A stretch of DNA of 64,000 nucleotides from an uncultured Actinomycetes bacterium (GTDB lineage Bacteria > Actinomycetota > Thermoleophilia > UBA2241). The position numbers and the translations under genes were made by a program. The DNA lies in contig CAVPVX010000004.1 of assembly GCA_963709345.1 (NCBI GenBank), forward strand, positions 200,914-264,913, read 5' to 3'. Below are positions 1-64,000 of the stretch, piece after piece (within the stretch, counting starts at the first letter, position 1; the number at the start of each line of letters is the position of its first letter). The notes beneath the pieces were generated by a model. It ran no database searches. It worked only from the letters and a program-made list of their open reading frames with translations, and had not been told where the DNA came from.

Positions 1-388
1 CGATCGCTTCCACGAGACCGTCGCCGCCGGCGTGGCCGACTACCTCTTGCGCCATCGCGGGGCCGGTGACGTGCAGTGGGAGATAGGTGAACCCCAGTCG
101 CCTGGCCGCGCTCCTTCGGCGTGGTAGAGCGGGCGGTGCCGGCCGTCGTCACCGCCCGCAAGCGAGCGATCTTCGACGTGGATCGCGGAGACGGCCGCCG
201 ACTCGAGGCTCCGCGCTCAGCGTGCCGTCTTGCAGGCGCTCGCACGCCGCCTGGCCTCCGCGCGACCCGTTCGAAGCACTCACCTGCCCCGGCTTGACCA
301 GCGTCAAGAATCCAGACTGCGTCAGTCGGGAATCGTCACAACGATCACCATCTGCCCCACGCGGGCGCCAGCGAGGAACGGAGTCACC

Positions 389-712
389 GTGCAGACCATC
401 ACCGCCGACTTGCTCCCTGTGGCCGACAACCCTCACGGCGTCGATGTGCGACATCTCCACACCAGCCCCCATGTGGTGGTCTCGCAGATCACTCTGGAGC
501 CGGGTGAGGCCGTGAAGCCACACAAAGCGCCGGTCGACGCCTTCTTCTACGTCCTCGAGGGCTCGCCGACGATCGAGATCGAGGGAGAGACCGTCGTGGC
601 GCCGGCCGGGATGCTGGTCCCCAGCGCGGCCCGGCATCTGCACGCGATCCGCAACCAGGCTGACGCCCGCGCGCGCATCCTGCTCGTGAAGACGCCGAAC
701 CCGAAGCCGTGA
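389..712 (+). CDS. cupin domain protein (about 107 aa)
   Basis: C-terminal part of ORF 230..712 reads VDVRHLHTSPHVVVSQITLEPGEAVKPHKAPVDAFFYVLEG...LHAIRN, a typical cupin beta-barrel signature. I chose the in-frame GTG at 389 because GGAG sits about 5 nt upstream; the region upstream of 389 in this frame is low-complexity. Confidence 0.55.
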   Translation: MQTITADLLPVADNPHGVDVRHLHTSPHVVVSQITLEPGEAVKPHKAPVDAFFYVLEGSPTIEIEGETVVAPAGMLVPSAARHLHAIRNQADARARILLVKTPNPKP

Positions 713-731
713 CGCGCCGGGCGGGCCGGCG

Positions 732-992
732 CTACAGGCGCACGGCCACGAGCGAGAGCCCCAGCTCCTCTTCGGTCTCGCGCAGCCGCCCGAGCTGCTC
801 GTCGTCGGGCTCCGCCGGCGCTGCCTGCAGTTGCGGGCCGAGCTCCTCCATCATCTTCTGGAGTCGCTCCTCCCTCTTGGGGTCGAGCGATCGGCAGGAG
901 AAGGCCACGATGGTCAGACCGAGATCGGCCTCCAGCGCCTTGATCCTCTCGAGCTGATCGTCCGGGATGCTTCTCGCGATGTCGCACAGCAT
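732..992 (-). CDS. small hypothetical protein (86 aa), paralog 1 of a 3-copy family: MLC N-terminus, two helix-strand repeats ending ...LGLSLVAVRL
   Basis: The C-terminal 86 codons of the otherwise junk 512-aa ORF 732..2270 form a clean non-low-complexity protein MLCDIARSIPDDQLERIKALEADLGLTIVAFSC...DEQLGRLRETEEELGLSLVAVRL. Its ATG is preceded by a strong RBS (AAGGAGGA + 5 nt). Two paralogs elsewhere in the window (15903..16100 and the C-terminus of 14468..14893) support that it is real. Confidence 0.55.
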   Translation of the reverse strand: MLCDIARSIPDDQLERIKALEADLGLTIVAFSCRSLDPKREERLQKMMEELGPQLQAAPAEPDDEQLGRLRETEEELGLSLVAVRL

Positions 993-1075
993 GTGGATCC
1001 TCCTTGAGTCCGCCAGGGCGTAGTGTACCCAAGGTCCGGCGATACTGAAGGCGGCGCGCCGTCTCGCTCCTCCGG

Positions 1076-2344
1076 TCAGGCGACGGGCATGTCGGCGGAC
1101 GCCTCCTCGGGGGTATCCAAGATGACCTGTTCGTCGCGTGTTCGCCGCGCGATCGCGGCGAACAGGGCGAGGGCGGCGATGCTGGAGGTGGCGATCACGA
1201 TCGCCATCGGCAGGCCGCCGACGCCGCCGCCGATTCCGACGAGTGGTGTCGCGAGGGCGCCGAGTCCCAGGCGGAGCGTGCCGAAGTAGGCTGACGCCGA
1301 GCCGGCAACCTCGGGATGCAGCGAGAGCGCCAGAGCGGTCGAGTCGGGGAACACCACCCCGAGGCTCGCGACCAGAAGGAAGAGCGGGATCGCCAGGGCC
1401 ACGATGCCGAGGCCGCCGATGAGCGTCACGACCAGGACTGCCGTCCCCGACAGGCTGCCGCCGATGAGGCCCGCCGTGAGGAGCTGCCGTGGGGAGAAGC
1501 GAGCGAGCAGACGGTGGTTCGCCTGGCTCGCGATCAGCATGCCGACCGCGTTGATGGCGAACAGCACGCTGAACTTGACCGGCGAGGCGCCGTAAAGATC
1601 TTGGTAGACGAACGACGAGCCCGCCAGGTAGGCGAAGAAGGCCATGAAGGCGAGGGCGCTGGTGACGGCGTAGCCCATGAAGCCGGGATCGCGGGACAGC
1701 ATCGCCATGGTGCGAAGGGTGGGTCCCGGTCCCGTCGCGGAGCGACGCTCCCGGGGCAGGCTTTCGTCGAGGCCGAAGGTGACACTCGCGACCAGGGCGA
1801 TGCCGATACCGGTCAGCACGACGAAGATGCCGCGCCACGAGGTGACGCGGAGAAGCTGGGCGCCGACGAGCGGAGCCACGATCGGCGCCATGCCGCTCAC
1901 GAGGGCGAGTCGTGAGAGCAGGCGTGCCGCTTGCCGCCCGCGCGCGTAGTCGGTGACGACCGCGTTGGCGATCACGATGCCGGAGGCGCCGGCGAACCCT
2001 TGGATGAAGCGGACGCCGATCAGCACCTCGACCGACGGCGTGAGGGCGCACGCCAGGGCCGTGGCGGCGAACACGCCGAGGCCGATGATCAGGGGGAGTC
2101 TCCGGCCGTAGGCGTCGCTCAGCGGTCCCGCAAGCAGCTGACCGAGCGCGAGGCCGGCGAGAAAGGTGGTGACCGTGAGCGCGATCGCCTGCGTCGTCGC
2201 GCCGAGGTCGCTCGCCACCGTGGGAAGCGCGGGCAGATAGAGGTCGGTTGCAAACGGGCCGATGGTGCACAGGGCGCCGAGGATGACGATGAGAAGGGTC
2301 AGCCGCCGCGGGCTGAAGTCGCTGAGTCGGGAAGCATGATCCAC
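1076..2344 (-). CDS. MFS transporter, Bcr/CflA-type drug-efflux-like (422 aa, 12 TM)
   Basis: The 422-aa ORF has MFS motifs (GPLSDAYGRR-like loop between TM2 and TM3) and an alternating hydrophobic helix pattern, starting at a GTG. Confidence 0.85.
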   Translation of the reverse strand: MDHASRLSDFSPRRLTLLIVILGALCTIGPFATDLYLPALPTVASDLGATTQAIALTVTTFLAGLALGQLLAGPLSDAYGRRLPLIIGLGVFAATALACALTPSVEVLIGVRFIQGFAGASGIVIANAVVTDYARGRQAARLLSRLALVSGMAPIVAPLVGAQLLRVTSWRGIFVVLTGIGIALVASVTFGLDESLPRERRSATGPGPTLRTMAMLSRDPGFMGYAVTSALAFMAFFAYLAGSSFVYQDLYGASPVKFSVLFAINAVGMLIASQANHRLLARFSPRQLLTAGLIGGSLSGTAVLVVTLIGGLGIVALAIPLFLLVASLGVVFPDSTALALSLHPEVAGSASAYFGTLRLGLGALATPLVGIGGGVGGLPMAIVIATSSIAALALFAAIARRTRDEQVILDTPEEASADMPVA

Positions 2345-2518
2345 GCCCGGCAGACTACTCTGCCTCCTGTGTCGCCGCTACCTCGCCGCGGCCGTTGTAC
2401 CGTGAGGCGGGCGTCGCGAAGAGGTAGAGTCGGAGGCGCCGCTCCGGGAGAGGGCGGCGACGGAGGGCCGGGAGCGGGGTGGCGCGCGGCCGTGGCCCCG
2501 AGCGACGGAGGTGAAGCG
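2345..2518. promoter_or_regulatory. divergent intergenic promoter region between the MFS gene (-) and the glycosyltransferase gene (+)
   Basis: A 174-bp non-coding gap lies between divergent starts. GGAGGTG sits 8 nt before the GT start at 2519. Confidence 0.3.
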
Positions 2519-3652
2519 GTGCGCATACTCTACGGAGTGGCCGGTGAGGGCATGGGTCACGCGACGCGTTCGCACGCCTTTCTCGCCGACATCGTCGGCG
2601 ATCACGAGGTCCTGATCGTCGCATCCGGGCGCGCCTACGACTACCTCGGGCAGCATTTTCCCCAGGTCCGCGAGATCCTCGGGTTCTCGCTCGCCTACGA
2701 GGACAACGCCATCCGCCGCTGGGAGACGGTCGCCCAGAACCTGCGCGGCGCCGTGAGCGGGTGGCCGGCGCAGGTGCGCAGCTTCTACGAGGTGGCCCGC
2801 GACTTCGATCCGGACGTCGTCGTCAGCGACTTCGAGTCGTTCGTCCTCACCGTCGCCCGACGCGAGCGCGTGCCGGCGATCAGCGTCGACAACATCATGA
2901 TGCTGGACCGTTGCCGCCACGACGAGGGCATCATCGGCGGCGACACCCTGGACTTCGAGCTTGCGCGCCAGATCGCGCGGACGAAGGCCGCGGGCCTGCA
3001 CCACGCCATCGTGCCGACCTTCTTTCGGCCCCCACTGCGGCGCAAGGCGACCACGCTGGTGGCGCCTGTGCTCAGGGACGCGGTGCTCGCCGCCGTGGCG
3101 GAGCGGGGCGAGCACATCGTGGTGTACCAGACGGCCGCGGGCAGCGAGAGCCTTGTGAAGGCACTTCACGAGACGGGGCTGCCCTGCCGGCTCTACGGCG
3201 TGCGTCGCGACCTCGACGACGATCTTGTCGACGGCGAACTCGTGTACCGACCGTTCAGCGAGCCGGGCTTTCTGCAGGACCTGCGTACGGCTCGCGGCGT
3301 CATCGCCGGCGGCGGGTTCTCGCTGCTGTCGGAGTGCGTGTACCTGCGCAAGCCGGCGCTGTCCATTCCCGTCACCGGCCAGTTCGAGCAGACGCTCAAC
3401 GCGCGCTACCTCGAGCGGCTCGGGTACGGGGAGTACGCGGAGGCGCCGACGCCGCTGGCGATCGGCGCCTTTCTCGAGCGCCTGCCCCAGCACGAGCAGG
3501 CGCTTGCCGGCTATCGGCAGGACGGCAACAGCGAGGCGCTCGCCGCCCTTCGCGAGCAACTCGCGCTGATCGCCCTCGAGCACACACACCGTCGACGCCG
3601 CGGCCCACAGGCTTCCGCGCCCCTTGACGGCTCGCCGGGGGCGTCGGCATGA
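2519..3652 (+). CDS. glycosyltransferase, GT1 family (MGT/UDP-glycosyltransferase-like, GT28 C-terminal domain)
   Basis: The real protein begins VRILYGVAGEGMGHATRS (GTG 2519, RBS GGAGG 8 nt upstream). It has the N-terminal G-rich loop GxGxGH and a C-terminal nucleotide-sugar binding region (GGGFSLLSE...PALSIP...QFEQTLNA) typical of GT-B enzymes. The upstream 190 codons of ORF 1931..3652 are Arg/Gly junk. Confidence 0.75.
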   Translation: MRILYGVAGEGMGHATRSHAFLADIVGDHEVLIVASGRAYDYLGQHFPQVREILGFSLAYEDNAIRRWETVAQNLRGAVSGWPAQVRSFYEVARDFDPDVVVSDFESFVLTVARRERVPAISVDNIMMLDRCRHDEGIIGGDTLDFELARQIARTKAAGLHHAIVPTFFRPPLRRKATTLVAPVLRDAVLAAVAERGEHIVVYQTAAGSESLVKALHETGLPCRLYGVRRDLDDDLVDGELVYRPFSEPGFLQDLRTARGVIAGGGFSLLSECVYLRKPALSIPVTGQFEQTLNARYLERLGYGEYAEAPTPLAIGAFLERLPQHEQALAGYRQDGNSEALAALREQLALIALEHTHRRRRGPQASAPLDGSPGASA

Positions 3653-3686
3653 GGCGCGCCGACGCCATGCCGCTTGAGGGAGTAGG

Positions 3687-4385
3687 ATGACGCTCGCCGT
3701 GGCCGTGCCGCTCCTCTGCGTCCTCGCCGTCGTCATGGCTGCCGCCGAGATCGAGATCGAGGGCCCGTACGGGTGGGCGGAGAGGCTTCCCACGCCCTAC
3801 CGTGTGAGCGGCCCCTTGGCGCGGCTCTTCGGTCTCCTCCTCGGCGGCAAGCCGCTCACCGGCTACAACCTGTTGCTGTTCGCGGCGACGCTCGTCGCCT
3901 TCCACCTGCCGTTCGCCTTTGGCGCACCGTGGACGGCGGCGAGCGAGCTCGCGGTGCTTGCCGCCTGGATCGCCTGGAGCGCCGTCTGGGACTTCCTCTG
4001 GTTTCTCCTCAACCCGGCCTACGGCTGGCGTCGCTTCCGGGCGGGCAGCGTGTGGTGGCACAGCCGATGGCTCTGGCGGCTGCCACTGGACTACTGGGTG
4101 GCCGTCATCGCGTCGCTGGTCCTGGCGCTGGCGGCGCAACTTGTCGCCGAGGGCACGCCGGGTGGGGCGGACAGTGCCGGATCCTCCGGTCCCGGCCCTC
4201 TCGCGGCCCAAGCGCTGCTCATCGTCGCCTTCGCCGTCCTCGCCGCCGCCGTCGGCCTGCTCTCGCCGTTCTACCGGAGGCTCCACGCACACACGCATGC
4301 GCCGGCGTTCGACGAGAGGAGCCGGGTGCCCATCACTCCTCCGCCGGGCGAGGCTCGGCCCCAAGACGGCGACGAGGACGGATGA
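3687..4385 (+). CDS. integral membrane protein of unknown function (232 aa, Trp-rich helices)
   Basis: It has 4-5 hydrophobic helices and aromatic-rich loops (WDFLWFLLNPAYGWRRF). It lies immediately downstream of the GT gene on the same strand, so it is possibly a GT partner. An RBS-like GGGAGTAGG precedes the ATG. Confidence 0.55.
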   Translation: MTLAVAVPLLCVLAVVMAAAEIEIEGPYGWAERLPTPYRVSGPLARLFGLLLGGKPLTGYNLLLFAATLVAFHLPFAFGAPWTAASELAVLAAWIAWSAVWDFLWFLLNPAYGWRRFRAGSVWWHSRWLWRLPLDYWVAVIASLVLALAAQLVAEGTPGGADSAGSSGPGPLAAQALLIVAFAVLAAAVGLLSPFYRRLHAHTHAPAFDERSRVPITPPPGEARPQDGDEDG

Positions 4386-4439
4386 CGCCCGGGATCGCGG
4401 CGAATGGCCGCGCCGCTGTCCTCACAGCCGCGCCGCCGG

Positions 4440-4913
4440 TCAGGCCTTCGCGCTCAGGCCTTCGAGCTTCTCATGTAGACGGCGCTGGTGCTTCTCGGTC
4501 TGCTCGCGCAGCGTGTCCACCACTTCGGTGACCTCCGGCGGGTCCCCGTCGTACACGACGAACACCTGCGACTCGATCAGCGAGTCCTCGAGCTTCAGCG
4601 CCACGCGGAATGCCTCCTGCAACGGGAAGCCGGCGGCCGGCGTGATCTGCGCGAGATTCCTCAGCCGCGCCGTGTCCGCCTGCACGTCGGCCAGATCGTA
4701 CTCGCGGTTGTCGACGAAGGCGGCCAGGTCGCGGGTCCGGTCGGGCAACGAGCGCAACAGCGCACCGTGACCGTGCTCGTCGCGTGCGAGGGAGCTCCAC
4801 AGGTCGCCGACCTCGGGGAACTCCTTGGCGTAGGCGGAATAGAGAGCGCTCATCGCCTCTTCGTGCTCCGCCAGCGCAAGTACGACGTCGCGGGGATCAT
4901 CTGTCGCTGCCAT
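4440..4913 (-). CDS. ferritin-like domain protein (about 157 aa)
   Basis: The real part of ORF 4440..5186 begins MAATDDPRDVV... (RBS GGAGG before the ATG at 4913). It has helical E/H-rich motifs (DEHGHGALL, LKLEDSLIESQ) consistent with a ferritin-like/rubrerythrin-like four-helix bundle. Confidence 0.5.
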   Translation of the reverse strand: MAATDDPRDVVLALAEHEEAMSALYSAYAKEFPEVGDLWSSLARDEHGHGALLRSLPDRTRDLAAFVDNREYDLADVQADTARLRNLAQITPAAGFPLQEAFRVALKLEDSLIESQVFVVYDGDPPEVTEVVDTLREQTEKHQRRLHEKLEGLSAKA

Positions 4914-5079
4914 CGGGGTACCTCCATGGGCCGGTTGTGATGGGTTCTGAGGGGCCTCTTCCCGCGTCACACAGCGCTCAATCGCGCGACGTCTGCAGGC
5001 CGCGATGCGGTCCGCACGACCGTTCCGCGGAGTGGTTCGGGCTCTTGACACGCTCCGCCGCGGCCTGTAGGCACCATCT

Positions 5080-6321
5080 GTGAACGCACCTTCGGACCCG
5101 GCCCCAGTCAGCGGCGCGGGCCGCGGCATGAGCCGTGGCCTCATCCTGCTCTTCGCCGTCGCGACCGGGCAGGCAGTGGCGAGCAACTACCTGGCGCAGC
5201 CGTTGCTGGACACGATTCGCGACCGCTACGGGGTCACGGCGGCGGTCGCGGGACTCATCGTCACGACCGCCCAGATCGGCTACGCGGCCGGCCTCATCCT
5301 GTTGCTGCCGCTGGGCGACCTGTTCGAGCGCCGCCGGCTGATTGTCACGCTGGCGGCGATAACTGTCGCCGGCCTCGCGGCCGCGGCGGCCGCGCCGACG
5401 ATCGGCTTCTTCATCGCCGCCGTCGGCGTCGTCGGCCTGACGTCCGTGATGGCGCAGGTCCTCGTTCCCTTCGCCGCGACGCTGTCGTCCGAGGCCGAGC
5501 GCGGCCGCGTGGTGGGCACCGTCATGAGCGGCCTGCTCCTCGGCATCCTGCTGGCGCGCACCTTCTCCGGCCTCGTGGCCGAGGCCGCCGGCTGGCGCGC
5601 CGTCTACGTTCTTGCGGCCGTCCTCATGGCCGCTCAGGCCGTCGTCCTCTATGCCAAGCTGCCGAGCTACCACGAGTCGGCCGGTCTCTCGTACCCGAAG
5701 CTGCTCGCCTCGGTAGCGGCGATCGCGCGCGCCGAGCCGATCCTCCGCCGGCGCTCGCTGTACGGCGCGTTCTCATTCGCCGGTTTCAGCATCCTGTGGA
5801 CGACCCTCGCCTTCCTGCTCGCCGGTCCGCGCTACGGCTACGGCGACGGCATCATCGGACTCTTCGGTCTCGTGGGCGCGGCCGGGGCGCTCACCGCGAC
5901 CGTCGTCGGCCGCTTCACGGACCGCGGCTGGTCGCGTGGCCTCACCGGCGTCTCGGCTGCGCTCCTCCTCCTCGGCTTCGTGTTGATCTGGCTCGGCGAA
6001 CGTTCGCTGCCGGCGTTGCTGGCCGGGATCGTCATACTGGACGTGGGCGCCAATGGCATCCACATCACCAACCAGAGTGAGATCTACCGGCTGCGGCCGC
6101 AGGCACGCAGCCGGATCAATGCGTTCTACATGACGTCGTGCTTCGTGGGCGCGGCCGCCGGCTCGGCGATGGCCGCTCTCGTCTACGAACGCTGGGGATG
6201 GACCGGCTCCTGTGTGCTCGGCATCGTGGTCGCCCTGGCTGCGGTCGGCCGCTGGGCGACCGACCGCGAGCGGCCGCTCTCCGAGCGGGATCCGGTCTGC
6301 GAGGCGCCGCCACCGGCGTGA
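5080..6321 (+). CDS. MFS transporter (about 400 aa)
   Basis: 12 predicted TM helices and an MFS-like loop (GDLFERRRL). The start may be the internal M at 5128 (MSRGLILLF). Confidence 0.8.
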   Translation: MNAPSDPAPVSGAGRGMSRGLILLFAVATGQAVASNYLAQPLLDTIRDRYGVTAAVAGLIVTTAQIGYAAGLILLLPLGDLFERRRLIVTLAAITVAGLAAAAAAPTIGFFIAAVGVVGLTSVMAQVLVPFAATLSSEAERGRVVGTVMSGLLLGILLARTFSGLVAEAAGWRAVYVLAAVLMAAQAVVLYAKLPSYHESAGLSYPKLLASVAAIARAEPILRRRSLYGAFSFAGFSILWTTLAFLLAGPRYGYGDGIIGLFGLVGAAGALTATVVGRFTDRGWSRGLTGVSAALLLLGFVLIWLGERSLPALLAGIVILDVGANGIHITNQSEIYRLRPQARSRINAFYMTSCFVGAAAGSAMAALVYERWGWTGSCVLGIVVALAAVGRWATDRERPLSERDPVCEAPPPA

Positions 6322-6379
6322 CGGCCGCCGAGGCCGCTCGCCGCCACCGTCGTCAGTCACGAGAGGGAAGGGACCAGGT

Positions 6380-7174
6380 ATGAGATTCGTCGACGCGCAT
6401 CTGCACACCGACATGATCGAGGACGTCCAGCTGCAGAAGCTCGTGATGATGGGCATGGAGGCGGCGGTCATCCCGAGTCCGCACATGTTCGTCGGCACGC
6501 ATGACGCGGACACCGTGCTGCTCCTCTGGGAGCGCTTCCTCACGATGGAGGCGACTACCGCGACAACGCTGGGCTACGAGGCCTACACATCGATCTCCGT
6601 GCCGTTCTTCGGGGTCGGCCGCGCCGACGCCGAGCGCTGCCTCGAGCGCATGCCGGAGTTCCTGGCCAACGACCGCGTCGTCGCCATGGGCGAGATCGGG
6701 TTGGACACCGACACCGAGTTCGAGGAGTGGCTGTTCCGCGAGCATCTGCGCGTCGCCAAGGAGCACGACCTGCCGGTGATCCTGCACACGCCCATCCGAC
6801 TGGCGCCGCAGGGGCAGACCGTCACCCCCCGCGTGTTCGAGATCATCAAGGAAGAGGGTTACCCGGTGGAGCGCTGCGTGTTCGACCACGCCGGTGAGGA
6901 GACCATGGAGTTCCGCATGAGCACCGGCGGCATGGTCGGTCTCAGCATCTGCTGGGACAAGATGCCGCCGGAGGCCGCCGCGCGCATCGTCATCGACCAC
7001 CCCGAGTGGCGCGAGCGCCTGATGATCAACTCCGAGCTCGGCGGCATGGGCAACGACTACTTCATGGTCCCGCGCGTACAACTGGCGATGAAGCTCTTCG
7101 GCCTGGACAAGGAGACGATCGACCAGGTCTGCTTCCAGACGCCGCGCGACTTCTTCTCGCTGCCGGTCGGCTGA
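6380..7174 (+). CDS. TatD-family metal-dependent hydrolase (amidohydrolase fold)
   Basis: MRFVDAHLHTD... the DAHxH N-terminal metal-binding motif, GEIGLD, ILHTP and FDHAG motifs characteristic of TatD/YcfH-type hydrolases. The ATG at 6380 is preceded by GAGAGGGAAGGGACCAGGT. Confidence 0.7.
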   Translation: MRFVDAHLHTDMIEDVQLQKLVMMGMEAAVIPSPHMFVGTHDADTVLLLWERFLTMEATTATTLGYEAYTSISVPFFGVGRADAERCLERMPEFLANDRVVAMGEIGLDTDTEFEEWLFREHLRVAKEHDLPVILHTPIRLAPQGQTVTPRVFEIIKEEGYPVERCVFDHAGEETMEFRMSTGGMVGLSICWDKMPPEAAARIVIDHPEWRERLMINSELGGMGNDYFMVPRVQLAMKLFGLDKETIDQVCFQTPRDFFSLPVG

Positions 7175-7536
7175 ACGTATCCCGCACGGGAGCGAGCTTC
7201 CCGGTGAGCCCCCGCACCCGGCGCCGTCTTCGGGTGCGACATAGAAGGACGCCGCCGCCGGCAGCTGACGGTACGTTCTGGCGTCAGGTCGCCTTCCGGC
7301 TTTCGCTCGCGCGTGCTCGACCGGTGGGCCGTCGGCGACAGCGTTCAGGGCGATGAGCATCCGCGCCCCGTGAGGGGCCGCGGGCGTGCTGAGTGGCGTC
7401 ACTGTCGTGGGGCGGCGTCACGTCCGCCGACCAGCCGCGGCGCCCCTTTTTACGAAGTGTTCACACTCTCCGCAAGACCGTCGAACAACTCCGGGGACAC
7501 TGAGGTCGCCACCCGGATCGGAGAGGATGTCTCCAT

Positions 7537-7674
7537 ATGCTTCGTTACTCCGTCATCGCGTGTGCCGCTCTCGCTGCTCTCGCCCCCCTCGCGCGAGTCG
7601 TGTCCCGCGTCCCGAGCAGGGAAGCCATGCCGCCTCGTCTCCCCGGCAGGGGCCGGCGCGGGGAACGCCCGTGA
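7537..7674 (+). CDS. possible small secreted peptide (45 aa)
   Basis: An unlisted frame-1 ORF MLRYSVIACAALAALAPLARVVSRVPSREAMPPRLPGRGRRGERP has a signal-peptide-like N-terminus. It is preceded by GGAGAGG and an unusually AT-rich stretch (CCCCTTTTTACGAAGTGTTCACACTCTCC) in a 570-bp intergenic region. It is speculative. Confidence 0.15.
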   Translation: MLRYSVIACAALAALAPLARVVSRVPSREAMPPRLPGRGRRGERP

Positions 7675-7746
7675 CGATCCTCGAGGACGCACGAGGCGGC
7701 AAGGGCGGCGCGGGACCGGATCGACCGCTCGCTGTGTCCGCCCGCC

Positions 7747-8769
7747 GTGACTGGCGAGAGGGCGGGAGCCGTGGGCCTGGGCAGGATCGGCGTCGGGACG
7801 TGGCCGCTGCCCCACGACGGCCTGCGGCTGCCCGGCGCCGGGCGTGACGACTGCAGAATGCGGTCTGTTCTCCAGCGTGCCTTCGAGATGGGCATCGACT
7901 GGATCGACACCGCGCACAGCTACGACGATGGCGCCGCGGAGGAGGTAGTCGGGCGCTTCGTGTCCGGCCTGCCCGCCGACGTGAGGCCGATCATCCTCAC
8001 CAAAGGCGGCGTGGTCAGGGACATGGCGCTCGGCTGGCCGCGACCCGTGGCCGTCCTGCGGCCCTCCGTCATACGGGCGCAGCTGGAGGCCTCGTTGCGG
8101 AGGCTCCGGCGCGAGGCGGCTGATATCTATCTGCTGCATCATCCAGATATGACGGGCGTTCCCGTCGAGGAGTCGTGGGGCGAGGTCCTCGGGCTCGTCC
8201 GGGAGGGCCTCATCGGGATGGCCGGGCTCTGCGGCTTCGTCGAGGACGACGTCCGGCGCTGCGCCGCCGAAGGCGGGATCGATCTCGTGATGCGGCGTCT
8301 GACCCCGTTGTGCCCTGAAGACGGCGCGGCCGACGCCCGTCTCTGTCGGGACCTCGGGGTCGACCTCGTGGTCTGGAGTCCCGGGCAGACGGGGCGGCTG
8401 CTCGATCCCGCCGCCGCCGGCCCGCTGTCCGGAACGCCTCTTGACACGCCTCGAGACAGGCTCAGGGCGCTCTCGGACACCGATATCGGTCGGGAGCTTG
8501 CGCTCACCGCGGCGCTTCGACATGTCGCGGAGCGGCACGGCGTGACGCCCGAGGCAATCGTGGTGGCCTGGCAGCTGTCTCAGGAGGGCGTGACTGCCGT
8601 CGCGTTTGGCGCCTATCAGGCAGCACACGTCGACGCGTGCCTGCCGGGTCTCACGGTCTCGCTCTCCGCAGACGATCTCAGCGAGATCGACGATGCTTCC
8701 CGGCCGTCACTGGCGATGTGGCGCTCTGCCGCGAGAGAGCCGCCCCGCGACGAGACTCGATCGGTCTAG
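7747..8769 (+). CDS. aldo/keto reductase family oxidoreductase
   Basis: AKR motifs: GLGTWPL, DTAHSYDDG, IILTKGG, and a C-terminal VVAWQLSQEGVTAVAFGA. The start is uncertain (GTG 7747 or GTG 7771). Confidence 0.8.
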   Translation: MTGERAGAVGLGRIGVGTWPLPHDGLRLPGAGRDDCRMRSVLQRAFEMGIDWIDTAHSYDDGAAEEVVGRFVSGLPADVRPIILTKGGVVRDMALGWPRPVAVLRPSVIRAQLEASLRRLRREAADIYLLHHPDMTGVPVEESWGEVLGLVREGLIGMAGLCGFVEDDVRRCAAEGGIDLVMRRLTPLCPEDGAADARLCRDLGVDLVVWSPGQTGRLLDPAAAGPLSGTPLDTPRDRLRALSDTDIGRELALTAALRHVAERHGVTPEAIVVAWQLSQEGVTAVAFGAYQAAHVDACLPGLTVSLSADDLSEIDDASRPSLAMWRSAAREPPRDETRSV

Positions 8770-8810
8770 GCTCGCTGGACCCGGCCCGCCTCGGAAGCCG
8801 CTCTGGCGAT

Positions 8811-10130
8811 TCAGATCGAGTCGGCCGGCGAGTCGAGGGGAAGGCGGATGGAGAATGTCGCTCCGCCGTTCGCGCGGCTGCTTGCTTCGACGTGCCCACC
8901 CATGGTCTCCACCAACTCCCGCACGAGCGCGAGGCCGAGGCCCGTGCCGACCGGCCGCGTCGCCTTGTAGCGATCGTACAGACGGAAGCGGTCGAAGGCG
9001 TGCTCGAGGTCGTCGGCGTCGAGCCCGGGCCCCGAGTCGACGACGCTGATCGAGCCCGGCTGCACGGCGACGTGTACGGCGCCGCCGGCCGGACTCAGGC
9101 GGAGCGCGTTCTCGACCAGGTTCGTCACGCACTGGACGATCCGGTCCGGGTCGCCCCGGGCCGGCGACTCCGGCGATGCGACCAGTTCGACCCGCGTCTC
9201 CAGCCTGTCCGCCGCGGCCTCGCAGCGCCTGACGGCTTCCGCCGACAGCTCGGCGAGGTCGACGGGCTCCGAGCGCACGGTGAAGCGCTCCTGGCCGAGC
9301 CGCGCCAGGTCCAGCAGGTCTTCGACGAGACGTTCGAGGCGAGCGCTCTCGGTCAGGATGAACTCGCTCGCCATCTCGGGCGCGACTACGCCTTCCGTCT
9401 GGCCGAGGGCGAATCCGCGGATCGCCGCGAGCGGCGTCCTGAGTTCGTGGGTCACCGACAGGAGAAAGGCCCTTTCCGCCAGGCGTACCCGCTCCAGCTC
9501 ACGTGACATGTGGTTGAAGCTCTCGGTGAGCGAGCGCAACTCGCGCGGGCCACCGACCTCGATCGGGAGCGGTGTCGATCCCTCGGCGACCTGCCGGCTC
9601 GCTCCGGCGACGCGGGAGACAGGTCGGGTGACGGCGCGCGCGACGATGAGGGATGCGGCCGCCGCGCAGCCGACGGCCAGCAACGCGCCGAGCAGAAGAC
9701 GCCCGGTCCACTGCCGCCAGTCGACGATGGGCGTCGTGTAGGGACGCTCGAGGACGAAGACCTCCGAGCCCCGGCGGACCGCCGCGAACATCTCGCGGCC
9801 GCGCCGGTCTTGTCTGCCGGCGACGGCTCCGGCGGCCTCCAGCTCGGCTACGGCCTCCGGCGGCAGATGGGCGGCAGCGGAGTCGGCCGGGAAGATCGAG
9901 AGGGCGCGATCGACGCCGGCCACAGCGTCCTGGATGGCCACCCGCTGCTCGCGCGGCTGCTTCTCGATGATGGCCGAGAGCAGGTTGGTGTGGCGCGCGA
10001 GTGCGGCGAGATCGGCGTGCTCTATGCTCGCCTGGAGGACCACGGCCCCCAGGATCAGGAAGGCGACGAGCGGGACGGCCGTGGCGAGAAACACGGCCAG
10101 CCACATCCGGGTCCACAGTCGGTCCAGCAT
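8811..10130 (-). CDS. two-component sensor histidine kinase (TM-HAMP-HisKA-HATPase)
   Basis: N-terminal TM helix, periplasmic segment, second TM, HAMP-like region, H-box SVTHELRTPLAAIRGF, and N/G boxes (NLVENALRLSP, DSGPGL, GTGLGLALV). Confidence 0.85.
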   Translation of the reverse strand: MLDRLWTRMWLAVFLATAVPLVAFLILGAVVLQASIEHADLAALARHTNLLSAIIEKQPREQRVAIQDAVAGVDRALSIFPADSAAAHLPPEAVAELEAAGAVAGRQDRRGREMFAAVRRGSEVFVLERPYTTPIVDWRQWTGRLLLGALLAVGCAAAASLIVARAVTRPVSRVAGASRQVAEGSTPLPIEVGGPRELRSLTESFNHMSRELERVRLAERAFLLSVTHELRTPLAAIRGFALGQTEGVVAPEMASEFILTESARLERLVEDLLDLARLGQERFTVRSEPVDLAELSAEAVRRCEAAADRLETRVELVASPESPARGDPDRIVQCVTNLVENALRLSPAGGAVHVAVQPGSISVVDSGPGLDADDLEHAFDRFRLYDRYKATRPVGTGLGLALVRELVETMGGHVEASSRANGGATFSIRLPLDSPADSI

Positions 10131-10169
10131 GCTCGCTCCCCTCCGGCCGGCGCCGTCGCCGGCGACCGG

Positions 10170-10841
10170 CTAGCCGCGGATCGCCTTGTAGCCGACTCCG
10201 TAGACGGTCTGAATGAGATCGGGACGCTCAAGCTTGCGGCGGACCTGAGCGATGTGCACGTCCACCGTCCTGGTGCCGCCCGGGTAGTCGATGCCCCAGA
10301 GGCGATCGAGGAGCTGCTCGCGCGTGAACACCACGCCGCGATGCGCCACCAGGTGCGTGAGGAGATCGAACTCCTTGGCTGTGAGGTCCACGCAGGAGCC
10401 GTCGACGGTCACCTCACGCGCCTCGCAGTCCACCACGACGCCGGAGAGCGACAGCATCGACCTGCCGGCCGTCGGCCCGCTGCGGCGCAGGACGACTTTG
10501 ACGCGAGCCATGAGCTCGCGCGGTGAGAACGGCTTCGTGACGTAGTCGTCGGCTCCGAGTTCCAGGCCGGCGACGCGGTCGGCCTCATCGGTCCGGGCCG
10601 TCAGGATGATGATGGGGACGGTCGTTCGCGCCTTGATCTCACGACATACATCGAAGCCGTCCATGTCGGGGAGGCCGATGTCGAGGATGACGAGAGCCGT
10701 GGCGCGCCGCTCGAGCTCCGAGAGCCCCTCGGCGCCGCTCCGCGCCCAGACGACGGAGTACTCGTCGTGACGGAGGTACTCTTGCACCAGCGTGCCCATG
10801 CTGGCTTCGTCTTCGATGAGGAGAACGGTCCCACGCATGCC
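10170..10841 (-). CDS. OmpR-family response regulator
   Basis: Start MRGTVLLIEDE. Receiver motifs (DIGLPDMDG, phospho-acceptor D) plus a C-terminal winged-helix (TAKEFDLLTHL...VYGVGYK). It is the operon partner of the HK immediately downstream. Confidence 0.85.
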   Translation of the reverse strand, partial: GMRGTVLLIEDEASMGTLVQEYLRHDEYSVVWARSGAEGLSELERRATALVILDIGLPDMDGFDVCREIKARTTVPIIILTARTDEADRVAGLELGADDYVTKPFSPRELMARVKVVLRRSGPTAGRSMLSLSGVVVDCEAREVTVDGSCVDLTAKEFDLLTHLVAHRGVVFTREQLLDRLWGIDYPGGTRTVDVHIAQVRRKLERPDLIQTVYGVGYKAIRG

Positions 10842-11057
10842 CCTATGATACCCGCCCGTCATCGAGCGGTCCCGGGGCCGTGGCCGACGCGGGATGCGTC
10901 GTCCGCCGGACGCGCCGGACGGCCGCACAGGTAACCTGCCTGCATCCAAGGTCCTGCACCGGGACGCCGTCCGGCCCTCGGTGGTTCGAGGTGCCGGACG
11001 GCGTAAGAGGGCGTGGCCCGCAGGGCTGCGCCGGCGTGGCGCGCCGGCCTCTCGGCG

Positions 11058-11654
11058 TCAGGCGCGGCTCACCAGGTCGTCGCGGCCGTCGGCGACGAAG
11101 TACGCGGCCGTGACCGTGGCGATCGTGAACGGCACCGCGAGGATCGCCAGCGGGCCGTCGGCGACGGCGTTCAGAGCCAGCAGCATGACGGTGAGCGCCA
11201 GGTGCTCCCAGAAGCCGTTGTCGCGGACCAGGTGGTAGCTTGCCGCCATCGCGTCGTAGACGCCCAGGCGCCGATCGACCATGAGCGGGATCACGTACAG
11301 CCAGATCGTCACGAGCAGCACGCCTCCGACGATGGTGAGTGAGGCCAGGCCGATCAGCACGACGAGCACAAGCGCCGCTACCAGGAAGTCCCAGAAGCGG
11401 TCCATGCAGGAGAAGACGTCTCCGATCTCGGCGGTGCGACCGTCGCGGATCCGCCCGGCGACCATGCTGTAGAGGCCGGCCAGCAGCGGGCCCGCGAGGA
11501 TGCCCAGAGTGACGATGGAGAGCAGGCCGGCGATGAGACCGCCGACCAGCAGCGGGACGATGTCGGCGGTGAAGCAGTTCCAGCCGCCTTTGAAGGCGAG
11601 GCCGACATCCAGACGCGGGCGGGCGAGCGCCGGCGTTGCTTCGACTGTAGTCAT
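11058..11654 (-). CDS. polytopic membrane protein of unknown function (198 aa)
   Basis: 4-5 hydrophobic helices with no catalytic motif. It lies upstream of the RR/HK pair on the same strand. Confidence 0.55.
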   Translation of the reverse strand: MTTVEATPALARPRLDVGLAFKGGWNCFTADIVPLLVGGLIAGLLSIVTLGILAGPLLAGLYSMVAGRIRDGRTAEIGDVFSCMDRFWDFLVAALVLVVLIGLASLTIVGGVLLVTIWLYVIPLMVDRRLGVYDAMAASYHLVRDNGFWEHLALTVMLLALNAVADGPLAILAVPFTIATVTAAYFVADGRDDLVSRA

Positions 11655-11826
11655 GGTGGGTTCCTTTCCCCGAGGTTGCGTTGTCCTGAGATGAGACTAC
11701 GGACTCACGCGGCCGGCGTCGTCACCCCCGGGACTGAATCGGGGGTCAACCACAGGGGGAACCCCGCCCTCGCTGCGCACCCCTGCGGAGGGAGGGCGCC
11801 GGCGTTCGCGGGGCAGGGAAGCAAGA

Positions 11827-11863
11827 AAGGCGGCGGGCGGCCGGAAGGGCCGCCCGCCGCCTT
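11827..11863. terminator. GC-rich hairpin (16-bp stem, GGAAG loop) downstream of the transglycosylase gene, copy 1 of a repeated hairpin
   Basis: AAGGCGGCGGGCGGCC-GGAAG-GGCCGCCCGCCGCCTT is a perfect stem. It lies 30 nt past the stop of the minus-strand gene 11895..12654. Its core GCGGGCGGCCGGAAGGGCCGCCCGCC is 25/26 identical to the hairpin at 19489..19525. Confidence 0.5.
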
Positions 11864-11894
11864 GGACAAGTCACGAGGGGGCGCGTCGGCCGGT

Positions 11895-12654
11895 TCAGAA
11901 CGCCATCGAGTAGGTGTGGGTCCAGATGCTGGGGCCCATGCCTCTGCCGATCGCCAGGGCGGCGAGGCGGATCTGCGCCCAGCCGTCGTAGATGCTGGTG
12001 CCGCGCCATGGGTTCCAGCTCGCCGACCACTCGCGGGTCATGAATTGGAAGAGGCCGTGGTACGGGCCGCTGACGACCCGGCGTTGCCCGGTCGACTCGA
12101 GCATCATGAGGCGGTAGAGGCCGGCCGCGCTGACGCCGTACTTGCGCGCGGCGATCTCGATCAGCGGCCGCCACTGGCCGCGGCTGTTCCACTTCTGAAT
12201 CTGGACGCGCAGGCGGACGCGCTTCGCCAGTCGCTTCACCTTGTCGCTCCAGCGTTTGGTCATCGCGCGCAGCTTCACGACACGCGCCTGCAGTGCTGCG
12301 ACTTCCTCGTCGCTGACGACGCCGTCGGCCAGCAGCGCGGCCGCGAGCGCCTGATCCATGCCGGGGGGGATCAGTCAGAGTCGGCGCGGCCGGGTCGAGC
12401 GGCGCGGCGTCCGGGTCCAGCGGGGTGGCGGTGATAGTGGAGGGGTCCGTCGCGGCGCGGAGCTCACGGGCTCCCGCCAGGTTCACGACGGCGAGGCGCT
12501 GACGCTGACGGGCCCGCTGCCTCTTCTCCTTGGCTTGGCGCAGCTGCTGCTTGAGCTGCTTGATGGGCGGTTGCTCTGCGGAGGCCGGCGACGCGATGAT
12601 CGCGGTGGCCAGGAGGGCGAGGACGATGAGGATCCCGAGGTGTCTGAGACGCAC
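11895..12654 (-). CDS. secreted lytic-transglycosylase-like protein (signal peptide + coiled-coil + SLT-like domain), interrupted by a 1-nt frameshift in a G7/C7 homopolymer
   Basis: The N-terminal part (GTG 12654, RBS GGAAAGG) is VRLRHLGILIVLALLATAIIASPASA-EQPPIKQLKQQLRQAKEKRQ...TLTDPP, in the frame of junk ORF 11746..12990. The C-terminal 154 aa (ORF 11895..12359) carry a transglycosylase-like core GLYRLMMLESTGQRRVVSGPYHGLFQF...W. The two frames join if the G run at 12363..12369 is 6 rather than 7 nt (...TLTDPPGMDQALAA...). Confidence 0.55.
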
Positions 12655-13084
12655 GGTGACCTTTCCACGTGGTGTCCCGCTGGGGCAGTGGCCTTGCCTG
12701 TGCCCGGCGGGCGATCCGCGCCCGGGCGCGCGCCCGCCACACGGCATGTCCGTCAGATGGAAGAGGGGAGACGAATCTGCTGGGGGTGGGGCGCGCGGGG
12801 CGCCTCTTCTGCGTAGATTCGTGCTCCATTGAACCCTGTGGACGGCGCGTATGCAACCCGATGCGCCTGCATCGTGGCCGGGCCGGCGCTTGCGCCGGCG
12901 ATGAGCACCCCGGAAACGTCGTCGACCACGCATCGTCCTCGCAGCGTCCGATCCTGCGCGCCGCCCTGTGGGTCGTGAGGTATGGTTCAATCAGATGATC
13001 GCCGCGGACGCCGGCGTGAGACCGCTCTCGTCACGCGATGCCGGCCGCGCCGGAGCCGGAAATCACGCGGACAGGGGGAGAATC

Positions 13085-14356
13085 GTGAACCCACATGGGC
13101 CACTCTGTGCGCGGCGCCTCGCCGTCGTGCTCATGCTGCTGCTGGTGGCCGTGGCGCTGGGCGTCTCGCTGCTGACCACGGGGAACGCGCACGCCGCCGA
13201 CCTGACGTCCTGGTTCGCGATCCAGGACAGCCGCGTGTGGCTCCGCTCCTCACGGGTCATCGTGGGCGACCAGGGTTGGTCGCCGTACTTCCGTCCCGGT
13301 ATCGTCGTGTGGGACGGGGGGAGCATCGTCGGCGGTCACGGAGTGGATCCCGGCGACGACTACGCCGCACAGACCCTCGCACTCGTCCCACGGGTCTGCC
13401 GGAGCTACGCGTCTGTTACCGCCGGAGCCGACATCGCCGACATGGTCGTCGAGGCTCCAGCCGAGGTCGATGCGCGGTATCTCGCGGGTGCCGACGGCAA
13501 CGTGTGCGTCGTGCACGCCGGCGGCAGCGACCTCAAGAGCGGACGCGACCCCGAGGTCATCTTCGATCAGATCCGCACCTACTGTGCCGACCGGCGCGAC
13601 GCAGGGTTCGCCGTGGTCGTCGTCACGATCCTGCCACGGACCGACGCCCCCACCTTCGAGGCGGCCCGCGCGATCCTGAACGGCTTGTTGCGCGCGCACT
13701 GGCCGGAGTTCGCCGACGGACTTGCGGATGTCGCCGCCGACCCGCGCATCGGCGACATCTACGACAACCTCGACCAGCGGTACTACTGCGCCGACGGCAA
13801 ACACCCCAACGCCTCCGGGTACGCGGTGATGGCATCGGTGACCGCCCCGGTCCTCATGGACCTCCCGTGGCTCTCGCAGGCCGTGGACATGCGTCTGCGC
13901 AACGCCGGGGACGAGTGGGGGGAGTGGCGCGCCTATGCGGCGCTCACCACGTGGTGGCTCGCGCCGGGCGACGGCGCCAGGAGAGTGGAGGCGGAGTACC
14001 GGAGGGGAGTGGAGGATCCGGTGGCCGTTGGAGACGACGTCAACGTCGACACCGTGCGCCCGACGACGCGGGCGCTGCGCTCCGTCGCCGTGCGTCGCGG
14101 CGGCAAAGCCGTACTCGCATACCGCGTGCTCGACGCCGACCCGCACGGATCCTACGCCACGGTGGTGCTTCGGATCCTGCGCGGCGACAAGGTCGTCACG
14201 TCGATGGTCCGGCACCGCCGGGCCATCGGACGCCGTCTCCAGGTGTCGTTCACGTGCACCCTGCCCGCGGGCTCGTATCGCTGGCAGGTCCTCGCCCGCG
14301 ACACCGCGGGCAACCGCCAGAGCGTGGCGGGCAGCGCCCGGTTCGTCGTGCGCTGA
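13085..14356 (+). CDS. secreted SGNH/GDSL-family hydrolase with a C-terminal beta-sandwich (Ig-like) domain
   Basis: GTG 13085 with AGGGGGAG 7 nt upstream. Signal peptide RRLAVVLMLLLVAVALGVSLLTTGNAHA. SGNH blocks (VVHAGGSDLKSG; DGKHPNASGY) and a C-terminal FlgD-Ig-like segment (RVLDADPHGSYATVV...TAGNRQSV). Confidence 0.7.
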   Translation: MNPHGPLCARRLAVVLMLLLVAVALGVSLLTTGNAHAADLTSWFAIQDSRVWLRSSRVIVGDQGWSPYFRPGIVVWDGGSIVGGHGVDPGDDYAAQTLALVPRVCRSYASVTAGADIADMVVEAPAEVDARYLAGADGNVCVVHAGGSDLKSGRDPEVIFDQIRTYCADRRDAGFAVVVVTILPRTDAPTFEAARAILNGLLRAHWPEFADGLADVAADPRIGDIYDNLDQRYYCADGKHPNASGYAVMASVTAPVLMDLPWLSQAVDMRLRNAGDEWGEWRAYAALTTWWLAPGDGARRVEAEYRRGVEDPVAVGDDVNVDTVRPTTRALRSVAVRRGGKAVLAYRVLDADPHGSYATVVLRILRGDKVVTSMVRHRRAIGRRLQVSFTCTLPAGSYRWQVLARDTAGNRQSVAGSARFVVR

Positions 14357-14467
14357 CGGCGCGGGTCCACCCGACGTCGCCGAGCCAGTGTGGCCCGCAA
14401 CACTGGAGCTTTTCATGTCGGAGTCGAGAGGCGTCCTGTGGGACGGTGAGAGCCAACCGTCCCGTCC

Positions 14468-14893
14468 GTGGCTGCGGGCTTCGCGGTGCTCAGCGGCCGC
14501 GAGTGGGCAAGGTGGACAGGATTCGGGATCGCCGCACTGAGCGTGATCGGCCAGATGCCGTTCGCCCAGGCGTACCCGCTCTGGACACTGCTCATCATCG
14601 CCGTCGACTTCATGGTCGTCTACGGTCTCACCGTCTCCGGCGGCAGGGCTGCAGGGTCGGCGACCTCGACCCGGGAGGAGTGGGAGCGCCACCTTCGTGA
14701 CGTCTCGTCGCGGGAGGAGCGCGCGGCCTGGCGTCTCGTCCACATCGGGACGCTCGAGAAGAACCTTGGTGTGCCCGTGCCCACCCTCGCCGGTCACCAG
14801 GTGGACCCTGCCGCCATCGACGACGCCCAGATCGCGAGGATCAAGGAGCTTGAGAGCAGGCTCGTCGTCTCGCTGGTCGCCGTCAAGGGGTAG
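14468..14893 (+). CDS. fusion-like ORF: DUF7144-type transmembrane segment plus a C-terminal repeat domain of the MLC small-protein family (paralog 3, possibly degenerate)
   Basis: The N-terminus WARWTGFGIAALSVIGQMPFAQAYPLWTLLIIAVDFMVVYGLTV resembles the C-terminal helices of DUF7144 membrane proteins; an intact DUF7144 gene is at 34856..35239. The C-terminus IGTLEKNLGVPVPTLAGHQVDPAAIDDAQIARIKELESRLVVSLVAVKG is about 70% identical to the protein at 15903..16100. The GTG start follows an in-frame TGA at 14447, so the N-terminal half of a DUF7144 gene appears lost. Confidence 0.4.
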   Translation: MAAGFAVLSGREWARWTGFGIAALSVIGQMPFAQAYPLWTLLIIAVDFMVVYGLTVSGGRAAGSATSTREEWERHLRDVSSREERAAWRLVHIGTLEKNLGVPVPTLAGHQVDPAAIDDAQIARIKELESRLVVSLVAVKG

Positions 14894-15078
14894 GAGCTCC
14901 CAGCCCTGCGCGTGCTCCCCGAACGCGTCGAGGACGATGTCGAGCGCCGTGCGAACTACCCCGGGCCGTCGCCGACGTCCTGACGCCGTCCGTCACCCGG
15001 GGTAGCAGGCTGGCCGGCGCACCCGCGTGAGCGTCCGGGGTCACCCCCGTCGTCGTCGAGGGCGCGACGACCCTCTGA

Positions 15079-15727
15079 TCAGCTCGCCGCGCCGTCCTTG
15101 TCGTCGCTCGACGGGAACAGCTTGTCCTGATAGTAGCCGTCGGCCAGGTAGATCGCGGCCAGCGGGTTGTGGCCGAGGACCCTGTCCTTCGCGGCCAGAA
15201 CCGTCACCGGGGCGCTTGAATGCTTGAAGAAGAGGCTGTCGTGCCCGACGCACAGCCCGAGCACGATGTTGAGCTGCGTTCCGGCGCGGGCAAGCGCGTG
15301 CGCTTGGCCGACGGGGTTGCACATGGCCTCGAACGATCCCGGCAGGAGTTTTTCGTCGTCGCCCAGCCCTATGAGGCTCTTGTCGACGGCGCCGTTCTTG
15401 CAGAGCACCGAGTCGACGCTGAAGCCGTTGGCGACGAGCACCCGGCGAAGCACGGCCGCCTCGCTCTGGAGCCCGATGCAGAACGCCAGCCCAAGACTCT
15501 CGAAACCGCAGCGACGGGCGAAGGCCATGGTCTCCTCCACGCGCGTGAGGCGGCAGTAGCCCTCGGCCTCCACCCGAGCTGAGTTGCGGGCCAGCACGAG
15601 ATCGTCCACGCTGTAGGCGTCGAGCGCCGGCGCCGGCGTCCGCGTCTGACGTTGGGCAGTGCGACGGGTACGTCGTCGCACCTTCTTCGTGGCAGGCGAG
15701 TCGCTTGCAGGCGGCACACTCGTACAT
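15079..15727 (-). CDS. DUF1847-family (Cys-rich, putative metal-binding) protein, apparent 1-nt frameshift after the N-terminal Cys motif
   Basis: ORF 15041..15727 starts MYECAACKRLACHEEGATTYPSHCPTSDADAGAGA, the CxxC...C...YP..CPT N-motif. A second frame (ORF 15079..15864) continues ...LDAYSVDDLVLARNSARVEAEGYCRLTRVEETMAFARRCGFESLGLAFCIGL...MCNPVGQA...GLCVGHDSLFFKHSSAPVTVLAAKDRVLGHNP, the DUF1847 core. The junction is inside the GC repeat GACGCCGGCGCCGGCGCT at about 15625..15645. Confidence 0.55.
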
Positions 15728-15902
15728 CGCGCTCCTCCCTTGCCGGGCGGCCCGGCTCTTCTACGGCGCGAGACTCCACGCTCCCTTCCCGATCGTGACT
15801 CTAGCACCCCGTGAAGTCGCGTGGCCTGGTCAACGCTTGGGCACGTACTCGCGCGGGAAGGCACCCTTCGACCTGCGATCTCGCGCGAAGGGAGCTCTTC
15901 TC

Positions 15903-16100
15903 ATGCTGTGCAGTCTCGCAACGAAACTGGATCAAGGACAACTGGACGACATCGGGGCGCTCGAGGCCGAACTCGGTGTGCCCGTCCTCGCGTTCGCCTG
16001 CCACGAGATGGAGCCCGCCGCGATCGATGAGGCGCAGGTCGCCAGGATCGCGGAGCTCGAGAGCCGCCTCGGGGTCTCGCTGGTCGCCGTCCGGGGATAA
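15903..16100 (+). CDS. small hypothetical protein (65 aa), paralog 2 of the MLC small-protein family
   Basis: MLCSLATKLDQGQLDDIGALEAELGVPVLAFACHEMEPAAIDEAQVARIAELESRLGVSLVAVRG, with RBS GAAGGGAG 7 nt upstream of the ATG. It has two internal helix-strand repeats and is clearly paralogous to 732..992 (both start MLC...QL..I.ALEA.LG....AF.C and end LG.SLVAVR). Confidence 0.6.
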   Translation: MLCSLATKLDQGQLDDIGALEAELGVPVLAFACHEMEPAAIDEAQVARIAELESRLGVSLVAVRG

Positions 16101-16182
16101 GTCTCCCGGGCAGCCTCTGTCCATCCCGGTCACCGCCCTCATCACCGGCAGGCGCCCGCGCGCGGGCGCTCCGGCGTCTAGT

Positions 16183-17664
16183 CTAGTCCTCGAAGGCGCC
16201 GTCGTGCATGCCCGCGTAGGGCCTGCCCCAGCCGAAGTCGTCCCATTCGGTCGCGGTATAGGTCATGCTCGCCGTGAGCGGCTCGCCGAGGGACTCGAGA
16301 TGCGCCTTGCTCGGGTGCATGACAAACGGCTCGGCCTTGTGGCGGCTGCTCGCCGTGTCCCACTGGGCCTCGGGGATCTCGTCGCACTTGCGCAGCAGGA
16401 GGTCCCACTCGAAGTCGACCCACTCCTGCAGTTGCTCCAGGAGCTGCTCGTTGCCGGGCAGTGCCATGTGCGTGAAGCGGCCTTGGCGCTCGAGCCAGGC
16501 GCCGAGCGGCTGCTTGTGCCGCGGCCGGTAGGTCAGACGGTACTTGCCGTCGGCGACCTCGAAGAGCGGCCAGTAGCAGCAATCGGTCGCGAGACGCGAC
16601 AGCTCGATGCCCTCGTCGTTCTCGGTGCGCCAGCCGCGGGGACAGGGCGAGAGGACGTTGAGGAAGGTGGGCCCCTCGATCGCCAGCGCCTTCGACGCCT
16701 TGTGCATGAGGTCCTGCGGGTCGTGCGGCGAGGACTGAGCCACGTAGGGTAGTCGGTGCGCCACCATGATCTCGGTGAGGTTCTTGCTGTGACCCACCTT
16801 GCCCTGCTGGTCGGAGCCCACGGGGCTCGTCGTCGTCCAGGCGCCGTGTGGGGTGGCGCTGGAGCGCTGGAAACCCGTGTTCATATAGGCGCCGTTGTCG
16901 TAACAGACGTAGAGCATGTCGTGACCGCGGTCCATCGCGCCCGAGAGCGACTGCAGGCCGATGTCGTAGGTGCCGCCGTCGCCGCCGAAGGCGATGAACT
17001 TCACCCGGTCCTCAAGCTTGCCGCGCTTGCGCAACGCGCGGAAGGCCGTCTCGACGCCGGAGAGCGTGGCGGCCGCGTTCTCGAAGTTGGTGTGGATGTA
17101 GCTGCCCTTCCAGGCGGTGTAGGGGTAGCGCGTCGTCGAGACCTCGAGGCAGCCGGTGGCGCCGGAGACGACGTGGTGGCTGTCGACCTGTGAGAGGACC
17201 TGGTTCACGACGATGGAGGCGCCACAGCCGCTGCAGAGGCCGTGGCCGCTCGAAAGGCGCGGCGGCTTCTTGGCCAGCTCATGCACGCTGCGCCGATGCT
17301 CGTAGTACAGCTCGGTAGGCACGAGGGCGTCGAACTTGCATGCCTCGACGCAGTGCCCGCAGGTCATGCAGCGGCGCTCGTCGAGGGTGATCGTGCCGGC
17401 GAAATGGCGGTCCTTTCCCCTGCCGTGTGTGCGCGAGGGGTCGCGGCGCACGTCGATGCACTCCACCGGGCACACCTTCTTGCAGGCGCCGCAGAAGGTG
17501 CAGGTGTGGCCGCCGCCGGGCTTGGGCGCGAGGTCGAAGAGGCCCGTCCCGTGGAGCTTGTGGACGAGGTCGCGTACGGCGTAGCTGTTCTCGGGGATGG
17601 GGTGGCCGTACGTGAGGGCTTGCGTGTCGGCGGCATCAGTGGGGGTCTTTGGCCTCGCGCTCAT
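16183..17664 (-). CDS. 2-oxoacid:ferredoxin oxidoreductase beta subunit (TPP-binding) fused to an N-terminal 2x[4Fe-4S] ferredoxin (delta-like) domain, with a C-terminal extension
   Basis: Two CxxCxxCxxxCP clusters (CTFCGACKKVCPVEC; CMTCGHCVEACKF); the PorB N-motif GHGLCSGCG; the TPP motif GDGGTYDIG...NGAYMNTGFQ; a C-terminal SPCPRGW; and an extra about 100-aa tail. The start is taken at MSARPK (RBS AAGGCGAGGA). No alpha or gamma subunit gene is nearby. Confidence 0.8.
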   Translation of the reverse strand: MSARPKTPTDAADTQALTYGHPIPENSYAVRDLVHKLHGTGLFDLAPKPGGGHTCTFCGACKKVCPVECIDVRRDPSRTHGRGKDRHFAGTITLDERRCMTCGHCVEACKFDALVPTELYYEHRRSVHELAKKPPRLSSGHGLCSGCGASIVVNQVLSQVDSHHVVSGATGCLEVSTTRYPYTAWKGSYIHTNFENAAATLSGVETAFRALRKRGKLEDRVKFIAFGGDGGTYDIGLQSLSGAMDRGHDMLYVCYDNGAYMNTGFQRSSATPHGAWTTTSPVGSDQQGKVGHSKNLTEIMVAHRLPYVAQSSPHDPQDLMHKASKALAIEGPTFLNVLSPCPRGWRTENDEGIELSRLATDCCYWPLFEVADGKYRLTYRPRHKQPLGAWLERQGRFTHMALPGNEQLLEQLQEWVDFEWDLLLRKCDEIPEAQWDTASSRHKAEPFVMHPSKAHLESLGEPLTASMTYTATEWDDFGWGRPYAGMHDGAFED

Positions 17665-17841
17665 GTCGTCCTCGCCTTGATCGGTGATGCGGACAAAGTT
17701 TGTCCGCAATTGGGGGGAAGTTGAAAAGCTACCAAAAGTGCGACGCCCCTACAAGCGTGGCAGGCGTTCGCCGGGCATGCGGCTCACGGGCGCGTGGGCG
17801 ACGGTGGCGCCACGGCCGCGGTCTTCGGCTAGACTCGTAGG

Positions 17842-18783
17842 GTGACCGACGAGCACGAAAGCCGGCCGCCGGCCGCAGGCGAGCGGCCGGCCGCCCCCGG
17901 AGAGATGCTCTCCGCGCGCCGCTCCGCCGCGGGGGCGGCGGCGCTGGTCGTCGTCCTCGCCGTCTCCATCCAGACGGGCTCGGCTCTTGCCGTGCGCGTC
18001 ATCGAGTCGGTCGGGGTCATCGAGGCGCTTTGGTTTCGCACCGCCTTCGCGGCGCTGATCCTGGTCGCCGTCAGGCCGCGCGCTTTGCGTCTGCCGGCCC
18101 GCGGTCACCGCCTTCCCGTGGCGGCGCTGTCGGTCACGATGCTGCTCATGAACCTGAGCTTCTACGGCGCCATCAGCCGGGCGCCCGTCGGCATCGTCGT
18201 GGCGATCGAGTTCGTCGGTCCGCTGGCGGTCGCGGTTCTCGGCAAGCGCCGTCGCCTCGACTGGCTGTGGATCGTCCTGGCCGGCGTGGGCGTCGTCGTC
18301 CTGGCCGGCCCTGCCGGGGGAGCGAGCGGGTGGGGCGTCGTCCTGGCTCTCGGCGCCGGCACGTTCTGGGGCATCTACCTTCTGCTCGCCAAGCGATCCG
18401 TCACGGGTCTCGACCCTTTCTCCGTGGCGACGCTGATGATGGTGGGTGCGGCGATTCTGATCACGCCCGCGTTTCTCGTCACCGGCGTGCGCATCGCCGG
18501 CCACTGGGAGGCGATCGCTCTCGGCATCGTGATCGCCGTCGTTTCGTCGGCGTTCCCGTACTTCCTCGAGCTGGTGGCGATCCGCCGCGTGCGTGCCGCC
18601 ACCTACGGCGTTCTGCTGAGCATCGAACCGGCTGTGGCGGCGCTGGCCGCGCTCATCGTGCTCGGCCAGCGGATCTCGGCGCTGGAGGCGGCGGCCATGG
18701 CTGCCGTCATGGCCGCCGCCGCCGGCGCCAGCTGGACGAGCGGCGGCGCCGCCGAGGCAGGGGTCGACCTGCCGGCGCCCTGA
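17842..18783 (+). CDS. EamA/DMT-family transporter (10 TM)
   Basis: Two EamA-like repeats with characteristic hydrophobic periodicity (e.g. AIEFVGPLAVAVLG; SIEPAVAALAALIVLG). Confidence 0.8.
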   Translation: MTDEHESRPPAAGERPAAPGEMLSARRSAAGAAALVVVLAVSIQTGSALAVRVIESVGVIEALWFRTAFAALILVAVRPRALRLPARGHRLPVAALSVTMLLMNLSFYGAISRAPVGIVVAIEFVGPLAVAVLGKRRRLDWLWIVLAGVGVVVLAGPAGGASGWGVVLALGAGTFWGIYLLLAKRSVTGLDPFSVATLMMVGAAILITPAFLVTGVRIAGHWEAIALGIVIAVVSSAFPYFLELVAIRRVRAATYGVLLSIEPAVAALAALIVLGQRISALEAAAMAAVMAAAAGASWTSGGAAEAGVDLPAP

Positions 18784-18854
18784 ACGGGGCGTGCGCCCCG
18801 TCCCGCCGACTCGCGGTAGAATCGTCTCACCGTCATCACGAAAGGAGCCCCCAG

Positions 18855-19532
18855 TGGCCAGCCTCAAGGGCAGCAAGACCGAGCAGAACCTCCTCAAGGC
18901 GTTCGCCGGCGAGAGCCAGGCGCGCAACCGCTACACGTTCTACGCCAGATCGGCGCAAGCAGGAAGGCTACGAACAGATCGGCGCGATCTTCCTCGAGAC
19001 CGCCGAGCACGAGCGCCAGCATGCCAAGCGCTTCTTCAAGCATCTCGAGGGCGGCGTGGTCGAGATCACCGCCTCGTATCCTGCCGGCCCGTTCGAAGGC
19101 AGCACGGCACAGCACCTCGCCGACGCCGCCGCCGGCGAGCACGAGGAGTGGGTAGATCTGTATCCGGCCTTCGCCGAGGTCGCCCAAGCGGAGGGCTTCA
19201 AGGACGTGGCCACCACCTTCCGCATGGTCGCCAAAGCCGAGGCGATGCACGAGGCGCGCTACCTCAAGCTGCGCGGCCAATGTGGAGGAGAGCGCGGTCT
19301 TCGAGAAGCCGGAGAAGGTCCGCTGGATGTGCCGCAAGTGCGGCTACATTCACGAGGGTCACCAAGGCGCTCCAAGGTCTGCCCGACCTGCACGCACCCC
19401 CAGGCCTACCAGAATACGCGGCGACTTTGCGAGTCGACCGACGTGGCCTGGCCGACGGCTCGCCGTCTCGCCGGGCCGCCGGGGACGAGACGGGGCGGGA
19501 GGCCGGAAGGGCCGCCCGCCCCGTCGCCGTAA
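18855..19532 (+). pseudogene. rubrerythrin (ferritin-like diiron domain + C-terminal rubredoxin-like CxxC...CxxC), disrupted by at least three 1-nt indels
   Basis: Frame A (GTG 18855, RBS AAAGGAG) reads VASLKGSKTEQNLLKAFAGESQARNRYTFYARSA. Frame B continues KQEGYEQIGAIFLETAEHERQHAKRFFKHLEGGVVEITASYPAG...EWVDLYPAFAEVAQAEGFKDVATTFRMVAKAEAMHEARYLKLRGQ. Frame C reads VEESAVFEKPEKVRWMCRKCGYIHEGHQ. Frame B then resumes with KVCPTCTHPQAYQ. The junctions are near 18953 (extra C in GCGCAAGCAGG), 19277 and 19372. The C-terminal end is uncertain. Confidence 0.6.
19489..19525. terminator. GC-rich hairpin between the convergent rubrerythrin(+) and nifU-like(-) genes, copy 2 of the repeated hairpin
   Basis: GACGGGGCGGGAGGCC-GGAAG-GGCCGCCCGCCCCGTC: a 16-bp stem with one A/G mismatch and the same GGAAG loop and core as 11827..11863. 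Confidence 0.5.
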
Positions 19533-19566
19533 GGGCGCCGCGGCGCCGTGCGACGCGCGGCGGTCC

Positions 19567-20370
19567 CTACTCGAGCACCACGAACGCGTCCGCAGTCAGC
19601 TCGTATTCCTCGTCTTCGTTCAAGTCGTGCACGCGTATCCGCTCGAGCTCGCCTTCGCCGAGCAGCTCGAGCGGCTGCGCCTCAGCCAGGATCTTGACGT
19701 CGCTGAGGCGCAGGGCCGAGCGCACCGCGGGGCTCACGCTCGGCTCCTTGCCGGTCGTCATCAGCACTACGCGCCCGGTGTGGTCTGTGAGGTCCATGGC
19801 CAGCTGCGCGGCGTGGTCGCCGGTGTCGAGCACGACGACACGTTGGTCGGCGAGGTCGGCGAGATCGTCCACCTTGCGGTAGAGACCCTTGCTCTCGTAG
19901 TCGTCCAGCTTCTGGATCTCGATCTCCGCAACGGCTGCCGGGACTGGGTGGCACGACTTCTCGATCGGCGTCGTGGTCGCGTCCTCCGGCTTGATGCCCT
20001 CGCGCCAATTCTTGATCGCCTCGTGCAACGCATCGGCGGCCAGGTTGCTGCAGTGCATCTTGATCGGCGGCAGGCCGTCGAGTGCGTCGGCGACGTCGCC
20101 GCGACTCACCTTGAGCGCCTCGTCGAGCTGCATGCCGACGACGAGCTCGGTGATCATGCTCGAGGTCGCGACGGCGGAGCCGCAGCCGAAGGTCTGGAAC
20201 TTGATCTCCTTGATGCGGTCGTCCTCGACGTCGATGTAGATGTCCATCATGTCGCCGCAGACGGGGTTGCCCACGCGGCCGACGGCGACGTTGGGGCCTT
20301 CCAGCGTGCCCACGTTCCGGGGGTTGCGGAAGTGCTCGAGGGTCTTCTCGCTGTACTGCGTCGATTTCAT
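19567..20370 (-). CDS. NifU/IscU-type Fe-S scaffold N-domain fused to an about 140-aa C-terminal domain of unknown function
   Basis: The N-terminal 125 aa match the IscU/NifU-N fold (NPVCGDMMDIYI...FQTFGCGSAVATSS...MHCS, three conserved Cys). The C-terminal domain (CHPVPAAVAEIEIQ...VVLDTGDHAAQL...) is not recognised by me. Confidence 0.75.
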   Translation of the reverse strand: MKSTQYSEKTLEHFRNPRNVGTLEGPNVAVGRVGNPVCGDMMDIYIDVEDDRIKEIKFQTFGCGSAVATSSMITELVVGMQLDEALKVSRGDVADALDGLPPIKMHCSNLAADALHEAIKNWREGIKPEDATTTPIEKSCHPVPAAVAEIEIQKLDDYESKGLYRKVDDLADLADQRVVVLDTGDHAAQLAMDLTDHTGRVVLMTTGKEPSVSPAVRSALRLSDVKILAEAQPLELLGEGELERIRVHDLNEDEEYELTADAFVVLE

Positions 20371-20405
20371 CGTCAGGCGCCTTTCGGATCAGATGGTCGC
20401 GGCCG

Positions 20406-21647
20406 TCACGAGGTCGCGGGAGCGTGTGTCTTGTAGAGGGGCGAGAGGGCGCGGAGCCGGGCGATCACGCCGGGGAGTACGGCCATGATGCGCTCGACGT
20501 CGTCCACGGTGCTCCAGCGCCCGAAGGTGAACTCGAGCGAGCCGTGTGCCTCCTCGTGCAGCAGCCCGCACGAGATGAGCGTGTGCGACGGCTCCAGCGT
20601 CTTGGAACTGCAGGCGGAGCCCGTGGACGCGGCGATGCCCTCGTCGCGCAGCGACAGGATCATCGCCTCGCCCTCGACCGCGTCGAAGCGGAAGTGGGCG
20701 TTGTTCGGCAGCCGCTCCTCGGGGTGGCCGTTCAGGTGTGAGTCGGGGATCTCGGCCAGCACGCGCTCGACCAGTCGATCGCGGATCGCCCGGATGCGCG
20801 ACACCTCGGTCTCCATGTCCGCGCCCATGATCTCGGCCGCCGCGGCCATGCCGGCGATGCTCGCCAGATCTTCGCTGCCGGAGCGCAAGCCTCGCTCCTG
20901 GCCTCCGCCCAGCAGAACGGGTGCGATCTGCACGCCCTTCCGTACGTAGAGCGCACCGAGACCGCGGGGGCCGTACAGGTCGTTGCTCGAGAGGCTGAGG
21001 AGGTCGACCGGCACGGCGTTCATGTCGATCGGCAGCAGGCCTTCTGCGGCGACGGCGTCGCTGTGCAAGGCGATGCCCGTGCCGTCGAGCATCTCGGCGA
21101 TCGCGGCGATGGGCTGGACGGTGCCGATCTCGCTGCTTGCCCACTGCACCGAGACGAGGATCGTCTCGTCGGTGATGCGGGCGCGCAGCTTCTTCGGCGA
21201 CACGCGCCCGTACAGATCGATCGGCACGCGAGTGACGCGGAACCCGTTCTTCTCGAGGTACTTGGCGATGTTGAGGATGCTGATGTGCTCGGCCTCACTG
21301 ATGATCACGTGGTCGCCCTTGCGCTTGTTGCGCAGGGCGTAGCCGACGACCCCCAGGTTGGTGGCTTCGGTGGCCCCTCCGGTGAAGACGATCTCGCGCG
21401 GCTCGGCGCCGAAGAACGCGGCGACCCTGCCGCGCGCCTCCTCGAGCGCCTCGGTCGCCACGTCGCCCACGGTGTGCAGCGAGGCGGCGTTGCCGAACTT
21501 CTCCGTCAGGTACGGCAGCATGGCCTCGACCACTCGCGGGTCGACGGGTTTCGCCGACTGGTAGTCGGCGTAGACGACGCCGGCGCGGGCCAGCGCCTTG
21601 CCGGGGTCGGCCAGGGTGACCTGGTGGTCGGTGCTTGCGGCGGTCAC
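20406..21647 (-). CDS. cysteine desulfurase (NifS/IscS class, PLP-dependent)
   Basis: Aminotransferase class-V fold motifs: the PLP lysine region (SSEIGTVQP...HSDAVAA...), the catalytic loop SGSACSS, and C-terminal HEEAHGSLEFTFG. It is adjacent to the scaffold gene. Confidence 0.9.
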   Translation of the reverse strand: MTAASTDHQVTLADPGKALARAGVVYADYQSAKPVDPRVVEAMLPYLTEKFGNAASLHTVGDVATEALEEARGRVAAFFGAEPREIVFTGGATEATNLGVVGYALRNKRKGDHVIISEAEHISILNIAKYLEKNGFRVTRVPIDLYGRVSPKKLRARITDETILVSVQWASSEIGTVQPIAAIAEMLDGTGIALHSDAVAAEGLLPIDMNAVPVDLLSLSSNDLYGPRGLGALYVRKGVQIAPVLLGGGQERGLRSGSEDLASIAGMAAAAEIMGADMETEVSRIRAIRDRLVERVLAEIPDSHLNGHPEERLPNNAHFRFDAVEGEAMILSLRDEGIAASTGSACSSKTLEPSHTLISCGLLHEEAHGSLEFTFGRWSTVDDVERIMAVLPGVIARLRALSPLYKTHAPATS

Positions 21648-21657
21648 CGGCCCGCCC

Positions 21658-22020
21658 TCAGAACCACATCGTCGCGTCGGCGTCCAAGGCGAGGTCGTTG
21701 AGCGTCGCCGCGCCGACGATCTTGACGCCGTCGATCAGCTCGACCGTCTCCCAGCCGAGCATCTGCTTGGAGGCTTCGCACACGTACACCGGGATGCCCA
21801 TGTCGATGGTCTTCCGGAGCATCTCGGCGACGCTGGGGAAGCTGCCCATCTGCATCTTCTCCGCCTCGCCGGGCTTGAGCACCGTGAGACTCACGCCGAG
21901 GTAGTAGACGGCCGGGTCGATACCCATGGCCTTGGCGCTCTGGGCGAGCACGAGGGGCGAATACTGTCGCTCGGGGGAGTCGCTGGTCTGCACGTAGAGG
22001 ATGTTCTTTTCGTCGGCCAT
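21658..22020 (-). CDS. DsrE/DsrF-like sulfur-relay family protein (120 aa)
   Basis: Small alpha/beta protein ILYVQTSDSPE...VYYLGVSLTVLKPG...VYVCEASKQMLGW, the DsrE/DsrF/TusD fold with conserved Cys. Confidence 0.7.
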   Translation of the reverse strand: MADEKNILYVQTSDSPERQYSPLVLAQSAKAMGIDPAVYYLGVSLTVLKPGEAEKMQMGSFPSVAEMLRKTIDMGIPVYVCEASKQMLGWETVELIDGVKIVGAATLNDLALDADATMWF

Positions 22021-22055
22021 GATGGTCCTTTCGGCGGTCGCGGTCCGGTGGCGGT

Positions 22056-22298
22056 CTACTTGAGCCGGCGGAGCAGGATGCGCAACTCGCCGCCCTCGTT
22101 CTCGAGCTCGACGACCTCGTGGCCTGCGCGCTTGGCGAAGCGCTTCAGGTCTTCTTCGGCGGCGGGGTCGTCGGCGATCACTTCAAGCACTTCGCCGATC
22201 TCTATCGCGTCGATGTTCTCGCGGGTCTGGAAGAGCGGCTCAGGGCAGTAGAGCCCGATGCAGTCGAGTGTGCGTGCGGGCTTCGGTTCGTCTGCCAT
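22056..22298 (-). CDS. TusA-like sulfurtransferase (80 aa, CPxP motif)
   Basis: MADEPKPARTLDCIGLYCPEPLFQTRE... is the TusA signature (CPxP). A strong RBS AAAGGAGA lies 6 nt upstream of the ATG at 22298. The 5-prime part of ORF 22056..22484 is junk. Confidence 0.75.
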   Translation of the reverse strand: MADEPKPARTLDCIGLYCPEPLFQTRENIDAIEIGEVLEVIADDPAAEEDLKRFAKRAGHEVVELENEGGELRILLRRLK

Positions 22299-22596
22299 CT
22301 GGTCTCCTTTCGAGTTTGAGGAGGCCGTAGCTCTCCCTCCAGCGCTGTCTATACCCGACCAGAGCAGTTGGTATTCACCAGGCGGCCGAGCTCCCCGGCA
22401 CGGCTGGGCTTTCGCACTCGGCGTCGCCGGTCTGGCCGGGCAGACACGTACGGGTCGAGGTTGGTGCTGAGCTGTCTGTATCACTCCGCTCTGGCGTGCA
22501 GGGTCGCGCTGTCGCGGTCACTCCGCATAGCCACCGGAACGCGTCCGCGTCGATCTCGAGGCAAGTCGTCACGGTCGTCTCGTTGCGGCGACGGAG

Positions 22597-24015
22597 TCAC
22601 GCGGGAGTGAAGACGAAGCCGGCCGCGAAGACGCGCTCACACGCCGCCGCAGCGGCGGCGTCATAGCGCGTCCCGGCGCCGCTGCTCACCTCGTGCAGCG
22701 CCGCCTCGATGCCCAGTGAGGCGCGGTAGGGCCGGTGCGACGCCATCGCTTCGACGACGTCGGCAACGGCGAGGATGCGCGCCTCGAGCATCATCTCGTC
22801 GCCGGCCAGGCCGGCGGGGTAGCCTGAGCCGTCGAGGCGCTCATGATGCTGGAGGACGATGTCGGCGACCGGCTGCTCGAAGCCGATCGGTGCGAGCATC
22901 TCGCGCCCGGCCTCTGGATGGACCTTGACGAACGCAAACTCGACCTCCACGAGCTTCGACGGCTTGGCGAGGATCTGAGCCGGCACGCTGAGCATGCCGA
23001 TGTCGTGGACGAGGGCGGCGAGACGCAGGCCTTCCACGGCCACCGGCGTCAACCCGAGGGCCTCGCCGACGACCACGACGAGCTGCGTCACGCGCACCTG
23101 ATGCCCGGCGGTGTACGGGTCGTGCGCGGCGACCATCGACCCCATCGCTTCCACCGCACCCTCCACGGTACCACGCAACCGATCCGTCCCCTCGAGCAGC
23201 GCCTGCATGGCCCCGCGCCGCTCGCTGATGTCGTCGAAGACGGTGATGTAGGTGCCCGGATCGGTGCTGTAGACAGAGACGGACTGCCACGTGCCGGGCG
23301 GCTCCAGCTCGATCTCCATGGTCTCCGGGGTGCCGGTGCTCGCCACGCGATCGTACGTCCTGAGGAGCCTTGGGCCTATCTGCCGGAAGCCGGGGATGAC
23401 CGCTGATCCTGAACGGCCGATCACATCGCTGAGTCCGGTGAGGCGCTCGAATGCCGGGTTGACTTCGAGGTAGACCCAGTCGACTGGCTCGCCGGCCTGG
23501 TCGTACACGAGACGACAGTAGGCATACCCGTTCAGCAGGTTGCCGATGAGCGAGGCGTGGCGCTCCTCCGTGTCTGCCAGAGCGCGACGGCGGGCGCGCT
23601 CGTCGATGGCGCGTTCGACCATGAGCGGCAGGCGCGCCATCTTGTCCTTGAGCACGCAGTCGTCGGCGCCGTTCTTGAGCAGTTCGACGGTCGCCTCCTC
23701 GCCGATCGTGCCCGAGACGCAGATGAAGGGCGTGTTCGGCCGCGCTGTCCTGGCGAGCTCGAGCGCCTGATGAGCATTGAAGGCCGGCAGCGAGAAGTCG
23801 GCGAGGATGACGTCGTGGTCGCCGCTGCCGAGGAGCTTCTCGAAGGCGCGGCCGTTCTCGGCCACGTCGAGCTCGAGCTCGTATCCGGCGCTGCGCAGCG
23901 CCTCCGCCGTCAGCTCGGCGTCGGGGGCCGAGTCCTCGAGGCAGAGGACTCGGAGCCGCCGCGCTCGTGTGCGCTCGTCGTTCACGTCAGGGGCCGACCT
24001 GCGGCGGTCGTTCAT
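22597..24015 (-). CDS. response regulator with receiver, PAS and HD-GYP (c-di-GMP phosphodiesterase) domains
   Basis: Receiver (VLCLEDSAPDAEL...ILADFSLP), PAS (YAYCRLVYD...VDWVYLEVNPAF), and HD-GYP (AHDPYTAGHQVRV...LVHDIGM...HHERLDGSGYP). Confidence 0.8.
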   Translation of the reverse strand: MNDRRRSAPDVNDERTRARRLRVLCLEDSAPDAELTAEALRSAGYELELDVAENGRAFEKLLGSGDHDVILADFSLPAFNAHQALELARTARPNTPFICVSGTIGEEATVELLKNGADDCVLKDKMARLPLMVERAIDERARRRALADTEERHASLIGNLLNGYAYCRLVYDQAGEPVDWVYLEVNPAFERLTGLSDVIGRSGSAVIPGFRQIGPRLLRTYDRVASTGTPETMEIELEPPGTWQSVSVYSTDPGTYITVFDDISERRGAMQALLEGTDRLRGTVEGAVEAMGSMVAAHDPYTAGHQVRVTQLVVVVGEALGLTPVAVEGLRLAALVHDIGMLSVPAQILAKPSKLVEVEFAFVKVHPEAGREMLAPIGFEQPVADIVLQHHERLDGSGYPAGLAGDEMMLEARILAVADVVEAMASHRPYRASLGIEAALHEVSSGAGTRYDAAAAAACERVFAAGFVFTPA

Positions 24016-26988
24016 TGATCAGCGCCCAGAAGATGCCGAGCTTCTCGCACCGCTTCCATGAAACTGTCGAACGCCACGGGCTTGACCACGTAGGCGTTCA
24101 CTCCCAGGCCATAGCTCGTCAGGATGTCCTGTTCTTCCCGCGAAGAGGTGAGGATCACGACCGGGAGCATCCTGAGCGCCGGGTCCTCGCGGATCTCGCG
24201 CAGAACCTCGAGGCCGTCCTTGCGCGGCATCTTGATGTCGAGCAGCACGACTGCAGGATGACAGGGTGCGCGGTCGGCGAAGATCCCCTCGCAGCGCAGG
24301 TACTCGAGCGCCTCCACGCCGTCGCGGGCCACCGTGACTGCGTTCGCGAGGTTCTGTGCAGCGAGCGCCTCAAGCGTGAGCTCGACGTCGTCGGGGTTGT
24401 CCTCAGCGAGCAGGATCCCCGGGTACTCCTTGGTCACGATGTCGTCTCCTTCCGTTGCGGCAGAGAGAAGTAGAATGTCGCACCTTTGCCCGAGTGCGCC
24501 TTCGGCCCACACGCGGCCGCCGAGCCTCGTGACGATGCGATGGACGTTGGCGAGGCCGATGCCGGTGCCCTCGAACTCGCCGGCGCTGTGCAGGCGCTGG
24601 AACACGCCGAACAGCTTGTGAGCGTACTCCATGTCGAATCCCACGCCATTGTCGCGCACGAAGAAGACGTCGCCGGTCTCGTCGGTGTCGCCGTGCTCGG
24701 CGCCGACCTCGATCCGGGCCGGCGCCCTCCCGCGCGTGTACTTGACTGCGTTACCGAGCAGGTTTGCCCAGACCTGGCGCAACAGGGCGTGGTCGGCGAC
24801 AACGCCGGGGAGTGGCCCGATGGCCCACTCGATCTCGCGACCGTCGGCCTCGTGCCGCAGCGGCTCGAGGGCTTCGGCCAGCACCTCATCCATGTCGACG
24901 GCCGCGATCTTCAACTCCGCCCGCCCGGTGCGCGAGAACTGCAGCAGGTCGTCGATGAGCACGCCCATCTCGCGCACCGAGCTCGAGATCCTGTCGACGT
25001 AGTGGCGGCACTTCTCGTCGAGTCCGTCTCCCGCTCGCTCCGCGAGCAGAGCGGAGAAACCGCTGACGTGGCGCAGCGGCGCACGCAGATCATGCGATAC
25101 CGAGTACGCGAACGCCTCGAGCTCCTTATTGGCCGCGTCCAGTTCCGCCGTGCGGTCGAACACCCGCTGCTCGAGTTCCGCGTTGAGGCGTTCCACCTCT
25201 TCCTCGGCCGCCTTGCGCGTCGTGAAGTCGACGACGGTACCCTCGATCCGCTGAGACTCACCACTCTCGTCGCGCACCAGGTGAGCATTGAGCAGGACGA
25301 AGAGCCTGGAGCCGTCGGACTTCACCGCCTCAGCCATGAAGCTGCGCGCGTAGCCGTCGCTCGTGAGCAACGCCAGGTACCGGTCCCTGTCGGTGGGGTG
25401 CCGCCAGAAGTCCGGTGTGTGCTGCCCGCGCAGGTCGGCATCGCCGTCGATCCCCAGGATCCGGCAGTAGGCAGGGTTGTGGTCGAGCAGCACGCCATCG
25501 AGCGACACGCTGTAGTAGCCCTCGTCGAGCGACTCGACCGTTTCTCTGAACTTGCGCTCACTGGCGCGTAGCTCCTGCTCTCTGGCGACTCGCTCGGTGA
25601 TGTCCTCGACGATGGTGGCGAAGCGGTCGCCGCCCTGTGGCACCACCGACACCTGGAAGTGCCGATCGAGCGGCTCGAAGTAGGACTCGAAGCGGCGCGG
25701 GAGCATCTTCGTCCACGGTCCGGGAGTAGACGTCCAGGAAGGGCGCCTCCGGGGTCTCGTACGACGGCGGTTGCGAGCCGCCGCGCATCTGTTCGACCGC
25801 AGACCAATCTGGCGACATAGGCGGGGTTGACGTCGTCGACCCGGTAGTCGGTCGGATCGCCTTGCGCGATCGCGCACGAGCTCATGCATGGCGACGCCCT
25901 CGGTCATGGTCTCGAAGAGCGAGCGGAACTTGACCTCGCTCGCGACCAGTTCCGTCGTGACTTGTGATTCGCGGGCGCGCCACAGCAGCAGGGTACCTGC
26001 AGCGGCGAGCGCGACGACGAGGAGGGTGAAACCCGCCGTCAGCCAGGCGCGGCTCTCGATCGGCCCCAGCACCTCGGCGGTGTCCATCTTCGCGATGACG
26101 AACCAGCGCACGTCCGGCACCGGCTCGAGCGCGGCGATGACGGGGACGCCGCGGTAGTCGACACCCTCGACGATCCCGGTCGCGCCGCGCACGGCCATTG
26201 ACGCCGGCAGGTGCTGGTCGCTCAGCGGGCGGGTCAGCCGCAGCGCCGTATCTTTGCGGTGGCGCAGCTCGTTGAGGAACACGACCCTGTCCCCGCGCCG
26301 CTGGACGACCAGGGTCTCGCCCGAGGCGCTCTCGAGGGGCCAGTCCTGGATGAGGGGATACAGGTAGTCGTGCGGGTTGATGTGAAGGACGACGGCGGCG
26401 ATCGCCGGAGCGCCGGGCTCGTCGGCGAGCACCGGCGCCGCCATCTCCAGCCGCGCGTTTCCGGACGCGCCGAGGTAGAGTCCCGTCGTCTCGGCGCGGC
26501 TCGTGTGCAGGGTCGTGCGCACCAGCGCCCGCACCGGTATGCCCAGCGCGTGCGCCGCGTCCTCGGGCTCGCGGACCACGACCGCACCGGTGCGGTCGAC
26601 AAGCACGACGTCGACGTAGTCATAGTATTCCTGGATGGCCGCCAGCTGGGCGCGGACATCCGCCTCGGTCGCCGCTCCGCCGCGGCCTGCGAGCAGGTCG
26701 GCGACCGCGGCCGCGAGCAGTCGATCGCTGCGGATCACCTCCGCGTCGGCGCGTCGCTCACCCAGCCAGACGGAGATCTGGTCGGCCTTGAGCCGGGCGA
26801 TGGCCACCAGCGAGCCCTCGGCGGCGTGCGCGCATCGAGCGCGCCTGCTCTCGCCAAGCCCAGTACGCGAGTCCGACGACGAGGACGGCGACCACGAGGA
26901 AGCCGGCGATGAGCAGGCCTTGTCCGCGTCGTCGGCTACTCGATCCGTGCCGACCCGCTTCTCCTTGGGTCTCCCTCGACGTCCGCAC
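24012..26988 (-). CDS. hybrid sensor histidine kinase (TM, periplasmic sensor domain, PAS x2, HisKA, HATPase, C-terminal receiver) with internal frame disruptions
   Basis: The 1028-aa ORF carries an H-box (AFAYSVSHDLRAPLRHV), HATPase (DNGVGFD...GTGIGLANV) and receiver (ILLAEDNPDDVEL...VVLLDIKMP). A 60-codon garbage stretch (RARRSDRLPGRRRQPRL...TKMLPRR, about 25620..25880) sits inside a PAS domain. The correct residues are found in two other frames (ORFs 25322..25885 and 25558..25818), which implies compensating indels. The N-terminal TM helix (GLLIAGFLVVAVLVVGLAYWAW) is in a third frame (GTG 26988, RBS AAGGGGA) that joins the main frame near 26830. It overlaps the downstream RR gene by ATGA. 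Confidence 0.6.
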
Positions 26989-27067
26989 GAATCCCCTTCT
27001 CGCCGGTGGGCATCGACACTCCTCCTCACCGTACCCGGTGAGGCACGATAAGCAACGGAGTGGCCCA

Positions 27068-27110
27068 ACGGGCCTGCGGCGCAGGCCCGTTGGGCCACTC
27101 GAGCGAGGCA
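27068..27110. promoter_or_regulatory. 43-nt perfect palindrome (21-bp arms, 1-nt centre) in a divergent promoter region
   Basis: GAGTGGCCCAACGGGCCTGCG-G-CGCAGGCCCGTTGGGCCACTC. It lies between the divergent HK (-) and pyrK-like (+) genes, and is followed by an AT-rich TATTATATA (27140..27148) and a second 16-bp perfect palindrome GGTGGCCGCGGCCACC (27172..27187). Confidence 0.5.
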
Positions 27111-27230
27111 GCTGTCCCTCGCCTTGCAGGCTCGGGGGTATTATATAGAGAAGCTGACAGCGGGAGTCGCGGGTGGCCGCGGCCACCAAGGGTCGCGATC
27201 GCGTCGGGATACGAGTTCAAGGGGCTGACC

Positions 27231-28061
27231 ATGAACACCATCGTCGACCGTCAAGAGCTCACGAAGCGTGACCTGATCAGCCTCACGATCGAGGCGCCGC
27301 AGATCGCGCGCAAGATTCGTCCGGGCCAGTTCGTCGTGCTACGCATCAACGAGACCGGGGAGCGGGTGCCGCTCACCGTCGCATACCGCGACGAAGCCAA
27401 CGGCACCGTCACGATCATCTTCCAGGTGGTCGGCAAGAGCACGGCCATGCTCGCCTCACTGGGCCCCGGTGACGCCATCAAGGACCTCTGCGGACCGCTC
27501 GGCGCGGCCGTGGAGTTCGAGAAGACCGGCACGATCGTCGGCATCGGTGGCGGATCCGGCATCGCCGTGCTGCACCACCTGCTCATCGGCCACCGTGAGG
27601 TCGGCAACCACATCATCGGGGTGGTCGGAGCGCGCCAGAAGGACCTCCTGATCCTGGAGGACGAGATGCGCGGCCTCTGCGATGAGCTCATCGTGACCAC
27701 CGACGACGGGAGCTACGGCGTCCACGGCCAGGTCACCGACGCGCTCAAGTCACTGGTCGAGCGCCACGAGAACATCGACCGGGTCATCGCCGTCGGGCCG
27801 CTCATCATGATGCGCGCGGTCACTGAGATGACGCGCATCTACGGGCTGCCGACGGAGGTGAGTCTCAACCCCATCATGGTCGACGGCACCGGCATGTGCG
27901 GGGGCTGCCGGTGCAGCGTGGGAGGCGAGACGAAGTTCGCCTGTGTCGACGGCCCCCACTTCAACGCCTTCGAGGTCGACTTCGACGAGCTGATCAAGCG
28001 CAACCGCATGTACGGGCGCGACGAGCGCACCTCGCTGCTCACGTCCATCAAGGCGCGATAG
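27231..28061 (+). CDS. PyrK/NfnA-like FAD- and NAD(P)-binding oxidoreductase subunit with C-terminal [2Fe-2S] motif
   Basis: MNTIVDRQEL...RPGQFVVLR (FAD RxYS-like), GIGGGSGIAV (NAD(P) binding), and CGGCRCSV...C, the cluster motif of the PyrK/sulfide-dehydrogenase-beta/NfnA family. The ATG at 27231 is preceded by AAGGGG. Confidence 0.8.
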   Translation: MNTIVDRQELTKRDLISLTIEAPQIARKIRPGQFVVLRINETGERVPLTVAYRDEANGTVTIIFQVVGKSTAMLASLGPGDAIKDLCGPLGAAVEFEKTGTIVGIGGGSGIAVLHHLLIGHREVGNHIIGVVGARQKDLLILEDEMRGLCDELIVTTDDGSYGVHGQVTDALKSLVERHENIDRVIAVGPLIMMRAVTEMTRIYGLPTEVSLNPIMVDGTGMCGGCRCSVGGETKFACVDGPHFNAFEVDFDELIKRNRMYGRDERTSLLTSIKAR

Positions 28062-28071
28062 GAGGCCGGGG

Positions 28072-29906
<1,835 letters not shown>

Positions 29907-29988
29907 GCCGGGAGCGAACATGCAAGGGGCCGGCGCGTCGGCAACGGGGCTGCCTCGTCGGCCTTTGTCGTGCCCGGGATGGGAGCGG

Positions 29989-30552
29989 TCAGGCCCTCGT
30001 CTCGGCCTCCGCCTCGGTGAGCCGATGCGCGAGTTCCTCCCAGTACGACGCGACGCCGTCCTCGACCTCGTCCCAGTGAACGGCTTCGAATTCCTCCGTG
30101 AGCTCTCGTCGGTCGTTCAGCGTGAGGTAGTGCTGGGCCGTGTCGAAGAAGACGGTCTCCTCGACGTCGATGTGACAGCGGATGACCTCGACGTACTCCC
30201 GCAGGCGGGTGGAGAAATCGAGCGCCGCGACGCGGTCACCCGGGTCCATGACCTCGAGGAGCTGTTCGAGAGAGTCCAGCTTGCCGCGGCACCACTCGTG
30301 CTCGCCGAGCATCTGCTCCAGCGGCTCGTCCTCCTCGGTCATCCCCCGTTTGTGGCAGCGCGCGAAGAGCAGGCCCTCTTCCTTGGGGTCGTGCAGGCCG
30401 TCGTTGAAGTAGCGGAAGAAGCCGAGGATGTCGACGGCGAGGTCGGCACGCACGGCGCCGCTGGCCTCGATGTGGGCGCACTCCTTGTCGGCCGCGTCGG
30501 CCACCTCGAGAACCAGACGGTGCTCAGCCTCGAGGATCTTCCTCCAGCCCAT
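29989..30552 (-). CDS. hemerythrin-like (HHE cation-binding) domain protein
   Basis: MGWRKILEAEHRLVLEV... a four-helix protein with paired H/E metal ligands (EHEWCRG, HIDVEE, HWDEVE). An N-terminal CxC segment occurs only if the upstream M is used. Confidence 0.65.
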   Translation of the reverse strand: MGWRKILEAEHRLVLEVADAADKECAHIEASGAVRADLAVDILGFFRYFNDGLHDPKEEGLLFARCHKRGMTEEDEPLEQMLGEHEWCRGKLDSLEQLLEVMDPGDRVAALDFSTRLREYVEVIRCHIDVEETVFFDTAQHYLTLNDRRELTEEFEAVHWDEVEDGVASYWEELAHRLTEAEAETRA

Positions 30553-30779
30553 GGGCTCCTCCTTACACGAGCACGGACCGCACCGGCGTGCGGCCCCCGC
30601 AGACACTGTGTCCCCTATGCTACCCCTCGTCGGGCAGAAGTGTGCTGTGATGCACCGAAATGGGGTTTACACCTTACTTTGGCCGTGGTGCGCGCCGTAG
30701 TCGGGCGGAGCGCCTATCATGTGCGTGGGTTCGAGGCGCCGACCGCGCCCGGGTGACGCCGACGAACGGGAGGGATCTG

Positions 30780-32297
30780 ATGAGTGACCAGAGCAGGGGC
30801 ACCGGCCGTGTGGTGCTGGCCCTCGACCACGGGACGACGAGCGCGCGCGCTCTCGTGATCGACGCCGCCGGCGTCGTTCTGGCGAGCGCTCAGCAGGAGG
30901 TCGGCCTGAGCTTCCCCGAGCCCGGTTGGGTGGACCAGGACCCACAGGAGATGTGGTCCGCGCAGCTCGCGACCGCCCGCGCCGCCCTCGCCGAGGCGGG
31001 GGTGAAGGCAGCAGGCGTGGCCGGCATCGGCATCACCAACCAGCGTGAGACGACGATCGTATGGGACCGCGCGACCTCCGAGCCCGTGGCGCCGGCGATC
31101 GTGTGGCAGGACCGGCGCACGGCTGCGTTCTGCGAGGAGCTGCGCGGCGCCGGGTGTGAGGCTCTCGTCCGGCGCAAGACCGGCCTGCTCCTCGACCCAT
31201 ACTTCTCCGCGACCAAGCTGCACTGGCTGCTCGAGCACGTTCCCGGCGTGCGCGAACGCGCGGTGCGCGGCGAGCTCGCCTTCGGCACCGTCGACAGCTG
31301 GCTGGCGTGGCGCCTCAGCGGCGGCCGTCGCCACGTCACCGACGCGACGAACGCCTCGCGCACGCTGCTCTACGACATCCACGAAGGCGCCTGGGACGGC
31401 GAACTGCTCGAGCTCTTCGGCGTGCCGCGGGAGCTCCTCCCCGAGGTCTGTGACAGCAGTGGCGTGTGCGGTGAGACGGATCCGGACCTGCTCGGTGCGC
31501 CGGTGCCGATCGCCGGCATCGCCGGCGACCAGCAGGCCGCGCTCTTCGGGCAGGCGTGCATCAGCCGGGGGATGGCCAAGGTCACCTACGGCACCGGCTG
31601 CTTCCTGCTCTTGCATACCGGGGATGAAGCCGCGACCGCGCCTCCCGGCCTCGTATGCACGGTAGCGCTGCAGCGCGACGGGCGCCGGACCTACGCTCTC
31701 GAGGGCAGCGTCTTCGTCGGCGGCGCCGCGGTGCAGTGGCTGCGCGACGGTCTCGGCGTCGTCGCCGGGGGTGCGGAGGCGACCGCGCTGGCCGGCACCG
31801 TGGGGGCGAGCGCCGGCGTGGTCTTCGTGCCCGCGCTCGCCGGACTCGGCGCCCCGTACTGGGAACCGCACGCGCGCGGTGCGATCTTCGGCATCACGCG
31901 TGGGACGACGACGGCGCACATCGCGCGCGCCACGCTTGAGGGTATCGCCTTCCAGGTCGGCGACCTGTATGAGGCCGAGACGGCGGGCGCTGGGGTCGTG
32001 CCCAGCGTCGTGCGCGCCGACGGCGGCGCCGCTTCCAGTGACCTGCTGCTGCAGTTCCAGGCCGACCTGCTCGGGACGGAGGTGACCCGAGCCGGGCAGC
32101 CCGAGGCGACGGCGTTCGGCGCGGCCTGGCTTGCGGGTCTCGCGACCGGAGTCTGGCGAGACCAGGACGAGGTCGCCGCTCTGTGGACGGCCGGGACCTG
32201 CTTCACTCCCACCCCCGGGGTCGACCGCGAGGCGCTCGCCCGGTCGTGGCGCGCCGCCGTGGCGGCCGTGCGCTCGTTCGCGCGCGAGTCGCAGTAA
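30780..32297 (+). CDS. glpK: glycerol kinase
   Basis: FGGY kinase signatures: [20 protein letters not shown](I)VWD, SGVCGET and the C-terminal EATALGAA-like motif [25 protein letters not shown] before the ATG at 30780. Confidence 0.9.
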
Positions 32298-32347
32298 CGT
32301 CGCGCGCTCGCCGGCCCGCCGGGCGCCCTTCGTCGCGAGGGGAGCGC

Positions 32348-32803
32348 TCAGTGTCGGTGCGGTACCACGAGCACCGGCACGTCGCTGCGGTGCAGGAGCT
32401 CGAACGGCGTGTGCCGGCCCAGCGCCCCCGCGATGGGGCCCTCGCCGTGCGAGCCTACGACGATCATGTGTGAGCCGCGCTCGCGGGCGATGGCCTCGAG
32501 CGCTCGAACCGGCTCGTCCCACACCAGCAGCACCTCGGTCTCTGCGCCTGCCGCGCGCGCCCTGGCCGCGGCGCGGCTGAGCATCGGCTCGACCTCATGC
32601 TCGACGCGCCGCTCGTAGTCGCGAAGCTCCTTGGCCGCGGCGCACCCCGGGTCGAGGGCGCAGCGCAGACCGGGAGGAGGCTCGTGGCAGTAGACGAGGA
32701 CGATCATCGAGCCCGGCGCGCCGCGGGACAACTCGACGGCTTCGTCGAGGGCCGCCGCGGAGCACGCCGAACCGTCGTACCCCAGTACGATCGGATGTGG
32801 CAT
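32348..32803 (-). CDS. universal stress protein (UspA family)
   Basis: IVLGYDGS...AAL..A...A......LVV and C-terminal MIVVGSHGEGPIAGALGRHT...VPVLVV, the classic Usp ATP-binding motif. Confidence 0.8.
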   Translation of the reverse strand: MPHPIVLGYDGSACSAAALDEAVELSRGAPGSMIVLVYCHEPPPGLRCALDPGCAAAKELRDYERRVEHEVEPMLSRAAARARAAGAETEVLLVWDEPVRALEAIARERGSHMIVVGSHGEGPIAGALGRHTPFELLHRSDVPVLVVPHRH

Positions 32804-32911
32804 CTCCGCTCCTTCCCTGGGCGTCCGGGCCGTGGCTCCCCGTCGCGCGCTCGCCGGACGTCCACACTCTGATGATGCCCCCGTATGCCGGGAGGTTATC
32901 CGTCGGCGTCG

Positions 32912-33865
32912 TCACGGCCAGGGATTCAGCAGCGCCCGCAGGTTGCGGGCGATGAGCGCCGGCGAGTAGTCGAGGCCGCAGGCCGCCAGCTTCTCGCGGG
33001 AGGCGGCGGAAAGCCGCTCCGGAGGAGTCGCCGCGAGGATGGCCGCCGAGTCCGCCTCGTCGAAGACCTCCGGCGGCGACACCCGGAGTTCGACGGTGGC
33101 GTTCTCGGGGCAGGCCTGTTGGCAGCGCAGGCACCCGACGGCGCAGTGGTGCCAGGCCGGGTCGACCCACTCGGGGAAGGGAGCTTCGTCCTCGTTGACC
33201 CAGGCAAGGCAGCGGTCCGTCTGCAGAAGGAAGCGGTCGCCGCGGATCGCACCGCTCGGACAGGCCCGCAGGCAGGCGCTGCAGCGCGCGCAACGGTCCA
33301 GCTCCCTCGGTTCGCCCCACACGGCGTCGTGCGGCGGCGGCGCGTCGCTGGCGCATGCCGCCAGCACGAGGTAACTGCCGAGTCCGGGGACGTACGCGAG
33401 GGTGTTCCTACCGTAGCGCGCCAGGCCGGAACAGGCCGCCAGAGTCTTGAGAGGCGGCTGGACGGTCGCCGCCGAGAACCCGGACGGCGCGAGCGCCTCG
33501 GCCACGACATCCCTCAGGACTGTCTCCGCCGTGTGGTACCCGGCGTAGTGTGGCGGCACGGGGACGGCGTGGCGCTCTCCGGCGATGGTCAGGGTGCCCA
33601 GTGTCAGCGGTCGCGCGGCGGCGGCGACCACGACCGAGCGCATCCGGTCCGGGCCCGCCGAGGCGGACCCACGGCCGTTGGGCGGCTCGAAGGCGACCTC
33701 GCCGGCAAGGCGGGCGGCGGCCGGGCCGGGCAGCTCGGCGGCGCCGAGGATCCCGGCCACGCGATCACGCACGTCGTGGAGCCGCTCCACCGGGACCACG
33801 CGGGCAGTCCAGCCCGCCGCCGCGGCGGCGGCGAGCACGACGGGCCAATCGGGAGAGGCGGTCAT
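32912..33865 (-). CDS. 4Fe-4S dicluster protein related to epoxyqueuosine reductase (QueG-like)
   Basis: Two ferredoxin-type Cys motifs near the C-terminus (CARCSACLRACP; CAVGCLRCQQACP) preceded by an alpha/beta domain. Assigning it to QueG rather than a generic 4Fe-4S protein is tentative. Confidence 0.6.
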   Translation of the reverse strand: MTASPDWPVVLAAAAAAGWTARVVPVERLHDVRDRVAGILGAAELPGPAAARLAGEVAFEPPNGRGSASAGPDRMRSVVVAAAARPLTLGTLTIAGERHAVPVPPHYAGYHTAETVLRDVVAEALAPSGFSAATVQPPLKTLAACSGLARYGRNTLAYVPGLGSYLVLAACASDAPPPHDAVWGEPRELDRCARCSACLRACPSGAIRGDRFLLQTDRCLAWVNEDEAPFPEWVDPAWHHCAVGCLRCQQACPENATVELRVSPPEVFDEADSAAILAATPPERLSAASREKLAACGLDYSPALIARNLRALLNPWP

Positions 33866-34039
33866 CGGTCGTTCCTTGGGAGAGGGGCTGCCGGCCCGTC
33901 GAGTGTGCGTCGCGGCCGCGCTCCTGGCAAGCCGCGCAGGGCTTGTGCCCGCACCTTCGCCGTCGGAGACTGTACGGGAACGGCCGCCGTGGCCGGTCGC
34001 CGGACTGTTCGAGGAGGCGTCGCTTGCGCGGGAACGTGG

Positions 34040-34188
34040 TCGTGATGCTCATGCTTGGAGGCGGGATCTTCTTCACGCTCGTCTCGGTGGCCGCCTGGGC
34101 CGCCGGGCGCCGCACGGGTTCGATGCTCCTGGCGGTGGTGGCCGGCATCGACTTCGCCTTCGCCGCCTCGCTCCTGCTCCGCGGATGA
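34040..34188 (+). CDS. possible small two-helix membrane peptide (48 aa)
   Basis: MLMLGGGIFFTLVSVAAWAAGRRTGSMLLAVVAGIDFAFAASLLLRG at the 3-prime end of junk ORF 33550..34188. It is clean and hydrophobic with a weak RBS. It is speculative. Confidence 0.2.
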
Positions 34189-34249
34189 ACCGCCGGGCGC
34201 CGCCCCGTCTGCTCGGCCCGGCCGCTCGTGGGGCGCTCCGGCCCGCGCC

Positions 34250-34800
34250 GCCACGACGAGCACGAAGTCGTGGTCGTAGATGAACCGGTCGTTCATGACG
34301 TTCCAGCCGACGTCTAGGCTCACGAATCTCTTTCCCAGCCTTTCCCCGACGGTGACGACCTCGGCGAGGAGCACCGCCGACTCGTTGGTGAGGAACCCCC
34401 CGGCCCGACGCCAACGGTGACGTCCGGCTTAGCGAAGCGGCGCGCAGGGTCGCGGCGTAGGCGTCAAGGTCGAGTGGCTCCTCGCCCTGGTGGAGCGGTG
34501 TACCCAGACCGCCGCCGACGTCGATCTCGGTCGGGGGCAGCCGGCGCCGGTCGGTCGCCGCGCCACCGGTTCGAGCGCGGCGTCGAAGGTGAGCAACTTG
34601 CTGTCGAGCATACCGTTGGCGAGATGCGCGTGCAGGGTGTCGACCGTCAGATCGCACCGGGCGGTGGGGGCGGGCGTCGCGTCCCGCGACGACCAGGCGT
34701 CCGCCGGTGACGCGCACTCCGCCGTGCTTCCACGCGTGTCGTGCGGGCGGCGTCGCCACGAGTTGAGCGCCCCGCGCTCGGCCGGGGTCGCGAGCGTGGT
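34250..34800 (-). pseudogene. C-terminal remnant of a PLP-dependent Orn/DAP-decarboxylase-family (lysA-like) gene, frameshifted and 5-prime truncated
   Basis: Motifs in different minus frames: EIDVGGGLGTPLHQGEEPLDLDAYAATLRAA (the fold-III decarboxylase GGG loop region) and LLAEVVTVGERLGKRFVSLDVGWNVMNDRFIYDHDFVLV (C-terminal beta-domain). The roughly 250-aa N-terminal PLP barrel is absent; the neighbouring DUF7144 and thrC genes occupy that space. Confidence 0.4.
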
Positions 34801-34855
34801 TCGACCGCTACGCCGGAGCCTTCTGTCGACGTCGATCGGTGGAGGCGTCGCTCAT

Positions 34856-35239
34856 CTAGTCGAAGTACTCCCGAAACGCGGTGAGCCCGTAGATGATGAC
34901 GCCGTAGACGATCATCATCGCAAGGCCCCAGAACGGGCTGACCGACCAGATCACGAACCACGCGACCAGACCGATCACCGCCAGGACGATGGCCGGGACG
35001 CGGGCCGCGCGCAGACGCATGAGCACCGCTATGCCGGCAAGGAGCTGTACGGCGCCGAGGACCAGCCAGAGGATGCTCCACTCCTGGATGCCCGCGACGA
35101 TGATCGCGCTCTCGTCGAAGACCTCGCGCTTGAGCAGCCCGGTGACTCCGGCGATCAGGTTGAAGGCGCTCGCCACGAGAAAGAAGATGCCGGAGAACTC
35201 GATCCAGCCGGCTCCCTGGCCCTTGGAATGTCCTGTCAT
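34856..35239 (-). CDS. DUF7144-family small membrane protein (127 aa)
   Basis: Four-helix membrane protein with WGLAMMIVYGVIIYGLTA near the C-terminus, typical of the actinobacterial DUF7144 family. It is intact. Confidence 0.6.
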   Translation of the reverse strand: MTGHSKGQGAGWIEFSGIFFLVASAFNLIAGVTGLLKREVFDESAIIVAGIQEWSILWLVLGAVQLLAGIAVLMRLRAARVPAIVLAVIGLVAWFVIWSVSPFWGLAMMIVYGVIIYGLTAFREYFD

Positions 35240-35297
35240 GTCCCGCCTCCGCTGGTTGTTGCCGGAGCGGCGGGGTCGCCCCGGCCGCCCTTCACAG

Positions 35298-36827
35298 TCA
35301 CTTCTCGGTGAGCCACGCGCGCAAGCCGGCCTCGACCGCGTCGCGGCCGGGCTCCACCCGGGCGTCGAAGCGGCGCGGTCGCTCGCGAACGGCTTGGAGT
35401 TGCGGGGGCACGGTCGCTCCGGGCGCCAGCCGCGTGACCTCGTCGAGCAGATCGAGGTCGTGGGCGCCGCCGGGCACAGGCGCGCCGGCGGGCACGCCGG
35501 TGAGGCCGCGGACGACGTCGGCGGCGAACTTGCTCCAATGCGCGGTGCTCACGATGAGCACAGGGGCGTCGCCGCCCAGCCGGTCCGCGGCCTCCCACGC
35601 GACGGCCGTGTGCGGGTCGAGCAGGTATCCCTGCTCGCGCTGCACGCGGCCGATCGTGCGCAGGCAGGTTTCGTTGTCGATCCACGTGCCGGTGAACCCC
35701 GCGCGCAGCTTCTCGCGGGTTTCATCGTCGACGGCGAAGCGTCCGCCGGTCTTGAGCTCGCGCATCCAGGTGGCGATGAGCTCGGCGTCCTCGCAGAGGT
35801 CGAACAGCAGGCGCTCCAGGTTGGACGAGATGAGGATGTCCATCGACGGCGACGGCGTCTTCACGAGCGATCGGGCGGAGATGTCGTAGACACCACTGGC
35901 GAGGAAGTCGAAGAGTACGTTGTTCGTGTTGCTGGCGCAGAGCAGCCTCCCGAGCGGTACGCCCATGCGCTTCGCGTAGTACGCGGCGAGGATGTTGCCG
36001 AAGTTGCCGGTGGGGACGCAGACGTCGAGCAGTTCCCCGGAGGTGACGACGCCGCCGCTCGTCAGGTCGGCGTACGCGCTCACGTAGTAGGCGATCTGCG
36101 GCATCAGCCGGCCCCAGTTGATGGAGTTGGCCGAGCTCAGTGAGAGCCGGTGGGCGCCGGCCAGTTCGGTGGCGAAGGCTTCGTCGTCAAAGACGGCCTT
36201 GACGGAGTTCTGGCAGTCGTCGAAGTCGCCGCCGAGGCGAAAGACGGTCAGGTTCTCGCCCGGTTGCGTGACCATTTGCAGTTCCTGCAGGGCGGAGACC
36301 CCGGCGTCGGGGTAGAAGACGCAGATCCTGGTGTGGGCGCGATCGGCGAAGCCGTTGAGCGCCGCGACCCCGGTGTCGCCGCTGGTCGCCACCAGGATCA
36401 GGAAGTCGAGGTCGGTGGCGCCCTTCGCGTGCGCCATCTCCAGCGCCTCGCTGAAGTACAGGGGCATGCACTGGAGCGCCATGTCCTTGAAGGCGAGGGT
36501 GGGGCCGTGCCACAACTCGAGCACGTGACGCCCTGGAGCGACGTCGCGTACCGGGGCGACTCGCGGGTCGTCGAAGTTCGAGCCGTAAGCCGCGGCGGCG
36601 ATCTCGCGGGTGCGCCCGGCGGGCACGTCGAGGTCGAAGGCCTCGTAGACCGCCGCCGCGCGGGCGTGATACGGCAGCGCCGCCAAGGCGCGGATCCTGT
36701 CGAGCGAGAAATCCGGCAGGCGCTCCGGCACGAACAGGCCGCCGCCCGGCGCGATTCCTTCGAGGATCGCCTCGGTGTAGGTGCGCGGGCGTGAGGTCGC
36801 GCCGCGGGTGTCGCGGTACCGGATCAT
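35298..36827 (-). CDS. thrC: threonine synthase (long, ThrC class II)
   Basis: N-terminal domain (FVPERLP), PLP lysine motif (HGPTLAFKDMALQ), and GNFGNILAAYYA..G.P, characteristic of the about 500-aa threonine synthases. Confidence 0.9.
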   Translation of the reverse strand: MIRYRDTRGATSRPRTYTEAILEGIAPGGGLFVPERLPDFSLDRIRALAALPYHARAAAVYEAFDLDVPAGRTREIAAAAYGSNFDDPRVAPVRDVAPGRHVLELWHGPTLAFKDMALQCMPLYFSEALEMAHAKGATDLDFLILVATSGDTGVAALNGFADRAHTRICVFYPDAGVSALQELQMVTQPGENLTVFRLGGDFDDCQNSVKAVFDDEAFATELAGAHRLSLSSANSINWGRLMPQIAYYVSAYADLTSGGVVTSGELLDVCVPTGNFGNILAAYYAKRMGVPLGRLLCASNTNNVLFDFLASGVYDISARSLVKTPSPSMDILISSNLERLLFDLCEDAELIATWMRELKTGGRFAVDDETREKLRAGFTGTWIDNETCLRTIGRVQREQGYLLDPHTAVAWEAADRLGGDAPVLIVSTAHWSKFAADVVRGLTGVPAGAPVPGGAHDLDLLDEVTRLAPGATVPPQLQAVRERPRRFDARVEPGRDAVEAGLRAWLTEK

Positions 36828-36968
36828 TGCGTCCGGATTCTACAGGAACGGGCCGGGCGCGCGCTTGCCCGTCGCGGCCGGGAGCCGCTGCCGCGTGATG
36901 GAGGGACTTGACATCCGCTAGCGATGCATTACGATATATCGTGTTACAACGCTACAAGGAGAGAAGAG

Positions 36969-37694
36969 ATGTACTCACAATCCCATTCCCAGCGCTCCGC
37001 CGGCCGTCAGGGCCGCGGCGGCGCACCGCGCGGCGGCGACTCCGTCCCCGCGCGCTTCAAGTTCGGTGGCCGCGGCGGCGGCCAGGGCTCAGGTTCCGGG
37101 CCCGGCTCCGGTGGAGGCTCCGGCCCCGGTCGCAGTTCCGGCGGAGGCGCCGCCTCTGCCCCTGGCTCCGGCCACGGCCGCGGCCCCGGCGGAGGCTCCG
37201 GCCCCGGCCACCTGCACGCCCATCCTCACGGTCGCGGTCCGTGGTCGCGGGCCCGCCGGGGCGACGTCCGGGTCGCTGTGCTGTTGGCCCTGAGCGAAGA
37301 GCCCATGCACGGTTACCAGATCATGCAGCGGCTCGAGACGCGGAGCGGCGGCGCCTGGCGGCCGAGCCCCGGCTCCGTCTACCCGACTCTCCAACTGCTG
37401 GAGGATCAGGGTCTCATCAAGGGCGAGGAGGCCGACGGACGGCGGGTGTTCGCGCTGACCGATGACGGCGCTGTGGAGGCGGCGTCGGTCAAGGAGCGCA
37501 TCGGCGACTCGCCGTGGGGCGCCGAGGGCGGTGAGCAGGATCCGCGCTTCGCCCTGCGTCAGGCCGTGTTCCAGCTCGGGGCCGCGGCGAAGCAGGTCGG
37601 CAAAGCCGGCTCACCCGAGCTCGTGGAGAGCTCGCTGGAGATCCTGCGCGAAGCGCGCAAGCGCATCTACGCGCTGCTCGCCGAGGCGGAGTAG
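36969..37694 (+). CDS. PadR-family transcriptional regulator with an about 90-aa Gly/Ser/Pro-rich N-terminal low-complexity region
   Basis: The ATG at 36969 has RBS AAGGAGAG. The core VLLALSEEPMHGYQIMQRLETRSGGAWRPSPGSVYPTLQLLEDQGLI is the PadR winged helix. The N-terminus GGRGGGQGSGSGPGSGGGSGPG... is encoded by a GGCTCCGGCCCCGG tandem-repeat DNA (37080..37230). Confidence 0.7.
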   Translation: MYSQSHSQRSAGRQGRGGAPRGGDSVPARFKFGGRGGGQGSGSGPGSGGGSGPGRSSGGGAASAPGSGHGRGPGGGSGPGHLHAHPHGRGPWSRARRGDVRVAVLLALSEEPMHGYQIMQRLETRSGGAWRPSPGSVYPTLQLLEDQGLIKGEEADGRRVFALTDDGAVEAASVKERIGDSPWGAEGGEQDPRFALRQAVFQLGAAAKQVGKAGSPELVESSLEILREARKRIYALLAEAE

Positions 37695-37720
37695 AGTCGA
37701 GCGAGTCGAGTCGGGTGTAG

Positions 37721-39610
37721 CTATCGGGTCTGCGCGAGCGACGGCGCCGGCTCTCTGTCGGCCGGCGCCGGCAGCAGGGCGATGCGCTGCGGGTCGAGGC
37801 CGCCGCGCGCGAGGGCGCGAGCCGCTTCGCGCGTCGGCGCATACGCTTCGTCGAGCCGTCCGTAGAACCACAGCTTGTACCGCAGTCGCAGCCGGCCGGA
37901 GAGGTCGGAGCGGCCGGCCGGCGCCTCGAGATCGCGAGGGTCGACGGCGCCGGTCAGCGGAAGATGCAGCAGCCGCGCTGCCGCCACGGCGAGGAGGCCC
38001 TCGCCTCCCGACGAGTCGGTGTGCAGGGCGCTGAACCCTTCCTCTTCCAGGAAGTCGACGATCTCGACCACCGGCGGGACCAGGAAGCGAGGCCCGTCGC
38101 CGTTCGCCGACGGCCGCCACGCCACCGCGCGGAAGCCGATGGCGCCGGCAGCGGCGTCGCCGTCGGTCGTGCACGCGAGGAGTGTCACGTCGATGTCCGG
38201 AGGATGCGCTGCGGTGCCGGCGTGACCGACCGTGGTTGGGCGCGTGGGCGGAGGCGCAGCGATGCCGCCCGCCGCCGGGCTCGCCGGTGCACCCTCGCGA
38301 CCGTCCGAGCAGAGGACGGCGACCTTCTCCCGCAAGCTGTGGCGGCGCTCGCCGAGGAAGTAGGCGCGCAGCTGCTCCTGCGTGCGTCTGTCGCGGCTCT
38401 GGACGATCCACGCGATGTAGTACGGGAGTTCCAGGAAGCTGACCATGCCGACCGCGTAGATGCTCTGCAGCCGCCGCTTGAGACCCTGTCGTTCGGCCGG
38501 GTCGAGGAGCGGCTGCAGGTGCAGGCTCACGACGTCGTCGGCGAGGCGTTGCGCGACGGTGAAGAGGCGCCGGTTCAGCTCCTTGGCGTCGACCGCGTTG
38601 ATCCCGTCGGCGTCGGCGACGAGGCTGCCGATCTCGCGCTCGAGGAGCGACTCCCACGACGGGCCTCGCGTGTCGCCGTCCCGGTAGAGGCCGGGGGCGA
38701 TGCTGCGGACGCCGCGGATGGTCTTCTCGAGCACGGGGACGTCCCGGCCGATGCGGCCGAAGCCCTTGCGCAGCAGGCCGAGCGCGCGCTTTCTGGGCGC
38801 GGACTCGTCGAGGCGCAGGATCTGCCGGATGCGCCAGAACGAGGCGGCGTAGATGCTGTGCGCGAGCAGGCGGGCATCGCCGTCGGCGCCGCCGGGCTCG
38901 CAGTCGCCGACGGCCACGGCGCGGACGAAGCCGTCCGCCGTTCCGTCACCTCCGGCGCTGGTGAAGGCGCTCGCCGAGAACAGCCCGCTGTGGTCGTCCG
39001 AGCCGCCGGTGAGCGCCTTGCGCCAGGGAGTCTCGCCGAACGGCTCGATGCGCTGGCGCTCCGCCATCGCCCACAACTGGTCGGGGGTGAGCGCAGCTGC
39101 GATCGCCCGGAGGAGCCCGTTGCAGCGCGTCGTGCGGGAGCCGTTGCGACCCTCAAGGACGGAGAAGAGGAGCAGCATACGCTCGACCGTGTCCGGCGTG
39201 ATGTGGCCGGTCATGTCGAAGAGCGGGTGCGCGAGGTAGTGGGTGACGTCCGCCTCCCGCAGGCAAGCTACGAGGTCGTACACGGACGCGCGTGCCTTGT
39301 CGGCCTCGGCGAACACCGCCTCGTCGATGCCGAGGGCGACGACGTGCACTCGTGCCCCGTCCTCCGGGAACCACGTGTCGAGCTCCGTGCTCAGGAAGGC
39401 GCCGGGAAGGTGGGCCACGGCCAGCGAGCCGGCCAACGTGTTGTGGTCGGTTATGGTGACGAAGTCCATCCCCCGGGCGCGCTGCGCCCGGTAGATCTCG
39501 AGCGGCTCCGTATAGGACTCGGCGCTGCGCAGCGCGCGAATGCCGGCGTTGGCCGAGGTCGCGGAGTACTTTGAGTGGACGTGGAGGTCGGCTCGATAAG
39601 GATGGCTCAC
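37721..39610 (-). CDS. PHP-domain (polymerase/histidinol-phosphatase-like) protein with a large C-terminal extension
   Basis: N-terminal DLHVHSKYS...FVTITDHNTL, the PHP metal-binding motif. The remaining about 400 aa are unassigned and may be glycosyltransferase- or hydrolase-like. Confidence 0.7.
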   Translation of the reverse strand: MSHPYRADLHVHSKYSATSANAGIRALRSAESYTEPLEIYRAQRARGMDFVTITDHNTLAGSLAVAHLPGAFLSTELDTWFPEDGARVHVVALGIDEAVFAEADKARASVYDLVACLREADVTHYLAHPLFDMTGHITPDTVERMLLLFSVLEGRNGSRTTRCNGLLRAIAAALTPDQLWAMAERQRIEPFGETPWRKALTGGSDDHSGLFSASAFTSAGGDGTADGFVRAVAVGDCEPGGADGDARLLAHSIYAASFWRIRQILRLDESAPRKRALGLLRKGFGRIGRDVPVLEKTIRGVRSIAPGLYRDGDTRGPSWESLLEREIGSLVADADGINAVDAKELNRRLFTVAQRLADDVVSLHLQPLLDPAERQGLKRRLQSIYAVGMVSFLELPYYIAWIVQSRDRRTQEQLRAYFLGERRHSLREKVAVLCSDGREGAPASPAAGGIAAPPPTRPTTVGHAGTAAHPPDIDVTLLACTTDGDAAAGAIGFRAVAWRPSANGDGPRFLVPPVVEIVDFLEEEGFSALHTDSSGGEGLLAVAAARLLHLPLTGAVDPRDLEAPAGRSDLSGRLRLRYKLWFYGRLDEAYAPTREAARALARGGLDPQRIALLPAPADREPAPSLAQTR

Positions 39611-39687
39611 GACTTCACTATACCGCGCGCGGACGCTTCTGGCCGCCGGCCTTTGTCTTTCGGCGCTGTTGCCGGTACTGTCTGCCC

Positions 39688-40218
39688 ATGAAGACCGTCC
39701 ACCACGCAGTGCTGACCGCCGTCGGCGACGATCGCCCCGGGCTTGTGGACGAGGTGACCCGCTACATCACCGATCGTGGGGGCAACCTCGAAGACAGCCG
39801 CATGGTCAACCTGCGCGGGCAGTTTGCGATGATGCTGCTGATCGCGGGCAGCGACGAGACCATGGACCTGCTGAACGACGGCCTCGTCGCGCTGGGCCGC
39901 GAGAGCGGCGTCCACGCGGAGCTGCGCGCCGTCGGCGCCGGCGCCGAGCGGGAGCCGGCGCTTCCCTTCCGGCTGAACACCTGGGCGATGGACCACCCGG
40001 GGCTGATGCAGTCGGTGGCGCACCTTCTCGGGGAGATGGGCGTGAACATCGAGAGCGCCGACTCCACGCTGCGCCCCGCGCCGTACACCAACGCGCCGCT
40101 GTTCGAGATGGAACTGGTCGTCTCCGTGCCGGCCGCGACGCCGGTCGCCACGGTGCGCGAGTCGCTGGCGCGCCTGTGCGACGAGATGAACATCGACTGG
40201 CGGCTCACGGCGCTCTGA
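39688..40218 (+). CDS. tandem ACT-domain regulatory protein (GcvR/PurU-N-like)
   Basis: MKTVHHAVLTAVGDDRPGLVDEVTRYI and the second repeat MDHPGLMQSVAHLLGEMGVNI are two ACT beta-alpha-beta-beta-alpha-beta units. The upstream 39 codons of ORF 39571 are junk. Confidence 0.65.
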   Translation: MKTVHHAVLTAVGDDRPGLVDEVTRYITDRGGNLEDSRMVNLRGQFAMMLLIAGSDETMDLLNDGLVALGRESGVHAELRAVGAGAEREPALPFRLNTWAMDHPGLMQSVAHLLGEMGVNIESADSTLRPAPYTNAPLFEMELVVSVPAATPVATVRESLARLCDEMNIDWRLTAL

Positions 40219-40277
40219 GCGGCGCTTCGGCTCCGTCGCGAGCGGACGGGGCGGGCCCGGGCCGCTTGCGCCGCCTC

Positions 40278-41981
40278 CTACTGTGCGAGCAGGCGTGCCG
40301 CCTCGTCGGCGGCGAAACTTGGCCAGGGCGCCGGCCGGCCGCGCTCCAGCGCGGCGACTCCGGCGCCCGGCTGCCCGACCTCGCCGATCTCCCGCGCCTC
40401 GATGCCACCGTCTCGCAGGGCCTCCAGAAGCCGGAGAACGCCGTCCGGCGCGCAGCAGATCAGTAGGCTGCCGGAGGCGATGAGCCCCAGAGGGTCCGCC
40501 TCGAGCAGGTCGCAGACACGGCGGGTCAGCGGCGCGACCGGGATCGTGTCGCGGTGCACGACGACGCCGTGCAGGGTCGCCGCGGCGAGCTCGCGCAGCG
40601 CCGTGGCGAGCCCTCCCTCGGTGACGTCGTGCATGGCCCGTACGGCGTCGAAGCCGGCGGCGATACCGGCTTCCTTGAGGATGCTTGCCTCGGGCAGGAG
40701 CGCGCGGCAGGCGTCCAGCTCGGCGCCCGTCATGCCGAGGGTGAGGAGGCGCTGCTCCAGCTCGTCGGCCAGTAGCGCCGTTCCTTCCATCGCCAGCGCC
40801 TTCGTCAGCACGATCCGGTCGCGCGGGCGTACGGAGCGCTTGTCGCGCAGTCCGGCGCGGGGCAGCGTCCCGAGCATCGTCAGCGAGATGACGGGCCGGA
40901 CGACGGCGGTGGAGACCTCGGTGTGGCCGCCGGCCACGACGATGTGATTCCGAGCCGCCGCCGCGGCGATATCGTGGAGTGTCGCCAGCGCCTCCGAGGG
41001 AGTGGCGCCGAGCGGCAGGAGCACCGTCGCGAACATCCAGCGAGGCTTCCCTCCCGACGTCGCGATGTCGTTGGAGTTCACCAGCACGGCGGAACGCCCG
41101 AGCTCGCTGCCGCCGAGGGTGATGGGGTCGCCGTGGGCGACCATGACCTCGGCGCCCTCCAGGTCGAGCGCGGCGACGTCCTGGCCCACCCCCGGTGGCA
41201 CGAGAAGCGCGGGATCGTCGGCGGCCAGGGAGTCAAGGTAGCCGCCGAGGAGGTCGTTGGGCAGCTTGCCGGCGGCGAGCGGCAGACCGAGGCGGACGAC
41301 GTCGTGCAGTTGATCCAGCCGTGACACCACGAAGTCGCAGTCTGGTCCGTCGCCGCACGTGAGCTCGTCGACATCCGCGACCTCGCCCCGCGCGGCGGAG
41401 CCCCCGGCGTCGGCGGCGTTCGTCAGATAGACGGTGACGGCTCCCGCGGCCCGGCCGGCCTGCATGTCGAGCAGGTAGTCGCCCACGACGAGCGTCTCGC
41501 CGGGCGCGGCGCCCATCACCTGCGCGGCGTGGAGGACTCCGTCCGCCGCCGGCTTCGGCGCGAGCCCGTCATCGCGGGTCACGACGACATCGAAGTCGCT
41601 CAGCGACACGGTGGTGAATCGGCTCAGGGACTCCTCGACCGCAGGCCGGCCGTTGCGGGTGAGGATGCCCATCGGCAGGCCGAGGGCGCGCAGGCGGCCG
41701 ATGACTCTCTCAGCGCAGTCGTTCGGCGCCGCCGTGCGCGCGCCGGCCAGCTCGAAGCGCTCGAGGGCGGCGAAGGCGTCATCGCGCCGCCGCCCCGACG
41801 GCAGAGCCTGGATCCATTCGAGGACGAAGTCGCCGGGTGGGCAGCCGATCTCGTGTTTGAAGGCCGCGAAGTCGAGCGCGTCCGGCCGCGTGAGTGTCCC
41901 ATCGAAGTCGAAGAGCACGGCCCGAAGCCGGAAGGGCCGCGGGCCGCCGCGGGACGAGGGGACGGGCATGTCGTCGCCCAA
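40278..41981 (-). CDS. fusion protein: N-terminal HAD-superfamily hydrolase + C-terminal AIR-synthase-related (PurM/HypE/ThiL-like) domain
   Basis: HAD motif I (VLFDFDGTL), motif III (VVGD...D), then PurM-like N/C domains (GMTGAELDACRALLPE...; GVVVHRDTIPV...GLIASGSLLICC). Confidence 0.7.
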   Translation of the reverse strand: MGDDMPVPSSRGGPRPFRLRAVLFDFDGTLTRPDALDFAAFKHEIGCPPGDFVLEWIQALPSGRRRDDAFAALERFELAGARTAAPNDCAERVIGRLRALGLPMGILTRNGRPAVEESLSRFTTVSLSDFDVVVTRDDGLAPKPAADGVLHAAQVMGAAPGETLVVGDYLLDMQAGRAAGAVTVYLTNAADAGGSAARGEVADVDELTCGDGPDCDFVVSRLDQLHDVVRLGLPLAAGKLPNDLLGGYLDSLAADDPALLVPPGVGQDVAALDLEGAEVMVAHGDPITLGGSELGRSAVLVNSNDIATSGGKPRWMFATVLLPLGATPSEALATLHDIAAAAARNHIVVAGGHTEVSTAVVRPVISLTMLGTLPRAGLRDKRSVRPRDRIVLTKALAMEGTALLADELEQRLLTLGMTGAELDACRALLPEASILKEAGIAAGFDAVRAMHDVTEGGLATALRELAAATLHGVVVHRDTIPVAPLTRRVCDLLEADPLGLIASGSLLICCAPDGVLRLLEALRDGGIEAREIGEVGQPGAGVAALERGRPAPWPSFAADEAARLLAQ

Positions 41982-41985
41982 CCCT

Positions 41986-43440
41986 CTACTCGGCGAAGGC
42001 CTTGATGCAGACGTTGGCGTTCGGGGCGTTGTGGAGGAGACTTCTCCAGGTGGCGCCGTCGTGGCTCATGTAGCTCTCCCCCTGCCGCGCCGTCGCCCCC
42101 TTCTGCCAGGCGGCCGCGGGTCGCTCCACGGCCAGGGGGTGGGTCTCACCTGGGGAGTCCAGCTTGACCACGACCACGAACTGCTTGCCGCGGCGGGCTC
42201 GGAGCGCGGTGTCGAACTTCGTGGTGGTGTAGCCGGGGAGGGGAGTGACGCCGGTCGCGCGGAGCCTGAGGGAGCTGAACCGGCGGCCCGCCCAGACCTC
42301 GTAGCCGGTGTTGGCCGCGAGCGTGTAGAAGGCTGCGGCGACGATGGGCTCGTTCGCCTTCGCCGTGAAGCGGTTTGCGCCCCAGACCCGACTGTCGCCG
42401 TAGCCCCAGTGGTCGGTGACCCCGAGCTTGTCGTGTTGGTAGTTGCGGCCGTAGTCACGCGTGCTGTTCACGACCGTGTAGGAAACGCAGCCGCCGTAGC
42501 CGCCGAGGTTCTGCTCGCGCGCGAATGAGGCGTCGTAGAAGGAGACCCAGAAGTTGCCTTCCTCACCGAAGGATGTGCCCCAGCTGTTGCGCACGAGGAA
42601 GGCCCCGTCGCCCGGCGGTGCGCCGTGGGCGCCGGTGAAGTGGGAGGCGGAGAAGGAGTCGTCCCATCCGACGATGTTGACCCCGTGGTTCTCACCGCGC
42701 TGATCGGGCAGGTAGTAGGCCGCGTGGTCGGCCGTGGAGCCCGCGGCCCCGTAGCCGTTGTAGGCGGCCATGCTCGAGTCCCAGTACATGCCCACGCTGA
42801 GCGCTCCGTTGTCGACGACCAGTTGCTTGACGAGGTCGTTGTCGAGAGGCCCGGTACGACCGGGGATCATCGCGACCCCCTGCACGTGCCTGCGCACGCG
42901 GCTCACCCTCGGCAGCGTCGGCGACGGATACGGGTCGTTGGCTTCGGTCACGGGGCCGGCCCAGCGGGCCAGGTACGCGATGGCCATGAAGTCGTAGCCG
43001 CCCCAGTTGTAGCGCCAACTCCTCGAAGCGCCGAACCCGCTGCGCCCGACCATGTTGTCTTCGCTCAGGTCCCAGTTCCGCGTGGGGAGCAGCTTGGACT
43101 CGATGGCGGCGATGTTGGCGAAGGCCCAGCACGTGCCGTAGCTGCGCTGGTCTTTCACCTTGGTGACCCGACCCTGCTCGATGAGGCTGTAGGCTCCGGG
43201 CAGAGACGTCCTGGTCGTCCTGGCTCTGGCGATCGGGCCTACGTGCACGGCCACGGGGTTCGGCCTGCGGCCGAGCCCGGCCGTCACGAGCGGATCGTGC
43301 AGCGCCTCGACGAAGGCGGGGTTCAGCTGTCCCGCCTCAGGCGCCGGCGAGGTCTCGGCCGCGCCGGCGGTCGCCGGCAGCGCGGCGACGGCGAGGACGG
43401 CGAGTGAGGCCAGAAGCGCGACGGTGCTGCGAACTGTCAT
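41986..43440 (-). CDS. secreted papain-family (C1) cysteine peptidase with a C-terminal beta-rich domain
   Basis: Signal peptide MTVRSTVALLASLAVLAVAALPATAGA. The active-site Cys block QRSYGTCWAFANIAAIE, a His block (NHGVNIVGWD) and an Asn/Trp block (NSWGTSFGEEGNFWVSF). Confidence 0.85.
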   Translation of the reverse strand: MTVRSTVALLASLAVLAVAALPATAGAAETSPAPEAGQLNPAFVEALHDPLVTAGLGRRPNPVAVHVGPIARARTTRTSLPGAYSLIEQGRVTKVKDQRSYGTCWAFANIAAIESKLLPTRNWDLSEDNMVGRSGFGASRSWRYNWGGYDFMAIAYLARWAGPVTEANDPYPSPTLPRVSRVRRHVQGVAMIPGRTGPLDNDLVKQLVVDNGALSVGMYWDSSMAAYNGYGAAGSTADHAAYYLPDQRGENHGVNIVGWDDSFSASHFTGAHGAPPGDGAFLVRNSWGTSFGEEGNFWVSFYDASFAREQNLGGYGGCVSYTVVNSTRDYGRNYQHDKLGVTDHWGYGDSRVWGANRFTAKANEPIVAAAFYTLAANTGYEVWAGRRFSSLRLRATGVTPLPGYTTTKFDTALRARRGKQFVVVVKLDSPGETHPLAVERPAAAWQKGATARQGESYMSHDGATWRSLLHNAPNANVCIKAFAE

Positions 43441-43746
43441 GGGGAACCCTCTTCGTCGTCGGTCGAGATCCGCGGGCCGGCCGCATGGCCACTGCGTGCG
43501 CCTGCCTCCAATGGTAGCGTCCGGGGCGTGCGACCGCACCCCTCCGGGCGCGTTTGCCGGCGCAGGCTCACTGCGCCGCGGCGGTCTCGCGCCCCGAAAA
43601 GGGCCGCCCTCGCCCTCGGCTCCGGGCCCAGAGCCCAGGCGCGCTGGGTTCCCATCCCTAGACGAAGGACTCAGTCTGACGATCCCGGGAGTGTCGATAA
43701 TAGGTGTGATATCTCCACACGCGTCCCAGGGAACGGGGGCACCACC

Positions 43747-44730
43747 ATGAAGGCAATCGCGGCATCACCCGGCAGGTCGCAACGGGGCTTCTCGATGATC
43801 GAGTTGCTGATCGTCATCATCATCATCGGCATCCTCGCGGCCGTGGCCTTCCCCGTGTACGCGGCGCAGCGCGACAACGCCAAGGACGCCGCCGCAAAGG
43901 AGGGTGTCCACATCATCCAGAACGGCGTCATGACCTACGCCGTCGACCATCACGGAGCGTACCCGTCCACCGAGTACGTCACGTACACGCCGACCGACGA
44001 GTTCGCCGACAATCTCGGCAACACGTACCTGGACACCTGGCCGCGGAATCCGTGGACCGGCCAGCCCATGGCCAACACCGGCAGCAACGTGCTCTTCAAT
44101 ACCGACTTCGACAACATGAGCGGGCTGACGCCGCTGCAGGGTGCCTGGAAGATCGTCGACGGGCAGCTCGTGGCTCCGGTCAGCGGCGGGCGCCTCGCGT
44201 TCGGTGATACGGGCTGGACAGACGTGCAGATCGACGTGAACGCGACTTTGGGCAGCGGACCCGGGTACGGCGTCTACTTCCGCTCCGACGGCGCAGTGAA
44301 CATCAGCGGCTACTGCTTCCAGTATGACCCCGGCCTCGGCAACAAGTTCGTCGTCCGCAAGGTCGTGGCGGGCAAGGAGTCGGCGCCGATCGCGTCCGCG
44401 TCCATGCCGGCCGGATTCACCATCTACGGCACGCCTCACGACGTCAGCATCTCTGCGGTCGGCGACCACATCGTGGCCAAGGTCGACGGCAAGGTCGTCC
44501 TCGACTTCCGCGACAGCACCTTCACGAGCGGCAGCGCCGGGCTGCGTTCGTGGTACGGCACCACCGTGGGCTTCATCAGCGCCAAGGCGCTCGGCGGCAG
44601 CGGCGCCGCGGGCTCGGGTGACCCCAGCAAGGGCAACTTTGCCTACGCCTACGGGTCCGACAACACGAGCTACGGCCTCGTCGGCTGGCTCGCCGGCGAC
44701 AAGGCTTTCGTGGTCCAAGGGCTGCAGTAG
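43747..44730 (+). CDS. type IV pilin / pseudopilin-like protein (prepilin N-terminal cleavage-methylation motif) with a C-terminal LamG/concanavalin-like domain
   Basis: MKAIAASPGRSQRG-FSMIELLIVIIIIGILAAVAFPVY is a class-III signal G|F..E motif followed by a hydrophobic helix. The C-terminal 200 aa are beta-rich (GAWKIVDGQLV...GYGVYFRSDG...), resembling DUF1080/LamG jelly-roll domains. No pilus-assembly genes are in the window. Confidence 0.7.
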   Translation: MKAIAASPGRSQRGFSMIELLIVIIIIGILAAVAFPVYAAQRDNAKDAAAKEGVHIIQNGVMTYAVDHHGAYPSTEYVTYTPTDEFADNLGNTYLDTWPRNPWTGQPMANTGSNVLFNTDFDNMSGLTPLQGAWKIVDGQLVAPVSGGRLAFGDTGWTDVQIDVNATLGSGPGYGVYFRSDGAVNISGYCFQYDPGLGNKFVVRKVVAGKESAPIASASMPAGFTIYGTPHDVSISAVGDHIVAKVDGKVVLDFRDSTFTSGSAGLRSWYGTTVGFISAKALGGSGAAGSGDPSKGNFAYAYGSDNTSYGLVGWLAGDKAFVVQGLQ

Positions 44731-45020
44731 GTCTACCGCGCCGCCACCCGCGCGTACCTGCTCAATCTGAAGGAGCGCCGAGTGGATTCCTGCTCGCTGT
44801 TCGTCATTGGGGCGCCGCGCTGTTGACTCCGTCGCAAGGCCGTGCCTAGTCTGCGGCCATGAGCCCCTGGCACGGCATCCACGACACCTGGCGCCGGCCG
44901 CGCGGCTGGACGGGCTGCGCCGTCGGTCCCGCGATCCCTCCCGACGGCGTCTGACGCCGTCCCCGCGGCGACGCTTCTGGTGAACGCCGCCGCTTCACGC
45001 TACTCCGGAGGGTGGTCCCC

Positions 45021-46451
45021 ATGACTTCGACCTACACCGACCGACACGCGACCAGTGACGCAGGGGCGCTGCACGCGCTGCGCGACGCCATCCCGGCGCC
45101 CTTCTGGCTGGACGATCCGGGCGCGCCGCCGGCGGCGCCGGCGCTCACCGGCGCCGACAGCTGCGATCTCGCCGTCGTCGGCGCCGGCTTCACCGGCCTC
45201 TGGGCCGCCCTGCAGGCCAAGGAGCGCGACCCCGGCGCCGACGTCGTCGTCCTCGACGCCGGGGTCGTCGCCGGCCAGGCCAGCGGCCGTAACGGCGGCA
45301 TCTGCATGGCGTCGCTCACGCACGGCGTGGCCCAGGGCGCCGAGCTGTTCCCGCGCGAGGAGCGCAAGCTGATCGACCTCGGTATGGAGAACCTGGACGC
45401 GATCGAGGAGACCGTCGCCCGGCACGGCATCGAGTGCGGCTGGGAGCGCACCGGAGAGCTCGACATCGCGAGCGCGCCGTGGCAGGTCGAGGGCCTGCGC
45501 GAGGAGCGCGATCACTACGCCAGGGTAGGACTCAGTCACGAGTGGCTGGACCGGGACGCCATGCAGGCCGACATCCGTTCGCCGCTGTATCACGCCGGCC
45601 TGTGGCACCACGACGCCGCCATCCTCAATCCCGCCCGTCTGGCCTGGGGTCTCGCCCGGGTGTGCGCCGAACTGGGCGTGCGGTTCTACGAGCGCACGCC
45701 TGTCTCGGGGCTCTCGCGATCCGGCCCCGGCGTCGAAGTGCGCGCGCCGTGGGGCACGCTGCGCGCACGGCGCGCCATCCTCGCGACGAACGCGTTCCGG
45801 CCGCTCCTGCGGCGGCTGCGCCTGCACGTCGTCCCCGTCTACGACTACGCGCTCATGACCGAACCGCTGTCGCCGGAGCGGCTCGAGGCCATCGGCTGGT
45901 CGCGTCGGCAGGCGCTCGCCGACGCCGGCTACCTCTTCCACTACTACCGGCTCACGGAGGACCGGCGCATACTCTGGGGCGGCTGGGACGCCTTCTATCA
46001 CTACGGCAATCGCATCGCTCCCGGGCTCGAGGACCGTCCCGATATGTACGCCAAGCTCGCGCGGCACTTCTTCGCCACGTTCCCGCAACTCGAGGGCCTG
46101 CGCTTCACGCATCGCTGGGCGGGAGTCATCGACACGTGCTCCCGCTTCTGCCAGTTCTGGGGGACCGCGCTCGACGGCCGCGTCTCCTACGTGCTCGGGT
46201 ACACGGGCCTCGGGGTCGCCGCATCACGCTTCGGCGCGCGCGTCGCACTCGACCTCGTCGGCGACTCGCCGACCGAGCTCACGCGGCTCGACTTCGTCAG
46301 GTCGCGCCCGCTGCCGTTCCCGCCGGAGCCCTTGCGCTTCCCGCTGATCGAGGTCACGCGGCGCTCGACGGTCGGAGCGGAGGCCCGCGACGGCCGGCGC
46401 AACCTGTGGCTCCGGACGCTCGACCGCTTCGGCGTCGGCTTCGACTCCTAG
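45021..46451 (+). CDS. FAD-dependent oxidoreductase (DAO superfamily; gamma-glutamylputrescine/sarcosine-oxidase-like)
   Basis: Rossmann GxGxxG (DLAVVGAGFTGLWAA) and a C-terminal DAO-family segment. RBS GGAGGG before the ATG at 45021. Confidence 0.8.
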   Translation: MTSTYTDRHATSDAGALHALRDAIPAPFWLDDPGAPPAAPALTGADSCDLAVVGAGFTGLWAALQAKERDPGADVVVLDAGVVAGQASGRNGGICMASLTHGVAQGAELFPREERKLIDLGMENLDAIEETVARHGIECGWERTGELDIASAPWQVEGLREERDHYARVGLSHEWLDRDAMQADIRSPLYHAGLWHHDAAILNPARLAWGLARVCAELGVRFYERTPVSGLSRSGPGVEVRAPWGTLRARRAILATNAFRPLLRRLRLHVVPVYDYALMTEPLSPERLEAIGWSRRQALADAGYLFHYYRLTEDRRILWGGWDAFYHYGNRIAPGLEDRPDMYAKLARHFFATFPQLEGLRFTHRWAGVIDTCSRFCQFWGTALDGRVSYVLGYTGLGVAASRFGARVALDLVGDSPTELTRLDFVRSRPLPFPPEPLRFPLIEVTRRSTVGAEARDGRRNLWLRTLDRFGVGFDS

Positions 46452-46549
46452 CTGCATCCGTGAACGACGCCGGCCGGGGTCTTCTTCTGGTCGCATGCCG
46501 GCGCCGGAGCCGCGATAGACTCTCGCCGTCCAGCGAATCGGGGAGGAGC

Positions 46550-47980
46550 ATGGGCGTCGGCACATCGAGCTCTCTTCGGCGGGTCCTCGAGACAGTCGGC
46601 GTCGGCGCGGTCTTCTATGTCGCGGCGCTCGTGGGTCTGCGAGTCGGCCTTCCGGGAACGTCGGCGTCTCCCGTGTGGATCGCCGCCGGCGTCTCCCTGG
46701 CGGGAGCGCTGCTGTTCGGTCGGCACGTGCTCGTGGGGGTCTTCGTGGCCGCGGTCCTGGCGGAGAGCACGGTCAACTCCGTGCCCTTGGCGTTCGCGCT
46801 CGCGGCGGCCAACGTGGTCGAACCGCTCATCGCGGCGACTGCGCTGCAGCGGCTCTCAAGGGATCGCTGCGACCTGCTTCACGGCAGAGATACCGCCGTG
46901 CTGCTCGTCTTCGGAGCCGGGATAGGCACCGCGGTCAGCGCCACCATCGGCGCCGTCGCCCTGGGCGTTGCGCTGGATCTCGACGCCGCGACCGTGTCGC
47001 TCAACTGGTTCACCTGGTGGCTGGGAGACGTCGGCGGGCTCCTGCTCGTGGCTCCCCTGATCGTCTATCTGGCGCGTCAGCCGTACGCCTGGCCTGGTTG
47101 GCCCCGGGTCGTCGAGGGCGTGCTGCTCGTGTGCGGCACTGCGGCGATCGGGCTTGTGGCGTTGACGGGACTGGTGGACAGGGTCTGGGCGCTTCCGGCG
47201 CAGTCCCTCATCATGGTGCTGATCATCTGGACGGCGTTCAGTCTCGGGCCGCTGGTCTCGATGCTCTCGCTCAACATCGTGGCCGTCGTGACCGTGATCG
47301 CGGCTGTGCGGATGCGAGGCCCCTTCGTCGACTCCGGCCTGAACACGACCCTGCTCAGCCTGCAGGCGGCGATGTGCAGTCTGGCCGTCGCCGTCCTCAT
47401 CCTCGCCACGCTGGTGGAGCAGCGCAAGGAGGCGATCCAGGCCGCGGAGACCGGTCGCGCGGAGCTCGAGGTGAAGGTCCTCGAGAGGACTGCGCAATTG
47501 CAGGAGCTTGCGACCCACGACGAGCTCACGGGACTGGTGAACCGGCGGGCTTTCGGCGCCCTGCTCGCGCAGGCCGTCCGCCGGGCGCGGCGTGGGCACG
47601 TCTCCGCGCTGCTGTACGGCGACCTGGACGGCTTCAAGGCGTTCAACGACGCGCATGGACATGCCGAAGGGGACCGGGCGCTCGTGGGCGTCGCGATCAT
47701 CCTGCGCAAGGAGGCGCGTGACGCCGACGCGGTGGCGCGTCTCGGCGGCGACGAATTCGCCGTGCTTCTTGACGGCGCAAGCGCCTCGGGGGCGGCGGTC
47801 GCTCGCGATCGCATCACCGGGAGAGTCGCCGCGCTGGGCGCCGAGATGGGAAGCGGGCTTGGAGTGAGTATCGGGATCGCCCCTGTCGACGGTCGCCTCG
47901 AGGAGGACGGGCTGCTCGCTGCCGCCGACGCGGCGATGTACGCGGTCAAGGCGGCTGCGGGCCGGCCGGCCGCCCAGTAA
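46550..47980 (+). CDS. membrane-anchored diguanylate cyclase (MASE1-like sensor + GGDEF)
   Basis: About 8 TM helices followed by a coiled coil and GGDEF (HDELTGLVNRRAF...RLGGDEFAVLL). RBS GGGGAGGAG before the ATG at 46550. The upstream 370 codons of ORF 45434 are junk. Confidence 0.8.
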   Translation: MGVGTSSSLRRVLETVGVGAVFYVAALVGLRVGLPGTSASPVWIAAGVSLAGALLFGRHVLVGVFVAAVLAESTVNSVPLAFALAAANVVEPLIAATALQRLSRDRCDLLHGRDTAVLLVFGAGIGTAVSATIGAVALGVALDLDAATVSLNWFTWWLGDVGGLLLVAPLIVYLARQPYAWPGWPRVVEGVLLVCGTAAIGLVALTGLVDRVWALPAQSLIMVLIIWTAFSLGPLVSMLSLNIVAVVTVIAAVRMRGPFVDSGLNTTLLSLQAAMCSLAVAVLILATLVEQRKEAIQAAETGRAELEVKVLERTAQLQELATHDELTGLVNRRAFGALLAQAVRRARRGHVSALLYGDLDGFKAFNDAHGHAEGDRALVGVAIILRKEARDADAVARLGGDEFAVLLDGASASGAAVARDRITGRVAALGAEMGSGLGVSIGIAPVDGRLEEDGLLAAADAAMYAVKAAAGRPAAQ

Positions 47981-47996
47981 CCCACTGGCGACGCCT

Positions 47997-49388
47997 TCAG
48001 CCGTAGAGTCCGGCCACCGCCTCCTCGAACACCTCACTGTGGCGGTCGACGTCCGCCGCCGACGTGGCCGGGCACATGAGCGCCATGTTGTGGAACGGCG
48101 TCATGAAGATGCCGCGATTGATCGTGTAGAGGTGCAGGTACTCCTCGAGCGGGCCGTCGTGAGCGGCGCGCGACTCGCCGCCGGTGCGCGGGATCGACGG
48201 ACAGAAGCGATACTCCGCGCGGGCTCCAAGCTGCACGACCACCCACGGGACGCGGTGTGCGTCGATGACGCCCTGCACGCCGTTGGCGTAGCGGGTGGCC
48301 AGCGCGATCATGTGCGCGTAGCTCTCGTCCGTCAGCACCTGCTCGAGCGCGGCGCGCGCGGCCGCCGAGGCGAGCGCGTTGCCGGCGAGCGTTCCGCCCA
48401 CCCCACCCTGGTCGACGAGGTCGGCCGCGGGGTCGCCCAGGATTCGGCCGGCGAGTTCCTCTGTGACGCCGTAGGCGCCCATCGGCACGCCGCCAGCGAT
48501 GGCTTTGCCGATAGTGACGACGTCCGGACGCAGTCCGAGGGCGCGGGTGCAACCGCCGACCCCCGCGCTGATCGTGTGCGTCTCGTCGTTGATGAGGAGG
48601 GTGCCGGTCTGGTCACACAGGTCACGCACCCTGTCCAGAAACCCGGGTGCAGGCGGTACGATGCCGATGTTGGTCATGACCGGCTCCATGAGTACGCAGG
48701 CGACGTCGCGAGGTTCGAGGGCCGATCTCAGCGCGTCCACATCGTTGAACTCGACGACCTTCGTGGTCTGGGCAGGATCGACCTGCGGCCCGACGTTGCC
48801 CGGCTTGGCCTGCGCCGCGCCGCCCGCTCCGGTCACCACGATCGTCTCGTCCACGCTGCCGTGGTAGCACTCGCTGAAGACGAGGACATAGGGACGCCGC
48901 TGCACCTGCCGGCACAGGCGCAGGACCCAGCGGTTGGCGTCGGTCGCGGTCAGTGAGAACTGCCAATAGGGCAGTCCGAAGCGGCGCTGCAGTTCGGCTC
49001 CGACGAAGGCGGCGTCCTCCGTCGGCAGCATGGTCGTGATGCCCCCGAGGTCGCTGAGTCTCCTTTGGACGGCGCGCACGACGGCGTCGGGCGAGTGGCC
49101 GGTCATCGCGCCGGTGTCACCGAGGCAGAAGTCGATGTACGTGTGGCCGTCGACGTCGGTGATGCGGTTGCCGCGCGCCTCCGCGAAGTACAACGGGTGG
49201 TCGCCGATGAGCATGCTCATCCAGCTCATCGGGACGCCGGCCAGCAGCGTGCCGGCCGCTTGCCGGAAGAGGTCTCGCGAGCGCGGGTGCGCGGTGGCGT
49301 AGGCGGCGCGCTCGCGGGTGATAAGCGAGCGCAGCCGCTCACGATCGATGACGCGTGTCTCACGGGCTTCCGCGGGGATGACTGCCAT
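47997..49388 (-). CDS. class III aminotransferase (GSA-aminomutase-like)
   Basis: PLP-fold motifs (LINDETHT; VVTIGKAIAGGVPMGAYG) typical of AT-III/HemL-like enzymes. Confidence 0.85.
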   Translation of the reverse strand: MAVIPAEARETRVIDRERLRSLITRERAAYATAHPRSRDLFRQAAGTLLAGVPMSWMSMLIGDHPLYFAEARGNRITDVDGHTYIDFCLGDTGAMTGHSPDAVVRAVQRRLSDLGGITTMLPTEDAAFVGAELQRRFGLPYWQFSLTATDANRWVLRLCRQVQRRPYVLVFSECYHGSVDETIVVTGAGGAAQAKPGNVGPQVDPAQTTKVVEFNDVDALRSALEPRDVACVLMEPVMTNIGIVPPAPGFLDRVRDLCDQTGTLLINDETHTISAGVGGCTRALGLRPDVVTIGKAIAGGVPMGAYGVTEELAGRILGDPAADLVDQGGVGGTLAGNALASAAARAALEQVLTDESYAHMIALATRYANGVQGVIDAHRVPWVVVQLGARAEYRFCPSIPRTGGESRAAHDGPLEEYLHLYTINRGIFMTPFHNMALMCPATSAADVDRHSEVFEEAVAGLYG

Positions 49389-49533
49389 GGGGTCCCTCCT
49401 GGGGTGGTCCGGCCGACTCGGCCGGCGAGAGGACGACGCGGGTCGAGGGTATCATTGACTGAACAGTCATGCAATCATGTAGACTGGGGGTGTCCTCGCG
49501 GCGGCATCCCGTCTCCCGCTCGCTTCTCGTGAG

Positions 49534-50250
49534 CTAATGCCCGCAGTGGCAGTATCGCTCGAGGCCGAGGATGGTCGCGGCCGCCGCCACGGTGACGCCG
49601 TAGAACACGACCGGCTTGCCGCCGTCGACGAGTCCGGTGATCGAGCCGTTGACGAGCGTCGATCCCGTGGCGAAGACGACGTCGCACCAGCGGAGCGCGT
49701 CCGCCGTGTTCTCCGGCGGCTCCACGGTGACGCCACCGACGGTCGATCCGATGTTGTCGGGGTCCAGATCGACGGCGCGGATCTCGGCCGCCGCCGCGAG
49801 GGTCTCCAGGAACCGCGGCTGCTGGCCGACGAGGAGAACACGACCGCGGCCCGCGAGCGTCTCCATGAGGTGTCCGGCGCACTCCTTCGGCTCGGCGTCT
49901 CTACAGTGAACGGTGCCGTCGCACAAGCCCAGGTGGCGGTAGACGGCGTTGAGCCCCGCGACGAAGCTCGCGCGGCTCGCGTCGCTGTCGAGGACGATGC
50001 GTGGCAGTTCCTCAACGAAGTAGTCGGCGTTCGCGTAGGCGCCGGCGAAGGCCTGTCCACGGGCGCCTTCGAACGCGGCTTCGACCATCACCTCCTTGCC
50101 CTTGAGGATCGGGTAGTCCGTGTGTTCCGGGTCGCCGATGGCCTCGGCCGGCGTGAGCGCCCGGCAGGTGATGCTGATCCTGCGGCCCGCGAGACCGTTG
50201 CTCTCCACGGTCGCGGCGAAGGCGTCCCTCAGAGTGCTGTACACGTCCAT
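49534..50250 (-). CDS. DUF4213/DUF364 (Rossmann-like, putative metal-chelation) domain protein
   Basis: MDVYSTLRDAF...GRVLLVGQQPRFLETL...VDLDPD... matches the DUF4213-DUF364 architecture. RBS GAAGGGAG 9 nt upstream of the ATG at 50250. Confidence 0.55.
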   Translation of the reverse strand: MDVYSTLRDAFAATVESNGLAGRRISITCRALTPAEAIGDPEHTDYPILKGKEVMVEAAFEGARGQAFAGAYANADYFVEELPRIVLDSDASRASFVAGLNAVYRHLGLCDGTVHCRDAEPKECAGHLMETLAGRGRVLLVGQQPRFLETLAAAAEIRAVDLDPDNIGSTVGGVTVEPPENTADALRWCDVVFATGSTLVNGSITGLVDGGKPVVFYGVTVAAAATILGLERYCHCGH

Positions 50251-50293
50251 CTTCTGTGACTCCCTTCGTCTGACGGGCATGACGGTTCCGGCG

Positions 50294-50785
50294 TCACTCC
50301 GGAGGCATGAAGCCGTTGGCCTGCAGGACGCGCCGGCCTGCGGCGGAGAACACCAGGTCGACGAACGCCGCCGCGCCGCGGACCTGAGCACAGCCGCCGA
50401 CGACCGCGATGGGGAACGACTCGATCACGTTCTGGTCGTCGCGGATGACGACGCCGTCGATCCTGCCCCTGGCCGCCGTGAGCTCACTGACCCAGGCCAC
50501 CCCGGCGTCGGCCTCTCCCATCGCGATCTTGGTCACCACACCCTTGATAGTGTCCTCGAGCGACACGGGCTCCACGCTGATGCCCTACGCGGCGAGCATC
50601 CGGTCGGCACACGCGCCGCCTGGCAGGTTGGGCTCGCCCAGAACGACCTTGAGCTCCGGGTCGGCGAGATCGCTGAGGCACGTGACGCCGCAGGGGTTGC
50701 CCGGCTCCACGATGATCGCCATCGTGTTGCGGGCGAACACGCGCGGCGTGCCGACGAGGTCCGGGCGTTTCCGCGTCGGGCCCAC
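50294..50785 (-). pseudogene. remnant of molybdate ABC-transporter substrate-binding protein (modA-like): 5-prime truncated, in-frame TAG
   Basis: ORFs 50585..50785 (VFARNTMAIIVEPGNPCGVTCLSDLADPELKVVLGEPNLPGGACADRMLAA) and 50294..50575 (VSLEDTIKGVVTKIAMGEADAGVAWVSEL...FPIAVVGG...AFVDLVFSAAGRRVLQANGFMPPE) are contiguous ModA C-terminal halves in the same frame. They are separated only by a TAG at about 50583 where ModA has a conserved W (TGG). The N-terminal half and signal peptide are absent. Confidence 0.5.
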
Positions 50786-51028
50786 GACGGCGCCTGCGCG
50801 CGCCGTCCCACGGTCTGTCCGTGGTACGGCCCGGCACCCGTAGCGAACGCCGTAGGGTGACGGGCTTGGAGACGGCGCCGAGTATCTCCGGGGGCTTCGG
50901 TCAAGTCAATCTGGCGGGTGGTCCTTGCGGCGGCTCGGCAACGGGATAGAGTTGGGCGTACTGTCGTCCGGGCGGTCCGGTGGGGGCCGCGATCCGGCGC
51001 GCTGGCGCGAAGAAGGGAGGGAGTGGCG

Positions 51029-51634
51029 GTGAGACGCGAGGAGTGGGCGAAGCAGCGACGCCGCGAGATGCTCGCCGCCTACTACCAGGTGCTCAAGGCC
51101 GAGGGGCTGCAGGGCGCGTCGCTCGCCAAGATCGCGAAGCTCATCGACGCGCCGCCCAGTCTGCTCATCCACTATTTCGGTACCAAGGAGCAGATGACGA
51201 TCGAGCTGGTCGACTACCTGCTCGAGGAGTATCGCCAGGGGTACGGAGACAGGCTCGCCGCGATCGCCGATCCGCGCGAGCGCCTTGCCGCGATCCTCGA
51301 CACCTTCTTCGACGCGGAGTACCACCAACTGCTCGACGACAGCGTCTTCTACGCCTGCTTCTACATCAGCCTGCGGCATGCCGCGGTGCGCAAGAGCTTC
51401 GCCGCCCTGTACGAGACATCCCTGGAGCTGGTCGAGACCACGCTCGCGGACTGCATGGTCGCGGGGTACGTCCGGGTCGACGACGCCCACGAGCTCGCGG
51501 TCGCGGTGAAGGCCCTGGAAGAAGGCTACGCCTTCCTCATCGGCGGTGGCGCCGACGAAGACGCCAAGGCCGAGATCGGGACCGCGCTCAGGAAGCGCGC
51601 GCTTCAGCTGCTCGGCCTCCCCGCTCCCGCCTGA
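51029..51634 (+). CDS. TetR/AcrR-family transcriptional regulator
   Basis: N-terminal HTH (GLQGASLAKIAKLIDAPPSLLIHYFGTKEQM). GTG 51029 with RBS GAAGGGAGGGAG. The upstream part of ORF 50918 is junk. Confidence 0.75.
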   Translation: MRREEWAKQRRREMLAAYYQVLKAEGLQGASLAKIAKLIDAPPSLLIHYFGTKEQMTIELVDYLLEEYRQGYGDRLAAIADPRERLAAILDTFFDAEYHQLLDDSVFYACFYISLRHAAVRKSFAALYETSLELVETTLADCMVAGYVRVDDAHELAVAVKALEEGYAFLIGGGADEDAKAEIGTALRKRALQLLGLPAPA

Positions 51635-51907
51635 GGCGTCCGGACAGCACGGGCGCCTGCCTCCGCGTGCCTCATGAAGGGACGCCGTACCCATCCCGCT
51701 CGGGAAGCCCGCCGCCGACGATTTCGCCAGTGGTCGACCGACGGCGTCGCCCCGCCTGCGGGGCGACGCCGGTACGGCAAATGCTCAAGAACGGGTCGGG
51801 CGTTGCCGAAACAGTCAACGCTGGTGGAGATGCACTGCAGGGGGTTGCGACGTCGGGGGCGGTCGGCGGATGTCGGGCCTCACGGGAGAAGTCCATGGAG
51901 GTGTGAT

Positions 51908-53629
51908 GTGAGTGGCAAAGCAGCAGCGCTCGTCGTGGCCGGGGTGGCCGTTCTTCTCGCGCTCGGTCTGACGGCATGCGGTGAGTCGAGCTCCGGCGAC
52001 TCCGGGGCATCGCCGGCTGCCAGTGCCAGTCCAGCGGTCGCCCAGACCGTGAAGGTCGCGTCGGCGGTCATGCCGCCGGTCGTGCACGCGAAGGTCGGCG
52101 ACCAGCTCAAGGTGCGGCTGAACAGCAACGCGAGCACAGGGTATTCCTGGACGGCGCAGGTCATGTCGGGCGAGGGAGAGACGCCGATCCTCAAGCAGGT
52201 GGGCGACCCCGAGACCATCGCGCCGAAGAGCAAGCTTGCCGGCGCGCCCGGCAAGACGGAGTTCACGTTCGTGGTCGAGGCAGAGGGTACACAGGAGCTG
52301 GGATTCTGGTACGAGCCTCCGGCGGAGGGCGCGCCCGGCTCGACCTACGCCCTCATCGTCAAGGCCGGGAAGGGCCACATCCCCGTCGACGTCAAGGCCG
52401 GCGAGGAGTACACAGCCGAGATGGCCGAACTGCGCACCGGCGACACCCTCGTCGTCACGATCAAGCACGCAGCGGACAAGGGCCGCCACACCTGGAAGAT
52501 GGTCGGCGGCGATCCCCTGCTCACGATGACGGGGCAGAAGTACTCGGGCGGTGGGTCCGGCACCGAGACCGTGACGTTCAAAGGCAACGCGGCCGGCACC
52601 GGCACGCTGGTTCTGGTGAACCGTCCCAGCGGCGATCCGCCGCTGCAGACCTACGCACTGCCCGTCTTCGTCAAGACGCCGAAGAAGCCGGTCACCCTGC
52701 AGATGAACCACAACGACAACGACGAGTCCTTCGCTGCGAGAGCGGGCGACACGATCCAGGTGAGCCTGCACGACACGCCTACCACCGACTTCCAGTGGAA
52801 GTTCCAGACGCCGAACGCAAAGGTGCTGAAGCAGGTCGGCAAGCCCAAGTTCTACCCCAAGAGCGACGCCATGGGATCGCCCGGAAAGATGGTGTGGACG
52901 TTCAGCGTCGTGGGCACCGGCAAGGCGTCATTGATCGCGGACTACACGGAGATCCCGGAGCAGGCGATGCCGATCAAGACGTGGCAGGTCACCATCGCCG
53001 CCAAGCCCGGCTACGCGCCCAAGACCGTCGGCGCCGTGGACGCGTACCCCGCCGAGACCGTGCACGTGCTGCCCGGCGACCAGATCAAGGTACACCTGAA
53101 CGGCAACGTCGGCGCGTGGGTGAATCAGACCACGAGCAAGCAGCTTGCGGCGATGAAGCCGGTCCAGCAGGGCTCGACGACCGTCGTGACCTATGAGGCC
53201 AAGAATCACGGCGTCGCCACCCCGGTCCTGTGGGCCGAGACGTCCGGCGGCTGGCCCGCACAGGCCTACGCGTTCTCGGCGACGGTCGGCAAGGGCAGTC
53301 TGCCGAAGACGGTGACCGCTGTCGAGCGTCGCGTCGCCAAGACCATCGAGGTGAACGCCGGCGACCTGTTCGACATCGTTCTGCCGAGCAACTCGGCTTC
53401 TACCGGTTACACGTGGACGACAGCGAGCATTGTCACCGACGGTGTGATCGAAGCGGCCGGCGAGCCGACCGTTGCGGCCTCCGGCGACATGCCCGGCGCT
53501 CAGGGCACGACGACCATGCACTTCAAGGCGGTCGGCGCCGGAACCGCGCAGCTCATGCTGTTGCTGGAGCCTCCGGGTGGCGAGGGCACGCCGGAGGGCG
53601 TCTACCTGACCATGGTGGACGTGCAGTAG
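51908..53629 (+). CDS. lipoprotein with five tandem chagasin-like (MEROPS I42) cysteine-protease-inhibitor domains
   Basis: GTG 51908 (GGAGG 8 nt upstream). Lipobox LALGLTAC. Five repeats of about 100-110 aa; the first and last carry the I42 signature NSNASTGYSWT / NSASTGYTWT, and the others are diverged (TPTTDFQWKF; GNVGAWVNQ). Confidence 0.7.
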   Translation: MSGKAAALVVAGVAVLLALGLTACGESSSGDSGASPAASASPAVAQTVKVASAVMPPVVHAKVGDQLKVRLNSNASTGYSWTAQVMSGEGETPILKQVGDPETIAPKSKLAGAPGKTEFTFVVEAEGTQELGFWYEPPAEGAPGSTYALIVKAGKGHIPVDVKAGEEYTAEMAELRTGDTLVVTIKHAADKGRHTWKMVGGDPLLTMTGQKYSGGGSGTETVTFKGNAAGTGTLVLVNRPSGDPPLQTYALPVFVKTPKKPVTLQMNHNDNDESFAARAGDTIQVSLHDTPTTDFQWKFQTPNAKVLKQVGKPKFYPKSDAMGSPGKMVWTFSVVGTGKASLIADYTEIPEQAMPIKTWQVTIAAKPGYAPKTVGAVDAYPAETVHVLPGDQIKVHLNGNVGAWVNQTTSKQLAAMKPVQQGSTTVVTYEAKNHGVATPVLWAETSGGWPAQAYAFSATVGKGSLPKTVTAVERRVAKTIEVNAGDLFDIVLPSNSASTGYTWTTASIVTDGVIEAAGEPTVAASGDMPGAQGTTTMHFKAVGAGTAQLMLLLEPPGGEGTPEGVYLTMVDVQ

Positions 53630-53758
53630 GGAGAGCGAAGAGCGACAGGACGGCGAGGCGGCCGGCGTGAGCCGGCCGCCTCGTTCACGTACGCCGGCTG
53701 CCGGAGCCCGACCCCGCAGGCGCCCGGCGAGCGGCGCCCCCGGCCGGCGCCTCCGGGG

Positions 53759-54586
53759 TCAGTTCAGCCCGAAGCGGTGCATGTCCTGCTCGCCCGCGCC
53801 GAAGTAGTGGGCGGTCTCGTGCAGGACAGTGATACGGATCTGCTCGGCGAGCACGTCGTCGTCCGGGACTTCACGTTCGAGGTTGCGCTGGAAGAGGTGG
53901 ATGACGCCGATGTCGGGGCCCGGTCCGAGCACCGACTGGTCGGGCATCGCGATGCCGTGGAACAGGCCGAGTGTGCGGGGGTCGAGTCCTTCGAGCACAA
54001 GCGCCTCGGAGGGCTGGTCCTCGACGAAGACGGGGACGTTGCCCAGCCGGCCGAGGATCTCCGGCGGCAACTCGTCGAGGGCTTCGGCGGCGAGCCGCTC
54101 GAACTCCGCCCGCGGCAGTCTCGGCTCGGGCCCGTCGTTCGCCTGGTCGAGGCGCAGCGTCGCCAGCCACTCCTTGACCATCCCTCTGGTGTCGCCCTTG
54201 TCTTCGCAGGCGACGCCGAGCAGATGCCGGGCGTCGGCTTCGTCGAGCGGATCGAGCCGGGGCCCGGCGAGGAGTTCGCGCAGCAGGCGCGCGGCCTCGC
54301 CGGGCTCGTCGTAGTCAAGGTACACCTCCGCCGACCCGAGCCAGGGCTCCGGGTCATCGGGGTCCGACTCGCTCCAGCGCCGGTACGCGTCGAGTGCCGC
54401 CTCCGGCTCCTCCTGCTCGCGCGCGAGCGACGCCTCGAGCTCGATGACCGCCGGGTCGTCGGGCGCCGTCACGCGCGCTCTCTCGAGCGCTCGCGCGACG
54501 GAGCGCACGTCGCCGTCGGCGAGGGCGTCCCACGCGTCTTCGAGCAGTCGTTCCGTCTCCGGGTCGAGCCGGTCGTCGTCATCCAT
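53759..54586 (-). CDS. putative zinc metallopeptidase (HExxH, zincin-like; helical TPR-like N-terminus)
   Basis: MDDDDRLDPETERL... acidic helical repeats, then ITVLHETAHYFG (HExxH), resembling the small DUF/metallopeptidase family of the SprT/Mlc-titration-factor type. Confidence 0.55.
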   Translation of the reverse strand: MDDDDRLDPETERLLEDAWDALADGDVRSVARALERARVTAPDDPAVIELEASLAREQEEPEAALDAYRRWSESDPDDPEPWLGSAEVYLDYDEPGEAARLLRELLAGPRLDPLDEADARHLLGVACEDKGDTRGMVKEWLATLRLDQANDGPEPRLPRAEFERLAAEALDELPPEILGRLGNVPVFVEDQPSEALVLEGLDPRTLGLFHGIAMPDQSVLGPGPDIGVIHLFQRNLEREVPDDDVLAEQIRITVLHETAHYFGAGEQDMHRFGLN

Positions 54587-54759
54587 GCCGCTACTGTACC
54601 TCGGCTCGGCCCGGCGGCACACCAGCGCCGCGGCTGGAGCCCGTCGGCGCTGGACGCGGCCGTCGCGGAGGTCCTGATCGTCGTCGCGACGGCTGACCTG
54701 AATGCGGATCCGCTCCCGGCGTGTGGCTCCGGGTCCGAGGCTCTGGTATAAGGACAGGT

Positions 54760-57700
54760 GTGAATCACCCCTCCGCAGGACCCGACCCGGACGCGTCGCC
54801 CGGGCACAGCCGCGCCTTCATCGGCCTGCGTCCTCTCTTTGTCGGTGTCGATCTGGGCAAGGTCACCACCGCGGTGGCCGTGGGCGAGCTGGGCGACGAC
54901 GGCGAGCTGCGCGTGCTCCAAACGCACGTGGAGCGCCACCTCGGCGAGCCGCTGCGGCCGTTCCTCGATCTGTACGCATCTCTGGATGCGGGCCGGCTCG
55001 CGGGCATCGCGGCCACCGGGGTGTACGGCGACCGTCTCGGCGCCCCCGCTCTCGGCGGGATCCCGGAGGAGATCGCGCAGGAACAAGCCGCCGCCTGGCT
55101 CCACCCGGAGGGTCCGCTGAACGTGGTCCGGGTGGGAGGGGGCGGGTACTCGGTGCTGACCAGGGACGCCCGCGGTCGTGCGCGCTACGACGCCAACGAA
55201 CGCTGCTCGGCCGGCACCGGCGAGACCGTCGAGGGCCTTTGCGCGCGGCTCGGCCGCTCGCTGGACGAGGCGGTGGCGCTTGCCGAAGCGAGCCCGAACG
55301 GAGTGACCGTGACGAGCCGTTGCGCCGTGTTCGCGAAGAGCGAGCTCACGCACTTCGCGAATCAGGGAGAACCCCATGGGCGCATCTTCAAGGGGCTGTT
55401 CGCCGGCGTTGCTCGCAACGTCCACAGCCTGTACGACAAGAGCAAGGTGGACGGGCCTGTACTCCTGGTCGGGCACGGGGCACTCATCGGCCCGATCGCA
55501 GCCGGTGTGGCGGAGCTGAGCGACGCCCCCGTCGAGGTGTCGGAGCACGCCGCCGTGTTCGAGGCTCTCGGTGCGCTGCGGTTGGCGTCGCGGCAGGGCT
55601 CCGAGCCGTGGTCCTCCGCGGCGTGGCGGGACGGCGGGGGCGCAGAGACGCCGGCCGCCGGCAGGCTCGCCGGCTTTCCCGCCGACGCCGCCGAGCTCGT
55701 ACGCCCGGTGCGCAGTCGCATCGCCCGCTTGCAGCCGGCGCGCGAGGGGCCGGGCGAGGTCGTCCGGCTCGACTCCGGCGAGGACGCCGGGGTTCCTTCA
55801 GGAGCGCCGGCGGTGCTCGGTCTCGATCTCGGCTCGACGGGGTCCAAGGCCGCGCTCCTCGACCTGGCCTCCGGCTCGGTGCTCGCCAGTGTCTACCGGC
55901 GCACCGAGGGCAACCCCGTCGAGGCGGCGCAAGCCCTGGTCGCCGAGGTGGCGGAGATGGTCCCGAGCCCGGTCGTCGCCGTGGGCTTCACCGGGTCCGG
56001 GCGCGACGCGGCCGCCACCGTCTTTCGCGCCGCATACCCCGGCCGTGCGGCGCGCCTGACCGTGCAGAACGAGATCGTCGCTCACGCGGTCGCCGCCGCC
56101 GCGCTCGACCCGGACGGCGGGCGCAGTCTCTCGATCGTGGAGATAGGTGGTCAGGACGCGAAGTTCATCAACATGGAGAACGGACGCGTCGTCGACGCCG
56201 ACATGAATCGCGTCTGCAGCGCCGGCACGGGCTCGTTCCTCGAGGAGCAGGCACTCGCTCACGGCGTCGACGACATCACGGAGTTCGGCCGTGGCGCGGC
56301 GCGCAGCGACGGCCCCCCGGACCTCGGTCAGACGTGCACCGTCTTCGTCGCCGATGTGGCGGCGGAAGCGCTCGGTGACGGATACGACCGGGACGACATC
56401 TTCGCCGGCCTCCAGTACTCCGTGGTTCGCAACTATCGCAGCCGCGTGATGGGCCAGCGCCGGCTGCTCGACCGGGTGTTCTTCCAGGGCAAGCCGGCCA
56501 CCGACCCCGCCTTGGCGCGCACGCTGGCGGCGGTGCTTGAGCGGGAGGTCGTCGTGCCCGCCGACCCGGGCGCGATGGGCGCCGTCGGTATCGCCGTGCT
56601 GGCGGGACGAGCGCTCGCCGAGCCGGATGCGGAGCCGACCGCCGCCTTCGACCTGTCGCGCGTTCTGGAGGCACGCGTCGCCGGGCGCCGCGAGTTCCAA
56701 TGCAAGGATCGGGACTGCCGCAATCTGTGTCACCTGGAGCTCGCCGAGATCGACGTCGACGGCGTCCGCGAGAAGATCGTGAGCGGGGGCCAGTGCCCGA
56801 AGTACGACGCGGTCTCTGCGGCGGGCGAGAAGCTGCCCAAAGACGCGCCGAGCCCCTATCGCGAGCGGGAGGTATTGCTGGGCGATCTGCTGGCGGAGGC
56901 GGCTGCGGGCGGCAGTACGCCCGACGGCCCGGCGCCCGCTCCGGGCGGCTCCGGGGGAGACGCGTCTTCTTTCGCGGAAGCGACGTCCGCCGGCCCGGTC
57001 CTCGGTCTGCCCTACGCGCACTACCTGATCGACACGCTTCCCTTCTTCGCCACGCTCTTCGGTCGCCTGGGGCATCGGGTCGAAGTGTTGCGGCCCGGCC
57101 GTGACACGCTGGCCGACGGCGACCGGCGTTGCGCTGCGCCCGGAGCCTGTGCCCCGGTGAAACTGCTGCATGGGCTCGCCGGCGCGGACGTTGCCACTCT
57201 TGTGGCGCCGATCTTCGTGCACCTTCCCCTGCCTAACGCCGGCTCCCAGACGTACACCTGTCCCATGGCGCAGGGCGCTCCGGACATGGCCGCCCGGGCG
57301 CTTGTCGCCGAGGGCTCAGCGACCCGCGTGCTCCGGCCGGTGCTCTTCGAGAAGGAGGGTGACGACTTCGGGTCGCCGCGCGCGCGCCGGGCCCTCGAAG
57401 CCGCGGCGCAGGCGCTGGCCGACGCCGCCGGGGGCGCACCGCCGGGAGCAGCCTTCGGCGACGCGTACGAGGCGGCGCTCGACGCCCAGCGTCGGTTCGA
57501 GGTCGGGCTGCGGGAGATCGGCGAACGAGCTGTCGAATGGGCGCGGGCGCACGACTTCCCGGTGGTGATGATCGTCGGCGAGACGCACGTGCTCCACGAC
57601 GCGGTGCTCGACGCCGGGATCCACGAGTTGGTGGCCGGCAACGGCGCCGTGCCACTCCCTGTCGACTGCTACCCGACACCGGCAGACGTGCCCGGGCTGA

Positions 57701-59328
57701 GCAGGGTCCACTGGGCGAGCGCCGGCCAGGCGCTGCGCGCCACGCTCGCCGGCGTCGCCGCGGGCGGCGTCTACCCCCTCTTGCTGGGCGCCTACGGGTG
57801 TGGCCCCAACTCGATGATCGAGCACCTGTTCACCGATCTCACGGAGGACTGGCCGCACGCCGTCCTCGAGAGTGACGGTCACGGCGGCAAGGCTGGGTAC
57901 GTCACGCGCGTGCAGGCATTCCTCCACAGCGTGCGAGGCTGGCGGGACGCGGCCGCGGACGGAGGCGCCGGTGAGACCGCAACCCCCAGGACTGCGGCGC
58001 CTGCCGCGGCCCCCGAACGTCCGGCGGCGCGGGCGACGGCGGACGCCGACTTGCCGGCGCGCCTCGCGCGCCTGGACCGGCGGCTGCCGCACAGTCTCGA
58101 CGCAGGGTACGACCGCTTCATCTTCGGCCACGTAGGCGGCGGCCTCGGCCGGCATCTGGCCGCGGCGATGCGCGGCGGCGGCTACGACGCCACCTACGTC
58201 GGCGAGCCCGACGCCGCCGCCCTCCGCGCCGCCGGAGCCGCGTGCTCGGGCAAGGAGTGCCTGCCCTACCAGCTCATCTGGGGCACCTTTGCGCGCTTTC
58301 TTGAAGAGGAGGCGCCCAGCCTGGACGGCGGCCGCGCCCTCTTCCTGAGCGCCGGCAACGGATTCCAGGCCTGTCGTGCCAACCTCTTCCCGCTGACCGA
58401 ACAGATCTCGCTTGACCGCTTGGGTCTCGGCGACAGGGTGGAGGTGGCCGACTTCAGTCTCGTGACGACGAACGTTCGCATGATGCCGGTCACCTGGGCG
58501 GCGCTCGTGGCCGTGGACCTGCTCAACATGCTGCGCTTCCACAGCTACGCGGACGAAGCGCAGCGGGGATCCGCCGACAGACTCTTCGCCGCCTATTCGG
58601 CCCGGCTCGAGCGGCTGCTCGAGGAGCCGCGGCCCGACGCCGGCATCGCCGGCAACGTCACCGCGGCCTTCCGCTTCTGCGGCGAGGTCGAATCCCTGCT
58701 CGCCGACGCGGCGCGGGACTTCGCCGAGGAGCCGCGAGATGCCGCGCGCACCGCCGGCCTGCGCGACGTCTACCTGTGTGGCGATCTCTACCTGCGCGTC
58801 GACGAGTGGGGCAACGACGATCTCCAGCGCAAGCTTGCCGACCACGGCATTCGCGTCATCTTCGAGCCGTACGGCGCCTTCTTCGAGCTCCTCCAGTTGC
58901 GCCAGATCCAGGACGGCGTGCCCTGGCGCAAGCGGCCCGAGAAGGAAGCGACGCTGGCGACGATGCGATACATCGTCCAGCGGCTGACCCGCGCGGTTCA
59001 GACCCGGCATCCCTGGGTCTTCTGGAACGACATACGCACGGTCGCGCGTGAGAGTCGCCGTCTGCTCGCGCCGTACCCCTTCGGGGAAAGCATCCCGGCG
59101 GTCGGCGGGGCGTTGCTCACCTGGCGAACGCAGCCGGTCGACGGCGTCGTCTCGGTGGCGCCGCGCGGGTGCGGGCCGGCTCTGATCGCCGAAGCGCAGC
59201 TTCGGCGCGAGACCGGCCTGCCGGCCCTGTTCGTCTACAACGACGGCGATCCCATAGATGAGGCCCGGCTCGCCGGTTTCGCCTGGCGGCTGCGCGCGCG
59301 TCCGGCCCGGCGCCGGGCGTCGGAGTAG
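54760..59328 (+). CDS. giant CoA-substrate-specific enzyme activase-like protein: two BadF/BadG/BcrA/BcrD (HgdC-type) ATPase domains plus DUF2229-like domains (about 1,520 aa)
   Basis: Two ASKHA ATPase modules (VGVDLGKVTTAVAV...CSAGTGETVE; VLGLDLGSTGSKAALL...CSAGTGSFLEEQA), followed by 2-hydroxyglutaryl-CoA-dehydratase-activator-associated domains with Cys motifs (CRNLCHLE...GGQCPKYD). The start is taken at GTG 54760 (AAGGA 7 nt upstream); GTG 54721 is also possible. Confidence 0.8.
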   Translation: MNHPSAGPDPDASPGHSRAFIGLRPLFVGVDLGKVTTAVAVGELGDDGELRVLQTHVERHLGEPLRPFLDLYASLDAGRLAGIAATGVYGDRLGAPALGGIPEEIAQEQAAAWLHPEGPLNVVRVGGGGYSVLTRDARGRARYDANERCSAGTGETVEGLCARLGRSLDEAVALAEASPNGVTVTSRCAVFAKSELTHFANQGEPHGRIFKGLFAGVARNVHSLYDKSKVDGPVLLVGHGALIGPIAAGVAELSDAPVEVSEHAAVFEALGALRLASRQGSEPWSSAAWRDGGGAETPAAGRLAGFPADAAELVRPVRSRIARLQPAREGPGEVVRLDSGEDAGVPSGAPAVLGLDLGSTGSKAALLDLASGSVLASVYRRTEGNPVEAAQALVAEVAEMVPSPVVAVGFTGSGRDAAATVFRAAYPGRAARLTVQNEIVAHAVAAAALDPDGGRSLSIVEIGGQDAKFINMENGRVVDADMNRVCSAGTGSFLEEQALAHGVDDITEFGRGAARSDGPPDLGQTCTVFVADVAAEALGDGYDRDDIFAGLQYSVVRNYRSRVMGQRRLLDRVFFQGKPATDPALARTLAAVLEREVVVPADPGAMGAVGIAVLAGRALAEPDAEPTAAFDLSRVLEARVAGRREFQCKDRDCRNLCHLELAEIDVDGVREKIVSGGQCPKYDAVSAAGEKLPKDAPSPYREREVLLGDLLAEAAAGGSTPDGPAPAPGGSGGDASSFAEATSAGPVLGLPYAHYLIDTLPFFATLFGRLGHRVEVLRPGRDTLADGDRRCAAPGACAPVKLLHGLAGADVATLVAPIFVHLPLPNAGSQTYTCPMAQGAPDMAARALVAEGSATRVLRPVLFEKEGDDFGSPRARRALEAAAQALADAAGGAPPGAAFGDAYEAALDAQRRFEVGLREIGERAVEWARAHDFPVVMIVGETHVLHDAVLDAGIHELVAGNGAVPLPVDCYPTPADVPGLSRVHWASAGQALRATLAGVAAGGVYPLLLGAYGCGPNSMIEHLFTDLTEDWPHAVLESDGHGGKAGYVTRVQAFLHSVRGWRDAAADGGAGETATPRTAAPAAAPERPAARATADADLPARLARLDRRLPHSLDAGYDRFIFGHVGGGLGRHLAAAMRGGGYDATYVGEPDAAALRAAGAACSGKECLPYQLIWGTFARFLEEEAPSLDGGRALFLSAGNGFQACRANLFPLTEQISLDRLGLGDRVEVADFSLVTTNVRMMPVTWAALVAVDLLNMLRFHSYADEAQRGSADRLFAAYSARLERLLEEPRPDAGIAGNVTAAFRFCGEVESLLADAARDFAEEPRDAARTAGLRDVYLCGDLYLRVDEWGNDDLQRKLADHGIRVIFEPYGAFFELLQLRQIQDGVPWRKRPEKEATLATMRYIVQRLTRAVQTRHPWVFWNDIRTVARESRRLLAPYPFGESIPAVGGALLTWRTQPVDGVVSVAPRGCGPALIAEAQLRRETGLPALFVYNDGDPIDEARLAGFAWRLRARPARRRASE

Positions 59329-59465
59329 GTCGAAGAGATCTTCTCCCGTGCTCGCCACCGCCCACCTTTCCGGCCTGCCCGCGCCCGGTGTGAGTGGAGG
59401 CTCAATCGGGCAGACTCCCGGGTACCGTCGCAGGGGGCGGCGCCAGTCGATCAAAGGGGTGGTTC

Positions 59466-59957
59466 GTGGCTCGCATGCTGATGATCCTCACGTACGTAAC
59501 CGGCGCCGTGGGTGTGGCGGTGGCCTTCTACTATTTGGGAGACGACGACAAGGCCGCGCTCACCGCGCTCACCCTTGCGTACGCGGTCGTCATTGGCCTG
59601 TTGAGCTGGTTCCGCCACGTCCTCGCGTGGCGGGAGGACGCCAAGCGCCTGGATGCGGACACGCAGGCGACGCCGTTCTTCCAGTGGGAGGTGGGCTTCG
59701 CCAATGGCGCCTTTGCCGTGGCCGGCCTCATGGCGGTCGTCTTCCACTGGGGAGTCGCCGCCATGGCGGCGGTGGTTCTGGGATACGCGGTCTATCTGCT
59801 GCAGGCGGCGGTCCTGAACGGGCGCCGCTACTTCAGCGGCGAGAGTCGTACGCCGGCGCGACTGTGGGGCAGCTTCGTCGCCAACGCCGCGCTCTGCATC
59901 CTGGTGGGTGTGATCGCCTTCACCGCTCTCGCCAACGCCGGGCTCGGGCCGTTCTGA
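59466..59957 (+). CDS. membrane protein of unknown function (about 163 aa, 4 TM)
   Basis: VARMLMILTYVTGAVGVAVAFYYL... has four hydrophobic helices. It lies 137 nt downstream of the activase-like gene on the same strand. RBS AAAGGGG. Confidence 0.5.
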   Translation: MARMLMILTYVTGAVGVAVAFYYLGDDDKAALTALTLAYAVVIGLLSWFRHVLAWREDAKRLDADTQATPFFQWEVGFANGAFAVAGLMAVVFHWGVAAMAAVVLGYAVYLLQAAVLNGRRYFSGESRTPARLWGSFVANAALCILVGVIAFTALANAGLGPF

Positions 59958-59991
59958 GCCTGGGGTACGGGCAGGCGCGTCCGGCGCTTGA

Positions 59992-60330
59992 CTAGATAGC
60001 CTGTACCGGCCTCTCCCCGCGGAGCCGCTCACCGAGCGCCGACGCGGCGTCTTCCACGGCCGTCGGGCCTTCACATCCCGCGGGCACCCGGAAAGCCGCC
60101 AAGAGGGCCGCGCCGAGCAGACCGGCTCTCGCGATGGTGAGGAACGAGCCGCGACCACCGAGCGTGTCGAGCGCCCACCCTCCGAGCGGCGGGCCGAGGG
60201 CATAGCCGCCCGTGCACATGAGGGTCCAGAGGCCCATGTAGCGGCCGCGCATGGTCGTCGGGGCCAGACTCGAAGCCAAGGTCGCGGAGATGGGGATCGG
60301 CAGCACGATACCGAAGCTGAGGGTGACGAC
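59992..60330 (-). pseudogene. C-terminal remnant of an MFS transporter
   Basis: ORF 59992..60504 ends with the last 3 TM helices of an MFS protein (MRGRYMGLWTLMCTGGYALGPPLGGWALDTLGGRGSFL...LLGAALLAAF). Its upstream portion is Arg/Ala junk and the pirin gene occupies the space on the other strand. Confidence 0.4.
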
Positions 60331-60625
60331 GCAGGCCGGCGTCCAGGGCCGGGGGGCGGCGGCGGCGCCCGAGCCTGTCGCAGCGCGCGCCGCCGACCAC
60401 CTGCATCGGGAGTGTCGCGACAGACCGCGAAGATCGGTCATGACGCCTGCGATGGACCCTCGCGGCACGGTGCGTCCCCCTCCCGCATGCGTGCGCCGAC
60501 TCATGGTAGCCGCCGCCGGCTTGCCGGGCGACTCCCGCGGCGGGGCAGGCGACGACGGTGGCGGTTCCGTCGACGGCGTGCAGGGAAGGCTGGCGCCAGA
60601 GACGTTCGCACGAGGGAGGCTGAGG

Positions 60626-61558
60626 ATGAGCTACGAAGCACGCGGGGTCGAGCGCGTCGTCGAACCCCAGCCCGTGATGGAGGGCGCCGGGGTCCGCCTC
60701 AAGCGGAGCATCGCGACAGCGGCGCTCGACTACGTCGACCCGTTCCTCCTGTTCGACCACTTCGGCTCCGACGACCCGGACGACTACCTGGCCGGCTTTC
60801 CATGGCACCCGCACCGCGGCATCGAGACCGTGACCTACATGCTGGCCGGCGAGGTCGATCACCGGGACAGCATCGGCAACGCCGGCAGGATAGGTCCCGG
60901 CGACGTGCAGTGGATGACGGCCGGCGGGGGCATCATGCACGAGGAGATGCCGCGGCCGGGCCCGGACCGGCGCATGGGCGGCTTCCAGCTCTGGGTGAAC
61001 CTGCCCGCCGCGCTCAAGATGACCCGGCCGCGGTACCAGGACCTCGCCGCCGCGCAGATCCCTGAGGTCCGGAGGGACGACGGGACCGTCGTGCGCGTCG
61101 TCGCCGGCGCCGTGGACGGCGTGCGCGGCGCGGTGACGGGGATCCACGCCGAGCCCGAGTATCTGGATGTCTCTGTGCCGGCCGGGGCGGCGTTCGCCCA
61201 ACCCGTGCCACGCGGGCACGTGGCTCTCGCCTACGCCTTCGAGGGCGAGGGGCGCTTCGGTACGGGCTGCGACCTCGGTCATCGCGGCGACCTCGATGGG
61301 GATCTGCTGATCGCCCCCCGCCTGGCCGTCTTCGGCGACGGCGACGAGGTCCGCGTGGCGGCCGACACCGGCCCGGTGCGGTTTCTGCTGATCAGCGGGA
61401 GGCCTTTGGGAGAGCCGATCGCCCGCTACGGCCCGTTCGTGATGAACACGCGCACGGAGATCGAGACGGCGCTGAAAGACCTGCGCAGCAACACCTTCGT
61501 CTGGCGCGACGACCCGGTGTGGGCGCTCGAGCGAAGCACGCGGCGGGTCGACGGCTGA
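60626..61558 (+). CDS. pirin-family (bicupin) protein
   Basis: Pirin motifs: GFPWHPHRGIETVTYMLAGE...H, and QLWVNLP. RBS GAGGGAGG before the ATG at 60626. Confidence 0.85.
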   Translation: MSYEARGVERVVEPQPVMEGAGVRLKRSIATAALDYVDPFLLFDHFGSDDPDDYLAGFPWHPHRGIETVTYMLAGEVDHRDSIGNAGRIGPGDVQWMTAGGGIMHEEMPRPGPDRRMGGFQLWVNLPAALKMTRPRYQDLAAAQIPEVRRDDGTVVRVVAGAVDGVRGAVTGIHAEPEYLDVSVPAGAAFAQPVPRGHVALAYAFEGEGRFGTGCDLGHRGDLDGDLLIAPRLAVFGDGDEVRVAADTGPVRFLLISGRPLGEPIARYGPFVMNTRTEIETALKDLRSNTFVWRDDPVWALERSTRRVDG

Positions 61559-61846
61559 CGGAGCCGATGAGAGCGCCGCTGCGGCCCAGGGCCGGAGCCC
61601 GGCGAGGCGGTGCCTGTCGCCCGTCGATCCGGCGGCGGCGACCGCTCGAGATAGAGGCTCGCGTCGCGCAGGACCAGTTCGGCGACCACCGGCCAGTGAT
61701 CGGACGGCAGGCGGCTGCCGGGACGCGTGTGTCGATGTGTGCGCAGAGCACCCGCCAGTGGGGCGTCACAAGGATGTGGTCCGATGCGCGTCCCTGCGGC
61801 TGCGCAGGCCTGAGTCGCGCCTCCTGACGGTCTCCCGCCGCCCGAT

Positions 61847-62278
61847 TCACGTCGGGAAGTGGTCCGTGTACGAGGCCGTCCCGCTCCGTTCGCTCGGGTT
61901 CTCGCCGGCCGGTCGATGCCGGGCGCGGCCCTCGGCAGCCGCCATCACCCTCTCCTCGTCCGGCGTCGGTCTCCCGATCTCGTTGCCGCTGCGCTCCACG
62001 TAGTCCTTGAAGATCACGAGGTCGTGTTCGAGCTGGCCCTCGAGGACATCCTCGGCGGGTCCGCCGGGCTCCGGCGCCAGGCTGAAGGTCACGGCCGTGA
62101 AGCCTGCCGCCGACGGCTCGAAGCTCACGAGTCCGGCGCGCACGGCATCGACACAGGCGAGCTCGTCGCAGGCCAGTCGGCTCGGGCCGTGATGCGCCCA
62201 CTCGATGAATCGCGACCACGTCGCGGCCACCACCGACGGCGCTGCCAGGACTTCCATCTGTTTGCTGATGGTGGCCAT
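61847..62278 (-). CDS. SRPBCC (polyketide-cyclase/START-like) family protein
   Basis: MATISKQMEVLAAPSVVAATWSRFIEWAHH... has the typical N-terminal beta-strand/Trp pattern of SRPBCC/Bet v1-fold proteins. Confidence 0.5.
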   Translation of the reverse strand: MATISKQMEVLAAPSVVAATWSRFIEWAHHGPSRLACDELACVDAVRAGLVSFEPSAAGFTAVTFSLAPEPGGPAEDVLEGQLEHDLVIFKDYVERSGNEIGRPTPDEERVMAAAEGRARHRPAGENPSERSGTASYTDHFPT

Positions 62279-62435
62279 GGAGTCTCCGTTCCCTGCTTCC
62301 TTGTGAGGACATCCGTTCTTCATCTGAATACCCCTAGGGGAATGCCGGGAATCCTGCTCGCTGCATCGAGCGGCGGCGGGGCGCCCGCCGGGCGCCCCGC
62401 CGCCGCTCGTGATTCGTCTCGAGACGCGACGAGGC

Positions 62436-62942
62436 CTAGTTCGCCTCCTTCGCCGCCTCCTTGAGATGCTTCTGCAGATCCTTGCTCTCCATGTCGATCT
62501 CGCGCGTGACCTGCTTGCGGGCCTTCTTGAGCGCCTTCTCGACGTACGCCTGCATCGCCGACTCGCCGACCACGATCAGCGCCGCCTCGCCGTCGTCGAT
62601 GAACTCGCCGAGTTCCATGACGTCCTTGCGCGACATGCCCTTCCACATGTGGCCGATCACGCCGCCGAGGAGGCCGCCCGCGGCCGCGCCGACGAGGAGA
62701 CCTGGCGGGAAGATGATGCCGACCACGGCTCCGACCGCGACGCCCGTCCAGGCGCCGTGCTGGGTCGGCTTCTCATGCTTGTTCACGTGCACCTTGCCGT
62801 GCTCGTCCTTGGTGAGGACGGCGGCGTCGTAGGTGCCGATCATCTTTTCCTTGTGAAGCGCCTTGACGGCCTCGTAATCCTCCTGCGCGTCTTCAGGCGT
62901 GTCGTACGTCGCGATGTACAAGAAGACTGGTTCGTCTGCCAT
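62436..62942 (-). CDS. DUF1269-like glycine-zipper membrane/stress protein
   Basis: N-terminal soluble domain (FLYIATYDTPEDAQEDYEAVKALH) plus glycine-zipper helices (GVAVGAVVGIIFPPGLLVGAAAGGLLGGVIG) and a Lys-rich C-terminus. Confidence 0.65.
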   Translation of the reverse strand: MADEPVFLYIATYDTPEDAQEDYEAVKALHKEKMIGTYDAAVLTKDEHGKVHVNKHEKPTQHGAWTGVAVGAVVGIIFPPGLLVGAAAGGLLGGVIGHMWKGMSRKDVMELGEFIDDGEAALIVVGESAMQAYVEKALKKARKQVTREIDMESKDLQKHLKEAAKEAN

Positions 62943-63114
62943 GCATGACTCCTTTGTCTCCGGGCGGCCGCCGTCCGGCGGCCTCGTCCCGCTTGCCTGG
63001 TAGACCCGACCCTTCCCCTTCGACGATCGACTAACCGTGGCCGCCGTTGGTTTGGCCGCAGCCCATCCCGGCCACCGTACTGCCTGAGGGGGAGGAGGGA
63101 CCGTCCGTCAGATC

Positions 63115-64000
63115 ATGAAGCGACCCGACGCTCAGCCGGCAGAGGAGAACACGATCGCGGTCGAAGCGATGCCCGCGCGGGCGCACGCGCCAGCGTCGGG
63201 ATCACGCGTGCTGTTCCTCGGGCACGCGTCGACGGTCATCGAGATGGATGGCGTGCGCCTGGTCACCGATCCAGTGCTCCGGCGGCTCGTGGGCCCGCTC
63301 TACCGCCGCGTCCCGCAGCCGCTCAGGGAGCCGATGGTCGACCCCGACGCCATCCTCATCTCCCATCTGCACCTCGACCACTACGATCCGCGGTCCTTGC
63401 GGCTCTTCCGTCGCGACACGCCGGTGCTGGCGCCGGTGGGCGCCGGGCTGTCACTGCACTGGCGAGGCTTTCGCTGCATCCACGAGGTCAGCCCCGGAGA
63501 ACGACTGCGCATCGGCGCCGTCGAGGTGGTCGTGACCGATGCCCGGCATCGCGGCACGCGCCACCCCTTGGCGGCGCGGACGCCGAGTGTCGGCTACATC
63601 GTGACGGGGAGCCGGAGCGTCTACTTCGCCGGTGACACCGGCTTCTTCTCCGGCATCGCCGACGTCTGGCCGGAGCGCCTGGATCTGGCCATGCTGCCGA
63701 TCGCCGGCATCGGGCCGCTCATGCCGGAGTTCAAGCACATGAGCCCGCGTCACGCGGTCATGGCCATGGAGTTGCTGCGCCCGCGTCTCGTGGTGCCGAT
63801 CCACTGGGGGACCTACCATCTGCCCGGCACCGCCATCATGCGGATGCGCCCGGACTTTCACCGCCGGGCGCCGTACGTGTTCATGGCGCAGGCCGCGTCG
63901 CTCGAGCCGGACGTCCACACAGTGCTGCTCCGGCCAGGCGAGACTCTGCCGCTCGACGCAGTGCTCAGCAGCCACCCCGGACGCGTTGCCCGCGGCGCGC
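63115..64000 (+). CDS. MBL-fold metallo-hydrolase (3-prime partial, runs off the window)
   Basis: An unlisted frame-1 ORF is open from ATG 63115 to the window end: VLFLGHASTVIEMDGVRLVTDP...ILISHLHLDHYD (HxHxDH motif) ...YFAGDTGFF...VPIHWGTY. The listed ORFs 63248..63535 and 63451..63975 are spurious alternatives. Confidence 0.65.
   Translation, partial: MKRPDAQPAEENTIAVEAMPARAHAPASGSRVLFLGHASTVIEMDGVRLVTDPVLRRLVGPLYRRVPQPLREPMVDPDAILISHLHLDHYDPRSLRLFRRDTPVLAPVGAGLSLHWRGFRCIHEVSPGERLRIGAVEVVVTDARHRGTRHPLAARTPSVGYIVTGSRSVYFAGDTGFFSGIADVWPERLDLAMLPIAGIGPLMPEFKHMSPRHAVMAMELLRPRLVVPIHWGTYHLPGTAIMRMRPDFHRRAPYVFMAQAASLEPDVHTVLLRPGETLPLDAVLSSHPGRVARGA

Follow-up and report, generated by a model that had tools for sequence, protein, structure and literature searches.

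When three short, related segments lie within 16 kb of one bacterial contig, the question arises whether a small gene has been multiplied locally, beside the functions that it serves, or whether lineages with separate histories meet there. The segments considered here (copies 1 to 3) occur in a stretch of 64,000 nucleotides from an uncultured Thermoleophilia bacterium, called the window in what follows, and were at first read as a multi-copy expansion of a tiny protein around a redox gene cluster. The analysis shows that the three copies are not a local expansion. They belong to one uncharacterised family of small soluble proteins, which is new and without a database name, and a redox or metal switch is no more than our guess at its function. 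The features on which the argument is built are collected in Table 1.

Table 1. Features of the window that carry the argument, in order of position.
Feature	Position	Strand	Basis
Copy 1: intact 86-aa gene, three units (MLCDIAR...LGLSLVAVRL)	732..992	-	ORF, translation
Ribosome-binding site AAGGAGG, 6 nt before copy-1 ATG	999..1005	-	upstream sequence
MFS_1 transporter gene on the strand of copy 1, 83 nt upstream of it	1076..2344	-	Pfam MFS_1, E = 1e-43
3' part of DUF7144 membrane-protein gene, in frame into copy 3	14468..14737	+	Pfam PF23636
Copy 3: family segment truncated at its 5' end (positions ~14-65 of the family), without N-terminus and Cys	14738..14893	+	HMM
Window-specific segment: copy-3 tail, DUF1847 and copy 2	14738..16182	.	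not present at this site in a close relative
DUF1847 gene, oriented divergently to copy 2, interrupted by an extra base near 15626	15079..15727	-	alignment
Promoter-like motif CAACGCTTG-N15-GGGAAG, 43 nt upstream of copy-2 ATG	15831..15860	+	single window match
Ribosome-binding site AAGGGAG, 8 nt before copy-2 ATG	15888..15894	+	AAGGAG kept here across loci
Copy 2: intact 65-aa gene, two units (MLCSLATKL...LGVSLVAVRG)	15903..16100	+	ORF, translation

Exactly three family segments were found in the 64 kb, by the family HMM and by tblastn, and together with the open reading frames they confirm the positions proposed in the initial annotation. The family HMM matches copy 2 with E = 1e-37 over positions 1-64, copy 1 with E = 8e-18 in two stretches, and copy 3 with E about 4e-20 to 6e-20 over positions 14-64 only. 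The DNA of copies 2 and 3, a direct repeat of 158 nt, is 75-77% identical (77% over the 158 nt); their amino acid sequences are 66% identical over 53 aa (about 70% over the last 50 aa had been claimed). The identity between copies 1 and 2 is only 36%. The shared motif was correctly described overall, except that the spacing from C3 to Q13 is x(9) and not x(8). Two other parts of the description fail: copy 3 lacks the MLC N-terminus said to be common to all three copies, as well as both cysteines, and of the strands only the first is followed by a cysteine (C33). Antisense open reading frames overlap copies 1 and 2.

Consider now copy 2, for which the evidence of coding is most direct. Its relatives, nearly all 65 aa long, form 41 clusters with 54-94% identity, and the 63-66 aa subfamily, known from Thermoleophilia, Desulfobacterota and Nitrospirota, has 51 GTDB loci. 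In an alignment of 29 homologous loci and the window, the codon-position entropy is 0.57, 0.42 and 0.99 for positions 1, 2 and 3, and from the high entropy of the third position follows that the frame is under purifying selection. In the invariant N-terminus of nine residues, MLCSLATKL, the codons vary synonymously between loci, and GC1, GC2 and GC3 of the gene are 0.77, 0.41 and 0.82. The frame of copy 2 is a genuine coding frame. Within this subfamily, C3 and C33 do not vary. The promoter-like motif occurs once in the window, where no match is expected by chance, and a relaxed form of it is present a single time in each of 22 loci, without exception on the same strand as the small gene and 40-70 nt upstream of it. 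Its -10 element, GGG[AT]A[GC], presumably resembles the elements of SigB/SigF-type stress sigma factors.

Copy 1 (GC1, GC2 and GC3 of 0.74, 0.38 and 0.90) belongs to another group. Its subfamily comprises at least 223 homologous clusters, nearly all of 86-89 aa, in which C3 and C33 are invariant and the additional 21 aa, which look like an insert, are conserved too; this insert proves to be one more repeat of the unit, the third, in degenerate form. Copy 1 is an orthologue within this length-conserved subfamily. The order glycosyltransferase, MFS transporter, small gene is common to the window and the loci L067-L072, and the window genes at this locus are orthologous to the relatives' genes with 67-90% identity. 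The MFS transporter is thus a conserved syntenic partner, with the 86-aa gene always directly downstream.

These observations bear on the alternative that there is no family to explain: the copies might be chance reading frames in GC-rich DNA, or one segment that was recently duplicated. High-GC DNA yields many spurious frames, antisense frames lie over copies 1 and 2, and the direct repeat of copies 2 and 3 is suggestive of duplication. The purifying selection on the stated frame and the hundreds of length-conserved homologues across phyla argue against an artefact. Against a duplication speak the low identity of copies 1 and 2 and the flanking DNA of the three copies, which was compared and found to be unrelated, so that the outcome by which the initial annotation would have been undone did not occur; moreover, the closest affinity of copy 3 is to genes in other genomes, not to copy 2. 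The alternative is refuted by these results, and we give it next to no credence. Copies 1 and 2 were rightly called real genes: their lengths are conserved, and both have the ribosome-binding sites that had been proposed, AAGGAGG and AAGGGAG. They are shown to be intact, expressed-looking genes and are orthologues within two subfamilies that parted long ago and have distinct syntenies, and in none of 72 related loci is a second family copy found nearby.

The third copy has a different origin. It makes up the last ~52 codons of the ORF 14468-14893 (+), the first part of which matches PF23636 with E = 6e-16 (59 bits against a cut-off of 27), aligned only to profile positions 57-114 of 115. In a related genome, the full-length DUF7144 orthologue P0192 has 153 aa and ends with ...SSREERAA and a stop codon; the window gene lacks the first ~62 codons found in P0192, and the fusion junction falls exactly at the stop of P0192 in its locus, L063. 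The DNA homology of the window's DUF7144 part to L063 is confined to window positions 14458-14737. In the pair L063/L064, homology to the window ends at 14737 and restarts at 16182/16183, with ~350 unrelated bp between. No orthologue of the fusion ORF was found among 5.8 billion proteins. The DNA of copy 3 is nearer to the gene at L008/L009 (81%) than to copy 2 (75-77%), and the family invariants L29, A30, F31, C33 and G57 have been lost, C33 being replaced by G. The dN/dS of the tail, 0.44, is no different from the family baseline of 0.40, and the status of a remnant is therefore assigned because of the truncation and the lost invariant residues. Copy 3 is probably what is left of a third lineage after the loss of its 5' end, and it is joined in frame to a truncated DUF7144 gene where the DNA has been rearranged, at a junction that the close relative does not have. 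Within the rearranged segment, the DUF1847 gene does lie between copies 2 and 3, as was stated at first, but it is frameshifted: it occupies two frames, and a 1-nt insertion is seen in the alignment. The intact orthologue at L007 matches Pfam DUF1847 with E = 7e-57. Copy 2 and DUF1847 form a segment common to the window and L007, with 89% DNA identity and different flanks.

What, then, are the properties of the family? A family profile search returned 599 representatives at 50% identity. The repeated unit of ~22-33 residues consists of a short strand, a helix and a strand, with the signature L-x3-Q-x3-[IL]-x2-LE-x2-LG-x2-[LIV][LV]A[FYV], and the family HMM finds it in tandem in the window segments. 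There are two units in proteins of 63-66 aa, three in those of 86-89 aa, and four or five in Cys-free proteins of 140-204 aa. The AF2 model of copy 2 predicts helices at residues 11-24 and 43-56 and strands at 28-30 and 60-63, with a pLDDT of 83.8, falling to about 60 at the N-terminus, and a four-unit model is also built from strand-helix-strand units. The repeated helix-strand unit that had been noticed in the window is thus borne out by the models and by the multi-unit relatives. So is the lack of a curated family: the family is without an entry in Pfam, NCBIfam or PDB, no literature on it was found, and the family models had no structural match.

The small size, the cysteines, the helical N-terminal half and the occurrence of several copies in one genome are also what would be seen in precursors or carriers of RiPPs, where a leader of the Nif11/NHLP type is followed by a modified, Cys-containing core, and there is one insignificant NCBIfam match to an rSAM RiPP model (E = 0.037). 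This idea, raised at the outset, was not upheld. Neither the window proteins, searched at E <= 10, nor ten relatives, searched at E <= 1, matched the Nif11 (Pfam) or NHLP (NCBIfam/TIGRFAM) models, and no other leader model matched. The proteins are conserved over their full length, including the C-terminal LGVSLVAV, and neither a GG/GA cleavage motif nor a hypervariable core is present in alignments A2, A3 and A8. In a Pfam census of the neighbours of 50 loci and nine annotated contexts, neither a maturase nor a C39-peptidase ABC exporter recurs. Since a compact fold is also predicted (pLDDT 84), a RiPP function is very improbable.

A small transcriptional co-regulator or DNA-binding protein, for instance an anti-repressor of a neighbouring regulator, is another candidate, with the unit likened to the recognition helix and wing of the LysR-type HTH. 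The local motif I-x2-LE-x2-LG-x2-L-[FV] is shared with that domain (PF00126), and many members give sub-threshold HTH_1 matches, again and again at profile positions 31-47; in copy 2, residues 47-62 align to profile positions 32-47. Regulators also recur next door: PAS-GerE proteins at 6 loci, DeoR-type HTH at 9, the Fur family at 9 and TetR at 6-7. However, the match covers ~16 residues of a 60-residue domain and, for the window proteins, reaches 17.9 bits against a gathering score of 26.6, while the regulator families vary from clade to clade. Helices 1-2 and the effector domain are absent, the unit is repeated in tandem, unlike the HTH of LysR proteins, and there is no structural match. The proteins are acidic, with much Glu and Asp, and no conserved basic surface is seen in the alignments. 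We regard a regulatory role of this kind as unlikely.

Consider next the cysteines. M-[LF]-C at the N-terminus and Cys33 directly after the first long strand mark a clade to which copies 1 and 2, but not copy 3, conform. Among diverse representatives, both C3 and C33 are present in 51, neither in 24 and only one in 5 (Fisher p = 5e-15): the two are gained and lost together; His34 is not conserved (14/51). About a third of the diverse members and all multi-unit members are without cysteines, and the scaffold must therefore have a core role that does not depend on cysteines. The reading that we tentatively prefer, drawn only from conservation and neighbourhood, is that of a small thiol or metal switch or an adaptor protein, a real possibility that stops short of being probable. 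The repeat units would then form a small alpha/beta scaffold, probably self-associating, and in the M-[LF]-C clades Cys3 and Cys33 could be joined by a reversible disulfide or could build a metal or Fe-S site between subunits. The 65-aa type would have its own promoter, with a -10 element that we take to be SigB/SigF-like, and would act on the functions, anaerobic C1, corrinoid or metal-related, whose genes are its neighbours in relatives (CODH/ACS, CobA, Fur, B12-binding protein), while the 86-aa type would act together with the MFS exporter upstream.

How far do the neighbourhoods of the 65-aa gene agree with such a switch or adaptor? An HMA-like 107-aa gene is found next to it at 25 loci, CooS at 21, Fur-family proteins at 9, CobA at 9 and rubrerythrin at 6; CbiMQO and an FdhA/NuoF-like pair also occur. 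At L073 a B12-binding protein is translationally coupled to the small gene, and in 6 Desulfobacterota loci the PAS-GerE regulator lies upstream. The redox and metal neighbours invoked from the window hold to this extent, that the 65-aa gene often lies by CODH/ACS, the FdhA/NuoF-like pair, Fur, CobA or rubrerythrin; the particular partners named, DUF1847 and POR, do not, for DUF1847 adjoins the gene in only two other loci and the POR-like gene only in the window. In 21 of about 65 loci CooS is found within 8 kb, and each of these 21 comes from an Actinomycetota/Thermoleophilia MAG; neither the window nor any of the other context groups has it. As the neighbourhoods vary between clades, the CODH/ACS link may reflect lineage synteny rather than function.

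The family is widespread and strongly conserved in three phyla or more, whose members are mostly anaerobes that have not been cultured. Unusual about it are the varying number of units of ~30 residues, the invariant N-terminus of nine residues, the two coupled cysteines and the dedicated, conserved promoter-like motif. Once it is defined as a DUF, and if it binds metal or is redox-active, a new small accessory or regulatory protein could be gained for Wood-Ljungdahl, corrinoid or nickel biology; a purely structural adaptor would be a modest gain. In Thermoleophilia, anaerobic C1 metabolism is known only from genomes, and there the 65-aa gene often heads CODH/ACS clusters.

Known systems that come close include CooT and HypC, nickel/iron chaperones of CODH and hydrogenase, the latter a beta-barrel. 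Common features are a cytoplasmic protein of about 7 kDa and a strictly conserved cysteine at the extreme N-terminus. The 65-aa protein could be their functional analogue, a nickel or cobalt chaperone that acts as a dimer binding one metal ion through its N-terminal Cys (and Cys33) and delivering it to CooS/ACS or to a corrinoid pathway. CooT is a 7.1-kDa dimer which binds one Ni per dimer via Cys2 of each monomer and has an all-beta fold of seven strands (PMC6006190). The likeness in size and N-terminal Cys is matched by the frequency of the 65-aa subfamily at CODH/ACS loci (21-25 loci with the HMA-like gene and cooS-acs) and, in other lineages, by the vicinity of CobA, Fur or CbiMQO or the coupling to the B12-binding protein. 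Set against this, no Pfam or NCBIfam match places the family with CooT, and sequence and fold are dissimilar: strand-helix-strand twice over is predicted (two helices and two to three short strands in AF2), where CooT and HypC are all-beta or beta-barrel. In addition, the family has the second, coupled cysteine, while many members, among them multi-unit relatives, have none. The window contains copy 2 but no cooS within 64 kb, the promoter-like motif of the 65-aa gene is separate from the unit of the 107-aa gene and cooS, and the 86-aa subfamily has the same Cys pair, yet is tied to an MFS transporter and not to a metalloenzyme. A metal chaperone of this type is therefore rather doubtful.

The second comparison concerns the fold. 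With two strands per unit instead of one, no closed barrel in the models and no conserved catalytic residues, the family differs from TIM barrels, and it has no significant profile or structural match to a (beta-alpha)8 family. The best sub-significant matches, which several sources gave independently, nevertheless point in this direction: Peptidase_M19, AP_endonuc_2 and aldo-keto reductase in Pfam; AKR, Octarellin and designed tandem-repeat proteins in PDB; and the JGI names "sugar phosphate isomerase/epimerase" and "microsomal dipeptidase-like" on relatives. With its ~30 residues, the unit resembles the beta-alpha units of TIM barrels and of de novo designed repeats. It is conceivable, if quite improbable, that the family consists of natural, free-standing modules of two to five beta-alpha-type units which assemble into closed or extended oligomers, much like the quarter-barrel and half-barrel pieces from which repeat and barrel folds have been suggested to originate. 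In the clades with two and three units, a Cys3/Cys33 metal or Fe-S site between subunits would then serve as a redox or metal switch of anaerobic C1, corrinoid and export functions.

In DNA with about 70% G+C an open reading frame proves nothing, and a crude GC3-based gene caller preferred antisense frames over copies 1 and 2, so the frame was tested directly. The G+C fraction of copy 2 is 0.77/0.41/0.82 in codon positions 1/2/3, and the column entropy by codon position in 29 equal-length homologous loci plus the window is 0.57/0.42/0.99. The codons of the nine invariant N-terminal residues, MLCSLATKL, vary synonymously in their third positions, from which it follows that the constraint acts on a protein and not on an RNA or DNA element; an Rfam scan of the whole window gave no match. 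Homologues of the type of copy 2 form 41 clusters, nearly all of 65 amino acids (aa), and those of the type of copy 1 more than 223, mostly of 86 or 89 aa. Copies 1 and 2 are real, conserved genes, and the reading of the copies as artefacts is refuted. The three segments lie exactly where the initial annotation had placed them, and the Shine-Dalgarno sequences it described precede both intact genes; its motif is correct overall, with one spacing amended, C3 to Q13 being x(9). An HMM built from the homologues, together with tblastn, returned the same three segments and no fourth in the 64 kb. Neighbour clustering, which was run on all open reading frames, was dominated by GC-rich spurious ones.

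Features of the window discussed in the text
Feature	Position	Strand	Remarks
Cupin gene	389-706	+	adjoins copy 1
Copy 1	732-992	-	86 aa
MFS transporter gene	1076-2344	-	copy 1 begins 83 nt downstream
Glycosyltransferase gene	2519-3535	+	orthologous to relatives' gene
ORF of 248 aa	4440-5186	-	good coding statistics; no Pfam match at E <= 0.01
Copy 3	C-terminal ~52 codons of ORF 14468-14893	+	
DUF1847 gene	15079-15727	-	extra base near 15626, split over two frames
Strict promoter-like motif	15831-15860		single match in window; 0 expected by chance
Copy 2	15903-16100	+	65 aa
POR-like gene	16183-17709	-	508 aa; TPP_enzyme_C + Fer4
Rubrerythrin-like ORF	~18.8-19.4 kb	+	3-4 kb from copy 2
NifU_N-domain gene	19567-20370	-	3-4 kb from copy 2

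Copies 2 and 3 share 66% protein identity and 77% DNA identity over 158 nt; for copies 1 and 2 the identity is only 36%, and no DNA similarity was found among the three loci beyond their coding parts. A recent local duplication, for which shared flanking DNA had been named as the sign, is rejected because the three loci have unrelated flanks and copy 3 resembles foreign genes more than it does copy 2, the DNA of the copy-3 tail being 81% identical to the gene of loci L008/L009 versus 75% to copy 2. In six loci, drawn from three different clusters of 86-89 aa proteins, the genes run glycosyltransferase (-), MFS transporter (+), small gene, where the small gene lies 70-95 nt downstream of the transporter on the same strand and is followed by variable sequence, often a cupin gene. 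The window carries these genes too, orthologous at 67-90% identity. The orthology of copy 1, which has a fixed synteny, is separate from that of copy 2. The multi-copy expansion proposed in the initial annotation does not hold, since copies 1 and 2 are separately orthologous, copy 3 is truncated and 72 related loci all lack a second family copy nearby. On contig_6072 (L031 and L067), from another Thermoleophilia MAG, a 65-aa and an 89-aa gene lie about 17.6 kb apart on opposite strands, much as in the window, where the distance between copies 2 and 1 is 15 kb and the strands are again opposite.

The reading frame that ends in copy 3 encodes 141 aa, of which the N-terminal 58 match only the second half of DUF7144. 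No orthologue of the whole frame exists among 5.8 billion proteins; its sole relative, P0192, is a DUF7144 protein of full length (153 aa) ending in ...SSREERAA, precisely where the window frame continues into the family tail. The contig of P0192 (L063/L064) has DNA homology to the window over 14458-14737 and again from 16182/16183, where the POR-like gene stops; about 350 unrelated bp separate the two blocks. From this gap it follows that window 14738-16182, a 1.45-kb segment with the copy-3 tail, DUF1847 and copy 2 that has no counterpart in this close relative, is an indel. The breakpoints of homology are at 14458, 14738 and 16182, and the 5' 218 bp of the window DUF7144 gene are gone. A mobile element with terminal repeats around the segment is rejected, as its junctions carry no such repeats besides the two gene tails. 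The pair of DUF1847 and copy 2 recurs in locus L007 with 89% DNA identity (window 15005-16108), there placed between an FdhA-like gene and p107-cooS, where p107 is an HMA-like 107-aa gene. Copy 3 has lost five family-invariant residues (L29, A30, F31, C33, G57), whereas dN/dS of its tail, 0.44 over 50 codons, does not stand apart from the baseline median of 0.40. We read copy 3 as a rearrangement remnant and not as a functional paralogue; a neofunctionalised membrane-anchored form is the less likely alternative.

Compared with its intact orthologue in L007, the DUF1847 gene has the extra base within a GCCGGCGCCGGCGC run, and the split gene is either a pseudogene or the product of an assembly indel. 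Similar frameshift splits occur in the small genes of three MAG loci (L052, L054, L056). In six independent family representatives (P0091, P0100, P0111, P0129, P0166, P0185) a fragment of an unrelated protein is joined to family positions from about 14-17 onward, as in copy 3; among these fragments are the C-terminus of an acyl-CoA dehydrogenase, the N-terminus of Lon, residues 41-88 of an aldehyde dehydrogenase and the middle of a PAS-GerE regulator. In P0111 the join resembles a deletion between neighbouring genes. There may be a hot spot of recombination at codon ~15.

A profile search of 1.84 billion representatives gave 599 proteins at E <= 1e-3 and 114 at E <= 1e-10, mostly of 63-66 aa; an 86-89 aa group (P0073, P0082, P0094) matches copy 1. 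Among GTDB genomes the hosts of the 65-aa type are mainly uncultured Thermoleophilia and other Actinomycetota, with Desulfobacca, Syntrophobacteraceae, Desulfobacteraceae and Nitrospirae MAGs in addition. Cys-free members of 140-204 aa contain four or five tandem copies of a unit of about 30 residues. The sequence LDPxREERLxxxMEELGPQLQAEP, conserved as an 'insert' in the 86-aa proteins, also conforms to this unit, and copy 1 therefore has three. An AlphaFold2 model of the 65-aa type, from a 41-sequence alignment, is fairly confident (pLDDT 83.8), with helices at 11-24 and 43-56 and strands at 28-30 and 60-63; the less good model of a four-unit relative (pLDDT 72) repeats a short strand, a helix and a strand. 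This is a novel repeat family.

The initial annotation could assign no known family, and the searches bear this out. Scans of the window proteins and of distant and multi-unit relatives with Pfam, NCBIfam, PADLOC and PHROGs yielded no significant match, the sole recurrent weak signal being 16 residues of the LysR HTH (recognition helix and wing). Profiles against all PDB sequences matched only de novo designed repeat proteins and TIM-barrel fragments at a sub-significant E >= 6e-4, where no single stretch passes alone, and Foldseek against the PDB gave no significant match (best E = 0.56). The source names of the homologues are all 'hypothetical protein' or evidently spurious labels, and a literature search found nothing on the family or on DUF1847. 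Judged by sequence and predicted fold, the family fits no described kind. A RiPP precursor, suggested earlier from a likeness to leader or carrier proteins, is not supported: leader models are unmatched, and neither a variable core nor maturases are present.

Both subfamilies keep C3 and C33 without exception. In a set of 80 diverse representatives (58-72 aa, aligned at both positions), both cysteines are present in 51, neither in 24 and only one in 5 (odds ratio 204, Fisher p = 5e-15, for representatives that are mutually <50% identical and not phylogenetically independent); position 34 is His in only 14 of the 51. This pattern indicates that C3 and C33 function as a pair, either in a disulfide or jointly as ligands. 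Since the multi-unit proteins have no Cys, the scaffold has a Cys-independent role.

An AAGGAG ribosome-binding site is kept ahead of the 65-aa genes, and those of Actinomycetota also have a conserved upstream pair, CAACG[GC]TTG and GGG[AT]A[GC], separated by about 15 nt. In 22 loci of ~16 kb each the relaxed motif has a single match, in every case 40-70 nt before the gene and on its strand. A GGGTA-type -10 with a GTT-containing -35 is typical of stress sigma factors of the SigB/SigF type, and we infer a putative promoter of this type for copy 2. Scans for sigma-70 promoters and intrinsic terminators near the copies gave nothing relevant.

The neighbours of the 65-aa gene differ between clades. 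In about 25 loci NuoF-like and FdhA-like genes, the small gene and p107 are followed by cooS, and in L065 a gene with the ACS alpha N-terminal domain comes after cooS. Nine loci combine the small gene with CobA, a DeoR-type HTH gene and a Fur-family gene, and three of these loci also carry CbiMQO. Rubrerythrin is near in five loci and in the window. Six Desulfobacterota loci have a PAS-GerE regulator upstream; L073, one of the six, has in addition a B12-binding protein that overlaps the stop codon of the small gene. A conserved linkage to DUF1847 and POR is rejected, DUF1847 being adjacent in three loci (window, L007, L066) and a POR beta/delta-like gene in the window only. The POR-like gene fuses a 2x[4Fe-4S] ferredoxin domain to a TPP-binding (POR beta-like) domain and is flanked by copy 2 and an EamA transporter, not by POR alpha or gamma partners; at full length it was found in the window only among the fetched loci, and L063/L064 carry the 3' end of an orthologue.

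The p107 protein is conserved between the small gene and cooS in L007 (1974-2294) and 24 other loci. Its Pfam HMA match is sub-threshold (E = 8e-4), GMWADHH replacing the GMTCxxC metal site; a possible role of the protein is that of a His-based metallochaperone serving CODH/ACS. A palindrome of the CRP/FNR type, TGTGACATACTGCACA in L007 (about 1810-1860) and L066 and the variant TGTGACATGTTGCACA in L025, lies downstream of the small gene and precedes p107-cooS, which suggests a CooA/CRP-family regulator for the CODH/ACS operon of these Thermoleophilia.

The regulators adjacent to the small gene, taken with the LysR-like motif, would fit a co-regulator or DNA binder, against which stand the acidity of the family proteins and their lack of an HTH fold. 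A tentative picture, to which we give rather less than an even chance, is that a small alpha/beta scaffold self-associates, that its Cys pair forms a thiol or metal switch and that its expression is driven by a stress-type promoter, with partners set by context: the 86-aa type would work with the MFS exporter, the 65-aa type with C1, corrinoid or metal functions. The family is broad and its features are unusual and testable, and its function could be mundane. A rival reading, a CooT-like Ni/Co chaperone, would agree with the similar size, with the Cys at the N-terminus and with the CODH context; however, only some clades show the link to cooS, and CooT is all-beta (PMC6006190), in contrast to the different fold predicted for this family.
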